Positions 1-64,000 of a stretch of DNA of 64,000 nucleotides are shown here, piece after piece. Source of the stretch: Botryllus schlosseri (taxonomy: Eukaryota); contig CM119372.1 of NCBI GenBank assembly GCA_051294905.1, positions 34,412,001-34,476,000 of the forward strand. Reading direction: 5' to 3'. Below the pieces are notes generated by a model that saw nothing but the letters and a program-made list of their open reading frames with translations, ran no database searches and had not been told where the DNA came from. The position numbers and the translations under genes were made by a program. Each line of letters opens with the position of its first letter. Positions within the stretch are counted from its first letter, which is position 1.

Positions 1-2297
1 TTATGTTTACATCATGATAATTTTCAATATAACACCTGCGTTCGATTGTAAGAAATGAATTCTCAACATGTTGGGCAGACATTCAAATCTCGCATACTCA
101 AACATATTATGTTAATCTCAAGTCGCGGGCACCGAGAAGTAATTACTTTTATCTTACAAAATATACCGCATAGTAATTTCTTTGTCTTACAGAATAGTAA
201 CGACTTTTCAAGTTGAATAAAAAAGACGTGTAGGGATATGAATACAACCAGGCTTGTTATGGATTTTAGGTTTTAGTGCTTGTATGGATTCGTGTATGTT
301 TGGCTGTTTTTCATATTGATACTGTTGAGTTGGTCGGTTAACGGATTTACTTGACAATGTTTTCGTGGTTGATTCTTTGAATATGGTAAGATGGTCAGAT
401 GTCGAGTCGTATTACTATTTCCGTTAACTCAATTACAACAAAACATAACCAGCATTCAAATAATCCGTAAGCTACAAGTGGATTTAAAACTTGATGCTGT
501 TTTGTGGTTAACTCAAGTCAGTGGTCATATTTGTGTTGATTTCAGGAATGATCATGACGAGTTGGTCGGGTAAATTAGTGGTAGTAACTATGACCGTGCA
601 GAGTTGCTGACATTCAAACATCTTTTACGCTGTAATATACGTATTTTATTGTGATAAATTATTTCTCAGTTATTGTTCAGACATTCAAATCTCGTATACT
701 CAAAATATAATATGTTTATGTCAAGTCATTTATGTGTCGATTAGTAAATAGCTTACTTTGTCTTCAGAATAGTAACGACCTTTACAATTGAATAAAAAAG
801 ACCGATCATATGAATACAACCAGAATGAATTAATTCAAATTTGTGAGTTGCAGTGGTATAATCAAGTAAGTGAAAACTAGATTTTGAACACTTGTTAATG
901 TTGTAAATAATTCTTTTGAGTATGGTAAGATGTTAAAAATGTCGCTTTGACAAACGAAAAGTCGGATCGCGAATAGAGTTGCAATGTTCCATTACTTGTT
1001 TCGAATCAATGTGTGTATAATATCAATATGGGACTGTGGGAAAGTTGATAGCCATGTTTGTCAATCCTATTTCAATTCACACTACACCAAAGTCAAAATA
1101 TTTCGTTTCGGATTATCTCAATTTACCTAGTACATCCCGCGAATGGATTCCGACCCATGCTATAACTAGATCGCTATGTCTGATGCATTATCCCGTCAGC
1201 GACGTAGGGCTTTACAATTATTTCACACCTTTTCGAATAAGCGTCAACTTCGCAAAGGATTAGGGTGGGATCAGAAATAAGTGAGAATTTGTCGGTATTC
1301 GAATCATCGTCTGTGACGGCTCTGTTATCCGTTACTTATTAAATTTTACCAGTGAAATCCAGTTCCTGTGACATACCAATTATCAAAATATTACATTGTG
1401 GCGATTGGAATGTATGTAACAACAAGTTGGTGAGGGCTGGCTATGTCTTAGGTGTTATCTCGTGAGTGATCGTGGGATTTGCAACCTATTTCGCACCTTT
1501 TTGAAGGGTTAGTTTGTGAACGCGGCTATTGTTGGTATCGCCGTCTACGCGGGTTCTGTGGTAAACTAATTACCAAAATATTACATTGTCAACGATCGGC
1601 ATGTATGTAACAGCGAGTCGCGAGCGATGGTTATGTCTTAGGTATTATCTTGTGAGTGATCACTGGATTTTACCAATATTTCACACCTTTTTGAAGTGTT
1701 AGTTTGCGAACGCGACTATTGTTGATATTCGAATCACCGTCTACGCCGGCTCTGGGGTAATCTAATTACTCAAACATTACCATGAGAGTAATTCCTAGAC
1801 TTAGCAAACTATTTCACACCTTTTTTGCTGAAAGTACGACATGCCGCCCGCAGTCTATAAACGAAATTACGAATCACTACCGCATCCATAAGACACAATA
1901 GCCGCATGCCACCCCCGCCATAAGACGCAATAGCCGTATGCCACCTCCGCGATAAGACATAAGAGCCGCTTGCGACCGATCCCTATGCTGAAAAGGGTTA
2001 CCGTGCGACCATAAGACACAATAGCCGCTCGCCACCCCGCCCATAAGACGAAAGAGCCGCTTGCCACCCCGGGTTCCCAGCCGCTCGCCACCCCCGCCAT
2101 AAGACGAAAACGTTAGTTCGCCACCCCCGCCATAAGACGAAAACGTTAGTTCGCCACCCCCGCCATAAGACGAAAACGTTAGTTCGCCACCCCCGCCATA
2201 AGACGAAAACGTTAGTTCGCCACCCCCGGTTTCTCGTTAGCTCGCCACCCCGCCCATAAGAGCCCCACCCACCTCACGAGCGATCATAACTACTACT
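1..2297 (-). mobile_element. Copy A of AGT-terminated large element family (terminal 2.3 kb of an arm; rest lies left of window)
   Basis: Ends in ACTACTACT (2289-2297; 5'-AGTAGTAGT on minus). Subterminal GC-rich repeats match those at 6576+, 41730+ and 50609+. Bases 1-130 align with ~62096-62225 of copy D. Confidence 0.8.
2087..2228. repeat. 33-bp subterminal minisatellite (GCCACCCCCGCCATAAGACGAAAACGTTAGTTC, ~4 units)
   Basis: Directly visible tandem units; a related unit occurs at ~50680-50745. Confidence 0.9.
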
Positions 2298-3050
2298 TAC
2301 AGTTTCCTGCATACAGCAAGCACATTGGCTACCTGGCTGGTGCTTTGTACAAATCCGGTTGGAAGCACGTTCTCATACATCGATCTGGGAACTGGTTTGG
2401 AATTAACAAAAGCAAAGACTTCCAAATTCTGCTTTATGAGAAGGGATATGGCAAGTTTCGGTGGATTGATCATATTTTCTGATGTCTCTATCCAGTGAAA
2501 TTGCAGCGAATCATCGGTCATCGGTGCACACAGAACTATATCCAGATGGTAGTGTCTCGTTCTTAATCTTCTCCTTCCGAGAAGCTAATGTTTCAATATT
2601 TTCAAGCAGAAAAATTTGCTTGTTACGGCCCTCAATTAGAGAATTTTGCATTTCACGTCTTGCAGAAGCACTTGTTGATTTCGTACTCCGAGATGTAGGG
2701 CTCGGTACACTCAAATACCCCGACAGATTTGGGAAAATATGAGGAACAACACCCGGTTTCAAACGTGATCTTGATAATTTCTGAAATTCGTGCTTGTTTC
2801 GGCGGGTGCTGTTTGTATCACAGGTGTCTACCATGAAGTCATCAGGAGAGAAATGCTTCGCACACACCCTGGTGTATATTGTTACTATCCAATTTTTGCG
2901 TGGAATCGCTCTAATCCATTTCTGCCGTAAATGTTGCTCTTGTGGAAAAACAGACGTGCGTTCATGTAAAACTGAGCATTCCTCTACTGTAGAACTTTTT
3001 CTGGGATTGTATCCAGAACGGCAATTTGGCACACAGCAGGTATATCCCAT
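2298..3050 (-). pseudogene. THAP-domain DNA transposase gene (P-element/THAP9-like), frameshifted near 2515 and truncated by copy A
   Basis: ORF 2511-3050 starts MGYTCCVPNC...FP...WIRAIPR...VCAKHF (C2CH THAP signature). It continues in ORF 2297-2521, which ends exactly at the copy A terminus. Upstream short GCCTRTAAGCC-type repeats (~3140-3250) and a possible CACAGTATATAGA terminus at 3342. Confidence 0.75.
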
Positions 3051-6000
3051 TCGTCAATCGTAGTGTCAGCGTCAAATAAATTCAAGTCTAATATAATTAG
3101 TTCCAGCAATTAATGGTGATAAAATGAAAATTAGATGATATAGGCGTGTAAGCATATGAGCCTGTAAGCCTATAGACCTGTATTATGCCTATTGCCTATA
3201 GGCATGTAAGCCTACATGCTTGCAAGCCTACAGGCCTGTAAGCCTATAGGGCCAAAGCCTTGCACGCTTCCCAAAGCCTTGCACGCTGCTCAGTCGCCCA
3301 CTCGCCCAGCCTATAGGTCTGTCTGTCTGTCTATATACTGTGTAGCACCAGTGGCTATACGTCTAGACAAAAAAAAAACACGAGTACAAATCCGCCAGTC
3401 ACTACCACTACTACTGATGTACTGAACGACTCGACTAGTTCTTACCGGTACTTCTCGCGCGTGACAAACTTAACGAGCTGAGTAGCCAATACTGGTACCG
3501 CTCCAACGTTTAAACTATTAAAACTTATCCTCAGTTCACTTCAGTAAGATCTACGGTCAGACCATCCCGTGCATCAATAGTAACGACGCAGTTAGCGATG
3601 AACGCAAACCCGCAATTACAATTAGAATTAGTACCGGCACTGCTCAAACGCGATCGTCATCGACCTTTCGCACGAGATTTATGAAACAGTTTGCCAGCTA
3701 ACTTACGATGTACGATCGTCCCTAGCCTATCTAGTAGATGCCTGGCGAACAGTATATATCCCTGAATTGACAAATAACAATGCACACAATTTTAACTGCG
3801 AGCGCAACGATATTCCTTCACCTCAACTCCTGTTTGACAAGAATGCCCTCATTCCGTCAATTGAGTACGCGGTCACGTGACTAGTTATCAATCCCGTAGT
3901 CTAGATATCCCTGTGTGGGAATATTGCGATGTGAGGCTTCTTGAGGTGTTGATGACTCAGTCTCTTCAGTCGCTGTTGGTTCAACAGGAACGGTGGTTGA
4001 CTACTGTCTGATTTCTGTAATATTATGATTGCACCATCGCCATCCCCGCTAGTAGGGCACTTTTCCTGATTTTCATGAGACATCTCGGTGTTGTCAGTAA
4101 TCACAATTGATATGTGGTTCTGGCTATTATCTTCTTTACGACTCCTAAAAAATAAGCGATCAAATGTGATGCTGCGGATCTGTTTGAATATAATATATTT
4201 AGCTACGAAGGATTTGCAGTCATAGGGTTACCATATTTTGGAATCGGGAAAGTAAAGACACTTTTACCAAATCAGAAAACATCCAATTTTGCTGGAAAAT
4301 TTGTGGAGTTGACTAAAAAACAAGACGTCACTTTCAATCGGCTCCCGGATGACCCGCTCCAATGTCCGTATAGTAGCTATTTAGAGTCATTTATGCCGAT
4401 TTACAGTCGAACATTTCCATTATCGTAGCTGTAAAATCTGTAAAAGAGAACGAATTGCCAAAAAGGAGGACATTTAGGCGTCCTCGGAGGACATTTTGAA
4501 AAGCCTGAAAAGGAGGACTAATCCTCCTAGATGAGGACGTATGGCAACCCAAGCAGTATTGCTACTAGGGTTGGTATGAACGATCGTTCACGTTAGTGTT
4601 ATCTGCAATGTTATATTTGGGTCCATGATTCAACATGATTCAGAGGATCCAAAGATTCTCACCCATTCAATACTGGGTGCTAATGCGGGTCCTTGATGGT
4701 GCGAAATGACCTCGGATCTATTACAGTGCGTGGACGGAAAGACAACACGTTTCCAGATGTCACTCCAATTTTCCAAAATTCAAAGAAATTCAATCCGGAT
4801 TTCTGCTAATTCCGATGACAAGGGCCAAAACACACATAGGCGAAGACATAGCGTACATTTCTTTGGAATACCCGTGGTCCCGCAATGTGATGTCACAGAT
4901 TCATGCTCATGCTCACGTTAATCCTCCCACGGACGAGAACCTTTCAGTGGTTCGCTTTAACACCATCCCTCAGTGGCTACTGATCACAATATTTATATGC
5001 TCATCGTGATCAACAGGAGAACGACCGTTATAATAAATATTGATTAACCGATATCATTCGTTACCTCTAACTCCGCAGAAATATCATTATTACAGTACCG
5101 ATAGGAGCGATATGTCTACCAGACTGCAACGAGAGGGGTATGGTCCCAGTGAATATGGAAATGCCCGGTTTAGCTCAATAGGACAGTAACTATGGTAGGC
5201 TGTATTGTTTAGTGCAGTGGTTCTTAACCTTGCCTCCAGCGCCCCCCAAGGGGCGCTGGCGATTTTGAAGGGGGCGTAAACGCGCGGGGGGGGGTATGGG
5301 GGGCGCTCGGCTAAGGGGGCGGTATGGGGGCGCTGGAGAAAAATGGCTTCGCAGTAGATGATGTGATGGTAGGACCTATCCTTAATGAGTATTCAGAGCA
5401 AATTAACACCGAAAACATCGTTATATATAGACTACAAAAGACATATAGGTTTAATTGTCCATGGGCGCCTAAATGACTGGCACCGAATTTTCCTGTCTTG
5501 GCAATCTGAACCCCAGAAGACGAATTCCATCTGGCAGGGAAAAATTATATGCCAGTGAAGAAATACCAATTTGAAATCGTGTGCGTCTTTTCGTTTAGTA
5601 CGATTGGGCGACAGGGATATTTAAAACTAGATATTCCTGTTGGGCGATATCCCTGTTGGGTGATTCTATATTTTTTGATATAGCAGACAGGAGGTCACGA
5701 AATAACATCGTGCAACGAAGTCATATCAACGGGCTCGCCCGCCCGAATATGTTTAAATATTAGTTACGGGCCCTACAGTTTCCAAGACACCTCACAATGT
5801 TCGCTCTACGTTTTGATGAGTCTGCGCACACTCAACAACTCACTGCGCAGACCCGTGTACAACAGTGCGTAACGACTAAAAAAAGGTCATAACTTCGGAT
5901 TTGTTGTGCGCAACGTAGATTTTCTGTGCGCAGAGACCGTGTCAGCACTGCGCACGTGCGCAGCTTAGAGGGAACATTGCACCTCACTCAGCTCTACCGG

Positions 6001-9000
6001 TAAATCTGGTAACGTGAGCAGAGAGGACAAGAAATTGATAGCAATATATATATGCCATTCCCGATCTTATGACCGATTTTATCATGAATTATCGAATGTT
6101 TTCGCGCTTCGCTCTGGCTCGCTAAACAGTACAGCTAATTTCGTGGCAAAAGCGAACAACGTGATGGGGGGCGGTCGGTTTATCACCCTATGGAAGCCCA
6201 AGACCCAAGTTTTCTCGGGGGGCCTGACGACGTGCCGTTTCGTTCCTGCCATCGGGTATACGCCCGAAGATGTATAATTATTATTGAGGGGTCCTACCTT
6301 TTCAATCACACATCACTCAGCAATTCCCGATCATATTGACCAATTAAATGATTAATTATTGAACTTATTCGCGCTTCACGCGTCTAGGCGAGAATAGCTA
6401 GCTCAGTAGGCTAAATGGGCACCCAATGTAGATGACTAGTATCAGCAAATAGCGGATAGCCGAAGGGGGGGGGGTCTGGGGGCGAAGCCCCCGGGAGTTT
6501 GGTTTATCTTATATATGTATTTACCACCTATTCATTCATGCATTATAGAATATTTTGGTACCTAGGGCAACCGGGAGTATTATAGTAGATTGGTCTGGGG
6601 ATGGCAGGGGCTCTTATGGGTGCGGTCGCACGGTGCCGAGAAACTCGTGGTGGCACGGTGACCCTTATCTCTTATGGGTGCGGTCGCACGGTGCCATTGT
6701 GTCTTATGGCGGGGGTGGCACGGTTACCTTTTCGGGTATAGGCTGCGGCGGCACGGTGCCGCGAAAACTCGTGGTGGCATGGTTACCTTTTCGGGTATAC
6801 GCGCAGTGGCACGGTGACCCTTCGGGTATGTCCTGTTGATGATTTGACTAACGTTGCGGGTATAGGCGCGGCGGCACGGTGTTGAATAAGTATCAAGTAA
6901 ATAGTCACGTGATTGGTTCTTAGTTATTGTGTATATCACAAATTATTATATATGAACAATTTGAAGTAATCCCAACGTTTACGGTGAGTGCGACAGTGAT
7001 ATATCGTTATTCTCATGGCGGGGGTCGCAAGCGGCTCTTATGTCTTATGGCGGGGGTGGCAAGCGGCTATTGTGTCTTGTGGTCGCACGGTAACCCTTTT
7101 CAGCATAGGGATCGGTCGCACGCGGCTTCGTTGTTGGCATGTCGTACTTTCGGGTATAGACTGCAGACGGCATGTCGTACTTTTAGCAAAAAAGGGTGTG
7201 AAATAGTTTGCTAAATCTAGGAATCACTTGCTTGGTAATATTTTGGTAATTAGTTTGCCACAGAGCCGGCGTAGACGGCGATTCAAATACCAACAATAGC
7301 CGCGTTCACATACTAACACTTCAAAAAGGTGTGAAATATTTGTAAAATCCTGCGATCGCCCACAAGATAACACCTCAGACATAGTCATCTTTCACGACTT
7401 GGTGTCATAGCCATACCGATCGCTCACGCGGTGAAATTTTAGTAATCTGTTTGTCACAGAAATTGATTTCGCTGGTAAGATTTAATAGGTAACGACTAAC
7501 AGAACCGCCAGTGTCGGTAACTTGAATAGCAACAAATTGCCACTTATTTCCATCCTAACCCTAATCCTTTGTGAGGTTACCGCATACTCAAATAGGTGGG
7601 AAATAATTGTAAAATCCCACGATCGCTCACAAGGGTAAGGAATAACCGAACCACAACGGCGGCGACTTGAATACTATCAAATTGTCAATTGTTGGTATAA
7701 CTCGAATCTTTTAAGAGTGTAAACCTTTTGAAACTGAATATTACTTGACTTGACCAACTTTCAACTCCGTTTCCGGATCATTCACACATTCCACACCGCT
7801 GTTTTAACACTTATAGAATCAATACCAACTATCTCTAACCCGATAACATTCAATCAGTTTAGTAATTTACCTACTTTAAATCCGTTCGCCAGATGTACTA
7901 CAGGTAAACTGAGATAATCCAGAATGAAATATTTGGACTTTGACATAGTCTGAATTGAAATAGATTGACAATCATGACTACCAACTTTGATCCAGTCACA
8001 TTTCAAGATTATACTTTGAAACAATCCTTGAAACTGACAACTCTATTCACGACTCCGTTTCCGTTTGTAAAATAGAGTTTCAGAAATACTATCACTATGA
8101 CAACTCAACATTTTAACATCTTTCCATGCACAAAAGAGTAAAATACAAAAACCTTGGTAAGTCAATCCGTTTGTAATACCTCACCAAACCAAAACAAAAA
8201 GTGTCCGGATGAAAAGTAGACAAGACTACGCGAGTAATCACTACAACCCACAAACATACCAACTCAGTTGTATCCATATCCCGTCTTTTTATTCACTGTA
8301 AGATGAAGTAATTACTACTTGGCGCGCGACTTGAGATTAACATGTGTTTTGAATATACGACATTCGAAAGTCTGGCCAACGTAATTAAGAATTCATTTCT
8401 TGCGATCAAACGCCGGTGTTACATTGAAAGTTATCATACTGCAAACATAAGGATTGACACAGTGATTTGACATATGACGTATATTTTGTAATGTTCGACC
8501 ATGACTTGGTTATTAAATTATTCACGGTAATTAGACTCGGTGTTTTGGTAAAGGTTATTATGACAGCAACAAACTTTTCACTATCATGGTTATTAAAACA
8601 TCAAATTGTTAAGCCAGACTTACATGCGCGAAATTTTCTTGATTCGGATATTATTCCGGATTGGTACAAAACAATCGTTGTATTGCAGACAACAGAAAAT
8701 ACTTTAAAAATGCAATCGTTTACAATAATTAGGACTAAAGATGAAACAACAATATCGGTATTATTACATTCAACAACCAGTACAATTATTAAAATCCATC
8801 GTTTGCGATAACCGGTGCTAAAGATGTAATAATTCCATTATTCATACATTGAACACCCGATACAAAATGCTTTATTATCGCGATTCGCAACGGGTAATTG
8901 AAGTGTAGAGTCAGTATATCACAATATCGTTACTATTGAATCCAACAATTGATACGATTTATTGTCGGAATTTGTGACAGCGAATTGAAACATCCATACC

Positions 9001-9065
9001 TTACAGAGTGTGAAAATATCACTTTAGGTATCGAGTACCAGTAGTAGTGGGTGAACAATACTTAA

Positions 9066-10009
9066 CCCTTACGAGGTGGGGCCATATTTTGCAGAATTGA
9101 CCTTCACTTTTCAAATTCTCACCGTTACCCCACCAGGACTTGAATCTGGGCCGTTCCAGTTTAAAAGTGGGCGGAGTATAGCCCTATACCGATTCCACTC
9201 TTGATCAACACCCCATGACATGCCTGAGGTTTTTTAATAAGTTTAAATAAACAAGCTTTTCCCCCAAATAAATCTCTCTCTCTCTCAATTTTCAAGACTG
9301 ACCCTCAGGATGGCGTCAGAGAGAGGAATATGATGCTTCAGTGCGTAGCCACTGTTGCCTGGTTTCAAACAAGCCGTCAACCATGGTTGCAAGCCGCGCG
9401 GTTCGTCAGATATCGAAAAATGGGAAATACAGATAAAATTTAAAAATGGGCGTGGTCAGTGAGTGTTCATCAAGGTCAAGTTCATGATCAAGACTCAATC
9501 GGCCCCTACAGTCCGGTTTATGGCATAAAACAACGCGATATGCTTTCTTTTCTCATATCCAACCATTTGCAGGCATAGTAAACCGCTTTATGACTCATAT
9601 GCCGACTGAATTTGCACTTGAACTTGACCTAGATCTTAAAATTCACTGAAGCGTGACAAAAATTTACAAATCCCCCTCAGAAAACTCTCCAGAAAACGTT
9701 TTGATGTTTGAAACGGTGAAAATTTACACAGAAACCCGTACATGTCGACTTCTGATGTTCTGGCAGATTTTCCGACAATATTTCCCACTCGGAATATATC
9801 CGGAAGTTTTAGGTGATAGCCATATTTTATTTTATTTTTAATTTTTTGTTTATTTTTACAAACTAAAATTTTTGAGTAAGGTACCAAATACATCGGAAAA
9901 GTCTCAGCTTTTCAAAAAACGTAGTACCCGATGTCTAGGGCGTGTCAACATGGAGAAATCGGTGTCGGAGACATGCCATATCATATATGATACGCCCACC
10001 TCGTAAGGG
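9066..10009. mobile_element. piggyBac-type non-autonomous element inserted in copy B
   Basis: 15-bp TIRs CCCTTACGAGGTGGG / CCCACCTCGTAAGGG, each flanked by TTAA (9062-9065, 10010-10013). Confidence 0.9.
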
Positions 10010-12539
10010 TTAATTCGTGACTCGTCGTTGTACTTGCTAAATGTAAAAAATTACAAGGTTACACTCTAAAACCTTGATCAGCACAAGAGCAATTTGGAAT
10101 ATCATTACTGGCTGCAACCTATTCTACTAGACAAAACCCACAGCGATAATAAAATCAAAATATGTGCTACACTGAAATCTACAAAATTAGGGATCATACA
10201 TTATCATATGAATATTCTAAAGTAATTATAATCATAAAACCAAACCGCTGAAAGTCATTACCACCCCCACAAAACTATTTGTATGATATTCACCAAACGC
10301 ATCACAACTCAGTATACAGAAATTATTTGTAGAGTGCATACCGACAAAGAAATCATGAACACAACCAACACCGAAAATGATAAACACGTTTCGCGTTACT
10401 ATTGATACAAGTTCATTTCTATCGGGCGAAATAAATGCCACCACAAAACTCACAGCATGCAAAGGTCTTGATTGATATGCATTTCGATTTTTGTCTTATG
10501 ATATCAGCAGGCATTTTAGACATATTACGAATTGTTAAACCAAAGTCGTACGTCCGATTAATAGTTGATTGGAAACTTGTTCACGTACCTCAACCATTAC
10601 AGAAAAGTATAACACCATTGCCCGACAATCTTTTACAAAAGGGATCGAAACCAAGTCACTCAAAGTCGTTGCCGTCACATAAACAATTTGTACGACGTTT
10701 GCTAAATGCGTCCTATAGTTAGGTGTACTAGAAATATTTGTAAAACACGCTATTGTAAAGAAATCGACGAAAAGATATCCTACACCTAAATCTGGTAAAA
10801 CCATTTTGCACTTTTTGCTCGTTAGTATAGTATCCATTTGAATTTTTCCATTTCCTCTCGTCAAAGTAGATGTAATCATAGTCACTAAAGAACTTACTTG
10901 GACGTGCTTGAATTCTAGACATAGTTCTGATTTACCCGACACAAGACCCAAGGACAACCCTAGTTTCAACCGAGCACACATATCCAAAATATCACAGACA
11001 CTTCGCTATTCCTAAAGCCCAAACACCCGATACAAAATATTACTTGTTGTGTTGTTGCGGTATCATCTTCACAATATCACACACAATACGAATGATGGTT
11101 ATGTGTAATATGCTATCGACTTGAATCACATCAACATGGAAGAGGATTTACTCACTCTTTACATAACGATATTGGCCAACATCACGTCGTCGGTGTGTAC
11201 CGTTTTTTCTAGATACAAACTACGCTAGCGTAGCGGAAAATAATTTAGTGTAACAAAAAACAATTTTCACTCTCTTGACTTATGAAAACAACAGACGAGT
11301 CTTCATTCAATATGTTGTTTGTGTCAACTAGTTACTTTGTATGATACGACTGATACCCCCCGCGACTTTTTTCAGATCACAATATGAAAGATATTTACAT
11401 CACACAAAAGACCCCTCTTGATATTCCATACTATACTAAACTGTGGAATGGTTGGTCAGACTCTACAAAACGTTTGACATCGTTTTTACACGAACAGTCG
11501 CGCATCTAAATATTCAAATAATCCAGTACACAGCTATAGTACTTACAGAAATATCATATAGTTCTTGTAACATAGTTGTATGAATATACCATTCAATTGT
11601 ATATTGAAGTTTTGCACCTCCAAGAAGCTCTTCAAAGTTGTATGTGTACAATGTATACCGTGAGTCCTACACATTCGTGATATCCACCCGAGTTTGACTT
11701 TTAGAAAATATTATATCGATATCGCGACATATTTCAAAAACAAAACCACGGTGACTGCTTGAGAGAGGCCTACCGATGATATCACAGTAATACAGTTACT
11801 TCCACAAAAGAGTCTGTATTCGACTTACTTTCCACAAATCTAATGCACAAAATAATTTACTTTGCTAACGAAAAGTGCTGAGTCATCACATGGTTGTCCT
11901 CACAACAATACAACTAAAACATACTATCATACAAAATGGTCGTTATAGTTTGCACACCAACGATACATCGTTCAAGTAACAAGTCTCGAGAATCCAGTTA
12001 TTGAAAAAACGTGAAAGTGTTTCTACGCCAAGTCGTTATGTTGACGAAAGCGTATATTGTAATATCATGGTCGATTTGCATTCGCTGGTCAGTGGTCACA
12101 AACTGTCACTACTCTAAATAATTATTTTTCACTCAAACACAAAAGCATACTTGTCACCATTCGTTTTCATCAAGCACGATTTCAAGAAACTTACTGCGAC
12201 ATGAATTGTTATTTTTATGTTGTGTAAATAGATAATAATTAATTTTAGTAACACTATATCAACATCATCGAGTTGTGCGAATATATTTACATGTAGTCTT
12301 GTGGTTTTAATCGAAGCACACAGCGTGTTCTAATGTAGAGTAATCTCTATTGTACAACAACTCGGTAATCGAAATGTATGCATTAACATTTAAACAGCGA
12401 TCTTGTTTCGTCACGCGAAAAATATGTTCACTATCGCGATACTATGCACAGGGAGTGCAAATCCTTTTCACACTCGTAATAGTATACCAACGGCTACTGG
12501 CGACAACGTTTAACAATACCAACGACACTAAACATACGA

Positions 12540-13160
12540 TACCTACCCAAGTAAAATTACCATTTTCACCTGGAGGTCAGGCGTTACCAGAGCAAAAAAT
12601 ACCATTGTACTTTGGAGATTTATCGTTTACCCAGTGTAACAATACATTTTCACTTGAGGGTCTATCGTTTCCTAGAGTAACAAACCCCTTTTCCTTTGGA
12701 AATCTATTTTTTCCCTGGGTTACAAACCTTTTTCACTTGGAAATATATTTTTTCACCGGGTAACAAACCTTTTTCACTTGGAAATATATTTTTTCCCTGA
12801 ACAACAAACCTTTTTCACTTGGAAATATATTTTTTCTCTGGGTAACAAACCTTTTTAACTTGGAAATATATTTTTTCCCTGAGCAACAAACCATTTTCAC
12901 TTGGTGGGTCGTCGTTTACCTGAGTAAAAATATAATTTTCCTTTGGAGATCCGGCGTTTACCCAGTGTAACAAACCATTTTCACTTGGAAAAATACTTTT
13001 ACCTAGAGTAACTAATCATTTTCTTTTAGAAATATATTTTCTCCCTGGGTAACAAACCCTTTTCGTTTGGAAAACTATCATTTACCTGAGTACCAATACC
13101 GTTTTCACTTGGAAATCTATCTTTTCCCTGGGTAACAATACCATTTTCGTTTTGAAAACT
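12540..13160. repeat. 41-42 bp tandem array in copy B
   Basis: Units like CCTTTTTCACTTGGAAATATATTTTTTCTCTGGGTAACAAA, with degenerate outer units. Confidence 0.9.
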
Positions 13161-13845
13161 GACAACCACACCGGGCAATTTGATATTTTTATATATTGTT
13201 ACAACGGGTAGCGACAAAATATACACCAACAACAACTCCATACATTTGTGTAATCGCATATTCACTTGGTCTGATGCATCCCATCAAAATCCTCAGTTAC
13301 CCACCTGCAATGTGCTGTTGTACATCGATGTGTATGTTTTGGAAATTGGACAATAGATTTCGACATGTCTGTGATGTCCGGGTTCGTGCTTTGGATTTTC
13401 CAGAGTCAAAATGTCTGAATAAACACCTCCTCGACGATGGTTGGTACGTGGATAACGTTGTTCGGAAAACGGTTGGATTTATGTCACCCATCACGATAAC
13501 AATTCCGGGTCGAGTTTTCTCCCATATGTTTACTATATTGTGTCTTTGTTGGTCAATGTATGTCTCGACAGTCAGTTTGAAATCGGAAACCCTGATAAAG
13601 TACGTAACCGGATCCGGATATCTACCCTGAATCGATAAACCAACGAACACTATTCAAAGTAAACATGTTACACCCTGTGTTTCCACGAAAAAATACCATC
13701 AAGACATACGTCGCGCTTGTTTGCCCACACCAGTATACGCGTAAATGGAGGTGTGTGACATTGCATGCAATGTGTTGGTATACAAACATCGGGGAGTTAA
13801 CCGTCGAACCACAGACATTATCATAGCCGGTAATTTTGATGCAGA

Positions 13846-14960
13846 TCAAAGTAGGCTCTTTTAACAAGCACAGAAATTCAATTATCGAACACCGTTTACA
13901 AGACAATATTCTACATGGGTAGGCCTACATGTATTTTCACGGTTATTCGCAAAATGATAAACTAAAATTGGCATAAATGGAGGGGGGCTCATAAAATCAA
14001 AGTAAGCTCTATTAGCAGGTGCAAAAATTTAATGATCGACTACTGTTTATGGTACCATATTCTACATGGGTACATATATTTTCACGGTTACTCGTAAAAT
14101 GACAACTAAAATTCGCATAAATGTAAGGGGGGGGGGGCTCATAAAATCAAAGTAAGCTCTTTTAGCAGATGCAGAAATTTAATGATCGACTGTTTACGGT
14201 ACCATATTCTACATCGGTACATACGTTTTCACGGTTATTCGCAAAATGATAACTAAAATTCGCATAAATGTAGGGGGGGGGGCTAATAAAATCGAAGTAA
14301 GCTCTTTAAGCGGATGCAGAAATTCAATGATCGACTACTGTTTACGGTACGATATGCTACATGGGTACATGTATTTTCACGGTTATTCGTAAAATGATAA
14401 CCAAAAATCGCGTAAATGAAGAAGGGGCCCCCCTCATAAAATCAAAGTAAGCTTTTAGCAGGTGCAGTAATTTAATGATTGACTTCTGTGTGCGGTATTA
14501 CATTCTACATGGGTACATGTATTTTCAGTTATTTGCAAAATGATAACATTTGCGTATATGTAGGAGGGGGGCCCTTTAGCTAAAGGCAAAATAGATAGAG
14601 ATCATCACATCAAAGTGAGCTCTTGCAACTAGCGCAGAAATTTAATGATCGACTACTGCTTACGGTACCATATTCGAAATTGGCGCATGGATTTTTGTGG
14701 TTATTCGTAAAATGATTACTAAAAAATGAGATTTGATGATTGACCTGTCTTTACGGTACACTACCATATTCTTTATGGATACAAGGATTCCGCGGTTATT
14801 CAGAAAATGGTAATACTTAAAAAAAAAGCTCGTAAACCGGAGAAATAGTTGGAAAAAGCGCGTAAACCGAGGAGGGGGGGGGGGGTCTCGAAAGCGCGTA
14901 AATCAACCAGGGGGGGCCCTAGGCGACCGCCTACCTCGCCTACCCCAAAAGCCACCACTG
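13846..14960. repeat. ~145-165 bp tandem array (~6 units), probably internal to a non-autonomous DNA transposon ending ...CCACCACTG at 14960
   Basis: ATCAAAGTAAGCTCT-like motif recurs at ~13846, 13996, 14146, 14291, 14441 and 14609. Confidence 0.8.
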
Positions 14961-16764
14961 ATAGTGTCCTATATGGTGTCGACACAGGCAAATCTCACAC
15001 CTCAGTGAAATTGTATCACGTCATAATTTCCATTTGGCTACAGGCAATTTGACTGTCAATTTTGACCAGCTTGTTGAGCATTAAATTTGGTAAAACGGGT
15101 ATCAATCGAAAGCTGACTCTGCACTGATTACGACAATATAAATTTTATTCCGCTCGTGGCCCTGGAACTCCCACAATCAGCCCCGAATTTTTCATTGTTA
15201 TGGAGATTGGCATTGGGACGCAACGTAAGAGTACGTTCTTGAAATTGGTCTTTATCCCAGCTTGACCAACAATGCAAAAGAAATTGCATCGATTTTTGGA
15301 AGCACGTACGCATGTGACCAATAGTTTTGAACAATGAAATTCACGAAGAGCAAGCTAAGATCACGTATTTCGGACGTCCATTTTGAATAGGGTCTGATTA
15401 TTGTTTCATCTGACTTATTACCAGAAGTTGAAAACCTTTCACAAGCAAGCTGCGTCAATTGTCACATTTATTCTGTGTTGTTGAAGTGTAAATACATGTG
15501 TCTTCTGATTGGTATGATTGAGATTGCAGCAATGTAGGATAATACACCGAAGTGAGCGTAAAATAAAGTACTAAGAAAAATTCCGGCCCGCCAAAAAGTT
15601 GTACACCCGAAATCTGGCCGCGACTAGCAAAAGGTTGCCGACCCCTGGCCTATATTAATGAACACGATACCTAGCGCCAACTTGGGCCACATAATGCCAC
15701 AATGCTGAAGTACATATTGACGTTTTAAACGTCGCCGAATGTATCAACTGGGGCAATCATATGATATAATATTAACCCACAAAATCAGTAACTCCTAACA
15801 ATTTCGACGAGGACTTGCAACGGAATATAAGCTTACGCCTTAACGGCCTAGGCCAGACCGGACAATGCATTCGGCGTATTAGTATTGGTACGTCGATATT
15901 GAGTAGAGTGTAAAACGGGTTTCTATAGTTGCTACCGATGTTACCCCACCAACAAGTTATACAGCAGTAGTCAACACACCAATCACACGGATTTGGTTTT
16001 TGTGATACAATAAACATATGAAATGAAGATGTACCTTGTACGCGTGCTAGATTTGTTACATCAGACAACGATATCAACTTCATTGATTGGTTGAATAAAC
16101 ATCATTCGCTGACTACCTCCATGTGGTGTAGTTCGCCCTAGATGTTGTGTGATTGCGGGTCAAGCTCACAGCAGATAATCACTAAATTTTCGAGCAAACC
16201 ATTGTAGCAAAGCAAGTAAAATATTTGAGATCGTCAATGTGCCCGTTAGTTTACTGTTAATTTTTTATGCTGCCAGCGCCATTCATATAGTGGACCGCAG
16301 TTGAAATGCAATAAATTTCAATCAAACATGTTATAATGAAGTGAAAATTGTAATATATGGAAAAGGTTCGTAGTACAGAACCTATACAAAGGTTCGTTTG
16401 TAAACGTGAACCTTTATTTTTCTGAGGTTCACACACAGAACGCGAACGTGAACCTCACGTTCACACCATCCCTGAACAGTAGCTGTTGAAGTCAATCGGA
16501 CATCTGTGGCTGGTCAGAGTTGTCAACAATGTCTTTGAATGCTGGTTACATGTTGTATGTAAAAACCCTTAGTAAAGCCTGCACGTTAACATCAGTTATA
16601 TTGGAACGTAGCCTTGTCTCGGTAATGTTCACGGTCGAAAATATATGTACAGAGTACAGGTACACCCGAACAGAGCAAGTAGTTCCATGTCCGTATTTCC
16701 CAGGTTGGCAAACTTGGATTCATTCTGTGACGCATGAAATTTGTCGATGCTTTCAGATTAAAGT

Positions 16765-17262
16765 GCTTCTCGGAGGTACAGAACTTCAATATATAATTGA
16801 ATTGTATATTGAACAGTATATTTATATTCGGGGTAATCGTCAGCAACTAGTAGAGAATTGGAGAGAACATTGTATATTAGCAATCGTATCACAAAATATG
16901 ACGTCACCTGCTTGGAATGTAATGTAAAATAAGAGAGCGTTCGATGTACAATTTAAAGATTTTACACAAACTCTTTCTGCTGATGTATTTTGATAAAGTT
17001 CCACTCCAAGGCATGCACACGGATGAAAGTGTGAGCGGCCCCTTCCGATGACGCGAAATCTGTCGTCTGGATAATTTTTTGCACGAGCGGGATTATCAAA
17101 CAAATGTTTGCCAATGGCATAGTTTCTGGCCGTTGATCGTTCAGCACCAAACTTTAGCTTCACCGAGCTTTTCACCGAGCGTGATGCGCGTTTTCTACGA
17201 TGTTAATAAACAATGTTCTTTCCAATTCTCTACTGTTTGCTGAAAATAAATGGGTTCATTTC
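16765..17262 (-). mobile_element. Penelope-like element fragment (decayed GIY-YIG endonuclease C-terminus with inverted repeat)
   Basis: ORF 16840-17175 contains AIGKHLFDNPARAKNYPDDRFRVIGRGRSHFH, homologous to 18217-18537. It shares the GGGGTAATCGTCAGCAACTAGTAGAGAATTGG repeat. Confidence 0.75.
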
Positions 17263-17489
17263 AATATTGTACTTTCAGATTTGAATTTCACTTTCACGAT
17301 AGAAACTCTCTGCGGGCCGGTCAAAATCCCTGCGCGGCCGGATCCGGCCCGCGGGCCGTATGTCGCCCGCCCTTGGTCATTTCTGCCACGACAATGATTT
17401 CAGTAATTCAGCCCTTTGTGATGTTTCGGACGACGTCTATGCTCGCTCTCTTTCATCATCGGTATCTGTCGTTTTTCATGCGCCCATAG

Positions 17490-17675
17490 CTTGAGATTTG
17501 CTGCCTTAGACTCACCTTCACTCGGGGCTTTGGAAACGCTGCTACGGCAGTCAGGTCAGCGATTAGCCGCCCAGAGAAACCTCCGACACATAGAATTTGT
17601 GTCCGAACCGGGATTCGAACCACTGACATCTGGGCAGAGTGTAGTGATTCTGGCGCTTGACCAACTGCGCTGAAT
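17490..17675 (-). mobile_element. tRNA-derived SINE head
   Basis: Minus strand has an A-box-like GCGCAGTTGG and a B-box GGTTCGAATCCC at tRNA-like spacing, without a clean cloverleaf. Confidence 0.55.
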
Positions 17676-18131
17676 GGTAGACATCGGTGCGCACTAGCTA
17701 ATTAAGTGTAAATATTATTATTTAGCAAGGCCAGGTCGAACAAGACGATATGAATCCTTTTGTGTCCTGGATTTCGATTCATTGGATCTACTAAACTTAC
17801 TTGAAGACGCCAGACGACGTAATCAAGCTTACGAACCATCTCAGACGTAGGCACATCTCCGTCATCTCATCCGCGTGAGCGGTGTCTCAAAAGTACTAGA
17901 AGTGGGGCGTGCTACATGTCGGCAGTTACGGAATCAAAAATACGGACCATCGGCCAGGAGTAAATTACCATTTTAATAATCAAACACCATGAATACCACA
18001 AACAACCACAACCTCGCACACGTTTGCCTTACAAGTTGACATTTCACATTCAAGAACTATCAGACGGAGAAGTTATCGTGGTGAAGGATGCCAATTTCCA
18101 ATAGCGTAATCAGTGTGAAACAAATTCAAAC

Positions 18132-18742
18132 ATTAAATAGTATATTCATATTGAAATGAACCCGAATATTTTCGGCTGATACTCGCCAGGGGTAATCGTC
18201 AGCAACTAGTAGAGAATTGGAAAGAACATTGTATATCAACAATCGTATCACAAAATTTATCAGAACACGTGCGTCACGCTCAATGAAAAGCTCACCCTTA
18301 ACTCATCCACTTAAGATTGATGCTGATCGATCAAAGGCCATTAATTCTGCCATCGGCAAACATCTGTTGGATAATCCGATTTGTGCGAATAATTATCGAG
18401 ACGACCGATTTCGAATCGTAGGGCGAGGCCGTTCACAATTCCATTTGTGTGCCTTGGAATCAACTTTTATCAAAATACACCAACCAAAACTCTGTCAACA
18501 AAAGGAGTTCGTGTACCACCTAAAAATAGTACATTGAACGCTCTCTCATTCGAAATTTCATGCTGGTGACGTCATATTTTGTGATACGATTGTTGATATA
18601 CAATGTTCTTTCCAATTCTCTACTAGTTGCTGACGATTACCCCTGACGAGTGTCAGCCGAAAATATTCGAGTTCATTTCAATATGAATATACTATTTAAT
18701 TGTATATTGAAGTTCTGTACCTCCAAGAAGCTCTTCAAATTC
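18132..18742 (+). mobile_element. 5'-truncated Penelope-like retroelement with inverted pseudo-LTR
   Basis: ORF 18217-18537 ends SAIGKHLLDNPICANNY...LCALESTFIKIHQPKLCQQKEF, typical of the PLE GIY-YIG C-terminus. 125-bp inverted repeat at 18132-18256 / 18576-18700. Confidence 0.8.
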
Positions 18743-21329
18743 AAACATGTTATGCACCATTGGTTGCTCAATCAATCCCTACCTATTTATAGGAGAGGAA
18801 CACTCTTTGGCACGAATTATCACGCAGTGAAGCGACCGATTCACGCTGTGGAAATTCAAGAATAAATATTGTATTACAGACACGCTATCCTGTCGTGTTA
18901 CAAAAATTACAAAATTGTGCTTAAATTCGGTTCACAAACGATAACCATCGACTCAAAGGCGATTTCAATTGTGGCGTAGTAACGGTTAACGTTCATAGAA
19001 GTGCGAAGGATTTGACAAACGTGAAGAGTTCTATTTTGTATTCGGTAAAATTCCAATGGCAAGTATTTAAACCCACTCAAGCGACGCAGCTCATATTTTA
19101 AAAATAACAACGATCTACAGTGATACCTGATACGCGCTACGATTCGGCGGTACGACGCACTCTTCTGTGTACAGTGTATCAGCAAAACTTTGAATTCAAT
19201 ACTTCCCAGCAACTCTCCCGGAACGGAGGTCACTAAATGTCGGGGTGCGGCAGGATTGATTTGGTCTACAGCACAATATAGTTTTAGATATTCTAGTATC
19301 ATTATATCGACTTATAGACGCTTATATATGACAGAGACCTGTAGCCTATATGGTTTTATGAGCAACTGCGAAACTGGACAACGTCATTGCAATTGCTGAC
19401 TAGATGAAAGGGCAGACAGAAGTGGTAACTAGCGAAGTACTTCCATTTCTTTGGATTACTCAAGTAGTTTTCACCTACTTGCAGTACTTACTCGAATAGC
19501 CTAAATCTAGTTTTCCGTTACTTCTAATACTACTTCATCATATTTTGTAACTTACTTATTTTTCGCTATTTACAAGTATTATACATTCGCAAAAATAGAA
19601 TGAGACAGAAAAAGACGGATAAATTGTGAGGATGTTTTCGCGGAGAGTGCAGAATTTCCGTCCGAGATTGGGGTGAAATATATATAGAATCACCAAATAT
19701 ATTTCCCAGAAAGTAACGGCCAATAAAATTTATGCAGCGGTTTTGGGGCTCATGTGTGCATTGCCAGGCTGGATATAGTCGCCAATATGACAGTTTCATC
19801 ATAGTAAATAGAGCTCAGCAAATTGTTTTGAATTATGCGATCTAAACAATCGTCAGCTGCCTTCCTAATCGCGCAAATAAATCATCAATGTACACTGTAA
19901 AAAAAAACTCGATTTACCGCGAAATGTTTGGAAGCACGGTAGCCAGACATTTCGTGGTAATTTAACTTTACCGTTAGTCAATGTAAATTTAAGTTACACT
20001 CGTCCGGCAATCTCACTTTACACGCCTGATTGTAATGTTACAGTCACCTCCAGTATATCCAATCTACATTGTACACTCTACATTTGCCACTCAGAGTGTC
20101 ATTTTACCGCCTACCTACATACATGCTGTCTGTGTAAATCAGGATTACATACCAGCTTGTGAATTCACGTACATCCCATACCTATCGCAAAGCAACCCGA
20201 TGCTAAAATATCGCAAAAGCTTCTCCACACCCCCAAACGACATTGATACAAACTGTATATTCATTCATGATTCACGATGAGAAGATTATCGATGGAAAAG
20301 TATTGCTGCTGGAGGTCTAATTTTTCTTTAGGAGACATGCAGTAACACGAGTGGTCTCCCACCATCGGCCAAACTTCCAATTGTTTCTTTTTCTCGTCCT
20401 CATTCCTTCTGTGTAGCTAGTATCTTGCAGTTCCACTAAAAAGAATACATGCGTAAGTCGCTATATTAAGCAAAGTTCTATCCTAGACATGACATTATAA
20501 AGACTACTAAGACAAATAGGGTAACAAAAATATAACAATTTTTGAAGTACCGGTACTGGTACATTGTGTGGTGTCAGCTCCGTCTTTTACATGATATAGC
20601 AGAGATTCATGACTCACTTTATCAAATGCAGCAGGCAAGTTATAAATCATATTGCATCTTCGTGTGGGCCAATTATTATTAGTCATGCACTATATTGCAT
20701 GCTGTTATTTCTTGACCCCCCGATCAGAATTGTCCATCGTATCGGTAGTGGATATATATTGAAATCGCCCAAATGTACCATAAAAAAATTTATTTCGTGA
20801 GGAGCACACGATTCTGATTCCTGCTCAGATTTAGAAGGGCGCTACTATATTAGAATCGAAAAATTAAGTTATGTTGCGTGGAGCGCGAAGAAAATTTCGA
20901 GAATAAATAAAATTAAAAAAAAAATTGGGAGTGAATTAGTAATTTCAATTTGCATGTCGACGGATGCTAACACATACTAATTGAATTAGGTGTTGACAGC
21001 CGCACAAATTCCCATTCACGGCAGTAGGTGCCCATCTCAGATCTAATAGTATACGTATGGTATGTGTACTGAAAACGTACTACGACCTCAACGCAAGTTT
21101 GGTTTTTATTAACTAAATGAAGACTCAAGCAACTAAACGCGGCACATAAAACACTCAATATATATAGGTAAGGTAAGATGCGGGTAATCAACACAAATGC
21201 GTGTAATCTTCACAGTTGGTGAGATCATGAAGAAACAATAATCACCACAATCACCCCTCCTTAAAAATAAGACTACACTATAAATAAATCGTTACAAATG
21301 ACAAATTTTTAAGCTACAAACAAAATAAT

Positions 21330-21553
21330 TTAGGCCCAATCTCCGTATCTATCAGGAGGCCGACGGATGCGAGTAGATCGACGGAGAGATACTGCAGGCA
21401 TCGGACTGCCATCGTCGTCTGAGCGATCTACGTGAGAATCGGTGTTCGTGCGTTCTTTCTCATCCGACTGAATCGATTCTTCGACCACTTGTTCAGGCTC
21501 ACGCTCCGGAATCTCCATATCTTCCTCAGTTTCGGACTTTGAACGCAAGGATT
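21330..21553 (-). pseudogene. pol: C-terminal tail of the outer element's integrase, separated by the inner insertion
   Basis: Acidic tail ending LRRSTRIRRPPDRYGDWA*, typical of Gypsy IN ends; continues the 26686-27018 segment across the inner element. Confidence 0.8.
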
Positions 21554-24500
21554 TGTACAATTATGCATTTATTAGTGAGTTTTATACTCAAATAAATGAT
21601 TAAGCTGTAAATAAAGCAACGAAAGACTTAACCGAAACTTGCACTTGTCACTACCTTCAACTCCAGTGAGTTGACACAAACGTCTTTGTTAGCATGAACA
21701 CAAGTCATGTGTGACGGTATGAGCCATAACCATACATCCCCCCACAACTCCGATAAAGGCACAACTTGAGGAGTTGAAAAGAAAAAGGCGCAACAATAAA
21801 CATGCATCAATATGAATACAACGCGCCCAGGACATAGTCTTTGTGCCAAAGTGGAGGATTTTTGACACGGTTTGACTTGCGGCCACCATCAGCGCTGGTT
21901 GATGGTGAAGTGCCAGGAGAGTCATCATCCATGTACGCATCGTCAACATCATCCACAGGCTGGTCGTTGCAGTCTTCTTCCTCGTGAGCGTCATTGAGAA
22001 TCCTCTGCGCGGGATTCGCACCATCAACATGCGGTGACTCAGGTGTCGGCACGGGTGATAAAGTTTCCGTACCATGCCGCTTTTCAGCATATCGACAGAA
22101 TGGCTGTACTTTACGAAGGTACTGTCTGTTTCGCAAAGTCAATCTCCCGGACCCATCAATCTTAACAAGATACTGGTCATTGCCGTTACACTGAACAATC
22201 ATACCGGTCTTGTCCCATCGAAGAGGGAAACGTCCATGTTGATTTTGTACACGACATATGTCCCCCACTTCAAGGGGTGCCAGATTATGAGTGCGTGGTC
22301 GCAAAGATTCGAGCTGCTTAGCGAACCTGGTACGTAATGTACGTTCTCTTGTTTGCCATAGCTTTGTCCACATCGGTCTTACGATATGTCCGTTGAAGAC
22401 TGAACCTACTTTCTTGAATGGCAGAGCGTCTTTCAAAGGTCTTCCAAAAACGATTTGAGCTGGAGACAGGCCATTGTCTGGATCAGGACAGTTTCTGAAC
22501 TGTAACACGGCTCGTACAAATGAGTCGGTTCGGAGCTCACCATCCTGTGATATATTTCCAGTGATAAGTCGTTTAATTGACTTGACCGCAATTTCAGCCC
22601 GGCCATTTGATCGAGCATTGTATGCTGAAGACAGTCTGTGCCGAACACCCCATCGACGTAGGAAATCTTGCGTGCTATGAGCGGTGAATTCAGGTCCGCC
22701 ATCGCTGCTCAGTTCTTCTACAACGCCGAATGTCATGAAGTAGTTCCGTAAAGCATCTTGCAGTCCAAGTGCACCAGAGGTTTGAGTGCCAGGCTTGATA
22801 TGAAAGATTTCAGGCCAATTGCTGAAACGATCGATGGCTACGAGATACTGGTGACCTGCAACAGTGCAGTAATCTGCGGCAATAGCCTGAAAGGGGTATG
22901 TCGGTACGTAAGGATCACAAGGGGGCAAATGCGGCTGGCTCGGTGCGGACCTGCTACACGCATCACATTGTGCCCGCGTTCTTGCAATGCAAGCCGACAT
23001 ACCGGGCCAGAAAACAGTAGCTTGAGCTCTCTGTGACATGGCATTGATACCTTGGTGAGCAGAATGAAGGGTGTCACATATTGGTTTCCTCAGAATTGAC
23101 GGTATAACAACTCGATCATCATACATGCGACATCATCAACAATAGAAAGCTTACCACGATAGCGCCAATATGCTTGGACCTGAAACGGCAACTGATCCGA
23201 TCCACGTGAGAATCCTGAGACGATGTATTCCTGCAGCTTACTGAGAGTATCATCGCATAGGGTAGCTTTTCGCACATCCTCCCATGAAATGACTTCAATG
23301 GCGTTCAGAGATGCCCTTGTAGCTGCAATAATAGATGTCTCTAGCTGGTTGTTTTCATCGTGACCTGCCGCCACACAATCGACTGGGTCCAGGGAGGACC
23401 AGTGAGTCGTGTCCAGTGATGCGGGGTGCCTCGAGAACGCATCCGATGCCGGTATGGATTTACCTGGAACATGAAAAATACGAAAGCGCCAGGACATCGT
23501 ACGCTGCTTCAGGCGGAATATTCTAGTGTTTGTAATATCGTCCAACGATTTGTCCCCGAAGATTTTGATCAGCGGTTTGTGATCGGTAGCGATAACAAGG
23601 TCATCACAGCCAAGGGTAAAGAACTTGGTATCCTCCAGTGACCATGCCACAGCAAGGGCTTCACCTTCAATCGGAGCGTATCGTCTTTCTGAATCACGTA
23701 AGAATCGGGAACCTGCCAGAGTAATTTTCCAGCCATTGGGACAGCAATCAGGCGTCATAGATTCGCACTCGCAGTATTTTTGACGCAGCCAGTACCCAAT
23801 GCCCGTTTTCGACCAGTCGGGATTCAAGCAAGTTTTTCGCTTCGGGTCAAAAATGCGCACCCCATTTCGGATTGCTTGAATAATCTCAGGTTTTGACTCT
23901 GCAAACGCCTCATCGAGTTCATTGGTCCACGTGAAAGAAGATTTCGGGCTAAGTAAGCTCTTGAATGGTGCCATCATGTCGGTAAGTTTGCCATAATGGG
24001 AGACTTGGTTCACAAGTCCAAACCACGACCGTATGTCTGACAGATTCTGTGGCCTTGGGAAACAGGCGATGGATTCCAAATATTTTGGAAGTGGACGTAC
24101 GTCGTCTGCCGTAATCTCGAATCCTGCAAATTCAATATGCTTACATGGAAATTGAAATTTCGAAGGGTTAAGAATGATGCCATTGCGTCCCATCAGTTCG
24201 AGATAATGAATCATTCTCCACCAATGTTCAGACAGACTGTCATCCCATAACACTGTGTCGTCGACGCACTTTGTCTTTCTAGGCACATCAGCGATTATCC
24301 GATCATATCGATGAGTGTATCCATCCCCGCTTGCTATGAAACCTTGTGGGGCCACTCGGTATCTATATCTGCCAAATTCAGTGATGAACGTGAGTAAGTG
24401 GCGATCATCTTCTCTGACTGGTACCGAATGGTAGCCATTCCAGGCGTCAGTAACCGATCTGAAAGTATCGGGTGGGATGGAACGGGCCTGATGAAATGGT

Positions 24501-26685
24501 GGAACGATGGTGCGTGTCCCGGGAGCAATGGCGGTTGAGGGATTGGAAGTCGATTACTCTGCGAGGACTTCCATCGCTTTTACGAACCCATATTGCTCGA
24601 TGACACCACTTTGTCGGCGTATTGGGTTCAACTTTTTCAATGACACCAAGACGCACGTCATCATCCAATTGTTTCTTAACTGCATCACGCCAGTGAATAG
24701 GCACTTGAGAAGGTGTGTGGACTGCTGCTGGCTTTGCATCTGGATCAACATGAATGGATATGGGTGTTCCAGACATGGAAGGCAACGTTTGATGTTTGCA
24801 CTTGTTGAATGTTGACGAACTAAATCGCAGTAGAAGCCATTGTTTCATCTTTTCGTTATTTTCCACACATGGCGTGAATGGGAGCTCAGTGGGCGAACTA
24901 GGAGGCAACGAGCGTTTTAGGCATTCACACGAGCGTTGATTACTATTGGTGTTTGAATATTCCTTTGTAGAGGCCGGAGCAGTAATTGCGGCAGCGCCAA
25001 CCGTAGGGAAATCCGGGCCAATAATATGCAATTGCTCCATTGCACCTCTGCTCATGTAGAACAAATCAGTCGAGTCTGTTACATAAACCATCTCGGCTGT
25101 TGCTATGCGATGTCCATTGCGCATTTTACCAGACATTCGAAGGAATACTGCACCCAGAATATTTATGCCCTCTTCATTAGCAGCAAGCATACGTTTAGTT
25201 ACGGGTAATAGACAGTTCTCAGTAAGCCCACATGCTAAGAACATTGTTAGGCCCATCAAAGACGACTGGGCACCACTGTCCGCAACACCTTTTACTGCCC
25301 TAGACGACATTTGTGGACATGGGATATTGAATTGATCATAATCTCGAGTATCAGTCCATACCTGCAATTCCACAGTCGGTTGCGGTTTTGATTCCTTTGC
25401 TAACCACCCCTTTGTTCCATCGAAGATGTAGTGCTTGAACGACGACTGATGTCCACGCGGAGTAGCATTACGCGTTGTCGATGCATGTTCATTATGGCGG
25501 TCAAGTGTTGAAAGAGATGCCATATGTCCAGACGGGCTAGATGCAGATGATACTTTTCTCTCTGTTTTCCAGCATTCTGAGCATTGTACGAATTCTTTCA
25601 AGAATTTTTTCCCGAATCGTCCCTTAATGTACTTGAATTTTTTAATTTTCTTGCCACAAGAACGACATCGTATCATGACATCAAGGTTGGCCGATGGCGG
25701 TGCATCTTGGACTTTTGGCACATTAGACGCGACAGTTCCGGTGTTATCGAATGATCCGAAACTCTGGCTACTAACAGAGATAGCACGAGACGCCATTTCT
25801 TTGGTTTCAATCACTTTAATAGTCTCTGGCAGAGTCCTGTCGTCCAGGTCAGGTAAACTGAGGATATCTCGCCGAATATCTTCATCTGCTATGCCTGATA
25901 TCACAACATGTTTGACGATGTCATCAGAATAGTTGACTATCTGATCACAGTCTTGTCGCGTGCACTTCATAGCAAATGTGCAGGTACGAGCTATTCCGTG
26001 GACCTGAGCAGCAAACGACCGAATAGGTTGATCACGATCCTGGCGACAACAGAATAGATTGGCCTTGCGAACACTTGCTGCTATATTCATAACAGCTAAG
26101 GCCTTAATGGTAGCCAGAAGTTCGTCCTCACTTATCCGAGACACATCATCAACTTGTTTGTAAAGGTCTGTTTGTAACGCAGATTCGCAGCATTGCCAGA
26201 GCTGATTAGTGATTTGATCTGCCGGCATATTCGTGCCCCCTTTAAATAATTCCCATTTGCGAAGGAATACATGCCAATCCTCAGCAGTCGTATCTCGAGA
26301 GACTACAGGGCGTTCCATGCTGGGAAGTTTTTGACGTGCGACACTGTCATTATGTTGTGTGGCCGTCTGGTGTACCATAGCATGAATGTTCAACTCTGCA
26401 GCAGCGATGGCAGCTTCAGTATCAGCAGTCTGGAATCCGCAATTCGGAAGAGGGCATTGACCGACAGGCATATCCGTTATCCAGGTGTATGAAGTTTAAT
26501 CATGTACAATTATGCATTTATTAGTGAGTTTTATACTCAAATAAATGATTAAGCTGTAAATAAAGCAACGAAAGACTTAACCGAAACTTGCACTTGTCAC
26601 TACCTTCAACTCCAGTGAGTTGACACAAAAGTCTTTGTTAGCATGAACACAAGTCATGTGTGACGGTATGAGCCATAACCATACA
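21554..26685 (-). mobile_element. Inner Ty3/Gypsy LTR retrotransposon
   Basis: 183-bp LTRs at 21554-21736 and 26503-26685 (1 mismatch seen). TSD GGATT (21549-21553 / 26686-26690). PPT-like GTTGTGGGGGGA next to the 3' LTR. Confidence 0.95.
21807..26471 (-). pseudogene. gag-pol: Inner element gag-pol polyprotein, broken by two frameshifts (~24505, ~23120)
   Basis: Protease VADSGAQS; RT DAWNGYH and CVDD; RNase H (DWS, E-AL, TDHKPL); integrase HSAHQG..C..C, SDGGPEF, SNGRAE. Confidence 0.9.
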
Positions 26686-29600
26686 GGATTCTGTTCGTTC
26701 ACGAGGAGGGCACGGAGCAAGGTCTTTCACAGATACCGTACTTTCACGACCGTCTCGGCGCTTTACAAGAGCATACTTTGGATTTACTTCAATGAGTTCG
26801 ACAGATTCGCAGAGAGGATCGCTTTTATTTCGGACAAATTTCCTCAGGAGCGCATTTTTGCTGGTTATCATCCAATCTGGAATAGATTGGCCGTGCATCG
26901 ATCGACGACAAAATGAAAAGAAACGTTCATGCGGAGTCACTCCGGTGGCAGTACATAATAATGACCTTATAGAGTGTAAGGCGTCTGCTAACACCACTTC
27001 CCAAGCGCTCTCTGGCAATTTGTGAGATGCGAGTAAAAGTTTAATTGACCTCCATATCGTCTGATTAGCCCGCTCACATTGACTGTTACCCGTAGGGTGA
27101 TAAGGAGTGGTACGGTACGACTGGTCGCAACACCCTTTCGGATCAAAAACTCGTGGACATCTTTAGAGAGAAAAGACTTTCCCCTGTCACTATGTACATA
27201 GCCAGGTAATCCAAACAAAGCGAACAATGACGATAAACAGCTAATAACAGTCTGCGACGTCATATCGGCGCATGGGAAGACGAAAGGAAAACGACTGAAT
27301 TCGTCGATTACAACAAGCAAGTAAGGTCGCTTTCCAGCGACTGGTCCCTTGAAATCTATACTCACGCGATCCCATGCCCTAATAGCTTTGACGAGAGTAT
27401 AAGCTTCTGGTCTGTAAAATCGAGGTTTAATTTCAGCACGTTCTGGGCAATCTCGGCACTCCTTCTTTATTTCTTCTGTGGAAAAAGGTAAACATTTAGC
27501 TCGAACGAAGTGCATCATCCGTCGCACTCCTGGGTGCGACAGTGTTACGTGAATATTCCGTAAGCTCGATCCTGTAAAGGCACAAACTCTCGACATCGAA
27601 TCGGCGGCTACGTTGTCTTTACCTGGTCGATGTTTGATGCGGTATTTGAATGCACTCAATTCGAGTTTCCACAAGGACAATTTTGTATTCTTTATCTTAC
27701 TGCGATGAGATTTCGCGAATATGAAGGACAGTGCCTTTTGATCCGTGATCAAGGTAAACGGCTTTATATGAAGTAAATATCCCCACTTACGTACTGCCTC
27801 AATAATGGCAGCTGCTTCTTTTTCTACGGCAGCGTACCTCTTCTCATGCTTGTTCAGCGTTCTGTGCGCAAACGCTACCGGTCTCCCTCTTTGGCTGAGT
27901 ATTGCAGCAATGGCGAATTCAGAAGCATCGCACTCGATGGTAAATTCTTCATCCTCCAGAATACAACCGAGACTTGACCGTAGGAGATCGTTCTTCAATT
28001 GCCGAAATGCCATCAAGGCTTCACTGCTTAAGGGAAATGTCAAATCGTTGTTACATAGCGGACCAATTTTACCGGAAAAATTCGATATCCACTTCGAGTA
28101 GTAAGAAAACATTCCCAGACAACGTTTCAAACTTTTTCCGTCAGAAGGCGCAGGTAAGTCAACTAGAGGCTTCAAATGAGCAGGATCAGGCTTTATGGAG
28201 TCGTGAGCGACGAGGTGTCCCAAAATGGACAATTCCTTAACACAGAACTTGCACTTGTTAACATTCAGAGTTAGATCACAAACCTTCGCGGCGGTTATAA
28301 AAGCTTCCAAACGTTCATCATACTGTTGCTTTGTATCGCCATAAATGGTAATGTCGTCTAGATAAGCGACAGTGCCTTTCAGTCCGTTGCCTTCTATAAA
28401 TCTGTCAATAAAGCGTTGAAACGCAGCAACTCCATTAGTGACTCCAAAGGGAAGCCTGCAAAATTTATATAGACGACCGCAAGCTTCGAATGCAGTAAAA
28501 GGCTTATCATTACTTCCAAGAGGTACCTGATGGTAAGCGGACTTCAAATCTATCGCACTGTACCAATTACCTCGAGCTACTTCATTTACAACGTTTTCAA
28601 TCTTCGGAAGCGGATACGCATCTGGCGGAGTATAGCGGTTGATTGTTTGAGAGTAATCAACGACCAATCTCTTCTTGTGTCTGGAGTCCTTTACCACCAA
28701 TACCTGAGCTCTCCACGGAGACGAGGAAGGTTCAATCACTCCAGATTCCAAAAGTTTTGAGACTTCGTCACGTATAAACACCTTGTCATCATTACTGTAG
28801 TTTCTGGACTTGGTAGCCAAGGGCTGCACGTTTCCACCTACAAACCGAAAAATACACGGCGTCTCAACCACTTTAGCAGCTATCACATTACAGGCATCAG
28901 AAGCTGCTGCTGTATCAGCGCTCCCGTCAACGCTCTCATTTGTGACCATCCCATCGCCACCGCCACTTGCTCTGCCGCTGTTGATGGTTAGATCTCCATC
29001 GCCACTGAATTCAAAAACAACTCTTTTATGCTTTGCGAAGAAATTATGGCCTAGAACCAAATCGCAACAAAGATCGTCGAGAACGCCGAACCGAACAGAC
29101 TTATATATTCGATTGCCCAAATCCACAGGAACACAAACGAAACCGTTGACTTCGGCGGCGAATTATCCTGAAGCGAGTTTGATCATGGTTTGCAGTCCTC
29201 TGCCTTTCAACCCAAGCGAAGCGGCTACTTTAGAATCCATGTAATTTTCCAAAGCTCCGGAATCCAGTAAGGCACGCAACTTTGCTTTACGAATGTAAGC
29301 GGGCACAGTAGGCTAGTGTTGGACAGCGAGGAACAGCTATTAGATGCTGATCGCAATCCAGAAATGAACGCATCGCGTACAGATTCTTCCAAATGCGTTT
29401 CTGCGGTAACCGGCTTGAACTCGCATTTCTTGCCCAATGTTAACAATTCTTGTGCAAATTCAGATACGCTCTCACTCGTCATTTGTTTTCTGGTCGAGAG
29501 GTTATGACGAGCGTAAATAGTATTGTTCTTCTTGACATACATCTTCTTCAATTTCTCCATTGCTTCAAGGTAGTTCTCCTTATCTTCGATATACGAAAAT

Positions 29601-29832
29601 ATCTCAGCAGACATGTATCCACCCAAAATAGCGATCTTATTGATGGCGGAAAGTGGGGTGAATCTGACCCACTCCCAGACGATGCGGAGCCGGCATTTCT
29701 TGATTGCTCAACGGCTTCAATATAGCTCTCCAACATACGCTTCCAATGGTTGAAAACCTTCTGCGAATCCACCGCACGTGGTAACACTTCCAACACTGGT
29801 ACGCGGATTAGCTTCTCGTTGTAAGCAGCCAT
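26686..29832 (-). pseudogene. gag-pol: Outer element gag-pol, frameshifted, with an apparent internal gag deletion near 29330
   Basis: Gag remnants 29225-29832; protease LLDSGA near 29265; ORF 26988-29126 with RT YLDD, RNase H (CDAS, EKEA, TDQK) and integrase (HPG, DFKGP, HSDRG). Confidence 0.9.
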
Positions 29833-32691
29833 GTCTTTTACGGAAAAGACAACAACGTTCGTTTAGTTAATAAAATTGTACTGAAAACGTACTACGACCT
29901 CAACGCAAGTTTGGTTTTTATTAACTAAATGATGACTCAAGCAACTAAACGCGGCACACAAAACACTCAATATATATAGGTAAGGTAAGATGCGGGTAAT
30001 CAACACAAATGCGGGTAATCAACACAGTTGGTGAGATCACGAAGAAACAATAATCACCACAGTATGTCTTACGCCAAGTTTGAATACGTATTCCAGTCTT
30101 TAAGATTTTTGACAAATTTCCCCAAACTTGTTTGAAAATAGCAAAAAAACATTGGACAGGACATCAATTTGCTTCAAGGTCGGTTGCACTGAGACTAATC
30201 CTAATGCTGGTAGTGACTACAGAGAACAAGGCGTCGTTCTGTACTACCATGCCCAATTTGATCAGTTTTGGAATTGAATTAAATTGTGTTGATATAGGGT
30301 AGCTTAATTGAGTGTGAAACCGAGCAACCTATATTGCATCCAAGTTTGTCTTACGCAGTGCAGTTCGCCAGCTATTAACAACAGCTACCCAGCGCAACGA
30401 GCTTTAGGCTACTGCCAAAGCTATGAAGTAATGAATGACTTACACGTGGGAATTCCTCTAAATCTTCAACAAATATCAAAAATTTGCTTGAATGAAGTTG
30501 AACGCGACGACTGCTGGAGTTTGAATTTGGCGAGCTTTCTTGAATCCGAAATAAGTTTCATCTTCAACAATCGTCTTCTGAAAATGGTAGCGAAACACAT
30601 GTTTAGTCAGAATTCATACAGACTTAGTCAATTTCTCGCGTTCCCCAGGTTGAGAACCACTGATATTATGTATTGAAGCAAAAGGTTCCTCATTTGAGGT
30701 GGCATGTGTGCCAAACAAATCCAGCAGTGGATGGAAACATCTCTATTCTATGCTATGGCCCAAAAATGACATGAACATGCCAACAGTTTTAACTAATCCG
30801 CGAGTATGTGGTGTCACAGGTCAGTATATAGGTCGACTAACATCCCTAAATAGAACAGAGAATGCGGCGATGAAGTATTTCAATCATGAAATCAAAGTCA
30901 TCCCGGTGGTGTGCACAGTCGTAGATATTCACGGTAACGAATACTATGTAGTACTGTACCTTTTACGATGCGTATCCCAATCAGCATTCCTAGGAATCTT
31001 CAACGTTCGTGTCCACTTTCTTCAAGCCAACAAGCTTCGCTTCACCCGTTGCTCAGACCTCAATAATGGCCAGGCGACGATACGACGACACTCTAACGAT
31101 TTCGAAATAAGTGGTATTCATCCGCTGACATGCGACCAATAATATTTACTGGCCACTGCGTTATAATGGTTGATTCAGGTCGTTTTTTTCATACAGAAAC
31201 ATTTTTCATTATATCTAGTTCCTTTCTTTGTCATCTAATTGCGTATAAATTGATTTTTATTCCATGTGTTGTCACTACTTACCGTACTTACTTAACCAGA
31301 CGCTGCTTGTGATGTCACAATTGTGCATTGGTTGTTTACTACAAATCTCAGAAAAAGCAGTAACGCGTAACGGTAACCTTTTACAGGTCGCCTTGTTCGC
31401 CATCAACGAATGGTCAACTTAGCATGCGGCGCTAATATTTCTAGTTTCCTGAACAATATTATACATCCTAAACTGATATTCTAACTCATCAGTCCTATCC
31501 GTGACAACGAATGTAACCAGCGAGACCGGCCGTATAGGCATAGCCTTATAATATAATATATTGGCTATCTACGATTGTCAGTTGTTTCTTTTACCCTACT
31601 ATGTACTATTGTACTATACTGAAATTGGTACTAGGGCCAACAATTTCCGTATGACAGACCCCAGTCTCGTGATCGAGGTTGAATCAGGTCAAATCACCAC
31701 GAGAATGATATCAGTATCATTCATTTCCACGTATACATTGGCTGCAGAGATTTTCAGGCTAATGAATTTTGCCAATAGCCTGGTAAACTTCAGAAACGAG
31801 TAACTGTCAGTAATTTTGCGAAGAAATTCTGGTAACTTGACTTTAGAGCTAAATTGAGGTAATAATACATATCAAAATGTGAAATTACAAGCTACGAACA
31901 GTTATTGGCAGCTACCGGTAATTCGTTGCAAAATTTACAGAGATTTTCCAGTAAATCCACCAGATTTTTTACAGTGTAGTATCCGATGCAACTTTATCCG
32001 TATCGTTCATCGTCTTATTATCTAGGGTGCCTCGTAATACGAAGCGACACACCATCACATTTTCGGAAAAAGGTATTGGATTGAGAACGGTTATACAACC
32101 ACTGTTATATATATCGAGTTGATATCCAACTTCGAAAGAAATGTTGGTCTCGGCCATTAGAGGTATGTATCGTGATCTGACAACGCAGTAGGAGGGCGTC
32201 TGAGGATTAGAATGTGCTTCAGCTAAACTGACAACGGCAGGGGGCTAGATGCAGCCGTTCAGTTTATTTCATATCCAAGTATAGCTATGGCAGTGAAGCT
32301 ATTCAAATAATGCGCCTTAAGCTAGATACCACATCTTTTGAATTTCGACTGAATATATCTGGGTTAACAGGGAAAGTGCCAGTCTTCGGTTTATCGGTAT
32401 CGGACAAAATCAGATAACTGTAGGGCTTGAAAAATTTGTTTTACCACTAGTGGTCGGAAAAAAGTATATATCGCTACGTATTCGAACGGTTACGCCGTTA
32501 TATCTCATTGTTATTTGACGAGGGCCTAGCTGTCTACTATTCGATATAATACGTTGATTTGTTTATTCATATACGTCTCAGAATATAATAAGGGAATGGT
32601 GATGTGACATATTAAAAGCGTTAAGCGTTATATTAACCGACAGTTCAACACCAATCTGACTCCTTGGTATATACGTCACAATGTGCTACGT

Positions 32692-33491
32692 CAGTGGTTC
32701 TTAACCTTTTTATCGTCGTGGACCCCTTTGAACCGATACGGACCCCTCACACAGTTTTAGTTTGAATTTTGTCCAATATTCGTGCAACCGTCATCTGTCT
32801 TGCGTAAATATTAACTATTGAATGCTGATAAACAGCAACAAATTGACCATTCTGGAAAAGGGCATCATATTATTTACTTAGAAATTACGAAGACTTAGTA
32901 TTTCAAAGCAAATTCTGTAGCTGCATTTCTTGATATACGCGGTCGTGTCTTGAAAAGCCACGTCGTCGATTTTATGTGAAGGAGTGCCGAAAATTCCTTT
33001 CCACAAAGATAGGTGGGGCGAATATAGTAATAACGCGTAACGCTTCTGACGACACCATTGGGTGTGATCGCAACATATATGGCAGCGTAATTGAGAAACA
33101 GATCTTTAATGAACATATAAAGTTCTGCCTAGTAAATTCTATTCAGCAACTCATCTTGAAGTTTTTCTGGAATCGTGATTTATCACAGGGGAAAATGGAT
33201 TTTTACAAACAATTTTTTTCGAAAACGCCAACATCTCTAAACAAAAATATGTTTGTTTATCAGTAGCTCATTGGCAATTTGGCAATTATAATGAGTTGAC
33301 ACAGTAGAATAGGCCATTTCATCTGTGATGGCGGCCGGTTCTGTTTATGCGAGATCGGAAGTTTTAGCAGTTATGAAGCGATTTCTTCAATTTACAAAAA
33401 AATACAAATCAGGCTATTTACCATTTTGCAAATTTGGAGGTTTCGCAGACCCCTTGAAAATGCTTCGCGGACACCCAGTTGAGAAACACTG
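32692..33491. mobile_element. hAT (Charlie/Buster-type) MITE
   Basis: CAGTGGTTCTTAAC...GTTGAGAAACACTG termini; 8-bp flanks TGCTACGT / TCCTACGT. Confidence 0.75.
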
Positions 33492-36400
33492 TCCTACGTC
33501 AATGCGATTATCAAGATACTATGTGCCAGTGTTAGAAGTACTCGAGTCAACTCTTTCAGATGACTTGACTTGACTCGATTCACTTTGCAAAACTGACTTA
33601 ACTTGGCTTTTCTCGGCATTTCAAAAATGTGGATAGACTCGTGACTCCAAGCAAAAGTAATAATCCATGTCACTGTTACTGTAAGTATATACATGTCCTC
33701 GGCACGCTGATATGATCGGTGTGAGTCTTTCTACGATCGCGCAGCCTGCTTTTACTGAGCCTCTGTCGGTATATCATATATACATTGACAGCAAACGAAT
33801 TGATTAGAGCAGTGGATCTCAAACTGGGAGGGGGCGTGAAAGCGTCTGAAAGGGGGCGCGAAGCCGTCTGAGAGAAATGATGTTTCCTTAACTCGAAATA
33901 CGTTAAATTTGTGCTGATAATTCCAATTTTTTTTTAACAACGGCAATTATACTAAATATATTTAAATGCCATAGTTCATCATATACCGGTGCTTAATTTT
34001 GATTGATGCCGCATCACCTTCCACCGATCAGAAGAGGTCTCAGAAATAAGAATTACTGGGGAATGCCTGTAGCTGATAGCTGATGATTTTAGGGCATATC
34101 TATCAAGCATCCGTGAAGAGTGCGTAGAGAGCAACACAAAGCAATGGACGAATAAGATGCTTCCTTATAAGGTCATGTCTTATGCCATCTATAATATACT
34201 TATTGAATTTAACAAACGCAAATTTGAATCGAAGTGGGCTACAACGTTTAACTAGCCGCTCTCAGTATACTCAATTTGGACACATTTTGTAGTATGCCAC
34301 TCCCACGAAACGTATTTTATGACAGCCCAAAAGTACTCAATTGAATTATTCTCTTGCCGAACACCTATGACCCGTAGAGAAAAATTGTTTGTCCCATGTC
34401 AAGTTTGAATGGTATGCGGCCCATCCTCAACATTACCGGACCCCGACCTGACCTATCGATCTCGCCTTCCATTACATGCCACCCCATTTGTTGTCGCTTG
34501 CTTTTTTCTATACTATCTTCTTCTACTCATCATTTAGTGTGCATGCCTCCTCTTTATATCGCCTAGGCCAAGGTGGGTGTCTGATTCCATAGACTACTCC
34601 AAGTCGCTTCGACAGCACCTTCCTTTCTTTTCATTGTATCGCATTTTTGTGGTGTATTGAACTGATAAAAATTGCTAATAAACCAATGATGATGATGACA
34701 TTGGTTGTTTAGTTAGGTTATGATCAAGTAGGCTATACGTATGAGCTAAGCTCAAGTGAGATAATAGAAGGGATTGGACAACAAAATATCTAGAATCTAA
34801 ATATTGGATATTACGAGCTATACGATCACTGGCGTAGCCAGGGGGGGCGAAAGGGGCGGTCGCCCCCCCCAAATTTATTGAAAATTTTCGTAAAATCAAT
34901 AGATATTAGAGTATTTTGGGGCAAAAGTATATGCAACCTAAAATTTTTCTTCGCGTTTCGCGCGATTTGGTGTCCGTTCATGTCTTGATTTTGTTATCGG
35001 TATCACGAAAAAAATTTATTCCGAAAATACCCATTATTGAATTAACTGCATTCTCAATTATGAGAATACAACATGACCAGTAGATACACTAGTGTAGCCC
35101 GAGGTCGTTGGGTTGATTGAGTCTGTAGGAGTGTCAGTTCAGTATGGGGGTTGGGAACTGTTAACTCCGGCAACTACCGTTTCGGGACACACGAAGATAT
35201 ATAAAGTATGCTACATGCTACTCCGCAAAGTGCGCTCCCGAAATGATTGACCACCATAAATCCGACCCATGTATTCCGAAGCCTTCGATATAGATAAGCT
35301 ATAGTTGGCAACTGGCAGCTTCCATAGGGTATGTGTCTGTGTGCGTCTAAGAATCGTATGTATAAAGGGTAGTGATGAAATTGCCTATGGCAGGATGTAC
35401 GGTTCTGCGAGATGTTCCCACGGGAGAGCTCCCCTAAAGTCATAATCCCCCCAAAAAAAAAACAAAATAAAAATAAATTGTTTTTCTGGCTACGACCTTG
35501 CGTGTGCTCAATCTCTTGAGTGGTGACAGCTTTCTACGCAAGTCATGAAGTAACAGCAATAAATGACAACTGTCCCGCCCGGCGTCCACCCTCTACAACA
35601 GGGGCGGCCAACCCGTGGCTGCGAGAAGGTTTAGAGAGGCCCGCGGGTTAATTCTCGAAATTACTAGTATTATCAAAAAATAAATAACCAAAACCGAAAA
35701 ACTAAAACTTGATTAGCATGACCACGAAATTTGGGGTTTTGCCGACTAAAATATCAGTTCTGAGTTCCGACGCATTGGCGTAGCCAGGGGCCAGCCAGAT
35801 TTTTCGCAGATCGTCGTAGGCCTATATGACTAGATAATGTACAATATTTCGCGCGGCTAGGTTGGGGATCCACACCAAGTCTTCATATCATAATTGTCAT
35901 TGATTTTGATGCGTATTAATATAAGTATTGTTTTCAACGTTACCTATTATCCGGTACGCCCCTATCGGAAGACTAAAAAAGGTCATCAACATTCAAGTAG
36001 CCCGCGCAATGGTTCGTCAGTCTCATGTGGCCCTTTGGCCACCCTGCTCTAGAAAATCTAGTATTGCCGTGTGGTATGAACATATATAATACGATTGCAC
36101 ATGATTATTCTTGTGAAAACATGCAGCCAACTGAAAAGTTTATCGCGTTCCGCGCCATTTAGATACGGTTTATAATTATGGCTCCGTGTATTATCCGAAT
36201 GCCATATTTGAGAATTCTGTAAACAGTCAACACATTACATGCCATCAATCTATGCGTTAGGATTGCCAACATTCTGGTTATTCTTGGTAATATCTTTTGA
36301 TATGACGATAGGGGGCTCGAAATCTTTCACGATCATTAAAGGGGCGAGTTTGAAAACCACTGGATTAAAGCTTATGTTGTCATACTCGAGTATATCCATC

Positions 36401-36501
36401 CATAACAACGTATTTCTGTTATACAGACTGCTCAGTGTCCACCTTCTTGTACATATAGTATGATTTAAATCGGACCGATATAGTTTATTACATATTATAC
36501 T

Positions 36502-36786
36502 TCCATCCATCCATCCATCCATCCGTCCGTCCGTCCGTCCGTCCGTCCGTCCGTCCGTCCGTCCGTCCGCCCACCCGCCCGCCCCTCCCTCCCTCCCTCC
36601 CTCCCTCCCTCCCTCCCTCCGTCCGTCCGTCCGTCCCTCCCTCCGTCCGTCCCTCCCTCCCTCCCTCCCTCCCTCCCTCCCTCCCTCCCTCCCTCCCTCC
36701 CTCCCTCCCTCCCTCCCTCCCTCCCTCCCTCCCTCCCTCCCTCCCTCCCTCCCTCCCTCCCTCCCTCCGTCCATCCATCCATCCAT
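36502..36786. repeat. Compound tetranucleotide microsatellite (CCAT/CCGT/CCCT)
   Basis: Directly visible; followed by a 46-bp tandem duplication at 36790-36880. Confidence 0.95.
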
Positions 36787-37615
36787 TTTCCACCGTGTTC
36801 CCCACCTTTTGGATTTATGGTGTCAATTGGTGAATCCACCGTGTTCCCCACCTTTTGGATTTATGGTGTCAATTGGTGAACTTGATTACCCAGCATCTCT
36901 ACACTCTACATAAGATCTCGAAAAGGAATAGTAACAAACAACCCCTGAATAGTGACAATCATCATTGAAGTATACTTCATGACTTCACAGCCGCAGTAGT
37001 TATCATTGGCGGATATCAATTTCTATTTTGTAAATAGCACGGGTCGTTTAGAATTTTTGAATTTCCCGTAAGCTGGTACCGTAGCAATCATTCATAGTGT
37101 CGATTTTTTTAAAGTCGACCTTAGGTAAATATTTTGTGGAAACCGTACCATTGTTATATTAGATGTAAGAACTTCCTAAGCGCAGTGAATGACGGATTCA
37201 TTCGCATACACCAAGTCGTAAAAACTGGCAAATCCTATGATCTTCCACAAACACCATATTTTCGGAAAGCGGCAATAGCGAAGGAATTAGCCGACAATGG
37301 CTCTTGAATGCTGAAAAAATATGCTTAGTTACCATGTTTCGGATGACTTCCTAACTGTGTTGAAATAAATCTTTTTCTGGGAAATCGATCCGTAGCGGGT
37401 ACGTCAAAGTTATAGTTATATAGCAATACATGGTTTGCGCAGGCTCGATGACTCGCTGAGCATCGTCATTGTTTGAGCGCAGCCTCCTATTTGCAATGCC
37501 TTATTCATATGGATTATTGCATTGATATTATTCTCCGTGCATCGAAAATTGACATGTCTCTGACCATAAGCCAAGGAAGGCTTCCAACAAAAAGCAAATA
37601 TTAGTGACTTATATG

Positions 37616-38005
37616 TAGAGCCCGGCCGATAATGAATTTTTGGGCCGATACCAATAAAACCGATATCTAACATCTTCACTTCACCGATAACACCGATATA
37701 TTCAGCGGTTGTTCAAATAAGATGGAATCTACCTCAAAAGGCCCATTTTCAAATTTTCAGGGCATTTATTCCAACAGCTTTACATCCATTGTCATACTTA
37801 AACATGAAATAAACTAGAACGGTCGCATCTGGACACCTTGAAAGAGTAAAAGCTGAATGAAATATAACAATATTCCCAGTCTAGCGGTCAAGCTTTCTGA
37901 CTTTCGAGCATCATGTTGTGACGTCACAAAAATTGCCGATATTTTTCTCCTCTAATGGCCGATACCGATAATTCTGTCGAAGAAACGATCATCGGCCGGG
38001 CTCTA
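37616..38005. mobile_element. hAT MITE
   Basis: Perfect 15-bp TIR TAGAGCCCGGCCGAT / ATCGGCCGGGCTCTA; 8-bp flanks CTTATATG / CTTATAAG. Confidence 0.85.
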
Positions 38006-39675
38006 CTTATAAGGCGACTATCACAACTCGAACCTCGTCCGAATTGATTTTTTTCACATTACAAAGTCGCTTAGTAGTTTTCGTTTTAATCCTCCAAGCA
38101 ATGCAGCACCAACCGTGATGGCATTTGATTCGATTTGGCAACTTATTCAATCGAAGAGAAGAAATGATCCGAATTCTTTCCTTCATTCGCGCGGCGGCTT
38201 AGCATACTTACAAAACAATATTTATTTTAGAATTGCCACAATGAAAATCAGTCAATTGTTATTATCTAGTTCATTTTTTCGGTGTCCAAGTTGTTTCCTT
38301 AATTCAGTGTGAAGGCAGTCGGCAATCCTTTGATCAGTTTAGCGTGACACTGCTGCGGTTGAAGAACTAGTCGTATATCATCAAAGTTTAATCTAAGCTT
38401 CCCATGTGAGCATCTCCCAATATCAGTTTCACCAATAGCGATACAATCGAAATACACTATTCAAAAGTTTGAATACAAGCATAGTACAGTCCTTGTCATT
38501 CTTTTTCTACGACCTAGTGGTGCCCATTGGTGAGCAGAAATATGGTGGAGCGGTAATTTTCTCAAGCATGCTTGCACTTGCACATCTAAGATCAAAGATC
38601 GACGACAGGGGCCGGCAACTTTTTGTGTGCAGCGTGCCAAAATGTCAAAAAATATCAATATTTTACCAGCTTGCGTGCCAAACATTCAATTTATTAATAT
38701 TTAACGTTTCAAGCAAAGAATAGCACCAACCGTTGTTCTGAAGCTGGCAACGGCATCCGTCATGCCAGTGATTCTTGATTGGTCGCGAAGGGAATAAATT
38801 TTGGTCGCTACCGCACCTGACCTAACGCTTACATGTACGTGATAATTACATGATTTATTTTCAGTCGCGCAATGGGGCAATGATCAATCTTCTGTGGTTG
38901 ATTTGGTCGTTTCCAAGTCCACTGTGTTCGGTACCATATATAATAAGTGACAGGTCAATCAGTGTTGTTACGATGATCTGATCTGATGACGATGAAAATG
39001 TTCCGTCCACCCCTGTATCATTCAAGTCGGTTCGGTGTCATCGCATTAAGTCACATTCAAATCGGTTTGGTGTAGGTCTGACACTACGTTGGTATGCAAA
39101 GGTCGCGGTGAAGCGGTAAAGATTGCCGGTGCTCCAGATACAATGGAATCGCTGGCACACCAGACGAAACTAAAACAATAGCTCATTCCGGGAGACTTCC
39201 GCTGGACTATTTGGCGCTGGTCACTTCGGCGCCTTGACAGTGGACATATCAATGTCGAACGTTTTGGCCAGCATGTGGCGGTTATTTTGTTTCAAGGTGT
39301 TATCGCCGTAAATTATTTTAGCAACTTATACAACGCATGAGAGTCGCATGGTCGCATGTTGTCCGAAACTTTATGTCTAGGCCGTGTCTTCTCTGACGTA
39401 AAAATGCCCAGCGCCGGAGTGCCGGTTCATAAGTTGCGCTCCCGTAGGACTCCTAGACCAAAGCATCCACACGGTTTCAAACGATATTCGATTGACGTTC
39501 TTTCATAACTGCTAATACTGTTGACTCAATTCTGTACATTATGCATAGTTTTTGAAAACATTTTCTATATACAGATTTATTTATTGGGGGTTTCCACATC
39601 ATAATCCATACATCAGGTACCAAGTCATGGCGCGAATCGCGAACAAAAAATTCACGATAAGTGAAATGTCTATGG

Positions 39676-41643
39676 CAGTGCTTTTCAAACCTGTGTGACG
39701 GTTCGCACTAGTGCCAATGACAAAAATTTCAGTGCGAATGACAAGCGTGGTGCGAATGGTGCGAACAAAAAATCCGGATGAGTGCGAACGGCAAGCGTGG
39801 TGCGAATAGTGCGAATGAAAAATCCGGTTGAGTGCGAATGAAAATTGTCCATGTTTCTCACTTTTCTCGACGTGGAATAATTCAAATTAACTTAACACGA
39901 TATTAAGTACAGTAAGCCCGTAAATTTTGTCGTTTGGAAGCAATTCTAAAAATATGTTGGAAGCTAGGCTTTTCTAGTTCACAAGTGACGAACGCTCACG
40001 ATGCGTGTATATTGCAAAGTTTGAGAGAATATTTCCGCGCGAGAGGATTACGTCACCGCACGGAGAAAAGAAGGAGTGGAATCGGAATCAGTTACTCGTA
40101 AACATCCACCGAGTATGGATATTGTGTACGGAACTTGTAGGAATGTAGGTAATAGTGGCCGATGCCAGTGTTGACATTTGGCACATTTGAATGCAAAATA
40201 TTGGAATTTTTGCACACATTCATATTGGTTAACTGCATAATTTAGCGTTTCTTTAACTATAACAATTAGCACATTAGATCTATAACAAGTGTTATTTACT
40301 CGTGTAGCCTACCTAAGCAAGGATTAGATAAATTAATAAAATTAGTGTAAGCACATTAGTGTCTTACGTCCAATGAATATTTATCTTGCATCACATCGAA
40401 ATATTAGGTCACTGAACAGTTTATCTGCTGACCAGTGCAATGGCCTGTTTGTAATGCGAACTCCACCTTTTAGGCCTAGACACGCATTCCTGTTCCTGAA
40501 CTGATGATCTCAGGCCAAGTCTAGATCGTAAAGGCATAGGCCTATATTGACATATCGGTGATGCCACTAAGCTTGCTGATCGGTAGGAAAAGTTTGCCTA
40601 GTTTGTGTTTGTACCGCCTTTGTACTACAAACTTTGCAATATTCCGAACTCTACCAATTTACTTTGAACACCGTCTTCATAGCAAAATCAAATCCCCCAA
40701 GACGTATCTCTTACGATATTTCTTCTGCAGCCTAATTGAACCGTATTTTGACTGTTGAAACTTATTCCTCCTTATGTATAAGGATATGATGGTATAGTAA
40801 CGATAATTTGGCATTATTTCAGTCAGTTTTCCAATATTGTACGATTGACCTAAGAGCTATCCCGCAGTTGGCTACCCGGGCCGATATAACTGTGTGTTAA
40901 TCGTGAATCTTATGTAAGTAATAATTATTCAAGAAGGTGCAAGTGTTGGCTTTTACAACACAAGGATGCCGAGCGTTGTTATTGAAAGATATGTTGATTT
41001 ATGTACTGCATGGATAAGAAGTGAATGAAGCCTAAGCTTACCCATAAATAACAGTCATCAATTACTCGGATTGTGTGGGTTTGTATAGCAATACATTCCT
41101 GATTTCAACGCCCACCGTACCATCCAATCGGCTAACATACCTTAGTACGCGAAGCATCTTTTCGAATGTTGTCAGAAAATGAACCAAAGGTGCTAGTCAC
41201 AACATTGATGCTACGATTCAAGTGCAGTTTCACTATTTTGTGCGCTCTAAATACGAACACATTCACGTCGCGATGACATAACATGTGGATTTAGTGGCAA
41301 AGTGATATTGTAGCGAATGAATATTGTTCCTGGGTTCGCCCTTTAAGCTTCGAAGGAAATCACTGCACGATACCTCCAGAAAATGCAACGAACTACTTGA
41401 GAACAAAGGGAGTGCGATATCTGTGATTTTTTTACTGCAGTGATTTTAGTGCTTGATTAATCAATAATACAATACGCTGAATGCTAAATAATGAAGCTCT
41501 GTACCTCCAAGAAGCTCTTCGAATACAAAAGTGATGAGTTTCTTCATTTTCTTTTCGTGTACTAAATTTCGGCTGACTGGTGCGAATGAAATTGTTTTTT
41601 AAAAAAAAGGGCGAATGGAGCTCAAAAAGGTTGAAAAGCTCTG
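39676..41643. mobile_element. Non-autonomous hAT element (~2 kb)
   Basis: TIRs CAGTGCTTTTCAA / TTGAAAAGCTCTG, perfect 8-bp TSD GTCTATGG, subterminal GTGCGAATG repeats at both ends. Confidence 0.9.
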
Positions 41644-44600
41644 GTCTATGGTATATTCACTATATTGTGTTGATTTACGAAATAATTTCGGATCGCCTAC
41701 GATCTTTGTACATTTTGAAAAAACTTGTGAGTAGTATATACGATCGCTCGCATGACGCAATGGGTTTCTTATGGGCCCGCTCGCACATCGTATTGAAAAC
41801 TCGTGTTGGCATATCGTACTTTTAGACCCCCCCTATCGCTCGCACATCGTAATGTGTTCTTATGGGTGCGCTCGCACATCGTACTTTCAAGTATAGGCTG
41901 CGGCGGTGACTCGTATTGAAAACTCGTGTTGGTATATCGTACTTTCGGGTGTAGGCATCTCTCGCACATCGTACTTTCGCATGTCGTACTTTCGCGTATA
42001 GGCTGTGTTGGTGATTCGCTATGTGTTCTTATGGTCGCGTCGGCATATCGTACTTTCGGGTGTAGGCATCTCTCGCACATCGTACTTTCGCATGCCGTAC
42101 TTTCGCGTATAGGCTGTGTTGGTGATTCGCTATGTGTTCTTATGGGTGCGGTCGTGATTCGTACTTTCAGGCATCTCTCGCGCGGTGTTGAATAGTCACC
42201 AACAATAACCACACAAACGGAAACGTGGCTCGTTGTGAGGATTAAGCAGTGCGACCTATATTTCGAATGACCTGCGCGCTGAATTGTTTCACGGCCAACC
42301 GCGTGCTACTATCGATTATTACACTATTCCATTCAGTGCGAAATAGTTTGCTAAATCTAGGAGTCACTTCCGAGGTAATATTTTGGTAATTAGTTTACCA
42401 CAGAGTCGGCGTAGACGGCGATTCGAATATCAACAATAACCACGTTCACAAACTAACACTTCAAAAATGTGTGAAATAGTTTACAAAACCCCGCGATCGC
42501 TGACGAGATAATGTCTCGGACATAACCATCTTTCGCGACTTGGTGTTACAGGCATATCGATCGCTCACGCGGTGAAATATTCGTAGGCATCACTCGCAGA
42601 ATTATATTTTGGTAATTATTTTGTCACAGAACCGGTGTAGACGGTGATTCCAACACCAACAATAACCATGCACACAAACTAACACTTCAAAAAGGGTGTG
42701 AAATAGTTTGCAAAACCCCGCGATCGCTGACAAGATAATGTCTCGGTCATAACCATCTTTCACGACTTGGTGTTACAGGCATATTGATCGCTCACGCGGT
42801 GAAATTTTAGTAATCAGTTTGTCACAGAACTTGATATCGCTGGTAAGATTTAACAAGTAACGAATAACAGACCGCCAGTGTCGGTAACTTGAATAGCGAC
42901 AAATTGTCACTTATTTCCGCTCTAACCCTAATCCTCTGTGAAGTGAACGCTTATTCAAAAGGGTGTGATAATTTTAAAATCCGACGACCACTCACCGGAT
43001 AATGCTTCAGACATAGCAATCCCTCATACCCGCTCACAAGGTAATATTTCGGTAATTAGTTTGTCACAGAACCGTCGCAGGCGGTGATTCGAAAACCAAC
43101 AATTTGTCACTCGCCCGCGATCGCTATATGTTTCACGCCTCCAGAATAGTGGCTGACTTTAGTTGCGTGATAAGATCCATGAAAATATTCAATCAATGTG
43201 TTAGTTTATCAACTTGAAATGAAACTCACTACACAAATCAAGTCGATTCGTATCTGAATGTTCTAAATCGGTACAACTCTAATCCTTTGACAAATCCCTT
43301 AACGCGTTTTTGTTGAATCGAACGTAACCCGAATATTACTGACGCCGACTTTCAGCCGCATTGAATTATTCGCACATTCGCCGCTGTTTTCACACTTATA
43401 GAATCAATACCAACTATAACTCTACAAGAATCAAGAATCACAAGTATGTGCATTACACAGTTATTGTCTTTATTAACTTGAAATCAAACACTTAACAAAA
43501 ACACGCAACTAATCATTTGGCAACTCTAGCATTACCAAAAAAATTCCAGTATTGTTGATTGAAAATCCTTGAGTCATTATTATCAAAAATGTTATAGTAC
43601 CGCATCGGAATCCATTCGCGGGATGTACTAAAGGTAAATCCAGATAATCCAAAATGAAATATTTGGTCTTTGACAAACATGACTACTAACTTTGATCCAG
43701 TCACATTTCAAGATTATACTTTGAAACAATCCTTGAAACTTAAATCTCTATTCACGACTGAGTTTTCCGTTTGTCAGTTTCAGTAAATACTATCGCGATA
43801 TTTTAATGTGTTACTACACACAATAGAATCATTCAATGAAATAGCACCTGTTGTAAATATTTCTAACTTGACAACCACTTGTGCATACCGCGATCGACTT
43901 GTGACGCGATGAGTTAAATCGGAATATTTCAATCTATTTCTCGAAACCTTGAACAAGCTATCGGGTTATTTTTTTTGTTGTAATCGAGTGAACGGAAATA
44001 GTATTACGTCTCAACATTTTAACATCTTCCCATACACAAAAGAGTAAAATACAAAAAACCTTGTCAAGTCAATCCGTTTGTAACTTACCCAACCAAAGCA
44101 AAAAGTATCCTTATGAAAAGTAGACAAGACTACGCGAGTAATCACCACAATCCAAAATCCATAGCAAGTTCGGTTGTATTCATAGTCCACCAACTCGTAC
44201 TTTTATTCAACTGTAAAAGTCGTTACTATTCCGCAAGACAAAGAAATTACTATGTGGTATATTTTGTAAGACAAAAGTAATTACTTCTCGGTGTCGGCGA
44301 CTTGAGATTAACATATGTTTTGAGTATATGATATTTGAATGTCTGACCAACGTAGTTAAGAATTCATTTTATACGATCGAACACCGGTATTACATTGAAA
44401 GTTATCATGCTGTAAACATAAGGATTGACACATGGATTTGACATATGTAATAGTTGATCATGGCTTGATTATTAAATTATTCGCGTTAATTAGACCCGGC
44501 GTTGCGGTAAAGGTTATTATGACAGCAACAAACTTTTCACCGCCGTGGTTATTAACATATTGATTTGTAAAACTATACTTGTCTGAAATGTTCTTGGTTT

Positions 44601-46739
44601 GAAAGATATTCCGTGTTGGTACAAATCACTCTGTGTATTACGGATATCAGAAAATATTTTTACAAATGTAGTTGTTTCCAGTAACCAAGACTAAAGATGA
44701 CACAACAATTTCGTTTGGAATATCTTTACTGGACGCATCCTATTCTACTAGACTTGAGTAATACACAAAACTCATAGCATTAACAAAATCGCAATAGGCG
44801 CTACACTGAAATCTACAAAATGTGTTTGTATTGTTACTCAAAGTAGTGATCATAAATTATCATTTAAATAAGTAATTGTAATCATAAAACCAAACTTGTG
44901 AAAGTCATTACCATAACAAAAGAATATTGTAGGTTGCTTGCTAAATGTATGCCGGAAATATTTGTAGAACGCTCACGACCAAAGAAATCGGAAATTTCTC
45001 CCCATTGTCATTCGTCAAAGTATATGTTGTCACAATACTCATCCCGTAAAAGATCTTACTTGTATGTGATTGAATCGCCGGTAATTAACTCGCTAAATCA
45101 AACCATAAGGAAATTTCACTCAGTCATCGGATTATGATATTAAACAGCGTCGCTTAATCGGCATAGAGCGTTTTTCTAAATGCAAATCATACCTGACCAA
45201 CAGAAAACAATTTTCACTCACCTCGTAATGAAACCAAGTGGTGGGCCTACGTTCAATATTTTGTTTGTGTCAAATACTTTGCAATAAACACACACACTGG
45301 AGTGGTTGAGCTTTACATCATCAAGCTGTCATCTGTAAATCGAGATCACATCCGACTTGTAACTGTATCGTTTACCTAACCGAGTTGTATGCACAGTTTC
45401 ATATTTTTATCATTTAGTGATTGCTGAACATACCAAACGATACACATTCACTTCCGAAATACTGCGTTGATCTCAATTCCCTTTGTCGTGATAACCGAAG
45501 TACATTTGTTTCGAATTCGTAACAGCCGACTTTTCTATGACACGATAAATTTTGACAAGTTATGCTTAGAAGATTGGTTGCATATCGCGAAAAATAACAT
45601 ACTGCTCATATTGATACCGTTAATCGGTATTTTCACGCGAGTCGATTTTCAAATGAGTAAAATTTATTACATGAGTTTCTCCGCTTAATGTAAATGAAAA
45701 CTCAGTCGTCTTTTAACATCACATAGACATTGATAAAAAGTAAGTAAGCAATCAAACACAACACTTTGTACGACACTAATTATTGTTCCACACATCTCAT
45801 TTCATACTAAGTGTATACGAAAGATATTCATGTTACACGAAAATATTCGCTCATGCTACAAACCTGTACAATGATTGGTGGTGTAAGTCCAGCACAATTG
45901 TGGTATCCACACGAGTTTAGTTAACACAATTTACGACACCGAGGTCGCCTCATCTTTCGTAAGACAACAAACCAAGGCTTCAGGATATGTCCATGTCATA
46001 ACAATAAATCAACTACTCCAACAACAGAATACATATGTTTTCTAGCACGGTGCTTACATCTTACACACAAATCAACCAACTTTGCTAACGAAAAGCGCTG
46101 AGTCATCACATGGTTGTCCTCACAACAATACAACTAAAACATACTATCATACAAAATGGCCGTTATAGTTTGCACACCAACGATACATCGTACAAGTAGC
46201 AAGTCTCGAGAATCCAGTTATTCAAAAAAACGTGAAAGTGTTTCTACGCCAAGTCGGTATGTTGACGATAGCATATATTGTAATATCATGATCGATTTAC
46301 ATTCGTTGGTCACAAAATGTCACTACTCTAAATAATTATTTTTCACTCAAAGCCTACTTGTCACCATTCGTTTCATCAAGCACGAGTTCAAGAAACCTGC
46401 TACGACATGAATTGTTATTTTTATGTTGTGTAAATAGGTAATAATTAATTTTAGTAACACTATATCAACATCATCGAGTTGCGTGAATAGATTTACATGT
46501 GGTCTTGTGGTTTTAATCGAAGTATACAGCACGGTCTAATGTAGAGTCATCTCTACTGTACAGCAACTCGGTAATCGAAATGCATTAAAATTTAAACAAC
46601 GATCTTGTTTCGTCGCACCAAAAATATGTTTACTATCGCGATACTCTGCACAGGCCGTGTAAATCCTTTTCACACTCGTAATAGTATACCAACAGCTACC
46701 GGCGACAACGTTTAACAATACCAACAACACTAAACATAC

Positions 46740-47440
46740 GATACCTACCCAAGTAAAATTACCATTTTCACCTAGAGGTCGGTCGTTACCCGAGTAGAAA
46801 TACCATTGTCCTTTGGAGATTTATCGTTTACCCAGTGTAACAAACCTTTTTCCCTTGGAAATATATTTTTTCTCTTGGTAACTAACCTTTTTCACTTGGA
46901 AATCTATTTTTGTCCTGGATAACAAACCTTTTCACTTGGAAATATATTTTTTCTCTTGGTAACAAACCTTTTTCACTTGGAAATATATTTTTTCTCTGGT
47001 TAACAAACCTTTTTCACTTGGAAATATATTTTTTCTCTGGTTAACAAACCTTTTTCACTTGGAAATATATTTTTTCTCTGGTTAACAAACCTTTTTCACT
47101 TGGAAATATATTTTTTCTCTGGGTAACAAACCTTTTTCACTTGGAAATATATTTTTTCCCCGGGTAACAAACCTTTTTCCCTGAGCAACAAACCATTTTC
47201 ACTTGGTGGTTCGTCGTTTACCCGAGTAAAAATATCATTTTCTTTTGGAGATCCGGCGTTTACCCAGTGTAACAATACATTTTCACTTGGAAAAATACTT
47301 TTACCTAGAGTAACTAATCATTTTCTCCTGGGTAACAAACCCTTTTCGTCTGGAAACTATCATTTACCTGAGTACCAATACCGTTTTCACTTGGAAATCT
47401 ATCTTTTCCCTGGGTAACAATACCATTTTCGTTTTAAAAA
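46740..47440. repeat. 41-42 bp tandem array, copy C left arm (mirror at ~49875-50495)
   Basis: Same unit as in copies B and D. Confidence 0.9.
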
Positions 47441-48217
47441 CTGACAACCACACCGGTCAATTTGATACTTTTTGTATATTGTTACAACAGACAGCGACAA
47501 AATATACACCAACAACGACTCCGATACATTTGTCTAATCAAATATTCACTTGCTCTGATGCATCCCATCAAAATCATTGGTTACTCACATACAATAACAA
47601 CGTGCTGTTGTACATCGACATGTATGTTTTCGGAATTGGTGAATAAAGGGGTTTCCGATATGTCCGTGATGTCCGGGTTCGTGCTTTGGATTTTCCAGAG
47701 TCAAAATGTCTGAATAAAACACCTCCTCGACTTTGGTAACTGGTTGATACACGGATAATGGTGTTTGGAAAACGGATGAATTTTTGTTCCCCATCGCGCT
47801 GACAACATCGGGTACTTGTGAGTTTCCTCGGGTCTGTTTACTATATTGTGTCTTTACTGGTCAATACATGTCGCTCCAGTCAGCTGAAACCGGATCACTA
47901 ATATGAGAAAGTGTGGGGGCCGGATCCGGATATTCACTCATGACCCAACGACCGATATTCAAGTAAACATGTTACCGACCGTGTTTTGTCTCCATGAAAA
48001 ATACCTATGCATACACCATCACATCAAGTACGTCACGATTGTTCACAAGTATTTGCGTAAACGAGGTGTATGTACAATGTGTCGATGCACAAACATCATG
48101 GGACACAAATTCACGTTCTCAAGTCTCATCATGCGCCGACTCTGTACATTCAATGTGGGCATAGATGACTTGGAGACATGATACAATGGATAGTGCATTA
48201 TGCATACCGATATATTC

Positions 48218-48496
48218 TCAGTCAAATATGCGACCCATACACATCCATATACCCTGATTTTCGCTGAATATCCACAACACCAACAAATCTGTACATTTCT
48301 TTTCCCCTGACCTCGACGATAGAGTTGTCATCCCAATGTACCAATCGAGTGTATGGTTCATCAGGTGAAAATCCAAATCAAATGTCGCCAAGGTATCGTT
48401 TTTCATTTTCAATATTTCCACCGCTGCATCTTTTCTGTGTCGTAAAACCACGGTGTGAGGCCAGAGGAATCTATGGAACGTTACGCGTAATCCCAT
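48218..48496 (-). pseudogene. Central-spacer gene of unknown function in copy C (1-bp frameshift)
   Basis: Peptide homologous to 57623-57918; frame restored by adding one T in GATTTTCA. Confidence 0.6.
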
Positions 48497-51490
48497 AATT
48501 ACTCGGGGATATAGTCAGGTAACGACAACGTTTTCTCAGTGGTCTGCGTGGGTGCACCGTTTCAATACGTAGCTGGATCAACTAGACCAAAAGTTTCCAA
48601 CCACGTTTTATAACGGCATGTAGAATTACGAGACAGCACCCTCTTGCGGAGTGGTTAACACGAAATCAGTCTTCAACCCACAGAGACACACCTCGGATTA
48701 CATTATCTAATCGTATTCGAACTCGAGATTCACACACACACAGAGTCCCTGTTTACGATTTCAATCCGGAGTCACTGCTCACGATGTTTAGCTGGAGTCG
48801 TTGTGTGGGAGTAGCAACATCGGGCATATTCATCACCTGCAAGATTGATAACGATGGTGATCGCCAAATACCGAAAACCAGGTGAAACACTGCGGTCTCA
48901 GCAAAAAGTTCGCAGGTTAGGACGAACAATACGTGGAGGGATTGAGCGAGTTACGCAACCCGATTATGTCGAAGTCTAGATCACGATACAAGTCTACCTG
49001 AGAATCCGAACAATCTTGCAAAATCAAGGTGTGAACCCGTGAAAGGGCTGTACTCGTGTGAGATGTATTTTTCACAAGTTGGGTGGAGGTCGGTTCATAC
49101 TAAGACCATGTTACGTCCAAATATGACCGCTTGCCTGTCTCCAAGTCATCTATGCCCACATTGAATGTACAGAGTCGGCGCATGATGAGACTTGAGAACG
49201 TGAATTTGTGTCCCATGATGTTTGTGCATCGACACATTGTACATACACCTCGTTTACGCAAATACTTGTGAACAATCGTGACGTACTTGATGTGATGGTG
49301 TATGCATAGGTATTTTTCATGGAGACAAAACACGGTCTGTAACATGTTTACTTGAATATCGGTCGTTGGGTCATGAGTGAATATCCGGATCCGGCCCCCA
49401 CACTTTCTCATATTAGTGATCCGGTTTCAGCTGACTGGAGCGACATGTATTGACCAGTAAAGACACAATATAGTAAACAGACCCGAGGAAACTCACAAGT
49501 ACCCGATGTTGTCAGCGCGATGGGGAACATAAATTCATCCGTTTTCCAAACACCATTATCCGTGTATCAACCAGTTACCAAAGTCGAGGAGGTGTTTTAT
49601 TCAGACATTTTGACTCTGGAAAATCCAAAGCACGAACCCGGACATCACGGACATATCGGAAACCCCTTTATTCACCAATTCCGAAAACATACATGTCGAT
49701 GTACAACAGCACGTTGTTATTGTATGTGAGTAACCAATGATTTTGATGGGATGCATCAGAGCAAGTGAATATTTGATTAGACAAATGTATCGGAGTCGTT
49801 GTTGGTGTATATTTTGTCGCTGTCTGTTGTAACAATATACAAAAAATATCAAATTGACCGGTGTGGTTGTCAGTTTTTAAAACGAAAATGGTATTGTTAC
49901 CCAGGGAAAAGATAGATTTCCAAGTGAAAACGGTATTGGTACTCAGGTAAATGATAGTTTCCAGACGAAAGGGGTTTGTTACCCAGGAGAAAATGATTAG
50001 TTACTCTAGGTAAAAGTATTTTTCCAAGTGAAAATGTATTGTTACACTGGGTAAACGCCGGATCTCCAAAAGAAAATGATATTTTTACTCGGGTAAACGA
50101 CGGACCACCAAGTGAAAATGGTTTGTTGCTCAGGGAAAAAGGTTTGTTACCCGGGGAAAAAATATATTTCCAAGTGAAAAAGGTTTGTTACCCAGAGAAA
50201 AAATATATTTCCAAGTGAAAAAGGTTTGTTAACCAGAGAAAAAATATATTTCCAAGTGAAAAAGGTTTGTTACCAAGAGAAAAAATATATTTCCAAGTGA
50301 AAAAGGTTTGTTATCCAGGACAAAAATAGATTTCCAAGTGAAAAAGGTTAGTTACCAAGAGAAAAAATATATTTCCAAGGGAAAAAGGTTTGTTACACTG
50401 GGTAAACGATAAATCTCCAAAGGACAATGGTATTTCTACTCGGGTAACGACCGACCTCTAGGTGAAAATGGTAATTTTACTTGGGTAGGTATCGTATGTT
50501 TAGTGTTGTTGGTATTGTTAAACGTTGTCGCCGGTAGCTGTTGGTATACTATTACGAGTGTGAAAAGGATTTACACGGCCTGTGCAGAGTATCGCGATAG
50601 TAAACATAAGTAGTTATATAGATCGGTCAACCGGTGGCAGGGGTTCTTATGGGCGGGGTCGCATGCTAACGAGAAACCGGGGGTGGCATGCTAACGTTTT
50701 CGTCTTATGGCGGGGGTGGCATGCTAACGTTTTCGTCTTATGGGTGCGGTCGCATGATAACGCGAAACTCGTGGTGGCATGCTAATGTTTTTTGGTATAC
50801 GTGCGGCGACATGCTAACGACGATAAATGTGTCTGTCATGTATTCTTACGGGATCTGTGGCGACTCGCCATGTGTTCTTATGGGCGCGGTCGTGATTCGT
50901 ACTTTCAGGCATCTCTCGCGCGTTGTTGAATATGTATCAAGTAAATAGTCATGCGAATGAATCTTTGTTAATGTGTATATCGTTATTCTTATGGACGCGG
51001 CGATGATTCGTACTTTCGAGTATAGACATCTCTCGCGTGGTGTTGAATATGTACGAGTCACCAACAATAACCGCGCGGACGGAAACGTGGTTTGTTGTGA
51101 GGATTACGCGTGCGACCTATATTTCGAATGACCTGCGCGCTGACTTATTTCTCGTCTAGTCGCTACTATCGATTATTACACTAGACCGGTCAGTGTGAAA
51201 TAGTTTGATCGTAAATTATGATATATGATGTCGTAGTTTAGTCGTATCAAATGACCGATCGTGTTCTCTCTTTCCTCGCTATTGATTGCTAGCTGAATAA
51301 TACTTTCGGCTTATTCGCTGTTTCGCGCGTACAAAATAGTCTGCTGTTCACAGTCTCAACTTCATCGCGATAGCACAATTTTCACACCTCGATCAGTAGA
51401 ACAACACCGCACTAACGCAGTTGGCGAATCACATAGGTCATACATTTTACGCGAAATGAAATATTGTATTGTGGTATACAAATATGCAAA

Positions 51491-52126
51491 CTATTCTTTC
51501 AATTCAACAAGTCTAGTTAACGAATCGATTTTCAAGCTGCCGACACAGTTTTTAACACGAGTGAGTTGATATTTCTTCCCGGGTACGAGCGAGGCTTTGT
51601 TCCATTGATCCAAAACCACCTCACCAGTATCATCCTTCAATGTAAAACTGTATAATTTCAACTCCTTTCCGGCCCCAGAATTGACCATCTTCTCCTCTCG
51701 AGAAACACAAGTAGCGGCGATCGAAACGTATTCATCTTTATTCCCGTATACCGATTCGCAGGTCAATAATGGGTATTCTTCAGTCGTATGTCTCGATTTT
51801 CCATGCGTGGTTACTGACGAAGCCCGTCCCAGTAATACAGCAGGTTTTCCAGTAAACTTGTCAATTTGGACCCAACCGGATTTGACCATGAGTTTTTTTC
51901 GTTTGGAGAATGCTTTCTCAATGACCCCGAACAATTCACGATTGAAACACGTGAAAGATATCTCTTCGTTATTACCGTCGATGAATATACCTTTGAGATA
52001 TTGGCTAACGCCACCTCTTTTGGGTGATGAGACGAATTTGACGCCGACGTGAAAATTTGAAGTTGCTCCGACTTGCATAGTGTTGACGCTGTTCGATGCC
52101 ATATCGTTTGATAAAGTGGGAGTCAT
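51491..52126 (-). CDS. Tandem OB-fold protein (RPA/SSB-like ssDNA-binding), 211 aa
   Basis: Intact intronless ORF. C-terminal half YVSIAATCVS...KLYSFTLKDDTGEVVLDQWN...PGKKYQLTRVK fits the RPA-type OB pattern. N-terminal half (FIDGNNEEISFTCF) looks like a second OB fold. Confidence 0.7.
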   Translation of the reverse strand: MTPTLSNDMASNSVNTMQVGATSNFHVGVKFVSSPKRGGVSQYLKGIFIDGNNEEISFTCFNRELFGVIEKAFSKRKKLMVKSGWVQIDKFTGKPAVLLGRASSVTTHGKSRHTTEEYPLLTCESVYGNKDEYVSIAATCVSREEKMVNSGAGKELKLYSFTLKDDTGEVVLDQWNKASLVPGKKYQLTRVKNCVGSLKIDSLTRLVELKE

Positions 52127-55100
52127 CAGTGTAACTCACTACACAAATCAAGTTGAATCGTATTTGAATGTATTGATTCGACCCAACTCAAATCCTTTGA
52201 CAAATCCTATTAACGCGATCTGTTGAATCGAACGTAACCTGAATATTACTGACGCCAACATTCACCCGCATCGGATCATTCACACATTCCACGTCGGTGT
52301 TTTAACACTTATAGAATCAATACCAACTATCTCTAACCCGATAATATTCAATCATTTTGGTAATTTGCCAACTTTAAATCCATTCGCGGGATGTACTAAA
52401 GGTAAATCCAAATAATCCAGAATGAAATATTTGGACTTCGACATTGCGTGAATTGAAATAGGTTTGACAAACATGACTACCAACTTTCACCCAGTCACAT
52501 TTCAAGATTATACTTTGAAACAATCCTTGAAACTGACAACTCTATTCACGACTCCGTTTCCGTTTGTAAAATAGAGTTTCAGAAATACTATCACTATGAC
52601 AACTCAACATTTTAACATCTCACCATGCAGAAACGAGTTAAATACAAAAACCTTGGTAAGTCAATCCGTTTGTAGTAACTCACCAAACCAAAACAAAAAG
52701 TGTCCGTATGAAAAGTAGACAAGACTACGCGAGTAATCACTACAACCCACAAACATACCAACTCAGTTGTATCCATATCCCATATTTTTTATTCAACTGT
52801 AACATGAAGTAATTACTACTTGGCGCGCGGTTTGAGATTAACACATTACATTTGAGTATACGAGATTTGAATGTCTGACCAACGTAGTTGAGAATTCTTA
52901 CAATCGAACGATGGTGTTATATTCAAAGTTATCATGCTGTGAACATAAGGATTGACGCATTGATTTGACATATGAGATTTGTAATAGTTGATCATTACTT
53001 GATTATTAAATTATGACATTATTAGACCAGGGTTGTGTTGAAGGTTATTACGATACCAACAAACTTTTCAGAAACATTGTTATTAACATATCGATTTGTA
53101 AAACTAGATTAACATGTCTGAAATGTTTTGGTTGGGAAGATTATGCCGTGTTCGTAAAAACCACGCAGCGTATTGTGGAAATCAGGAAATAATTTACAAA
53201 TGTAATTGTCTCCAGTAACCAAGACTAAAGATGAAACAACAATTTTCTTTGTTGAACAATAACCGGTATAATACTTTATCGTCGTAATCTGCGGTGGGAA
53301 TTGAAACACTTTCGCACATTTCCCGGTGTCAAGATATCACACTAGGTGAATTGACATATCGCCGCTTGATTAATGCTTAATCCGTTCGCGCCATTTCACA
53401 CACTTTGATCATTACAAAAAACAAATTGGAATATGTTTGCTATATGCATTCAATTCGGTTAGAAATGTCTGGTACACAACAATCGTAATATCAATGAAGT
53501 ACTTGCTACACTGTAATTCACTTAACGTGTTTTGCATTGTTGATCATTTGTAGTATTGATTGTTTTTGAACCCCCGAATAATAATTCCCCGACATGAAAC
53601 CAAACCGTTGAAAGTCGTTACCATCACAACGAAACAATTTGTACGATGTTTGCTAAATGTATCCTATAGTTAGGTGTACTAGAATTATTTGTCTAACACA
53701 TACACCGACAATGCAATCGAAAATTTTTCCGTTGTCATTGCTAGAGTAAATGTCATCACAATACTCTGTCACTAAAAGACGTTACTTGTATGTGATTGAA
53801 TCCCTAACAATTATCTCACTAAACCGAACTCCAAAGAAATTTTACTCACTCGACGGATATGAAACAGCGTCGCTTAATCGGTCTATATCGTTTTTCTAAA
53901 GGTAAATCATATCCATCCAATAGAAAACAATTTTCACTAGCTTGGTAATGAAACCGAAGTCTTCAGTCGATATTTTGTTTGTGTCAAATACTTTGTAATA
54001 AACACATTTGAGTGGTTGAGCTTTACATCATCAAGCTGTCATCTGTAAATCGAGATTACATCCGACTTGTAACTCTATCGTTTAACTAACCGAGTTGTAT
54101 GCACAGTTTGATATTTTGGTCATTTAGTGATTGCTGAACATACCAAACGATGCACACCCACCGCCGAAATACTGCGTTGATCTTAATTTCCATCATCGTG
54201 ATAATCGAAGTACATTTCTTTCGAATTCGTAACAACCGACTACGACATGATAAATTTTTGACAAGTTTACTTAGAAGGTTTGTTGCATATCGCGAAAAAT
54301 AATATACCACTCATATTGATACTGTTACTTCATTGATCGATATTTTTAAACGAGTAAAATTTATTACTTGAGTTTCTCCGCTTAATGTAAATGTAAACTC
54401 AGTCGTCTTTTAACATCACAAATACATTGATAAAAAGTAGGCAATCAAACACAACACTTTGTACGACACTAATTATTGTTCCACACATCTCATTTCATAC
54501 TAAGTGTATACGAAAGATATTCACGACACATGAAAATATTCGCTCATGCTACGAACATACGCAATGATTGGTGGTGCTTTCAAACTGTTTCGATATCACA
54601 AGAACTTTATTGTCTGAATGGGTGTTCATGTATCTTAATAATCAAATAGTTCAACACAGAACTAGTACTAACAGAAACATCAGAGAGTTGTTTACACAAA
54701 AGTTTGTATGTGTACAGTATGCGAATACCATGTGTAAGTCCAGCACAATTGCAGTATCCATCCGAGTTTAGTCAACACAAATTTATTACAACGGAGCCAC
54801 GTAAACTTTCGTGAAAGAAAAGCATACTCACTTCCAGAGGGTTATGTCAACACCATAGCAGTAAATCAGCTACTCCAACAACAAAGTACATATGTTTCTA
54901 GCCACGATCCTTACATCTTTCACATAGATCAATCTAGTTTGCTAACGAAATGTGCTGAGTCATCACACGATTGCCCTCACAACAAAACAGCTAGAAGATA
55001 TTATCATACAAAAATATTCCTAACCCTTTGCGCACCAGTGACAAATCATACAACAAACATTTTTTGTGAGGTGAATTGTTGTTCAGTGTCAAGTCTACCT

Positions 55101-55709
55101 GTTGAAACGTACATTAAAACAACACAGTCACAATTCAATTAAAACCACGAATCTATTTTCATTTCGTCACATACAGAAAAATAAATTTTCTTTCCCGAAC
55201 ACATACTTGTAACCAATCGCTTTCATTAAACACACATCTCCATAAAAGTATTTACTTTCTACAGCATAGACAGTCCGATGTAGTCAAGAAATATTTTTAT
55301 TAATCAAAATCATCGATTTCTGTTCACGGCGTTAGTGTGTGCATGTCATACCTGTGGGCCCCGTATTAAAATGGACAAGACACGACTGAATGTAAGGGGG
55401 TAGAAGTCTATCACATCGATTTACATGTGGTCCTCGCTACGGTTTCAAAAAACGAATCATATATTTTGCATTGGTCGAGACCGAGCGAACCAGTTACATG
55501 TATTCGCGGTAATGATTTTGCTTGTCATATGCGAATGATAGGGTTGCTACTCCGACAAATCAAATCAACATACAACAATCTTCTGACGATCATAATAGCA
55601 ATTTCATTTTCCACCCCTTCGTAACTGTATACCCACGAAAAGTATATGGTACAACTCGGTAACTACGTTTAACAAGACCAATCACACTACCAGCGTTGAA
55701 CACAAGATA

Positions 55710-56365
55710 CCTACCCAAGTAAAAATATCATTCTGGTTTGGACAACTGACGTTTACCTGTGTAAAACTATCATTTTCACTTGGAGGTCCACCGTTACCTA
55801 ACTAAAATACCATTGTCCTTTGGAGATTTATCGTTTACCCAGTGTAACAATCCCCTTTTCCTTTGGAAATATATTTTTTTCTCTGGGTAACAAACTTTTT
55901 CACTTGGAAATATATTTTTTTCCCTGGATAACAATCCTTTTTCACTTGGAAATATATTTTTTCCCTGGATAACAATCCTTTTTCACTTGGAAATATATTT
56001 TTTCTCTGGGTAACAAACCTTTTTCACTTGGAAATATATTTTTTCCCTGGATAACAATCCTTTTTCACTTGGAAATATATTTTTTCTCTGGGTAACAAAC
56101 CTTTTTCACTTGGAAATATATTTTTTCTCTTGGTAATAAACCTTTTTCACTTGGAAATATATTTTTTCTCTGAGTAACAAACCTTTTTCACTTGGGAATA
56201 TATTTTTTCTCTGGATAACAAACCATTTTCACTTGGTGGGTCGTCGTTTACCTTAGTAAAAATATTATTTTCCTTTGGAGATCCGGCGTTTACCCAGGGT
56301 AACAATACATTTTCTCTTGTCCATCTAGCTTTTCCCAGAGTAACAAAACCATTTTCATTTTGAAA
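55710..56365. repeat. 41-42 bp tandem array, copy D left arm (mirror at ~58763-59335, two units shorter)
   Basis: Same unit as in copies B and C. Confidence 0.9.
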
Positions 56366-57622
56366 TCTGACAAACACACCTGACAATTTGGTATTTGTTG
56401 TATTGACGATAGTTTGAAATAGATTACAACGAACAGTGACGGAAATATACACGGACTACCGGTTTCAGAGTATACCTCCATCAGTCGTATCACATCAATA
56501 TCATCGGTTAACCACATACAATATGCTCTTGTACACAGAAATGTATGTTCTGGAAAATTGGACAATAGGCTTCGATAGTTCTGTGATGTCCGGGTTCGTG
56601 CTTTGGATTTTCCAGAGTCAAAATGTCTGAATAAAACACCTCCTCGACGAAGGTTGGTATGTGGATAACGGTGTTCGGAAAACGGTTGGATTTATGTCAC
56701 CCATCGCGATAACAATTCCGAGTCGAGTTTTCTCCCGCATGTTTACTATATTGTGTCTTTATTGGTCAATGTATGTCTCGACATTCAGTTTGAAATCCGA
56801 AACCCTGATAAAGTATGTAACCGGATCCGGATATCAACTCTGAATCGATAAACCAATGAACAATATTCAAAGTAAACATGTTACACCCTGTGTTTCCACG
56901 AAAAAATACCATCCAGACATACGTCGCGCTTGTTTGCCCACACCAGTATACGCGTAAATGGAGGGGTGTGACATTGCATGCAATGTGTTGGTATACAAAC
57001 ATCGATCCACAGACATTATCATAGCCGGTAGTTTTGATGTAGATCGAATGTTATCACACCCGATAACAATACCAATAAGCCACATTGCAATGACTCTGAG
57101 TCTGCGCTATTACATCGATATTTCGACACCGTTCACTGATTTACTCGATGGTGTTATCGTGTTGTAACATTACAAGATAGTCATGACCCTATCTCCGGAC
57201 AGATCACCCAGACCAATTGGATACATCGGTCGATATCCATCGTGTTGTCGACACCGAAGTTTTCTGCTGAGACTGCAGCGTTTGACCAATGTGAACTATC
57301 GAAGTACGGTGCTCGAAATGATTGCAATCAGTCTTTCATTCACGATGCATGGACATCGCTACTCCCACATAACGACTCCAAATAAATATCGTGCAAATCT
57401 CGGACTGATACTGTGATCCAATAAGGTGTGTTTCTGTGGAATGAAGACTGCAATCGTACACCACAATAGAACACTACCTCGTGATTTCACACGCAAGCAT
57501 ATTACACACTTTCGTAAGGGTCTAGTTCGTCCGGCGACATTTCGAAACGGTCATCGCCACAGGAGATCGAGGTTGGTCTCGTCATATCGAAGCATTTTGA
57601 AACTGTCATCACCACAAGGCTA

Positions 57623-57918
57623 TTGACGTCGATTCTGTTGGTCATGTCAATCCGTTTCACAATCCACCGTTTTTCAACTCCCCGCACCATAGTGTTACGA
57701 CACAGACAAGAAGCGTCGGTGGAAATAATAAAACACGGAAAGCACACTTTGGTGTTATTTGACATGGATTTTACACCAGACGAACCTTACATTCGAGCGA
57801 TGCATTGGAATGACGCTTGTATTATTGACGTAGAAGGAACAGAAATGTATCGATTTATTGGTTTCGTACATATCCAACAAAAAGCTGGTATATGATTGTG
57901 CACGGTTCGCATATTTGA
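57623..57918 (+). pseudogene. Central-spacer gene of unknown function in copy D (1-bp frameshift near C-terminus)
   Basis: RFTIHRFSTPRTIVLRHRQEASVEIIK...DFTPDEPYIRAMHWND...EMYRFIGFV matches the copy C spacer peptide. Confidence 0.6.
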
Positions 57919-60900
57919 CTGTGAACGCAATATTGATATATGTTGTAAAGTTCACTTTCACCGTTGTGCGAATAACCCATGTTACGGTTCCATGTTTGTG
58001 TGTCTGTATGTCCTGCTTCAGATTGATTCAGAGTCATTGCAATGTGGCTTATTGGTATTGTTATCGGGTGTGATAACATTCGATCTACATCAAAACTACC
58101 GGCTATGATAATGTCTGTGGATCGATGTTTGTATACCAACACATTGCATGCAATGTCACACCCCTCCATTTACGCGTATACTGGTGTGGGCAAACAAGCG
58201 CGACGTATGTCTGGATGGTATTTTTTCGTGGAAACACAGGGTGTAACATGTTTACTTTGAATATTGTTCATTGGTTTATCGATTCAGAGTTGATATCCGG
58301 ATCCGGTTACATACTTTATCAGGGTTTCGGATTTCAAACTGAATGTCGAGACATACATTGACCAATAAAGACACAATATAGTAAACATGCGGGAGAAAAC
58401 TCGACTCGGAATTGTTATCGCGATGGGTGACATAAATCCAACCGTTTTCCGAACACCGTTATCCACATACCAACCTTCGTCGAGGAGGTGTTTTATTCAG
58501 ACATTTTGACTCTGGAAAATCCAAAGCACGAACCCGGACATCACAGAACTATCGAAGCCTATTGTCCAATTTTCCAGAACATACATTTCTGTGTACAAGA
58601 GCATATTGTATGTGGTTAACCGATGATATTGATGTGATACGACTGATGGAGGTATACTCTGAAACCGGTAGTCCGTGTATATTTCCGTCACTGTTCGTTG
58701 TAATCTATTTCAAACTATCGTCAATACAACAAATACCAAATTGTCAGGTGTGTTTGTCAGATTTCAAAATGAAAATGGTTTTGTTACTCTGGGAAAAGCT
58801 AGATGGACAAGAGAAAATGTATTGTTACCCTGGGTAAACGCCGGATCTCCAAAGGAAAATAATATTTTTACTAAGGTAAACGACGACCCACCAAGTGAAA
58901 ATGGTTTGTTATCCAGAGAAAAAATATATTCCCAAGTGAAAAAGGTTTGTTACCCAGAGAAAAAATATATTTCCAAGTGAAAAAGGATTGTTATCCAGGG
59001 AAAAAATATATTTCCAAGTGAAAAAGGTTTGTTACCCAGAGAAAAAATATATTTCCAAGTGAAAAAGGATTGTTATCCAGGGAAAAAATATATTTCCAAG
59101 TGAAAAAGGATTGTTATCCAGGGAAAAAATATATTTCCAAGTGAAAAAGTTTGTTACCCAGAGAAAAAAATATATTTCCAAAGGAAAAGGGGATTGTTAC
59201 ACTGGGTAAACGATAAATCTCCAAAGGACAATGGTATTTTAGTTAGGTAACGGTGGACCTCCAAGTGAAAATGATAGTTTTACACAGGTAAACGTCAGTT
59301 GTCCAAACCAGAATGATATTTTTACTTGGGTAGGTATCTTGTGTTCAACGCTGGTAGTGTGATTGGTCTTGTTAAACGTAGTTACCGAGTTGTACCATAT
59401 ACTTTTCGTGGGTATACAGTTACGAAGGGGTGGAAAATGAAATTGCTATTATGATCGTCAGAAGATTGTTGTATGTTGATTTGATTTGTCGGAGTAGCAA
59501 CCCTATCATTCGCATATGACAAGCAAAATCATTACCGCGAATACATGTAACTGGTTCGCTCGGTCTCGACCAATGCAAAATATATGATTCGTTTTTTGAA
59601 ACCGTAGCGAGGACCACATGTAAATCGATGTGATAGACTTCTACCCCCTTACATTCAGTCGTGTCTTGTCCATTTTAATACGGGGCCCACAGGTATGACA
59701 TGCACACACTAACGCCGTGAACAGAAATCGATGATTTTGATTAATAAAAATATTTCTTGACTACATCGGACTGTCTATGCTGTAGAAAGTAAATACTTTT
59801 ATGGAGATGTGTGTTTAATGAAAGCGATTGGTTACAAGTATGTGTTCGGGAAAGAAAATTTATTTTTCTGTATGTGACGAAATGAAAATAGATTCGTGGT
59901 TTTAATTGAATTGTGACTGTGTTGTTTTAATGTACGTTTCAACAGGTAGACTTGACACTGAACAACAATTCACCTCACAAAAAATGTTTGTTGTATGATT
60001 TGTCACTGGTGCGCAAAGGGTTAGGAATATTTTTGTATGATAATATCTTCTAGCTGTTTTGTTGTGAGGGCAATCGTGTGATGACTCAGCACATTTCGTT
60101 AGCAAACTAGATTGATCTATGTGAAAGATGTAAGGATCGTGGCTAGAAACATATGTACTTTGTTGTTGGAGTAGCTGATTTACTGCTATGGTGTTGACAT
60201 AACCCTCTGGAAGTGAGTATGCTTTTCTTTCACGAAAGTTTACGTGGCTCCGTTGTAATAAATTTGTGTTGACTAAACTCGGATGGATACTGCAATTGTG
60301 CTGGACTTACACATGGTATTCGCATACTGTACACATACAAACTTTTGTGTAAACAACTCTCTGATGTTTCTGTTAGTACTAGTTCTGTGTTGAACTATTT
60401 GATTATTAAGATACATGAACACCCATTCAGACAATAAAGTTCTTGTGATATCGAAACAGTTTGAAAGCACCACCAATCATTGCGTATGTTCGTAGCATGA
60501 GCGAATATTTTCATGTGTCGTGAATATCTTTCGTATACACTTAGTATGAAATGAGATGTGTGGAACAATAATTAGTGTCGTACAAAGTGTTGTGTTTGAT
60601 TGCCTACTTTTTATCAATGTATTTGTGATGTTAAAAGACGACTGAGTTTACATTTACATTAAGCGGAGAAACTCAAGTAATAAATTTTACTCGTTTAAAA
60701 ATATCGATCAATGAAGTAACAGTATCAATATGAGTGGTATATTATTTTTCGCGATATGCAACAAACCTTCTAAGTAAACTTGTCAAAAATTTATCATGTC
60801 GTAGTCGGTTGTTACGAATTCGAAAGAAATGTACTTCGATTATCACGATGATGGAAATTAAGATCAACGCAGTATTTCGGCGGTGGGTGTGCATCGTTTG

Positions 60901-62916
60901 GTATGTTCAGCAATCACTAAATGACCAAAATATCAAACTGTGCATACAACTCGGTTAGTTAAACGATAGAGTTACAAGTCGGATGTAATCTCGATTTACA
61001 GATGACAGCTTGATGATGTAAAGCTCAACCACTCAAATGTGTTTATTACAAAGTATTTGACACAAACAAAATATCGACTGAAGACTTCGGTTTCATTACC
61101 AAGCTAGTGAAAATTGTTTTCTATTGGATGGATATGATTTACCTTTAGAAAAACGATATAGACCGATTAAGCGACGCTGTTTCATATCCGTCGAGTGAGT
61201 AAAATTTCTTTGGAGTTCGGTTTAGTGAGATAATTGTTAGGGATTCAATCACATACAAGTAACGTCTTTTAGTGACAGAGTATTGTGATGACATTTACTC
61301 TAGCAATGACAACGGAAAATTTTCGATTGCATTGTCGGTGTATGTGTTAGACAAATAATTCTAGTACACCTAACTATAGGATACATTTAGCAAACATCGT
61401 ACAAATTGTTTCGTTGTGATGGTAACGACTTTCAACGGTTTGGTTTCATGTCGGGGAATTATTATTCGGGGGTTCAAAAACAATCAATACTACAAATGAT
61501 CAACAATGCAAAACACGTTAAGTGAATTACAGTGTAGCAAGTACTTCATTGATATTACGATTGTTGTGTACCAGACATTTCTAACCGAATTGAATGCATA
61601 TAGCAAACATATTCCAATTTGTTTTTTGTAATGATCAAAGTGTGTGAAATGGCGCGAACGGATTAAGCATTAATCAAGCGGCGATATGTCAATTCACCTA
61701 GTGTGATATCTTGACACCGGGAAATGTGCGAAAGTGTTTCAATTCCCACCGCAGATTACGACGATAAAGTATTATACCGGTTATTGTTCAACAAAGAAAA
61801 TTGTTGTTTCATCTTTAGTCTTGGTTACTGGAGACAATTACATTTGTAAATTATTTCCTGATTTCCACAATACGCTGCGTGGTTTTTACGAACACGGCAT
61901 AATCTTCCCAACCAAAACATTTCAGACATGTTAATCTAGTTTTACAAATCGATATGTTAATAACAATGTTTCTGAAAAGTTTGTTGGTATCGTAATAACC
62001 TTCAACACAACCCTGGTCTAATAATGTCATAATTTAATAATCAAGTAATGATCAACTATTACAAATCTCATATGTCAAATCAATGCGTCAATCCTTATGT
62101 TCACAGCATGATAACTTTGAATATAACACCATCGTTCGATTGTAAGAATTCTCAACTACGTTGGTCAGACATTCAAATCTCGTATACTCAAATGTAATGT
62201 GTTAATCTCAAACCGCGCGCCAAGTAGTAATTACTTCATGTTACAGTTGAATAAAAAATATGGGATATGGATACAACTGAGTTGGTATGTTTGTGGGTTG
62301 TAGTGATTACTCGCGTAGTCTTGTCTACTTTTCATACGGACACTTTTTGTTTTGGTTTGGTGAGTTACTACAAACGGATTGACTTACCAAGGTTTTTGTA
62401 TTTAACTCGTTTCTGCATGGTGAGATGTTAAAATGTTGAGTTGTCATAGTGATAGTATTTCTGAAACTCTATTTTACAAACGGAAACGGAGTCGTGAATA
62501 GAGTTGTCAGTTTCAAGGATTGTTTCAAAGTATAATCTTGAAATGTGACTGGGTGAAAGTTGGTAGTCATGTTTGTCAAACCTATTTCAATTCACGCAAT
62601 GTCGAAGTCCAAATATTTCATTCTGGATTATTTGGATTTACCTTTAGTACATCCCGCGAATGGATTTAAAGTTGGCAAATTACCAAAATGATTGAATATT
62701 ATCGGGTTAGAGATAGTTGGTATTGATTCTATAAGTGTTAAAACACCGACGTGGAATGTGTGAATGATCCGATGCGGGTGAATGTTGGCGTCAGTAATAT
62801 TCAGGTTACGTTCGATTCAACAGATCGCGTTAATAGGATTTGTCAAAGGATTTGAGTTGGGTCGAATCAATACATTCAAATACGATTCAACTTGATTTGT
62901 GTAGTGAGTTACACTG

Positions 62917-63552
62917 ATGACTCCCACTTTATCAAACGATATGGCATCGAACAGCGTCAACACTATGCAAGTCGGAGCAACTTCAAATTTTCACGTCGGC
63001 GTCAAATTCGTCTCATCACCCAAAAGAGGTGGCGTTAGCCAATATCTCAAAGGTATATTCATCGACGGTAATAACGAAGAGATATCTTTCACGTGTTTCA
63101 ATCGTGAATTGTTCGGGGTCATTGAGAAAGCATTCTCCAAACGAAAAAAACTCATGGTCAAATCCGGTTGGGTCCAAATTGACAAGTTTACTGGAAAACC
63201 TGCTGTATTACTGGGACGGGCTTCGTCAGTAACCACGCATGGAAAATCGAGACATACGACTGAAGAATACCCATTATTGACCTGCGAATCGGTATACGGG
63301 AATAAAGATGAATACGTTTCGATCGCCGCTACTTGTGTTTCTCGAGAGGAGAAGATGGTCAATTCTGGGGCCGGAAAGGAGTTGAAATTATACAGTTTTA
63401 CATTGAAGGATGATACTGGTGAGGTGGTTTTGGATCAATGGAACAAAGCCTCGCTCGTACCCGGGAAGAAATATCAACTCACTCGTGTTAAAAACTGTGT
63501 CGGCAGCTTGAAAATCGATTCGTTAACTAGACTTGTTGAATTGAAAGAATAG
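62917..63552 (+). CDS. Tandem OB-fold protein, identical mirror copy of 51491-52126
   Basis: Identical 211-aa translation. Confidence 0.7.
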   Translation: MTPTLSNDMASNSVNTMQVGATSNFHVGVKFVSSPKRGGVSQYLKGIFIDGNNEEISFTCFNRELFGVIEKAFSKRKKLMVKSGWVQIDKFTGKPAVLLGRASSVTTHGKSRHTTEEYPLLTCESVYGNKDEYVSIAATCVSREEKMVNSGAGKELKLYSFTLKDDTGEVVLDQWNKASLVPGKKYQLTRVKNCVGSLKIDSLTRLVELKE

Positions 63553-64000
63553 TTTGCATATTTGTATACCACAATACAATATTTCATTTCGCGTAAAATG
63601 TATGACCTATGTGATTCGCCAACTGCGTTAGTGCGGTGTTGTTCTACTGATCGAGGTGTGAAAATTGTGCTATCGCGATGAAGTTGAGACTGTGAACAGC
63701 AGACTATTTTGTACGCGCGAAACAGCGAATAAGCCGAAAGTATTATTCAGCTAGCAATCAATAGCGAGGAAAGAGAGAACACGATCGGTCATTTGATACG
63801 ACTAAACTACGACATCATATATCATAATTTACGATCAAACTATTTCACACTGACCGGTCTAGTGTAATAATCGATAGTAGCGACTAGACGAGAAATAAGT
63901 CAGCGCGCAGGTCATTCGAAATATAGGTCGCACGCGTAATCCTCACAACAAACCACGTTTCCGTCCGCGCGGTTATTGTTGGTGACTCGTACATATTCAA

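What the first reader, a model, noticed from the sequence alone, without database searches (positions are those of the whole stretch)
6576..57099. Arm length is conserved (~6.4-6.5 kb) despite swapped and decayed content, suggesting a size constraint
Left arms measure 6449 bp (C) and 6491 bp (D). B gives about 6.38 kb after removing the piggyBac insert and adding the ~55 bp missing before the fold point. Their internal blocks differ and most ORFs are broken. Constant length with degenerate content suggests stuffer DNA under selection for total size (~13.8 kb), as expected if a helper Polinton/virus capsid packages the element.
Basis: inference. Interest (0 to 1): 0.7.

Follow-up and report, generated by a model that had tools for sequence, protein, structure and literature searches.

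The report
Size band of palindromic Polinton satellites
Three copies of a gene-poor, mirror-image hitch-hiker of a virus-like Polinton transposon really do have arms of nearly equal length despite swapped contents, which fits a loose size window set by a helper's capsid, but three copies cannot prove it and the family seems to vary by about a kilobase.

Summary
The lengths are right. The arms of C and D are 6,449 and 6,491 bp. B is about 6,377 bp only after removing a 948-bp insert and assuming D's fold point. Shared landmarks drift by up to 818 bp inside the arms, yet the net difference is at most 129 bp: P = 0.005-0.046 against independent block changes, but 0.21-0.25 if B's insert is kept. 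"Decayed ORFs" is not shown. Shared arm DNA has no coding signal, and D carries an open OB-fold gene. The scan found this family before on other DNA of this genome. Those unchecked notes give 13.1-14.9 kb for 14 copies, 16-18 kb for three and 8-12 kb for three centre-deleted ones. The very tight match here is therefore partly luck, and the real pattern is probably a band with a floor near 13 kb. Best reading (0.42): an inverted dimer of a 7.4-kb half-unit held inside a helper Polinton's packaging window, as undersized helper-dependent adenovirus vectors are. Descent with balanced gain and loss is the main rival (0.30). No particle, helper or target-site duplication could be tested here.

The parts
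1..2297 (-). Element A: outer 2.3 kb of a right arm, cut by the window start; ends in an (AGT)3-type terminus
   Evidence: BLAST to B, C, D; terminus in register
6577..13847 (+). Element B: one arm only (7,271 bp as it stands; about 6,377 bp inferred); no spacer or right arm in the window
   Evidence: spacer search finds only C and D
9066..10009. piggyBac-type non-autonomous insert in B: CCCT...AGGG ends, 15-bp inverted repeats, TTAA on both sides (9062-9065, 10010-10013). The family label rests on TTAA/CCCT ends (recalled; TTAA and piggyBac also in the bioRxiv passage)
   Evidence: single copy in the window
8758..11660 (+). B-specific middle block (about 1.95 kb without the insert) that offsets B's shorter outer part; it holds two diverged copies of a module present once in C and D
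12612..13148 (+). 41-bp tandem array of B's arm
13845..14547 (.). Unrelated 148-bp tandem repeat that begins where B's homology ends
41730..48178 (+). Element C left arm, 6,449 bp; 111-bp, 227-bp and 41-bp tandem units
48179..49135 (.). C spacer, 957 bp; homologous to D's spacer in the opposite orientation; carries a frame-disrupted copy of the small loop gene (about 48252-48502, minus strand)
49136..50608 (-). C right arm, first 1,473 bp, interrupted by D after AACATA; 7 mismatches and one 81-bp gap against the left arm
50609..57099 (+). Element D left arm, 6,491 bp
51491..52126 (-). Open 211-aa ORF, likely an OB-fold single-strand-binding protein, in D only, where A, B and C have 190-227-bp repeats; mirrored at 62917-63552
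   Evidence: (feature score 0.95, 10 of 10 best family hits OB-fold clan); Pfam and PDB sequence searches blank
57100..58027 (.). D spacer, 928 bp, with the small loop ORF (57644-57895, plus strand), whose last residues depart from two relatives
58028..64000 (-). D right arm, cut by the window end 434 bp short of the expected terminus; 0 substitutions in 5,973 aligned bases, two 1-bp gaps, one 82-bp gap in the 41-bp array

Best explanation
B, C and D are copies of a high-copy, non-autonomous element with Polinton/Maverick ends, built as arm (about 6.4 kb) + spacer (about 0.94 kb) + inverted arm. Shown: the layout, near-identical arms within a copy, mosaic and block-swapped arms between copies, no core Polinton genes, and net lengths closer than independent block changes predict. 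Inferred: the element is copied by a helper Polinton's protein-primed polymerase and inserted by its integrase; each round re-copies one arm from the other, so any gain or loss counts twice. Most speculative step: the 7.4-kb half-unit is too small for the helper's capsid, the 13.8-kb inverted dimer fits, and copies therefore spread only inside a loose window, with a floor near 13 kb and a soft ceiling near 16-17 kb. Deletions survive when local duplication or block exchange refills the arm. What is conserved is a band of total length, not a fixed 6.4-6.5 kb arm.
For: Anchor offsets of up to 818 bp cancel to a range of 129 bp, P 0.005-0.046. The offsetting blocks are not relocated copies of each other. 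The closest pair changes along the arm (B-D 94-96%, C-D 91%, B-C 94%, B-D 95%), so exchange alone could give arms of 5.2-7.8 kb. The shared arm DNA has no coding signal that would explain keeping it. In 3 of the 4 laid runs used, arm:spacer depth is 2.1-2.6 and terminal bins are 0.7-0.9 of the interior (summed contig depth, a weak measure). The 15 joints shown of 264 skip at most 479 bp. No short derivative of the ends lies in the window. Adenovirus genomes under 75% or over 105% of normal length rearrange, and a 15-kb helper-dependent vector is packaged as direct and inverted dimers (PMC4189039, passages). Maverick capsid genes are under purifying selection though particles have not been seen (PMC8097293, passages). 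As leads only: with a noted helper of 15,830 bp, C and D would be 87% and the half-unit 47%, and 0 of 14 noted core copies fall under 13,056 bp where free exchange predicts 25% (the threshold is the observed minimum, so this is descriptive).
Against: Only two arms are measured; B's value needs two corrections, and with its insert kept P is 0.21-0.25. The three arms are relatives and 79-91% of each arm is shared with another, so descent explains much of the similarity. Unchecked notes list 16.1, 17.2 and 18.0 kb copies and 8.3, 9.3 and 12.4 kb centre-deleted copies; with all 22 lengths the SD is 2.1 kb. The core spread is not clearly narrower than free exchange (P 0.06), and with the long copies it is wider. 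D's arm carries an open gene, so it is not pure stuffer. No helper, capsid gene or particle was seen here.
Confidence: 0.42

Rival explanations
1. Common descent with roughly balanced gain and loss. All copies come from one founder of about 13.8 kb; tandem duplication, deletion and recombination move lengths up and down without selection, and these three arms happen to lie close.
For: 79-91% of each arm is shared and collinear. 10-27% of each arm is local duplication. The noted family spread is comparable to the no-constraint model (P 0.06).
Against: P 0.005-0.046 for the window. Non-autonomous DNA transposons usually shrink and short forms outnumber long ones (established knowledge, recalled), yet reads show no excess of termini here after 5-25% sequence divergence between arms.
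Confidence: 0.3
2. Length is kept, but not by a capsid. The arms hold spread-out cis elements (33-bp terminal repeats, 190-227-bp repeats, the 41-bp array, blocks of 90-96% identity) or accessory genes needed for strand-displacement copying, hairpin stability, nuclear handling or integration. A minimum length follows from needing them all.
For: The same order of terminal repeats, conserved blocks and 41-bp array is seen in B, C and D. D has an open OB-fold gene. The spacer gene shows a codon pattern (changes at positions 1/2/3: 30/15/39).
Against: The high-identity blocks switch partner pair along the arm, which points to recent recombination and not to constraint. The OB-fold block is absent from A, B and C and has 0.2-0.4 of arm depth in reads. 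About 1.9 kb of B's middle is mostly unlike C and D.
Confidence: 0.2
3. Ascertainment or assembly effect. Readers notice full-size palindromes, B's figure was tuned to fit, and long perfect inverted repeats may be smoothed by the assembler.
For: B needs two corrections. D's arms have 0 substitutions, and both C and D lose the same 81-82 bp on the right arm. No contig piece spans the element.
Against: C and D lengths need no correction. Contigs of 4 of 4 runs cover all 30 bins. Short palindromes would be easier to notice, not harder.
Confidence: 0.08

Closest known systems
Maverick/Polinton elements (vertebrate survey, PMC8097293; passages and section 7 read)
   Same: (AGT)2 end motif in A, C and D; total size (13.8 kb inferred) inside the reported 12,723-24,620 bp range
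   Different: Inverted repeats of 6.4-6.5 kb against 46-1,447 bp; none of the eight core genes detected; 6-bp target duplication not testable here
Helper-dependent (gutted) adenovirus vectors with stuffer DNA (PMC4189039; passages)
   Same: Ends without viral genes, non-coding filler, inverted dimer of a half-size unit; 75-105% size rule as the proposed constraint
   Different: Those are engineered and do not integrate; here the element is natural, integrated and high-copy, and its packaging is unproven
Butterfly polintons with ~2-kb TIRs and polB-less, cargo-carrying derivatives (bioRxiv 10.1101/2025.02.07.637071; passages)
   Same: Enlarged inverted repeats that duplicate genes; derivatives stay mobile after losing the polymerase gene
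   Different: Those keep capsid and other core genes and their TIRs are a third as long; the passages seen report no length constraint
Snap-back/copy-back defective viral genomes and foldback transposons (Drosophila FB, sea-urchin TU); both recalled, not looked up
   Same: Palindromic layout, arms partly made of tandem subrepeats
   Different: Polinton-type ends; only 10-27% of each arm is local repeat; sizes cluster near the helper's size and not far below it

Membership tests
Autonomous Maverick/Polinton | 5'-(AGT)2 end motif | tested here: met
   3 of 4 ends read AGTAGT, B reads AGTATT; motif as in PMC8097293 section 7
Autonomous Maverick/Polinton | 6-bp target-site duplication | not testable with these tools
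   No element has both ends in the window and no genome is held. D's left flank is AACATA and C's other arm shows the empty site, but D's right end is outside.
Autonomous Maverick/Polinton | Core genes: protein-primed polymerase B, integrase, ATPase, protease, major and minor capsid | tested here: not met
   Longest stop-free frames are 156, 178 and 214 aa in B, C and D. 0 of 45 element ORFs scanned reach a Pfam cut-off (45 picked from 109 listed frames, 5 more were flank ORFs).
Autonomous Maverick/Polinton | TIRs of 46-1,447 bp | tested here: not met
   Arms of 6,449 and 6,491 bp against the range
Non-autonomous Polinton derivative | Polinton ends kept, core genes absent, many copies | tested here: met
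   160,257 contig records of run X1 lie on D's arm and spacer at 80% likeness or more
Non-autonomous Polinton derivative | Ends shared with an autonomous helper in the same genome | not testable with these tools
   No genome held; only unchecked earlier notes report helpers
Helper-packaged (satellite or defective-interfering) genome | Length within about 75-105% of the helper | tested here: inconclusive
   87% for C and D using one unchecked helper length; noted copies run from 52% to 114%, the core from 82% to 94%
Helper-packaged (satellite or defective-interfering) genome | Found inside particles (nuclease-protected, unit length) | not testable with these tools
   Needs bench work; D's terminal 18-mer and two ORFs find nothing in IMG/VR
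Helper-packaged (satellite or defective-interfering) genome | Length kept while content turns over | tested here: inconclusive
   P 0.005-0.046 without B's insert, 0.21-0.25 with it; family-level lead P 0.06
Foldback or MITE-type DNA transposon | Arms made mainly of tandem subrepeats; short derivatives abundant (features recalled) | tested here: not met
   Local repeats cover 10-27% of the arms; termini not enriched in reads; no short derivative in the window

The most novel reading that the evidence does not exclude
A natural 'gutted vector' of an animal Polinton: a gene-poor half-genome that doubled into an inverted dimer to reach the helper capsid's minimum load and has since been held in that window while its filler turned over. 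The length histogram of several hundred copies would then read out the packaging limits of a Polinton virion that, for vertebrate Mavericks, had not been observed (PMC8097293), and the abundant satellite would be the easiest marker for finding such particles.
Probability: 0.35. Interest if true: 0.82.

Novelty: new variant of a known kind. Interest (0 to 1): 0.52.

Why it matters
Whether animal Polintons/Mavericks form particles has been argued from conserved capsid genes, not from observation (PMC8097293 abstract and discussion passages). A high-copy dependent element whose length is bounded turns that question into two direct tests: a census of young copy lengths against helper length, and a search for nuclease-protected 13-15 kb DNA. 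It would also explain why a non-autonomous element stays at 14 kb when such elements normally shrink. If the band is only descent, this is an ordinary property of related copies.

Tried and rejected
The whole-genome census that would decide the question could not be run: no genome is held.

IMG/VR scans with the OB-fold ORF, the loop ORF and D's terminal 18-mer found no relative. The metagenome scan gave 3 loci of 60% GC with a 38-residue, 44% match and no DNA similarity to the window; rejected as chance.

Pfam on 50 ORFs found only a THAP domain in the flank at 2511-3050. The Atlas gave no usable hit for B's 148-aa ORF. PDB sequence search of the OB-fold ORF was blank; the 1.84-billion-protein search gave one close and two weak hits, one of them a low-complexity-looking protein with scattered sub-threshold Pfam matches. 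The model of the loop protein was unusable (pLDDT 37), so no fold search was run and no packaging role could be tested.

'Decayed genes': rejected as unshown. The same phase test did not reach significance on the spacer either (P 0.12, two blocks), so its power on short blocks is low. 'Offsets cancel because a block moved': rejected. The automatic-anchor P of 0.005 includes two doubtful anchors at k=12; the curated values (0.013, 0.046) are safer.

Run X16 has an uneven depth profile and was left out of the depth ratios (3 of 4 runs used).

Seven paper searches (listings and abstract starts only, except the papers cited) showed no description of a palindromic, size-limited Polinton derivative. 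The library lacks most subscription papers, and the original Polinton paper was not held, so non-autonomous Polintons described there or in Repbase were not checked. No supplements were read; the size figure S1 of PMC8097293 may bear on the helper range.
Full report
Anatomy. Self-comparison of the window shows four related elements. A is the outer 2.3 kb of a right arm ending at 2297. B runs from 6577 to about 13847, where an unrelated 148-bp tandem repeat begins. C has a left arm 41730-48178, a 957-bp spacer and a right arm from 49136 that is interrupted at 50608 by D. D has a left arm 50609-57099, a 928-bp spacer and a right arm from 58028 to the window end. The four 17-nt ends are in register and three of four begin AGTAGT, the commonest Maverick end motif (PMC8097293 section 7). 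D's arms differ by no substitution in 5,973 aligned bases; C's differ at 7 of 1,473. No element has both ends in the window, so no target duplication could be checked, and no genome is held.

The measured lengths. B is 7,271 bp as it stands. It contains a 944-bp insert between two TTAA; leaving 948 bp out gives 6,323 bp, and its homology ends 54 bp before D's fold, hence about 6,377 bp. My scripts cut the insert one base out of register, which does not change any length. B has no spacer or second arm in the window, so neither its fold point nor the timing of the insert is observed. Totals of 13,774 (C) and 13,826 bp (D) assume unseen right ends.

Swapped content. Each arm is 64-77% covered by another and 79-91% by either. 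Between shared anchors B falls 818 bp behind C by position 1.8 kb, overtakes it by 259 bp at 3.8 kb and ends 99 bp behind; C leads D by 352 bp and ends 30 bp behind. B's surplus is partly a diverged local duplication and is not C's extra DNA moved elsewhere. The closest pair changes along the arm: B-D at 94-96%, then C-D at 85% and 91%, then B-C at 94%, then B-D at 95%. The arms are recombinant mosaics.

Is the net agreement more than chance? I permuted segment lengths among B, C and D up to the last shared anchor. The observed range of 129 bp has P = 0.005 with automatic anchors (k = 10, 12, 14), 0.013 with 11 or 6 curated segments and 0.046 with 4; with B's insert kept as a segment P is 0.21-0.25. 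Pairwise values run from 0.026 to 0.12. This is modest evidence of compensation from three related sequences picked after the fact.

Decay. In 13 of 13 arm comparisons mismatches show no codon phase (P 0.17-0.90), and 9 of 47 small indels are multiples of three. Stop-free runs are at chance level in B, borderline in C and above chance in D (214 aa, P 0.02). None of 45 element ORFs scanned reaches a Pfam cut-off. The arm DNA is best called non-coding, not shown to be decayed genes. Two exceptions: D's open 211-aa ORF resembles OB-fold single-strand-binding proteins and has a 96% identical relative; and the spacer has a small gene with two relatives of 91-93 aa and a codon-like pattern of change between C and D (30/15/39 by position). 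Its model was unusable.

Family level, from reads. Contigs of 4 of 4 runs labelled as the same organism cover all 30 bins of D's arm and spacer. In three runs the median arm depth is 2.1, 2.1 and 2.6 times the spacer depth, the first three bins are 0.7-0.9 of the arm, and the OB-fold block is 0.2-0.4. The tool warns that these sums are not copy numbers, and divergent termini may be under-counted. Taken as a weak hint, most relatives have two arms per spacer and short end-only derivatives do not dominate. The 15 best-supported joints shown of 264 skip 38-479 bp or go back 166-234 bp; 249 were not shown.

Family level, from earlier notes (unchecked leads). Thirty distinct notes were returned; searches returned none. 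I took lengths from 20 and dropped 10 (multi-element or nested spans, spans with extra inserts, one Merlin element, one possibly different family). Fourteen fall at 13,056-14,896 bp (e1-7786975, 7804408, 7884507, 7879981, 7803090, 7880266, 7884335, 7882696, 7882541, 7883520, 7803791, 7884490, 7804074, 7803183), three at 16,110-18,017 (7804329, 7857165, 7856653) and three, described as deleted, at 8,295, 9,301 and about 12,400 (7804265, 7884682, 7883370). The grouping is mine and after the fact. With C and D the core SD is 621 bp, about 310 bp per arm, far wider than the spread in this window. Free exchange of the B, C and D segment lengths gives totals of 13,736 +/- 938 bp; the 14-copy SD of 666 bp is only marginally lower (P 0.06), and the 17-copy SD is higher. 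The one asymmetric feature is the low side: that model puts 25% of copies below 13,056 bp and none of the 14 is there (threshold set by the data). One note gives a helper of 15,830 bp, which would put C and D at 87%, the core at 82-94% and the half-unit at 47%. One note calls the host a sea squirt; I did not check this.

Mechanism. Established: Mavericks encode a protein-primed polymerase, integrase, packaging ATPase and jelly-roll capsids, belong to the PRD1-adenovirus lineage, and their particles had not been observed (PMC8097293, passages). In adenovirus, genomes below 75% or above 105% of normal length rearrange, and a 15-kb helper-dependent vector is packaged as direct and inverted dimers of 30 kb (PMC4189039, passages). 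Inferred: a half-unit with one Polinton end was copied back on itself; strand-displacement copying keeps the arms alike and lets the spacer flip; the dimer fits the helper capsid and the monomer does not. Duplication and block exchange refill what deletion removes. I give this 0.42, descent with balanced change 0.30, a non-capsid constraint 0.20 and artefact 0.08.

Comparison. It works like a helper-dependent viral genome with Polinton ends. It is not an autonomous Polinton (core genes and TIR size not met). It meets the tested features of a non-autonomous derivative, with the helper link untested. Butterfly polintons with 2-kb TIRs and polymerase-less derivatives are the nearest natural case I read of (bioRxiv 10.1101/2025.02.07.637071, passages). 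Passages of PMC6431247 and PMC11296320 added background only. Seven searches showed no account of this form, within an open-access library that lacks the original Polinton paper.

Verdict. The numbers are right, the block swaps are real and the compensation signal is modest. The claim of a fixed 6.4-6.5 kb arm is probably too tight, and 'decayed ORFs' is not shown. A looser size window set by a helper capsid is the most likely single explanation but is under even odds. It is worth following because the family's copy number makes it directly testable. Interest 0.52; a new variant of a known kind.

Noticed in passing
window 46837-47179 vs 50135-50396; 55844-56236 vs 58891-59188: In both C and D the right arm has two fewer 41-bp units than the left (81 and 82 bp), although their spacers point in opposite directions. 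Either slippage tied to the direction of copying or an assembly effect.
   Followed up: partly
window 50603-50614: D sits inside C's right arm; C's left arm preserves the empty site and predicts an AACATA duplication at D's far end. C is therefore interrupted, not necessarily truncated.
   Followed up: partly
window 48252-48502 (-) and 57644-57895 (+): The small loop gene is frame-disrupted mid-way in C and departs from two database relatives in its last residues in D, although D's arms have no substitutions. A copy may not need its own intact loop gene to move.
   Followed up: partly
window 48098-48178 and 57004-57099: The last 81-96 bp before the fold are not alignable between C and D, and the spacer homology sits at different distances from the folds. 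The arm-spacer boundary has shifted between subfamilies.
   Followed up: partly
window 51207-52130 vs 42336-43220: D's OB-fold gene block (about 920 bp) takes the place of C's 227-bp repeat block (about 870 bp): two unrelated sequences of almost equal length between shared anchors.
   Followed up: yes
window 16758-17243 and 18199-18738: A separate, older inverted pair of about 500 bp at 72% identity, about 2 kb overall, unrelated to the Polinton-type ends.
   Followed up: no
window 21065-30061: Nested LTR retrotransposons: direct repeats 21554-21736/26503-26685 (99.5%) around gag-pol-like ORFs, inside a second element with repeats 21065-21249/29877-30061 (96.8%). Labels from recalled motifs.
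   Followed up: no
window 2511-3050 (-): THAP-domain ORF just beyond A's terminus (Pfam E 2e-15), probably part of a P-element-like transposon (recalled).
   Followed up: no
   Followed up: no

Follow-up and report, generated by a model that had tools for sequence, protein, structure and literature searches.

Autonomous Polintons/Mavericks were reportedly described by Kapitonov and Jurka in 2006, and to our knowledge the way in which they are copied has so far been inferred from their genes alone. Daniell, in 1976, and Daniell and Mullenbach, in 1978, are said to have found DNA of adenovirus incomplete particles in which one genome end forms long inverted repeats. The yeast pGKL killer plasmids, which are protein-primed linear plasmids, give rise to hairpin or palindromic deletion derivatives. 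Foldback transposons of the Drosophila FB type have tandem-repeat arms, together with the ends and TSD of their own superfamily. In the literature searched, subscription journals and Repbase aside, no description of palindromic Polinton derivatives was found.

Snap-back or copy-back defective viral genomes are understood here by the general definition in an excerpt of PMC13506859. The excerpted text of PMC8097293 gives an (AGT)2//(ACT)2 end motif and 6-bp TSDs as Maverick hallmarks, and for vertebrate Mavericks lengths of 12.7-24.6 kb with TIRs of 46-1,447 bp (mean 402). A replication model for Polintons, as outlined in part of a preprint (bioRxiv 10.64898/2026.07.28.741278), involves excision of single strands, annealing at the TIRs and synthesis by protein priming.

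A 64,000-nt stretch of the Botryllus schlosseri genome (assembly GCA_051294905.1, contig CM119372.1, positions 34,412,001-34,476,000 of the forward strand), hereafter the window, belongs to a genome with a real family of palindromic elements (Table 1). The right flank was extended by 10 kb beyond the window to cover the structure of copies C and D. Copy D (50609-64434) is 13,826 bp long, with a 922-bp loop between arms of 6.4-6.5 kb. The initial annotation had described C and D alike as an arm, a spacer of about 0.95 kb and an inverted arm, with nearly identical arms within an element that is about 93% TIR. This description holds for D, whose arms are 99.85-100% alike and occupy 93% of its length. 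It fails for C, in which a complete left arm (41730-48178) and a loop of 957 bp are followed by only 1,473 bp of inverted arm and then by D; instead of a simple element of about 13.8 kb, C is a 31,584-bp composite (41730-73313) hosting D. Both begin with AGTAGT (at 41730 and 50609) and they differ strongly, as had been noted, with 55% of the arm alignable at 83% identity.

Table 1. Features in the window and their continuation in the flanks
Feature	Position	Strand	Details
Copy A, right part	1..2297	-	whole element 9,458 bp, starting 7,160 bp before the window; ends AGTAGTAGT...ACTACTACT, the AGTAGTAGT end at 2297; TSD TACAGT
Copy B, single degenerate arm, AGTATT end	6576..13791 (right end approximate)	+	
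TSD CTTGTG, left copy, of the 31,584-bp composite	41724..41729	.	right copy after 73313, outside the window
Outer C arm (T_C)	41730..46624	+	begins AGTAGTATATACGATCG; mirror copy 68419-73313
Inner C arm (P_C)	46625..48178	+	contains 41-bp tandem arrays
Loop S1 of C, 957 bp	48179..49135	.	inverted second copy 65908-66864, outside the window
Inverted inner C arm (P_C')	49136..50608	-	1,473 bp, interrupted by D; at the break (50608) intact C-type copies run on with TTTTTGGTGCG
D left arm, 6,494 bp	50609..57102	+	AGTAGT end; 33-bp subterminal repeats at 50678-50762, 41-bp array at 55844-56236
OB-fold ORF, 211 aa (214 aa stop to stop)	51491..52126	-	in the D left arm
Loop S2 of D, 922 bp	57103..58024	.	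doubles as the symmetry axis of the composite as a whole
D right arm	58025..64434	-	last 434 bp outside the window; ends ACTACT
OB-fold ORF, mirror copy	62917..63552	+	100% identical to the copy at 51491..52126

The comparison set consisted of D and 10 other genomic copies, 9 of which share its plan of arm, loop and inverted arm. Within each of these palindromes (D and the 9 others), the two arms are 98.3-99.98% alike. Across the family, arms measure 5.5-6.7 kb and loops 0.15-1 kb, and most palindromic copies total 12.8-14.2 kb. Between copies, only 30-87% of the arm can be aligned, at 81-92% identity, save for two sister pairs at 98%. The loop of D recurs at full length and 90-96% identity at no fewer than 40 other loci among the matches listed. 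A fold-back artefact as the source of the palindromes is ruled out by the many loci with differing flanks and TSDs.

Ends and TSDs were scored in 13 elements. Right ends in ACT with accompanying TSDs, expected of Polinton-like elements, were indeed present: AGTAGT...ACTACT ends with a perfect 6-bp TSD occur in 12 of the 13, and the element structure is therefore not a matter of chance. For palindromic elements alone the count is 11 of 12, the exception being D, in which the ends are intact and the TSD is absent.

The reading of these copies as non-autonomous Polinton-like elements, whose termini a Polinton in the same genome should share, finds support on contig 9. There, one of the copies in the comparison set, a 15,663-bp element (25683260-25698854; TSD CATGCG), has AGTAGT...ACTACT ends and a 749-bp TIR with 1 mismatch. 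Its 1,205-aa ORF matches PF03175 DNA_pol_B_2 (E 3.5e-8; 33.2 bits, cut-off 25.8), and a 359-aa ORF matches PF00665 rve (E 2.9e-16) and the PF00385 chromodomain (E 4.3e-8). An A32-like ATPase match is weak (RNA_helicase at 22.2 bits, cut-off 21.5; AAA_14 and Pox_A32 below their cut-offs). A 432-aa ORF has no Pfam match, and PF21738 DJR-like_dom is present in 14-30% of the members of the Atlas clusters closest to it (score 0.98); a protease was not recognised in the element. Judged by its pPolB, rve-chromo integrase and TIRs, the contig 9 copy is an autonomous Polinton/Maverick.

The left 1.6 kb of this Polinton matches D at 94-96% identity, gene included, which, alongside the common ends and 6-bp TSD, supports the Polinton reading. 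A copy on contig 11 matches the same 1.6 kb (94-97% for D and contig 11 together), and in other subfamilies the match to the contig 9 element is limited to about 0.4-0.6 kb of its TIR. Beyond 1.6 kb, blastn and tblastx found no similarity between D and the contig 9 element (tblastx at most 29.5 bits). The lack of recognisable pPolB, integrase, ATPase and capsid genes that had been remarked upon is confirmed for the 15 ORFs of the D arm and loop, none of which has a Pfam match at E <= 0.01. Polymerase copies at 92% identity or more number at least 38 in the genome, and 32 of 38 scored are open.

D-type elements are nevertheless not gene-less, since each D arm carries a conserved ORF that is open in all 150 genomic matches scored. 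These include 96 matches that form 48 inverted pairs at a median spacing of 11.4 kb; of the 54 single matches, 21 have a polymerase match no more than 8 kb away. The dN/dS of the ORF is 0.18-0.41. An AlphaFold model of moderate confidence (pLDDT 69.9, pTM 0.47), built on a 4-sequence alignment, retrieved RPA70 DBD-A/B in Foldseek (E 1.7e-9; 98 matches at E <= 0.001), and the Atlas gave an independent OB-fold lead. The product is a predicted tandem-OB single-strand-DNA-binding protein, similar to the single-strand-DNA-binding domains of RPA. By alignment, the D subfamily retains in this ORF the left-most Polinton gene, an indication that parasites of a virus-like transposon, even when seemingly "gene-less", can hold on to a gene for replication. 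Of 11 palindromic arm sets tested, 6 lack the ORF, which is therefore dispensable for propagation.

Differences between sister copies are largely shared by the two arms. For example, one sister pair shows 56 symmetric differences against 5 in one arm only, and the other shows 111 against 8; altogether, 92-93% of sister-copy differences are present in both arms.

The composite displays symmetry on a larger scale. A palindrome about the loop of D extends from 41730 to 73313 (99.9% over 14,426 aligned bases), and C is therefore identified as a composite that contains D. It is bounded by C ends and the TSD CTTGTG; D alone lacks a TSD because the sequences on its two sides, AACATA and TATGTT, mirror each other. 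The outer C arm and its mirror copy differ at 1 of 4,895 positions, and the inner C arm and its far partner at 0 of 1,554. By comparison, the inner C arm and its adjoining inverted copy differ by 7 substitutions in 1,473 bases (0.48%) and an 81-bp indel, so the C arms were not kept identical in place. By these comparisons, the entire right half of the composite is a fresh copy of the left half, which would fit templating of half on half. Re-symmetrised structures were found at two further loci (contig 13:4.15 Mb and contig 10:12.10 Mb), the former with its axis in the outer arm and the terminus side missing.

Fold-back (snap-back) copying is favoured on two counts, the differences present in two arms and the newly copied right half of the composite. 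The likeness to snap-back or defective genomes put forward in the initial annotation was a suggestion and is still one, now backed by the symmetric substitutions and the composite. In all, the palindromes probably derive from a resident, recently active Polinton/Maverick family, are mobilised in trans and have their arms rebuilt by fold-back copying. From that family they retain the AGTAGT...ACTACT ends, the subterminal repeats and the 6-bp footprint of integration. As they have no polymerase, integrase or capsid genes, they would be copied and integrated in trans by proteins of the autonomous copies; the common ends and the open polymerase copies point to the same family as helper. We infer trans-mobilisation, the fold-back replication step and a free linear molecule as its site.

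Under the proposed mechanism, a linear copy would be replicated from its terminus by the protein-primed polymerase. Because the single strand of a palindrome folds on itself, synthesis would turn at the loop, with one half templating the other (snap-back/copy-back), and new copies would therefore be born with identical arms, as LTRs are. At this locus, a C element would first have received D in its right arm, after which fold-back at the loop of D would have recopied the whole left half out to the C terminus, yielding a 31.6-kb palindrome with C ends and a single TSD. Had the composite, at twice the autonomous length, moved as a unit, a capsid sized for 15.7 kb would have been too small to package it. 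The C/D junction is confined to this locus (spanned by 2 of the 43 matches listed), which makes any transposition of the composite hypothetical.

A more far-reaching version of this proposal, which we put forward only tentatively, regards the palindromes as satellites or defective-interfering genomes that belong to a live Polinton virus, are inherited in integrated form and are rebuilt by snap-back in each cycle. Such satellites might be held near the length of the helper genome by packaging in its capsids, and one subfamily might supply a double dose of its own single-strand-DNA-binding protein.

Symmetry could also be kept or rebuilt in the chromosome, by arm-to-arm gene conversion or by fork template switching at hairpins, in elements that are still Polinton-derived and trans-mobilised; the composite would then have formed in situ after D entered an already integrated C. 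Large chromosomal palindromes are homogenised by gene conversion, which maintains arm identity in human Y palindromes and could do so here. The contig 13 structure, with its axis in the outer arm, is not explained by initiation at the terminus and copy-back, so some palindrome formation was probably chromosomal, and both the single-locus C/D junction and the size of the composite relative to the capsid accord with formation in place. However, conversion between the C arms can neither shift the axis from loop S1 to loop S2 nor duplicate the inner C arm and S1, and fold-back in situ needs a homology switch-back within the 6.4-kb right arm, whereas mirror identity reaches the terminus. Moreover, at the 0.4-0.5% seen between the inner C arm and its adjoining inverted copy, about 20 differences would be expected across the outer mirror, compared with the 1 observed. 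A chromosomal origin of the symmetry is thus considered unlikely overall.

It is highly improbable that the 31.6-kb mirror structure, the family aside, is an assembly error and that the true locus measures about 27.6 kb, with D simply nested in C. Two 15-kb arms with 99.95% identity are difficult to assemble, and no separate reads are required for the right D junction, since it reverse-complements the left one. Yet 7 point differences separate the halves outside the 41-bp arrays, and 41-bp array copy number differs as well, so the assembler resolved the two halves separately. Four point differences (48433, 49971, 50277, 50536) fall inside the supposedly spurious segment, and the contig 13 and contig 10 loci hold comparable double-loop or double-core palindromes. 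Even less credible is a family of classical foldback transposons from another superfamily, Polinton-like at the ends only. Long inverted arms with internal tandem arrays around a loop, a proneness to rearrangement and the lack of a transposase gene, which holds for most FB-type copies, are common to both groups. Here, however, the tandem arrays account for no more than a few hundred bp of each arm and the arms are mostly unique sequence, the AGTAGT ends and 6-bp TSD are those of the contig 9 Polinton, the helper is a pPolB/integrase element, and 1.6 kb of contiguous identity links the palindromes to its left end. The foldback reading is, on these alignments, largely refuted.

Compared with described Polintons/Mavericks, the palindromes share (AGT)2...(ACT)2 ends, perfect 6-bp TSDs, a comparable length and continuity with a pPolB/rve element. 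In contrast, their inverted repeat, with arms of 5.5-6.7 kb, takes up 93% of the element, the two arms show concerted evolution, and in place of polymerase, integrase, ATPase and capsid genes there is at most one small gene, present twice. Like snap-back defective genomes, they are highly symmetric palindromes attributed to reverse-complementary copying, keep one genome end twice with its origin and terminal signals, and would depend on a protein-primed helper of similar length. Unlike them, they are integrated in the germline with TSDs, form a diversified family with members up to about 19% diverged, and are not known to be packaged or to interfere. The pGKL derivatives are likewise fold-back products of a protein-primed linear replicon with one terminus kept twice, but are cytoplasmic and occur neither in integrated form nor as an amplified repeat family of the genome.

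These elements provide abundant natural derivatives of the shape expected from fold-back copying of a linear protein-primed replicon, with identical halves, symmetric substitutions and re-symmetrised composites. The model thereby becomes open to testing within a single genome by ordinary sequencing. The arms could also act as an internal clock of insertion age, and if the satellite proposal is true, this would be an LTR-like clock on 6-kb arms. The palindromes would then be the first natural record of linear protein-primed Polinton intermediates, proposed but never observed, and read-through transcripts of perfect hairpins could feed small-RNA silencing of the helper. Perfect palindromes of 13-30 kb, of which there may be about 1,000-2,500 by loose first-look candidate counts, are also likely hot spots of rearrangement and assembly trouble.

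Two further copies lie in the left part of the window, and their termini agree with those first reported. Copy A as a whole element ends on the right with its AGTAGT-type terminus, at 2297 on the minus strand, and about 3.0 kb of matching arm (7 mismatches) flanks its 3.4-kb middle. Copy B begins with AGTATT at 6576; an inverted partner was not found nearby, and 148-bp tandem repeats follow it.

D, one member of the family of giant palindromic elements (copies A to D), was resolved by self-comparison, with 20 kb of extra sequence fetched on either side of the window. Its right arm continues past the window end to an ACTACT terminus, and the two arms (6,494 and 6,410 bp) make up 93% of the element. 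Outside 41-bp tandem arrays, two point changes separate the arms: at 53724 a 1-bp indel, at 57100 a substitution. The initial annotation had read D as an arm, a spacer and a near-identical inverted arm, with about 93% inverted repeat, and this description is borne out by the extended sequence.

Coordinates of the palindromic elements and associated features (window positions unless a contig is named; positions above 64000 lie past the window end)
Feature	Position	Strand	Remarks
Copy A	to 2297		starts 7,160 bp before the window
THAP-domain ORF	2511-3050	minus	179 aa; E 2e-15; right end of copy A is 214 bp away
Copy B	6576 to ~13791		single decayed arm
148-bp tandem repeat	within 13845-14547		4.8 copies; directly after solo arm B
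Four long ORFs	21807-29126	minus	Gypsy-type sequence
674-aa ORF	24447-26471		no Pfam match
(TCCC)n microsatellite	within 36502-36880		71 units; a 46-bp duplication comes next
Composite	41730-73313		31,584 bp; AGTAGT...ACTACT termini
C, left arm	41730-48178		
C, outer arm (T_C)	41730-46624		
C, inner arm (P_C)	46625-48178		
C, loop (S1)	48179-49135		957 bp
C, inverted inner arm (P_C')	49136-50608		1,473 bp; D begins at the next base
D	50609-64434		13,826 bp
D, left arm	50609-57102		
D, loop	57103-58024		922 bp
D, right arm	58025-64434		
Conserved ORF	51491-52126	minus	211 aa
Conserved ORF, mirror copy	62917-63552	plus	other arm of D
Partner of P_C in right half	66865-68418		
Autonomous copy	contig 9:25683260-25698854		15,663 bp; TIRs 749 bp
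Two D-type loops in one palindrome	contig 10:12100300-12103950		
Two linked C-type cores	contig 13:4152700-4156700		
Wide-spaced ORF pair	contig 2:15285634-15310624		encloses a C-type core

Searches of the 495.5-Mb assembly (219 contigs) returned at least 124 genomic matches to the first 491 bases of D (2,507 loose candidates at first look, all such copy numbers being rough counts), many of them plus/minus pairs 11-15.6 kb apart. Ten such pairs were retrieved for structure, nine of which are D-like palindromes with arms of 5,474-6,716 bp at 98.3-99.98% identity and loops of 150-975 bp. As the initial annotation had anticipated for genomic copies, target-site duplications (TSDs) of 6 bp, all perfect, flank 12 of the 13 elements tested, namely the ten retrieved copies, copy A and the composite that contains C: TACAAT, GACGTC, CATGCG (autonomous copy), GTCGGC, ACTGTA, CTGGCA, TGCGAT, GTCATT, AGTCAC, AACGGG, CTTGTG (composite) and TACAGT. 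The exception is D. Between copies, just 30-87% of the arm is alignable, at 81-92% identity, excepting two sister pairs at 98%. The D loop is kept full-length, at 90-96% identity, at 40 or more other loci (1,052 loose candidates). Copy B does start with AGTATT, as had been noted. Two right element ends on contig 2 (20717215 and 20633862) lie 83 kb apart with identical 40-bp flanks; this insertion locus was probably duplicated within a larger segment. About 40-46% of sampled words from the D loop region recur in runs labelled seawater or marine metagenome, as well as in those of further coded organisms (B-E), which suggests, as a lead only, that close relatives of the family occur in other marine samples.

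The tenth retrieved copy is an autonomous Polinton/Maverick. It encodes a 1,205-aa polymerase matching PF03175 and an integrase with rve and chromodomain matches, together with a weak A32-like ATPase match and a 432-aa ORF whose nearest Atlas clusters bear a DJR-like capsid domain (a lead only). The search for an autonomous Polinton sharing the termini of the palindromes, proposed in the initial annotation, was therefore successful. The left 1.6 kb of this autonomous copy, comprising the TIR and a further 0.85 kb, is matched at 94-97% by D and by a copy on contig 11, while other subfamilies match over part of the TIR only. Past this 1.6 kb, no similarity of the palindromes to the autonomous copy was found by blastn or tblastx, and none of 15 ORFs from the D arm and loop has a Pfam match at E <= 0.01. 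Both results are consistent with the earlier failure to recognise polymerase, integrase, ATPase or capsid genes in these elements. Palindromes with Polinton ends, footprint and shared sequence, but without mobility enzymes, share the genome with many open helper genes: at least 38 scored polymerase copies lie at 92% identity or more, 32 of these 38 without a stop (428 first-look candidates). Two types of polymerase copy can be told apart. In the first, with open frames of 1,205-1,242 aa, similarity to the contig 9 protein starts at residue 2-6; in the other, with open frames of 1,295-1,300 aa, the match begins only at residue 68-69 (45 in one copy), so that its N-terminal part differs. According to PMC8097293, vertebrate Mavericks are 12.7-24.6 kb in size, carry an (AGT)2//(ACT)2 motif at their ends and TIRs 46-1,447 bp long, and are flanked by perfect TSDs of 6 bp. 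Compared with these Mavericks, the palindromes are alike in ends, footprint and length, but differ in their 6-kb arms.

The view that D-type elements are gene-less did not hold, as a conserved ORF occurs once per arm. It lies inside the shared 1.6 kb and is intact in the autonomous copy and in both arms of 5 of 11 palindromic arm sets tested; it is absent from the other six, C, A and B among them. All 150 scored genomic matches are open, at 93-100% identity (348 candidates), and 96 of them form 48 inverted pairs, whose median spacing is 11.4 kb (10.7-12.7 kb in 42 pairs). Of the 54 single copies, 21 have a polymerase match, among those listed, no more than 8 kb away. Pairwise dN/dS across six copies is 0.18-0.41. 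Homology searches gave little: no Pfam match, nothing below E 0.24 in a PDB profile search, one close match in a word-based protein search, and three full HMMER matches, one of them informative (26% identity). An AlphaFold model from the single sequence was unusable (pLDDT 33.5). With a four-row alignment, a model of moderate confidence was obtained (pLDDT 69.9, pTM 0.47), predicting two five-stranded barrels, one with an OB-type helix. Its best Foldseek match is to DNA-binding domains A and B of RPA70 (E 1.7e-9), followed by other RPA structures and the tandem OB folds of Teb1, POT1 and HIN-200; in all, 98 matches reach E <= 0.001. Independently, an Atlas feature search placed the ORF near RPA-like OB-fold clusters. 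On the basis of this predicted fold, the product is probably a single-strand-DNA-binding protein of the Polinton replication module.

C had been described as a simple arm-spacer-arm element. Instead, as assembled, it is cut by D and forms part of a palindrome centred on the D loop, with 99.9% identity over 14,426 aligned bases. Its segments run T_C, P_C, S1, P_C', then D, then P_C, inverted S1', P_C' and T_C', where a prime denotes the inverted partner. The left flank of D (AACATA) is the mirror image of its right flank (TATGTT), and the sequence to the right of D is the reverse complement of that to its left. Because the arm of an intact C-type copy on contig 15 reads on (...AAACATA TTTTTGG...) where D sits in the composite, D occupies an ordinary position within the right arm of C and not an element boundary. 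A 4-kb P-S-P' core (46625-50608) was also considered as a foldback element of its own, since many genomic matches stop exactly at 50608. This was ruled out, as the intact C-type palindrome continues past that point and the matches stop because D begins. The idea that a C dimer without a loop had taken up D at its axis was likewise rejected, since the junction holds no palindromic 6-mer usable as a TSD.

The composite also preserves a record of copying. In the left half, P_C is separated from the neighbouring P_C' by an 81-bp indel and by 7 substitutions over 1,473 bases (0.48%), three of these substitutions outside arrays. Across the large axis, P_C and its right-half partner show no differences in 1,554 bases, T_C and T_C' one in 4,895, and S1 and S1' one in 957. 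About 20 differences would be expected between T_C and T_C' if the latter were the original right arm of C, and the chance of at least 7 of 8 substitutions falling within P (23% of the sequence) is about 2e-4 by our own arithmetic. This argues that the entire right half, terminus included, was recently copied from the left. The two halves differ at seven point positions and in array lengths, which argues for their separate assembly. Over 50300-58700, the Logan contigs listed for four runs, each of a different study, are 69-352 bp long and bridge none of the structure. In the most economical history, the arms of a C element would have drifted by about 0.5% before D inserted into the right one; fold-back at the D loop would then have allowed the left half to be copied back as far as the C terminus, yielding a 31.6-kb palindrome bordered by C ends. 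Synthesis that goes on until the template runs out is the outcome expected of a free linear molecule; a template switch in situ would have had to delay its return by homology until the last bases.

Symmetric change extends beyond the composite. For each sister pair, all four arms (two per copy) were aligned and ungapped columns counted: 56 differences were common to both arms of a copy and 5 confined to one arm in the first pair (6,458 columns), compared with 111 and 8 in the second (6,143 columns). Thus, 92-93% of changes between sister lineages have been made symmetric, from which we infer that one arm repeatedly serves as template for the other. Integrase and polymerase of autonomous copies may act on the shared ends of the palindromes, with replication of the linear form beginning at a terminus; single-stranded palindromic DNA would then fold back, and one half would template the other. 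Analogues of such fold-back palindromes are the DNA of adenovirus incomplete particles and the hairpin derivatives of yeast linear plasmids. The family is Polinton-derived, snap-back-shaped and mostly non-coding. Snap-back genomes are meant here in the general sense defined in PMC13506859, and the Polinton replication model is taken as quoted in a 2026 preprint. No description of palindromic Polinton derivatives was found in the full-text literature searched, whose coverage excludes Repbase and subscription journals. Despite heavy indel turnover, most copies measure 12.8-14.2 kb, while the helper has 15.7 kb. Lengths this uniform would agree with a packaging constraint without proving one, and neither copy A, at 9.5 kb, nor the composite, at 31.6 kb, fits such a limit.

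Other secondary palindromes were identified. A second type of re-symmetrised element is seen on contig 10, where a pair of oppositely oriented D-type loops shares one palindrome with arms of at least 1,787 bp (99.94%), a 75-bp centre and an axis some 0.4 kb past the loop. On contig 13, another inverted duplication links a pair of C-type cores separated by 3.7 kb, with identical arms (100%) of at least 1,325 bp, an asymmetric 1.35-kb loop, an axis within the outer arm and the terminus side missing. Terminus-primed copy-back does not explain this structure, so chromosomal events probably contribute to palindrome formation as well. Five of the 48 inverted ORF pairs, spaced 14.8-28.2 kb apart compared with the usual ~11.4 kb, mark candidate loci for additional elements of the nested or composite type.

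Elsewhere, a tRNA scan found no tRNA genes in the window, and no Rfam families were found in 41000-64000. The four long ORFs at 21807-29126 carry RNase H and integrase domains in two sets, one with an RVT_1 reverse transcriptase, and represent Gypsy-type LTR retrotransposon sequence, probably either two elements or a duplication. Together with the THAP-domain ORF, they mark the window as animal DNA.

Follow-up and report, generated by a model that had tools for sequence, protein, structure and literature searches.

Giant palindromes are normally unstable and short-lived. In foldback transposons such as FB, Galileo and TU, a loop is flanked by long inverted arms that contain tandem repeats. They either encode a transposase of the P or Mutator type between these arms or have matching termini together with a 7-9 bp duplication. 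In adenovirus panhandle end repair and in the snap-back or copy-back defective genomes of viruses, a single-stranded intermediate is paired via inverted repeats. Snap-back defective genomes replicate outside the chromosome with the aid of a helper, contain two copies of one end, and are transient by-products.

The commonest end motif of Maverick (Polinton) elements is 5'-(AGT)2, with (AG)3 as the alternative, and intact vertebrate Mavericks are described in the cited part of one report as spanning 12.7-24.6 kb with terminal inverted repeats (TIRs) of 46-1,447 bp (PMC8097293). In the published Polinton model, an extrachromosomal single strand forms a racket that is copied by a protein-primed polymerase (PMC4196379). 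Butterfly polintons, which have ~2-kb gene-bearing TIRs and include polB-less derivatives (bioRxiv 10.1101/2025.02.07.637071), are the nearest printed case to the family described here. No whole-element palindromic Maverick derivative was among the papers listed in a literature search, though such families could be present in Repbase, subscription journals or supplements.

Here we describe a family of elements in a window of 64,000 nucleotides, which is the whole stretch of Botryllus schlosseri DNA that was analysed. Two members, which we interpret as diverged copies, have ~6.5 kb inverted arms around a loop of 0.9-1 kb that holds a small selected gene. The explanation we favour, and consider moderately probable, is that the family is a non-autonomous satellite dependent on Mavericks, that its palindrome was inherited, and that the arms are homogenised during extrachromosomal replication.

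Family members, ends and gene content

The window is repeat-rich animal DNA with Gypsy and THAP remnants, and an Rfam search over it gave no matches. Self-comparison identified four members of one family, here called A to D (Table 1), none of which has both of its ends inside the window. One THAP-domain remnant lies 214 nt outside the end of A, that is, outside the element. The arms are similar in length (6448 nt in C, 6494 nt in D, and 6327 nt in the truncated B after subtraction of its insert). Extrapolated from its left arm, element D has a length of 13.8 kb, of which ~93% is in the arms.

Table 1. Positions of the family members and their features within the window.
Feature	Position	Strand	Remarks
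Element A	1..2297	-	Outer 2.3 kb of fourth arm; start AGTAGTAGT; runs off window start
Element B	6576..13850	+	Single arm; start AGTATT; without loop or second arm in window
Element C, overall	41730-50608		Two arms and loop; right arm cut by D
C left arm	41730..48178	+	6.45 kb; start AGTAGT; subterminal repeats, 227-bp tandem pair, 41-bp array (46837-47179); paired stretch 46625-48178
C loop	48179..49135	-	957 nt; homologous to D loop
C loop gene	48222..48496	-	Frameshift near codon 44
C right arm	49136..50608	-	Stops where D begins; paired stretch 49136-50608
Element D, overall	50609 to beyond window end
D left arm	50609..57102	+	6.49 kb; start AGTAGT; 33-bp subterminal repeats (50678-50762), 41-bp array (55844-56236); paired stretch 51043-57102
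OB-fold ORF, D left arm	51491..52126	-	Unbroken, 211 codons; two OB domains predicted
Invariant 50-nt block	56583..56632	+	Unchanged in B, C and D; just inside breakpoint 56550; candidate cis element
D loop	57103..58024	+	922 nt
Conserved short blocks in loop, upstream of gene	57262..57560	+	Candidate promoter, cis element or second decayed ORF
D loop gene	57644..57918	+	Frameshift near codon 81
D right arm	58025..64000	-	Continues beyond window; end extrapolated to about 64434; paired stretch 58025-64000 (running off window)
OB-fold ORF, second identical copy, D right arm	62917..63552	+

Element B ends ~50 nt short of the D fold-back point, and no displaced loop was found downstream of it up to position 41700 (best scores 25-27, inside the shuffle range). 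A short match between the B flank and the D tail (29/1000, one of 22 tests) was dismissed as part of an unrelated 148-bp repeat. The idea that A and B form the two arms of a single THAP-carrying element was rejected, since their alignable parts are only ~75-82% alike, and it is also contradicted by the insertion of D, which marks the AGTAGT end as outer.

The 5' ends read AGTAGT in A, C and D and AGTATT in B, and thus carry the (AGT)2-type terminal motif of Maverick/Polinton elements, in four different flanks that show no TA or TTAA target. These four ends are homologous and count as one observation, which concerns 5' ends only. Terminal inverted repeats are present, with pairing over 5973 nt in D, whose outermost 434 nt of right arm are beyond the window, and over 1466 nt in C. 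The end motif and the inverted repeats resemble those of the Mavericks described in the cited parts of two reports (PMC8097293, PMC6431247), and the length of D, if extrapolated correctly, would fall within 12.7-24.6 kb. In contrast to the TIRs of 46-1,447 bp given there, the arms here are ~6.5 kb, so that almost the entire element is palindrome.

The family also differs from Mavericks in gene content. None of the 104 stop-free frames of A-D reaches any Pfam cut-off, where the frames were 58-62 aa or longer and heavily decayed remnants could escape. No pPolB, integrase, ATPase, protease or capsid gene was thus found, and the loop holds a small gene. Judged from these frames, A-D are not autonomous Mavericks. 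Searches for family loci were negative in viral contigs (two DNA motifs and two protein queries) and in metagenome contigs (two protein queries).

The arms contain 33-bp and 41-bp tandem arrays and hold almost no intact genes. The longest ORF of the family (211 aa) is found only in D. It is missing from both B and C, and in C a similar-length segment takes its place. Its predicted fold is closest to RPA70. Butterfly polintons likewise show TIR expansion that duplicates genes, as seen here for the OB-fold ORF, and mobility after polymerase loss (bioRxiv 10.1101/2025.02.07.637071). As far as the cited part of that preprint describes them, they retain core genes and have a long middle part that is unique, whereas the unique part here is <1 kb. 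An RPA-like gene is also the only likeness to Helitrons, which start with 5'-TC, end with a 3' hairpin and a CTRR-type end, and have no TIRs according to the cited part of PMC4196379. A Helitron was rejected given the AGT start and giant TIRs of this family.

A different reading of these features is a foldback transposon of the cut-and-paste type (FB, Galileo, sea-urchin TU or Mutator-like) whose transposase is elsewhere and whose arms are kept alike by host gap repair or chromosomal gene conversion. Like FB, Galileo and TU, the family has long inverted arms with tandem arrays around a gene-bearing loop, a THAP remnant lies near A, and no Maverick gene was found among the frames searched. However, the termini differ from those of foldback elements and match the Maverick motif, the flanks show neither a TA nor a TTAA target, the THAP frame is outside the element, and the arms are several times longer than theirs. 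Pfam searches of the loop frames also gave no transposase or other family match, although non-autonomous foldback copies need none. Element C retains substitutions on both of its arms (see below), so chromosomal conversion is at most slow. We consider a foldback transposon unlikely.

The shared loop and its gene

The C and D spacers were claimed in the earlier note on this DNA to be homologous, and this is borne out. Local alignment of the C minus strand with the D plus strand scores 166, against 22.4±2.4 (maximum 41; 0/300 shuffles), whereas the other orientation, C plus with D plus, scores 21. All four motifs quoted in that note were found. Its size for the C spacer (957 nt) is correct, and that for D (928 nt) is replaced by 922 nt, or by 925 nt when the loop is taken to include the last 3 paired bases. 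The spacers had also been said to align over most of their length, which holds for about 660/922 nt (72%; D 57262-57925) composed of the gene and a middle block (score 321 vs 91±15, 0/1000 shuffles), but not for the parts that flank the junctions. Alignments of the first 160-230 nt of the loops (121/1000 shuffles as high), of the loop 3' tails (101/1000) and of the last ~100 nt of the arms (318/1000) are all at chance level.

Both loops carry a gene of ~91 codons, and each copy has one frameshift, in different places. The two unbroken pieces of the C copy match database protein P0008 at 41/43 and 45/47 residues (86/90), and the first 80 residues of the D copy are identical to database protein P0007. 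When the two copies are compared over 88 of the ~91 codons, with the break codons dropped, the same residue is found at 53/88, and the differences at the three codon positions number 28, 16 and 37. The loop gene is under purifying selection (pS 0.54, pN 0.24, dS 0.95, dN/dS 0.31, Fisher p 4e-5). Four of five control frames are without a comparable excess, and the reverse frame that shares third positions shows one (0.50 vs 0.27) but contains 3 stops.

A profile search yielded five unbroken homologues from 14 candidates. These are unnamed proteins of 90-93 aa that are mutually 62-75% identical, and the five clusters they represent show that the family is old and diversified. Seven of the nine cluster members are on contigs of 922-1192 nt, which weakly fits a unique loop between repeats, since contigs of ~1 kb are typical of that collection. 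One of the contig sets with family matches is a seawater metagenome. A third database hit, P0005, was left out of the alignment as a repetitive frame. Atlas and PHROGs searches of the loop protein returned nothing usable. The predicted model of the protein is poor (pLDDT 50), and its best structural match, Pur-alpha (Z 6.6, rmsd 2.1, 52 aligned), does not exceed what chance can give, so this possible likeness is a lead only. Of the 22.2 million records in a single raw RNA run, 165 aligned, 13 of them at a level of at least 99%, which says nothing firm on expression, and no RNA contig sets carrying the family were among the matches listed.

Upstream of the gene, several frames fit the short conserved blocks as a second mid-loop ORF and none stands out. 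A 10-nt match that might have marked the D loop tail as an old arm-end remnant is not significant (160 and 470/1000 shuffles), and folding of the loops is unremarkable (z 0.56 and 0.49).

The shared segment had been taken as evidence that the palindrome is inherited. It is indeed homologous, but much of the homology is the selected gene, which the earlier reader missed and which offers its own reason why the same segment is kept in both loops. Because the flanks of the junctions cannot be aligned, the fold-back points are comparable only by their distance from anchors and not base to base. The 5' anchor-to-junction distance is 232 nt in C and 162 nt in D (70 nt apart), and the 3' distance is 43 and 106 nt (63 nt apart). 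These offsets are opposite in direction, and thus the loop length is almost kept. From the shared CAGTCAAATATGCGA to the nearer junction we measured 40 nt in C and 103-106 nt in D, in agreement with the ~40 and ~110 bp estimated previously. A crude calculation under a uniform model over 2-7.4 kb gives a probability of 4e-3 to 3e-4 for this coincidence of junctions.

These coordinates bear on a second alternative, namely that non-palindromic parents, composed in each lineage of an arm, the loop gene and further sequence, folded back independently and recently near one hot spot. The arms would then be identical because they are young, and no long-term homogenisation would be needed. Independent events of this kind are suggested by junctions that differ at both sides with flanks that do not align, and a perfect 5-bp hairpin with a 1-nt loop at the left junction of D is a possible switch site. 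The selected gene would favour folds just past its stop, and selection on it alone could keep the same segment in independent events. Against this, both template-switch coordinates match within 70 nt and the loops are alike in length, by inspection C has no such junction hairpin, and the window contains no non-palindromic continuation of the loop gene. The near-absence of intact arm genes is likewise easier to reconcile with a long-lived satellite than with a parent that carried genes. We regard repeated fold-back as quite unlikely. An inherited palindrome, as the earlier note proposed, is the more parsimonious reading, although two copies are no proof and folding at a hot spot fits the same data. 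Shared ancestry of the junctions is weakened because the DNA that flanks them does not align and only two loops were compared.

Identity and drift of the arms

Arms are near-identical within elements and 20-30% diverged between them, as emerged when identity within C and D was compared with identity between them along the lines the earlier note had suggested. The D arms have 0/5973 substitutions and differ by two homopolymer gaps of 1 bp each and by 82 bp in repeat units. The C arms have 5/1466 true substitutions, which remain after two of 7 listed substitutions that lie within a repeat-unit change are removed, and an 81-bp repeat-unit difference. Over 689 gap-free columns of the inner arms, C-specific states are present in both arms at 105 sites and in one arm at 3, and the corresponding numbers for D are 67 and 0. 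The combined count of lineage-specific states is thus 172 in both arms vs 3 in one. Together with the loop dS of 0.95, this indicates that the arms of one element coalesce far later than the split between C and D.

Element D starts at a family terminus exactly where the right arm of C stops, which means that D is nested in C and is the younger of the two. It also has fewer arm substitutions (0/5973 vs 5/1466, p 3e-4), in the order that nesting requires. Among the five changes in C, two appear to have arisen on the right arm and three on the left, with two polarised by eye. The arms look as if they are reset at insertion and then drift, in the manner of long terminal repeats (LTRs). Since the older C gained substitutions on both arms, reset at mobilisation is favoured over continuous chromosomal conversion. 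Of the arm-to-arm homogenisation postulated in the earlier note, what is supported is that the common ancestor of the arms is far younger than the C/D split.

Near-perfect arms could also arise as fold-back artefacts of amplification, library preparation or assembly, and polishing could inflate the identity of the D arms. The complete lack of substitutions in D would be expected of an artefact, and the junctions are without direct read confirmation: no junction-bridging reads were among the 24 shown of ~39,600 records, and none of the 9 joints listed is strand-changing. However, in both of the diverged copies the fold lies at the same gene and the loop is ~1 kb long, the two arms of an element contain different numbers of repeat units, C has substitutions on each of its arms, and D begins exactly at the family terminus inside the C arm. 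Three contig sets, each from a different study, also contain arm and loop in multiple copies, and one of the three is possibly the source of the window itself. Summed depth is higher on the arm than on the loop in two of these contig sets (ratios 4.2 and 1.7), values that do not represent copy number. The argument that random artefacts should not share a segment has thus held up, and an artefact is very improbable.

Subfamilies of the element recombine. The likeness of B is 91% to C and 68% to D before D position 56550, and 75% to C and 94.5% to D after this position (maximum chi-square 111, 0/2000 permutations). Element B is therefore C-like outside and D-like inside the breakpoint. All of this arm mosaicism could be explained if B were the sole recombinant, and it is therefore no proof that both arms received copied sequence.

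A proposed replication cycle and its implications

Our preferred explanation, a Maverick-dependent satellite with an inherited palindrome, can be phrased as a replication cycle. The palindrome was likely inherited from a single ancestor. At each round of extrachromosomal replication the two arms likely serve as templates for one another, with polymerase and integrase probably supplied by a helper Maverick/Polinton. A displaced single strand would fold onto itself as a racket whose stem is 6.5 kb long and whose loop is single-stranded, and with arms of this length the strand would be nearly all stem. Plain strand displacement would not erase differences between the arms. They would be erased, and changes fixed in both arms, if one arm were trimmed and then re-extended along the other, or if mismatches in the stem were repaired, and re-extension might also let the junction drift by tens of bases. 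We infer such panhandle copying from the Maverick-type ends.

The loop is unpaired in this cycle and would have no template to be copied from, so that it alone may accumulate uncorrected damage such as the two frameshifts. The ORF of the paired arms is unbroken, whereas the gene is broken in each of the two unpaired loops, a contrast that fits the idea of arm repair but comes from few cases. After integration, the arms would diverge like the LTRs of retroelements.

Related copying is known from bacterial linear replicons. In Streptomyces TIRs, according to the cited part of PMC7205883, one arm is recopied from the other, indels spread to both, and the border of the repeat moves, as proposed here. 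Those events occur by break-induced replication, whereas the family in this window is an integrated animal element whose arms are apparently reset at mobilisation. Unlike adenovirus or snap-back defective genomes, the family is old (dS about 0.95), has diversified, and retains a gene under selection.

More speculatively, these elements might belong to a stable class of polintovirus satellite. Such a satellite would be a self-complementary hairpin of ~14 kb, sized for the capsid of its helper and re-synthesised arm-from-arm in each cycle, with a conserved loop protein of its own and, in certain subfamilies, an RPA-like gene for binding single-stranded DNA that might serve to hijack helper replication. 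This proposal is tentative and we hold it with considerable doubt.

The loop gene has diverged by about one synonymous change per site, and throughout this time the palindromic architecture seems to have been maintained. If mobilisation resets the arms, divergence between them would be an LTR-style clock for each insertion, and the family would be a natural record of the single-stranded racket intermediate of Polintons, which has been proposed on bioinformatic grounds (PMC4196379). Elements of this kind can be taken for fold-back sequencing artefacts and dropped from assemblies. If our reading is true, the by-products of snap-back in a virus-like element can give rise to a parasite lineage that is long-lived and has its own genes.

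The OB-fold ORF of element D

Among the four members (A to D) of this palindromic mobile-element family, only D carries an RPA70-like ORF, which is predicted from its structure model (pLDDT 70) to form two OB folds and is present as one copy per arm. The top Foldseek match of the model is RPA70 (E 1e-8), with a low TM score (0.35), and the viral matches include baculovirus LEF-3. The segment bearing the ORF spans 923 nt in D, and the equivalent place in C holds 870 nt of different sequence. A homologue with 26% identity, P0004, is encoded on a 12,767-nt contig.

Features of the elements and their surroundings
Feature	Position	Strand	Remark
41-bp array, C left arm	46837-47179
41-bp array, C right arm	50135-50396
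41-bp array, D left arm	55844-56236
41-bp array, D right arm	58891-59188
148-bp tandem array	13845-14725		directly entered by inner end of B
piggyBac-like non-autonomous insert	9062-10013		in B
THAP-domain frame	2511-3053	-	Pfam E 2e-15
Two Gypsy-like retroelement remnants	21807-29707	-	RT, RNase H, integrase
Invariant 50 bases	56583-56632		common to B, C and D; adjoins recombination breakpoint
Two-OB-fold ORF, D left arm	51491-52126	-	unbroken
Two-OB-fold ORF, D right arm	62917-63552	+	unbroken

Arm repeats and inner ends

At 56510-56619, a stretch that overlaps the invariant block, depth in the RNA run peaks (up to 58), mostly with reads of other copies. In C and D alike, the 41-bp array is longer by two units in the window-left arm than in the right one, despite the opposite orientation of their loops. 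B ends at 13850, about 50 nt before the position equivalent to the fold-back point (arm/loop junction) of D, and is possibly a palindrome broken close to its apex. The terminal repeats of its piggyBac-like insert are 19 nt long and contain TTAA.

Surrounding repeats and family density

The THAP-domain frame, probably a P-like transposase remnant, sits between the ends of A and B, which stand back to back. The two Gypsy-like remnants have in common a repeat of 183 nt, whose copies at 21554 and at 26503 are 99% alike. The four family members together cover about 48% of the 64 kb window, with one nested inside another, and this arrangement suggests a local insertion cluster.
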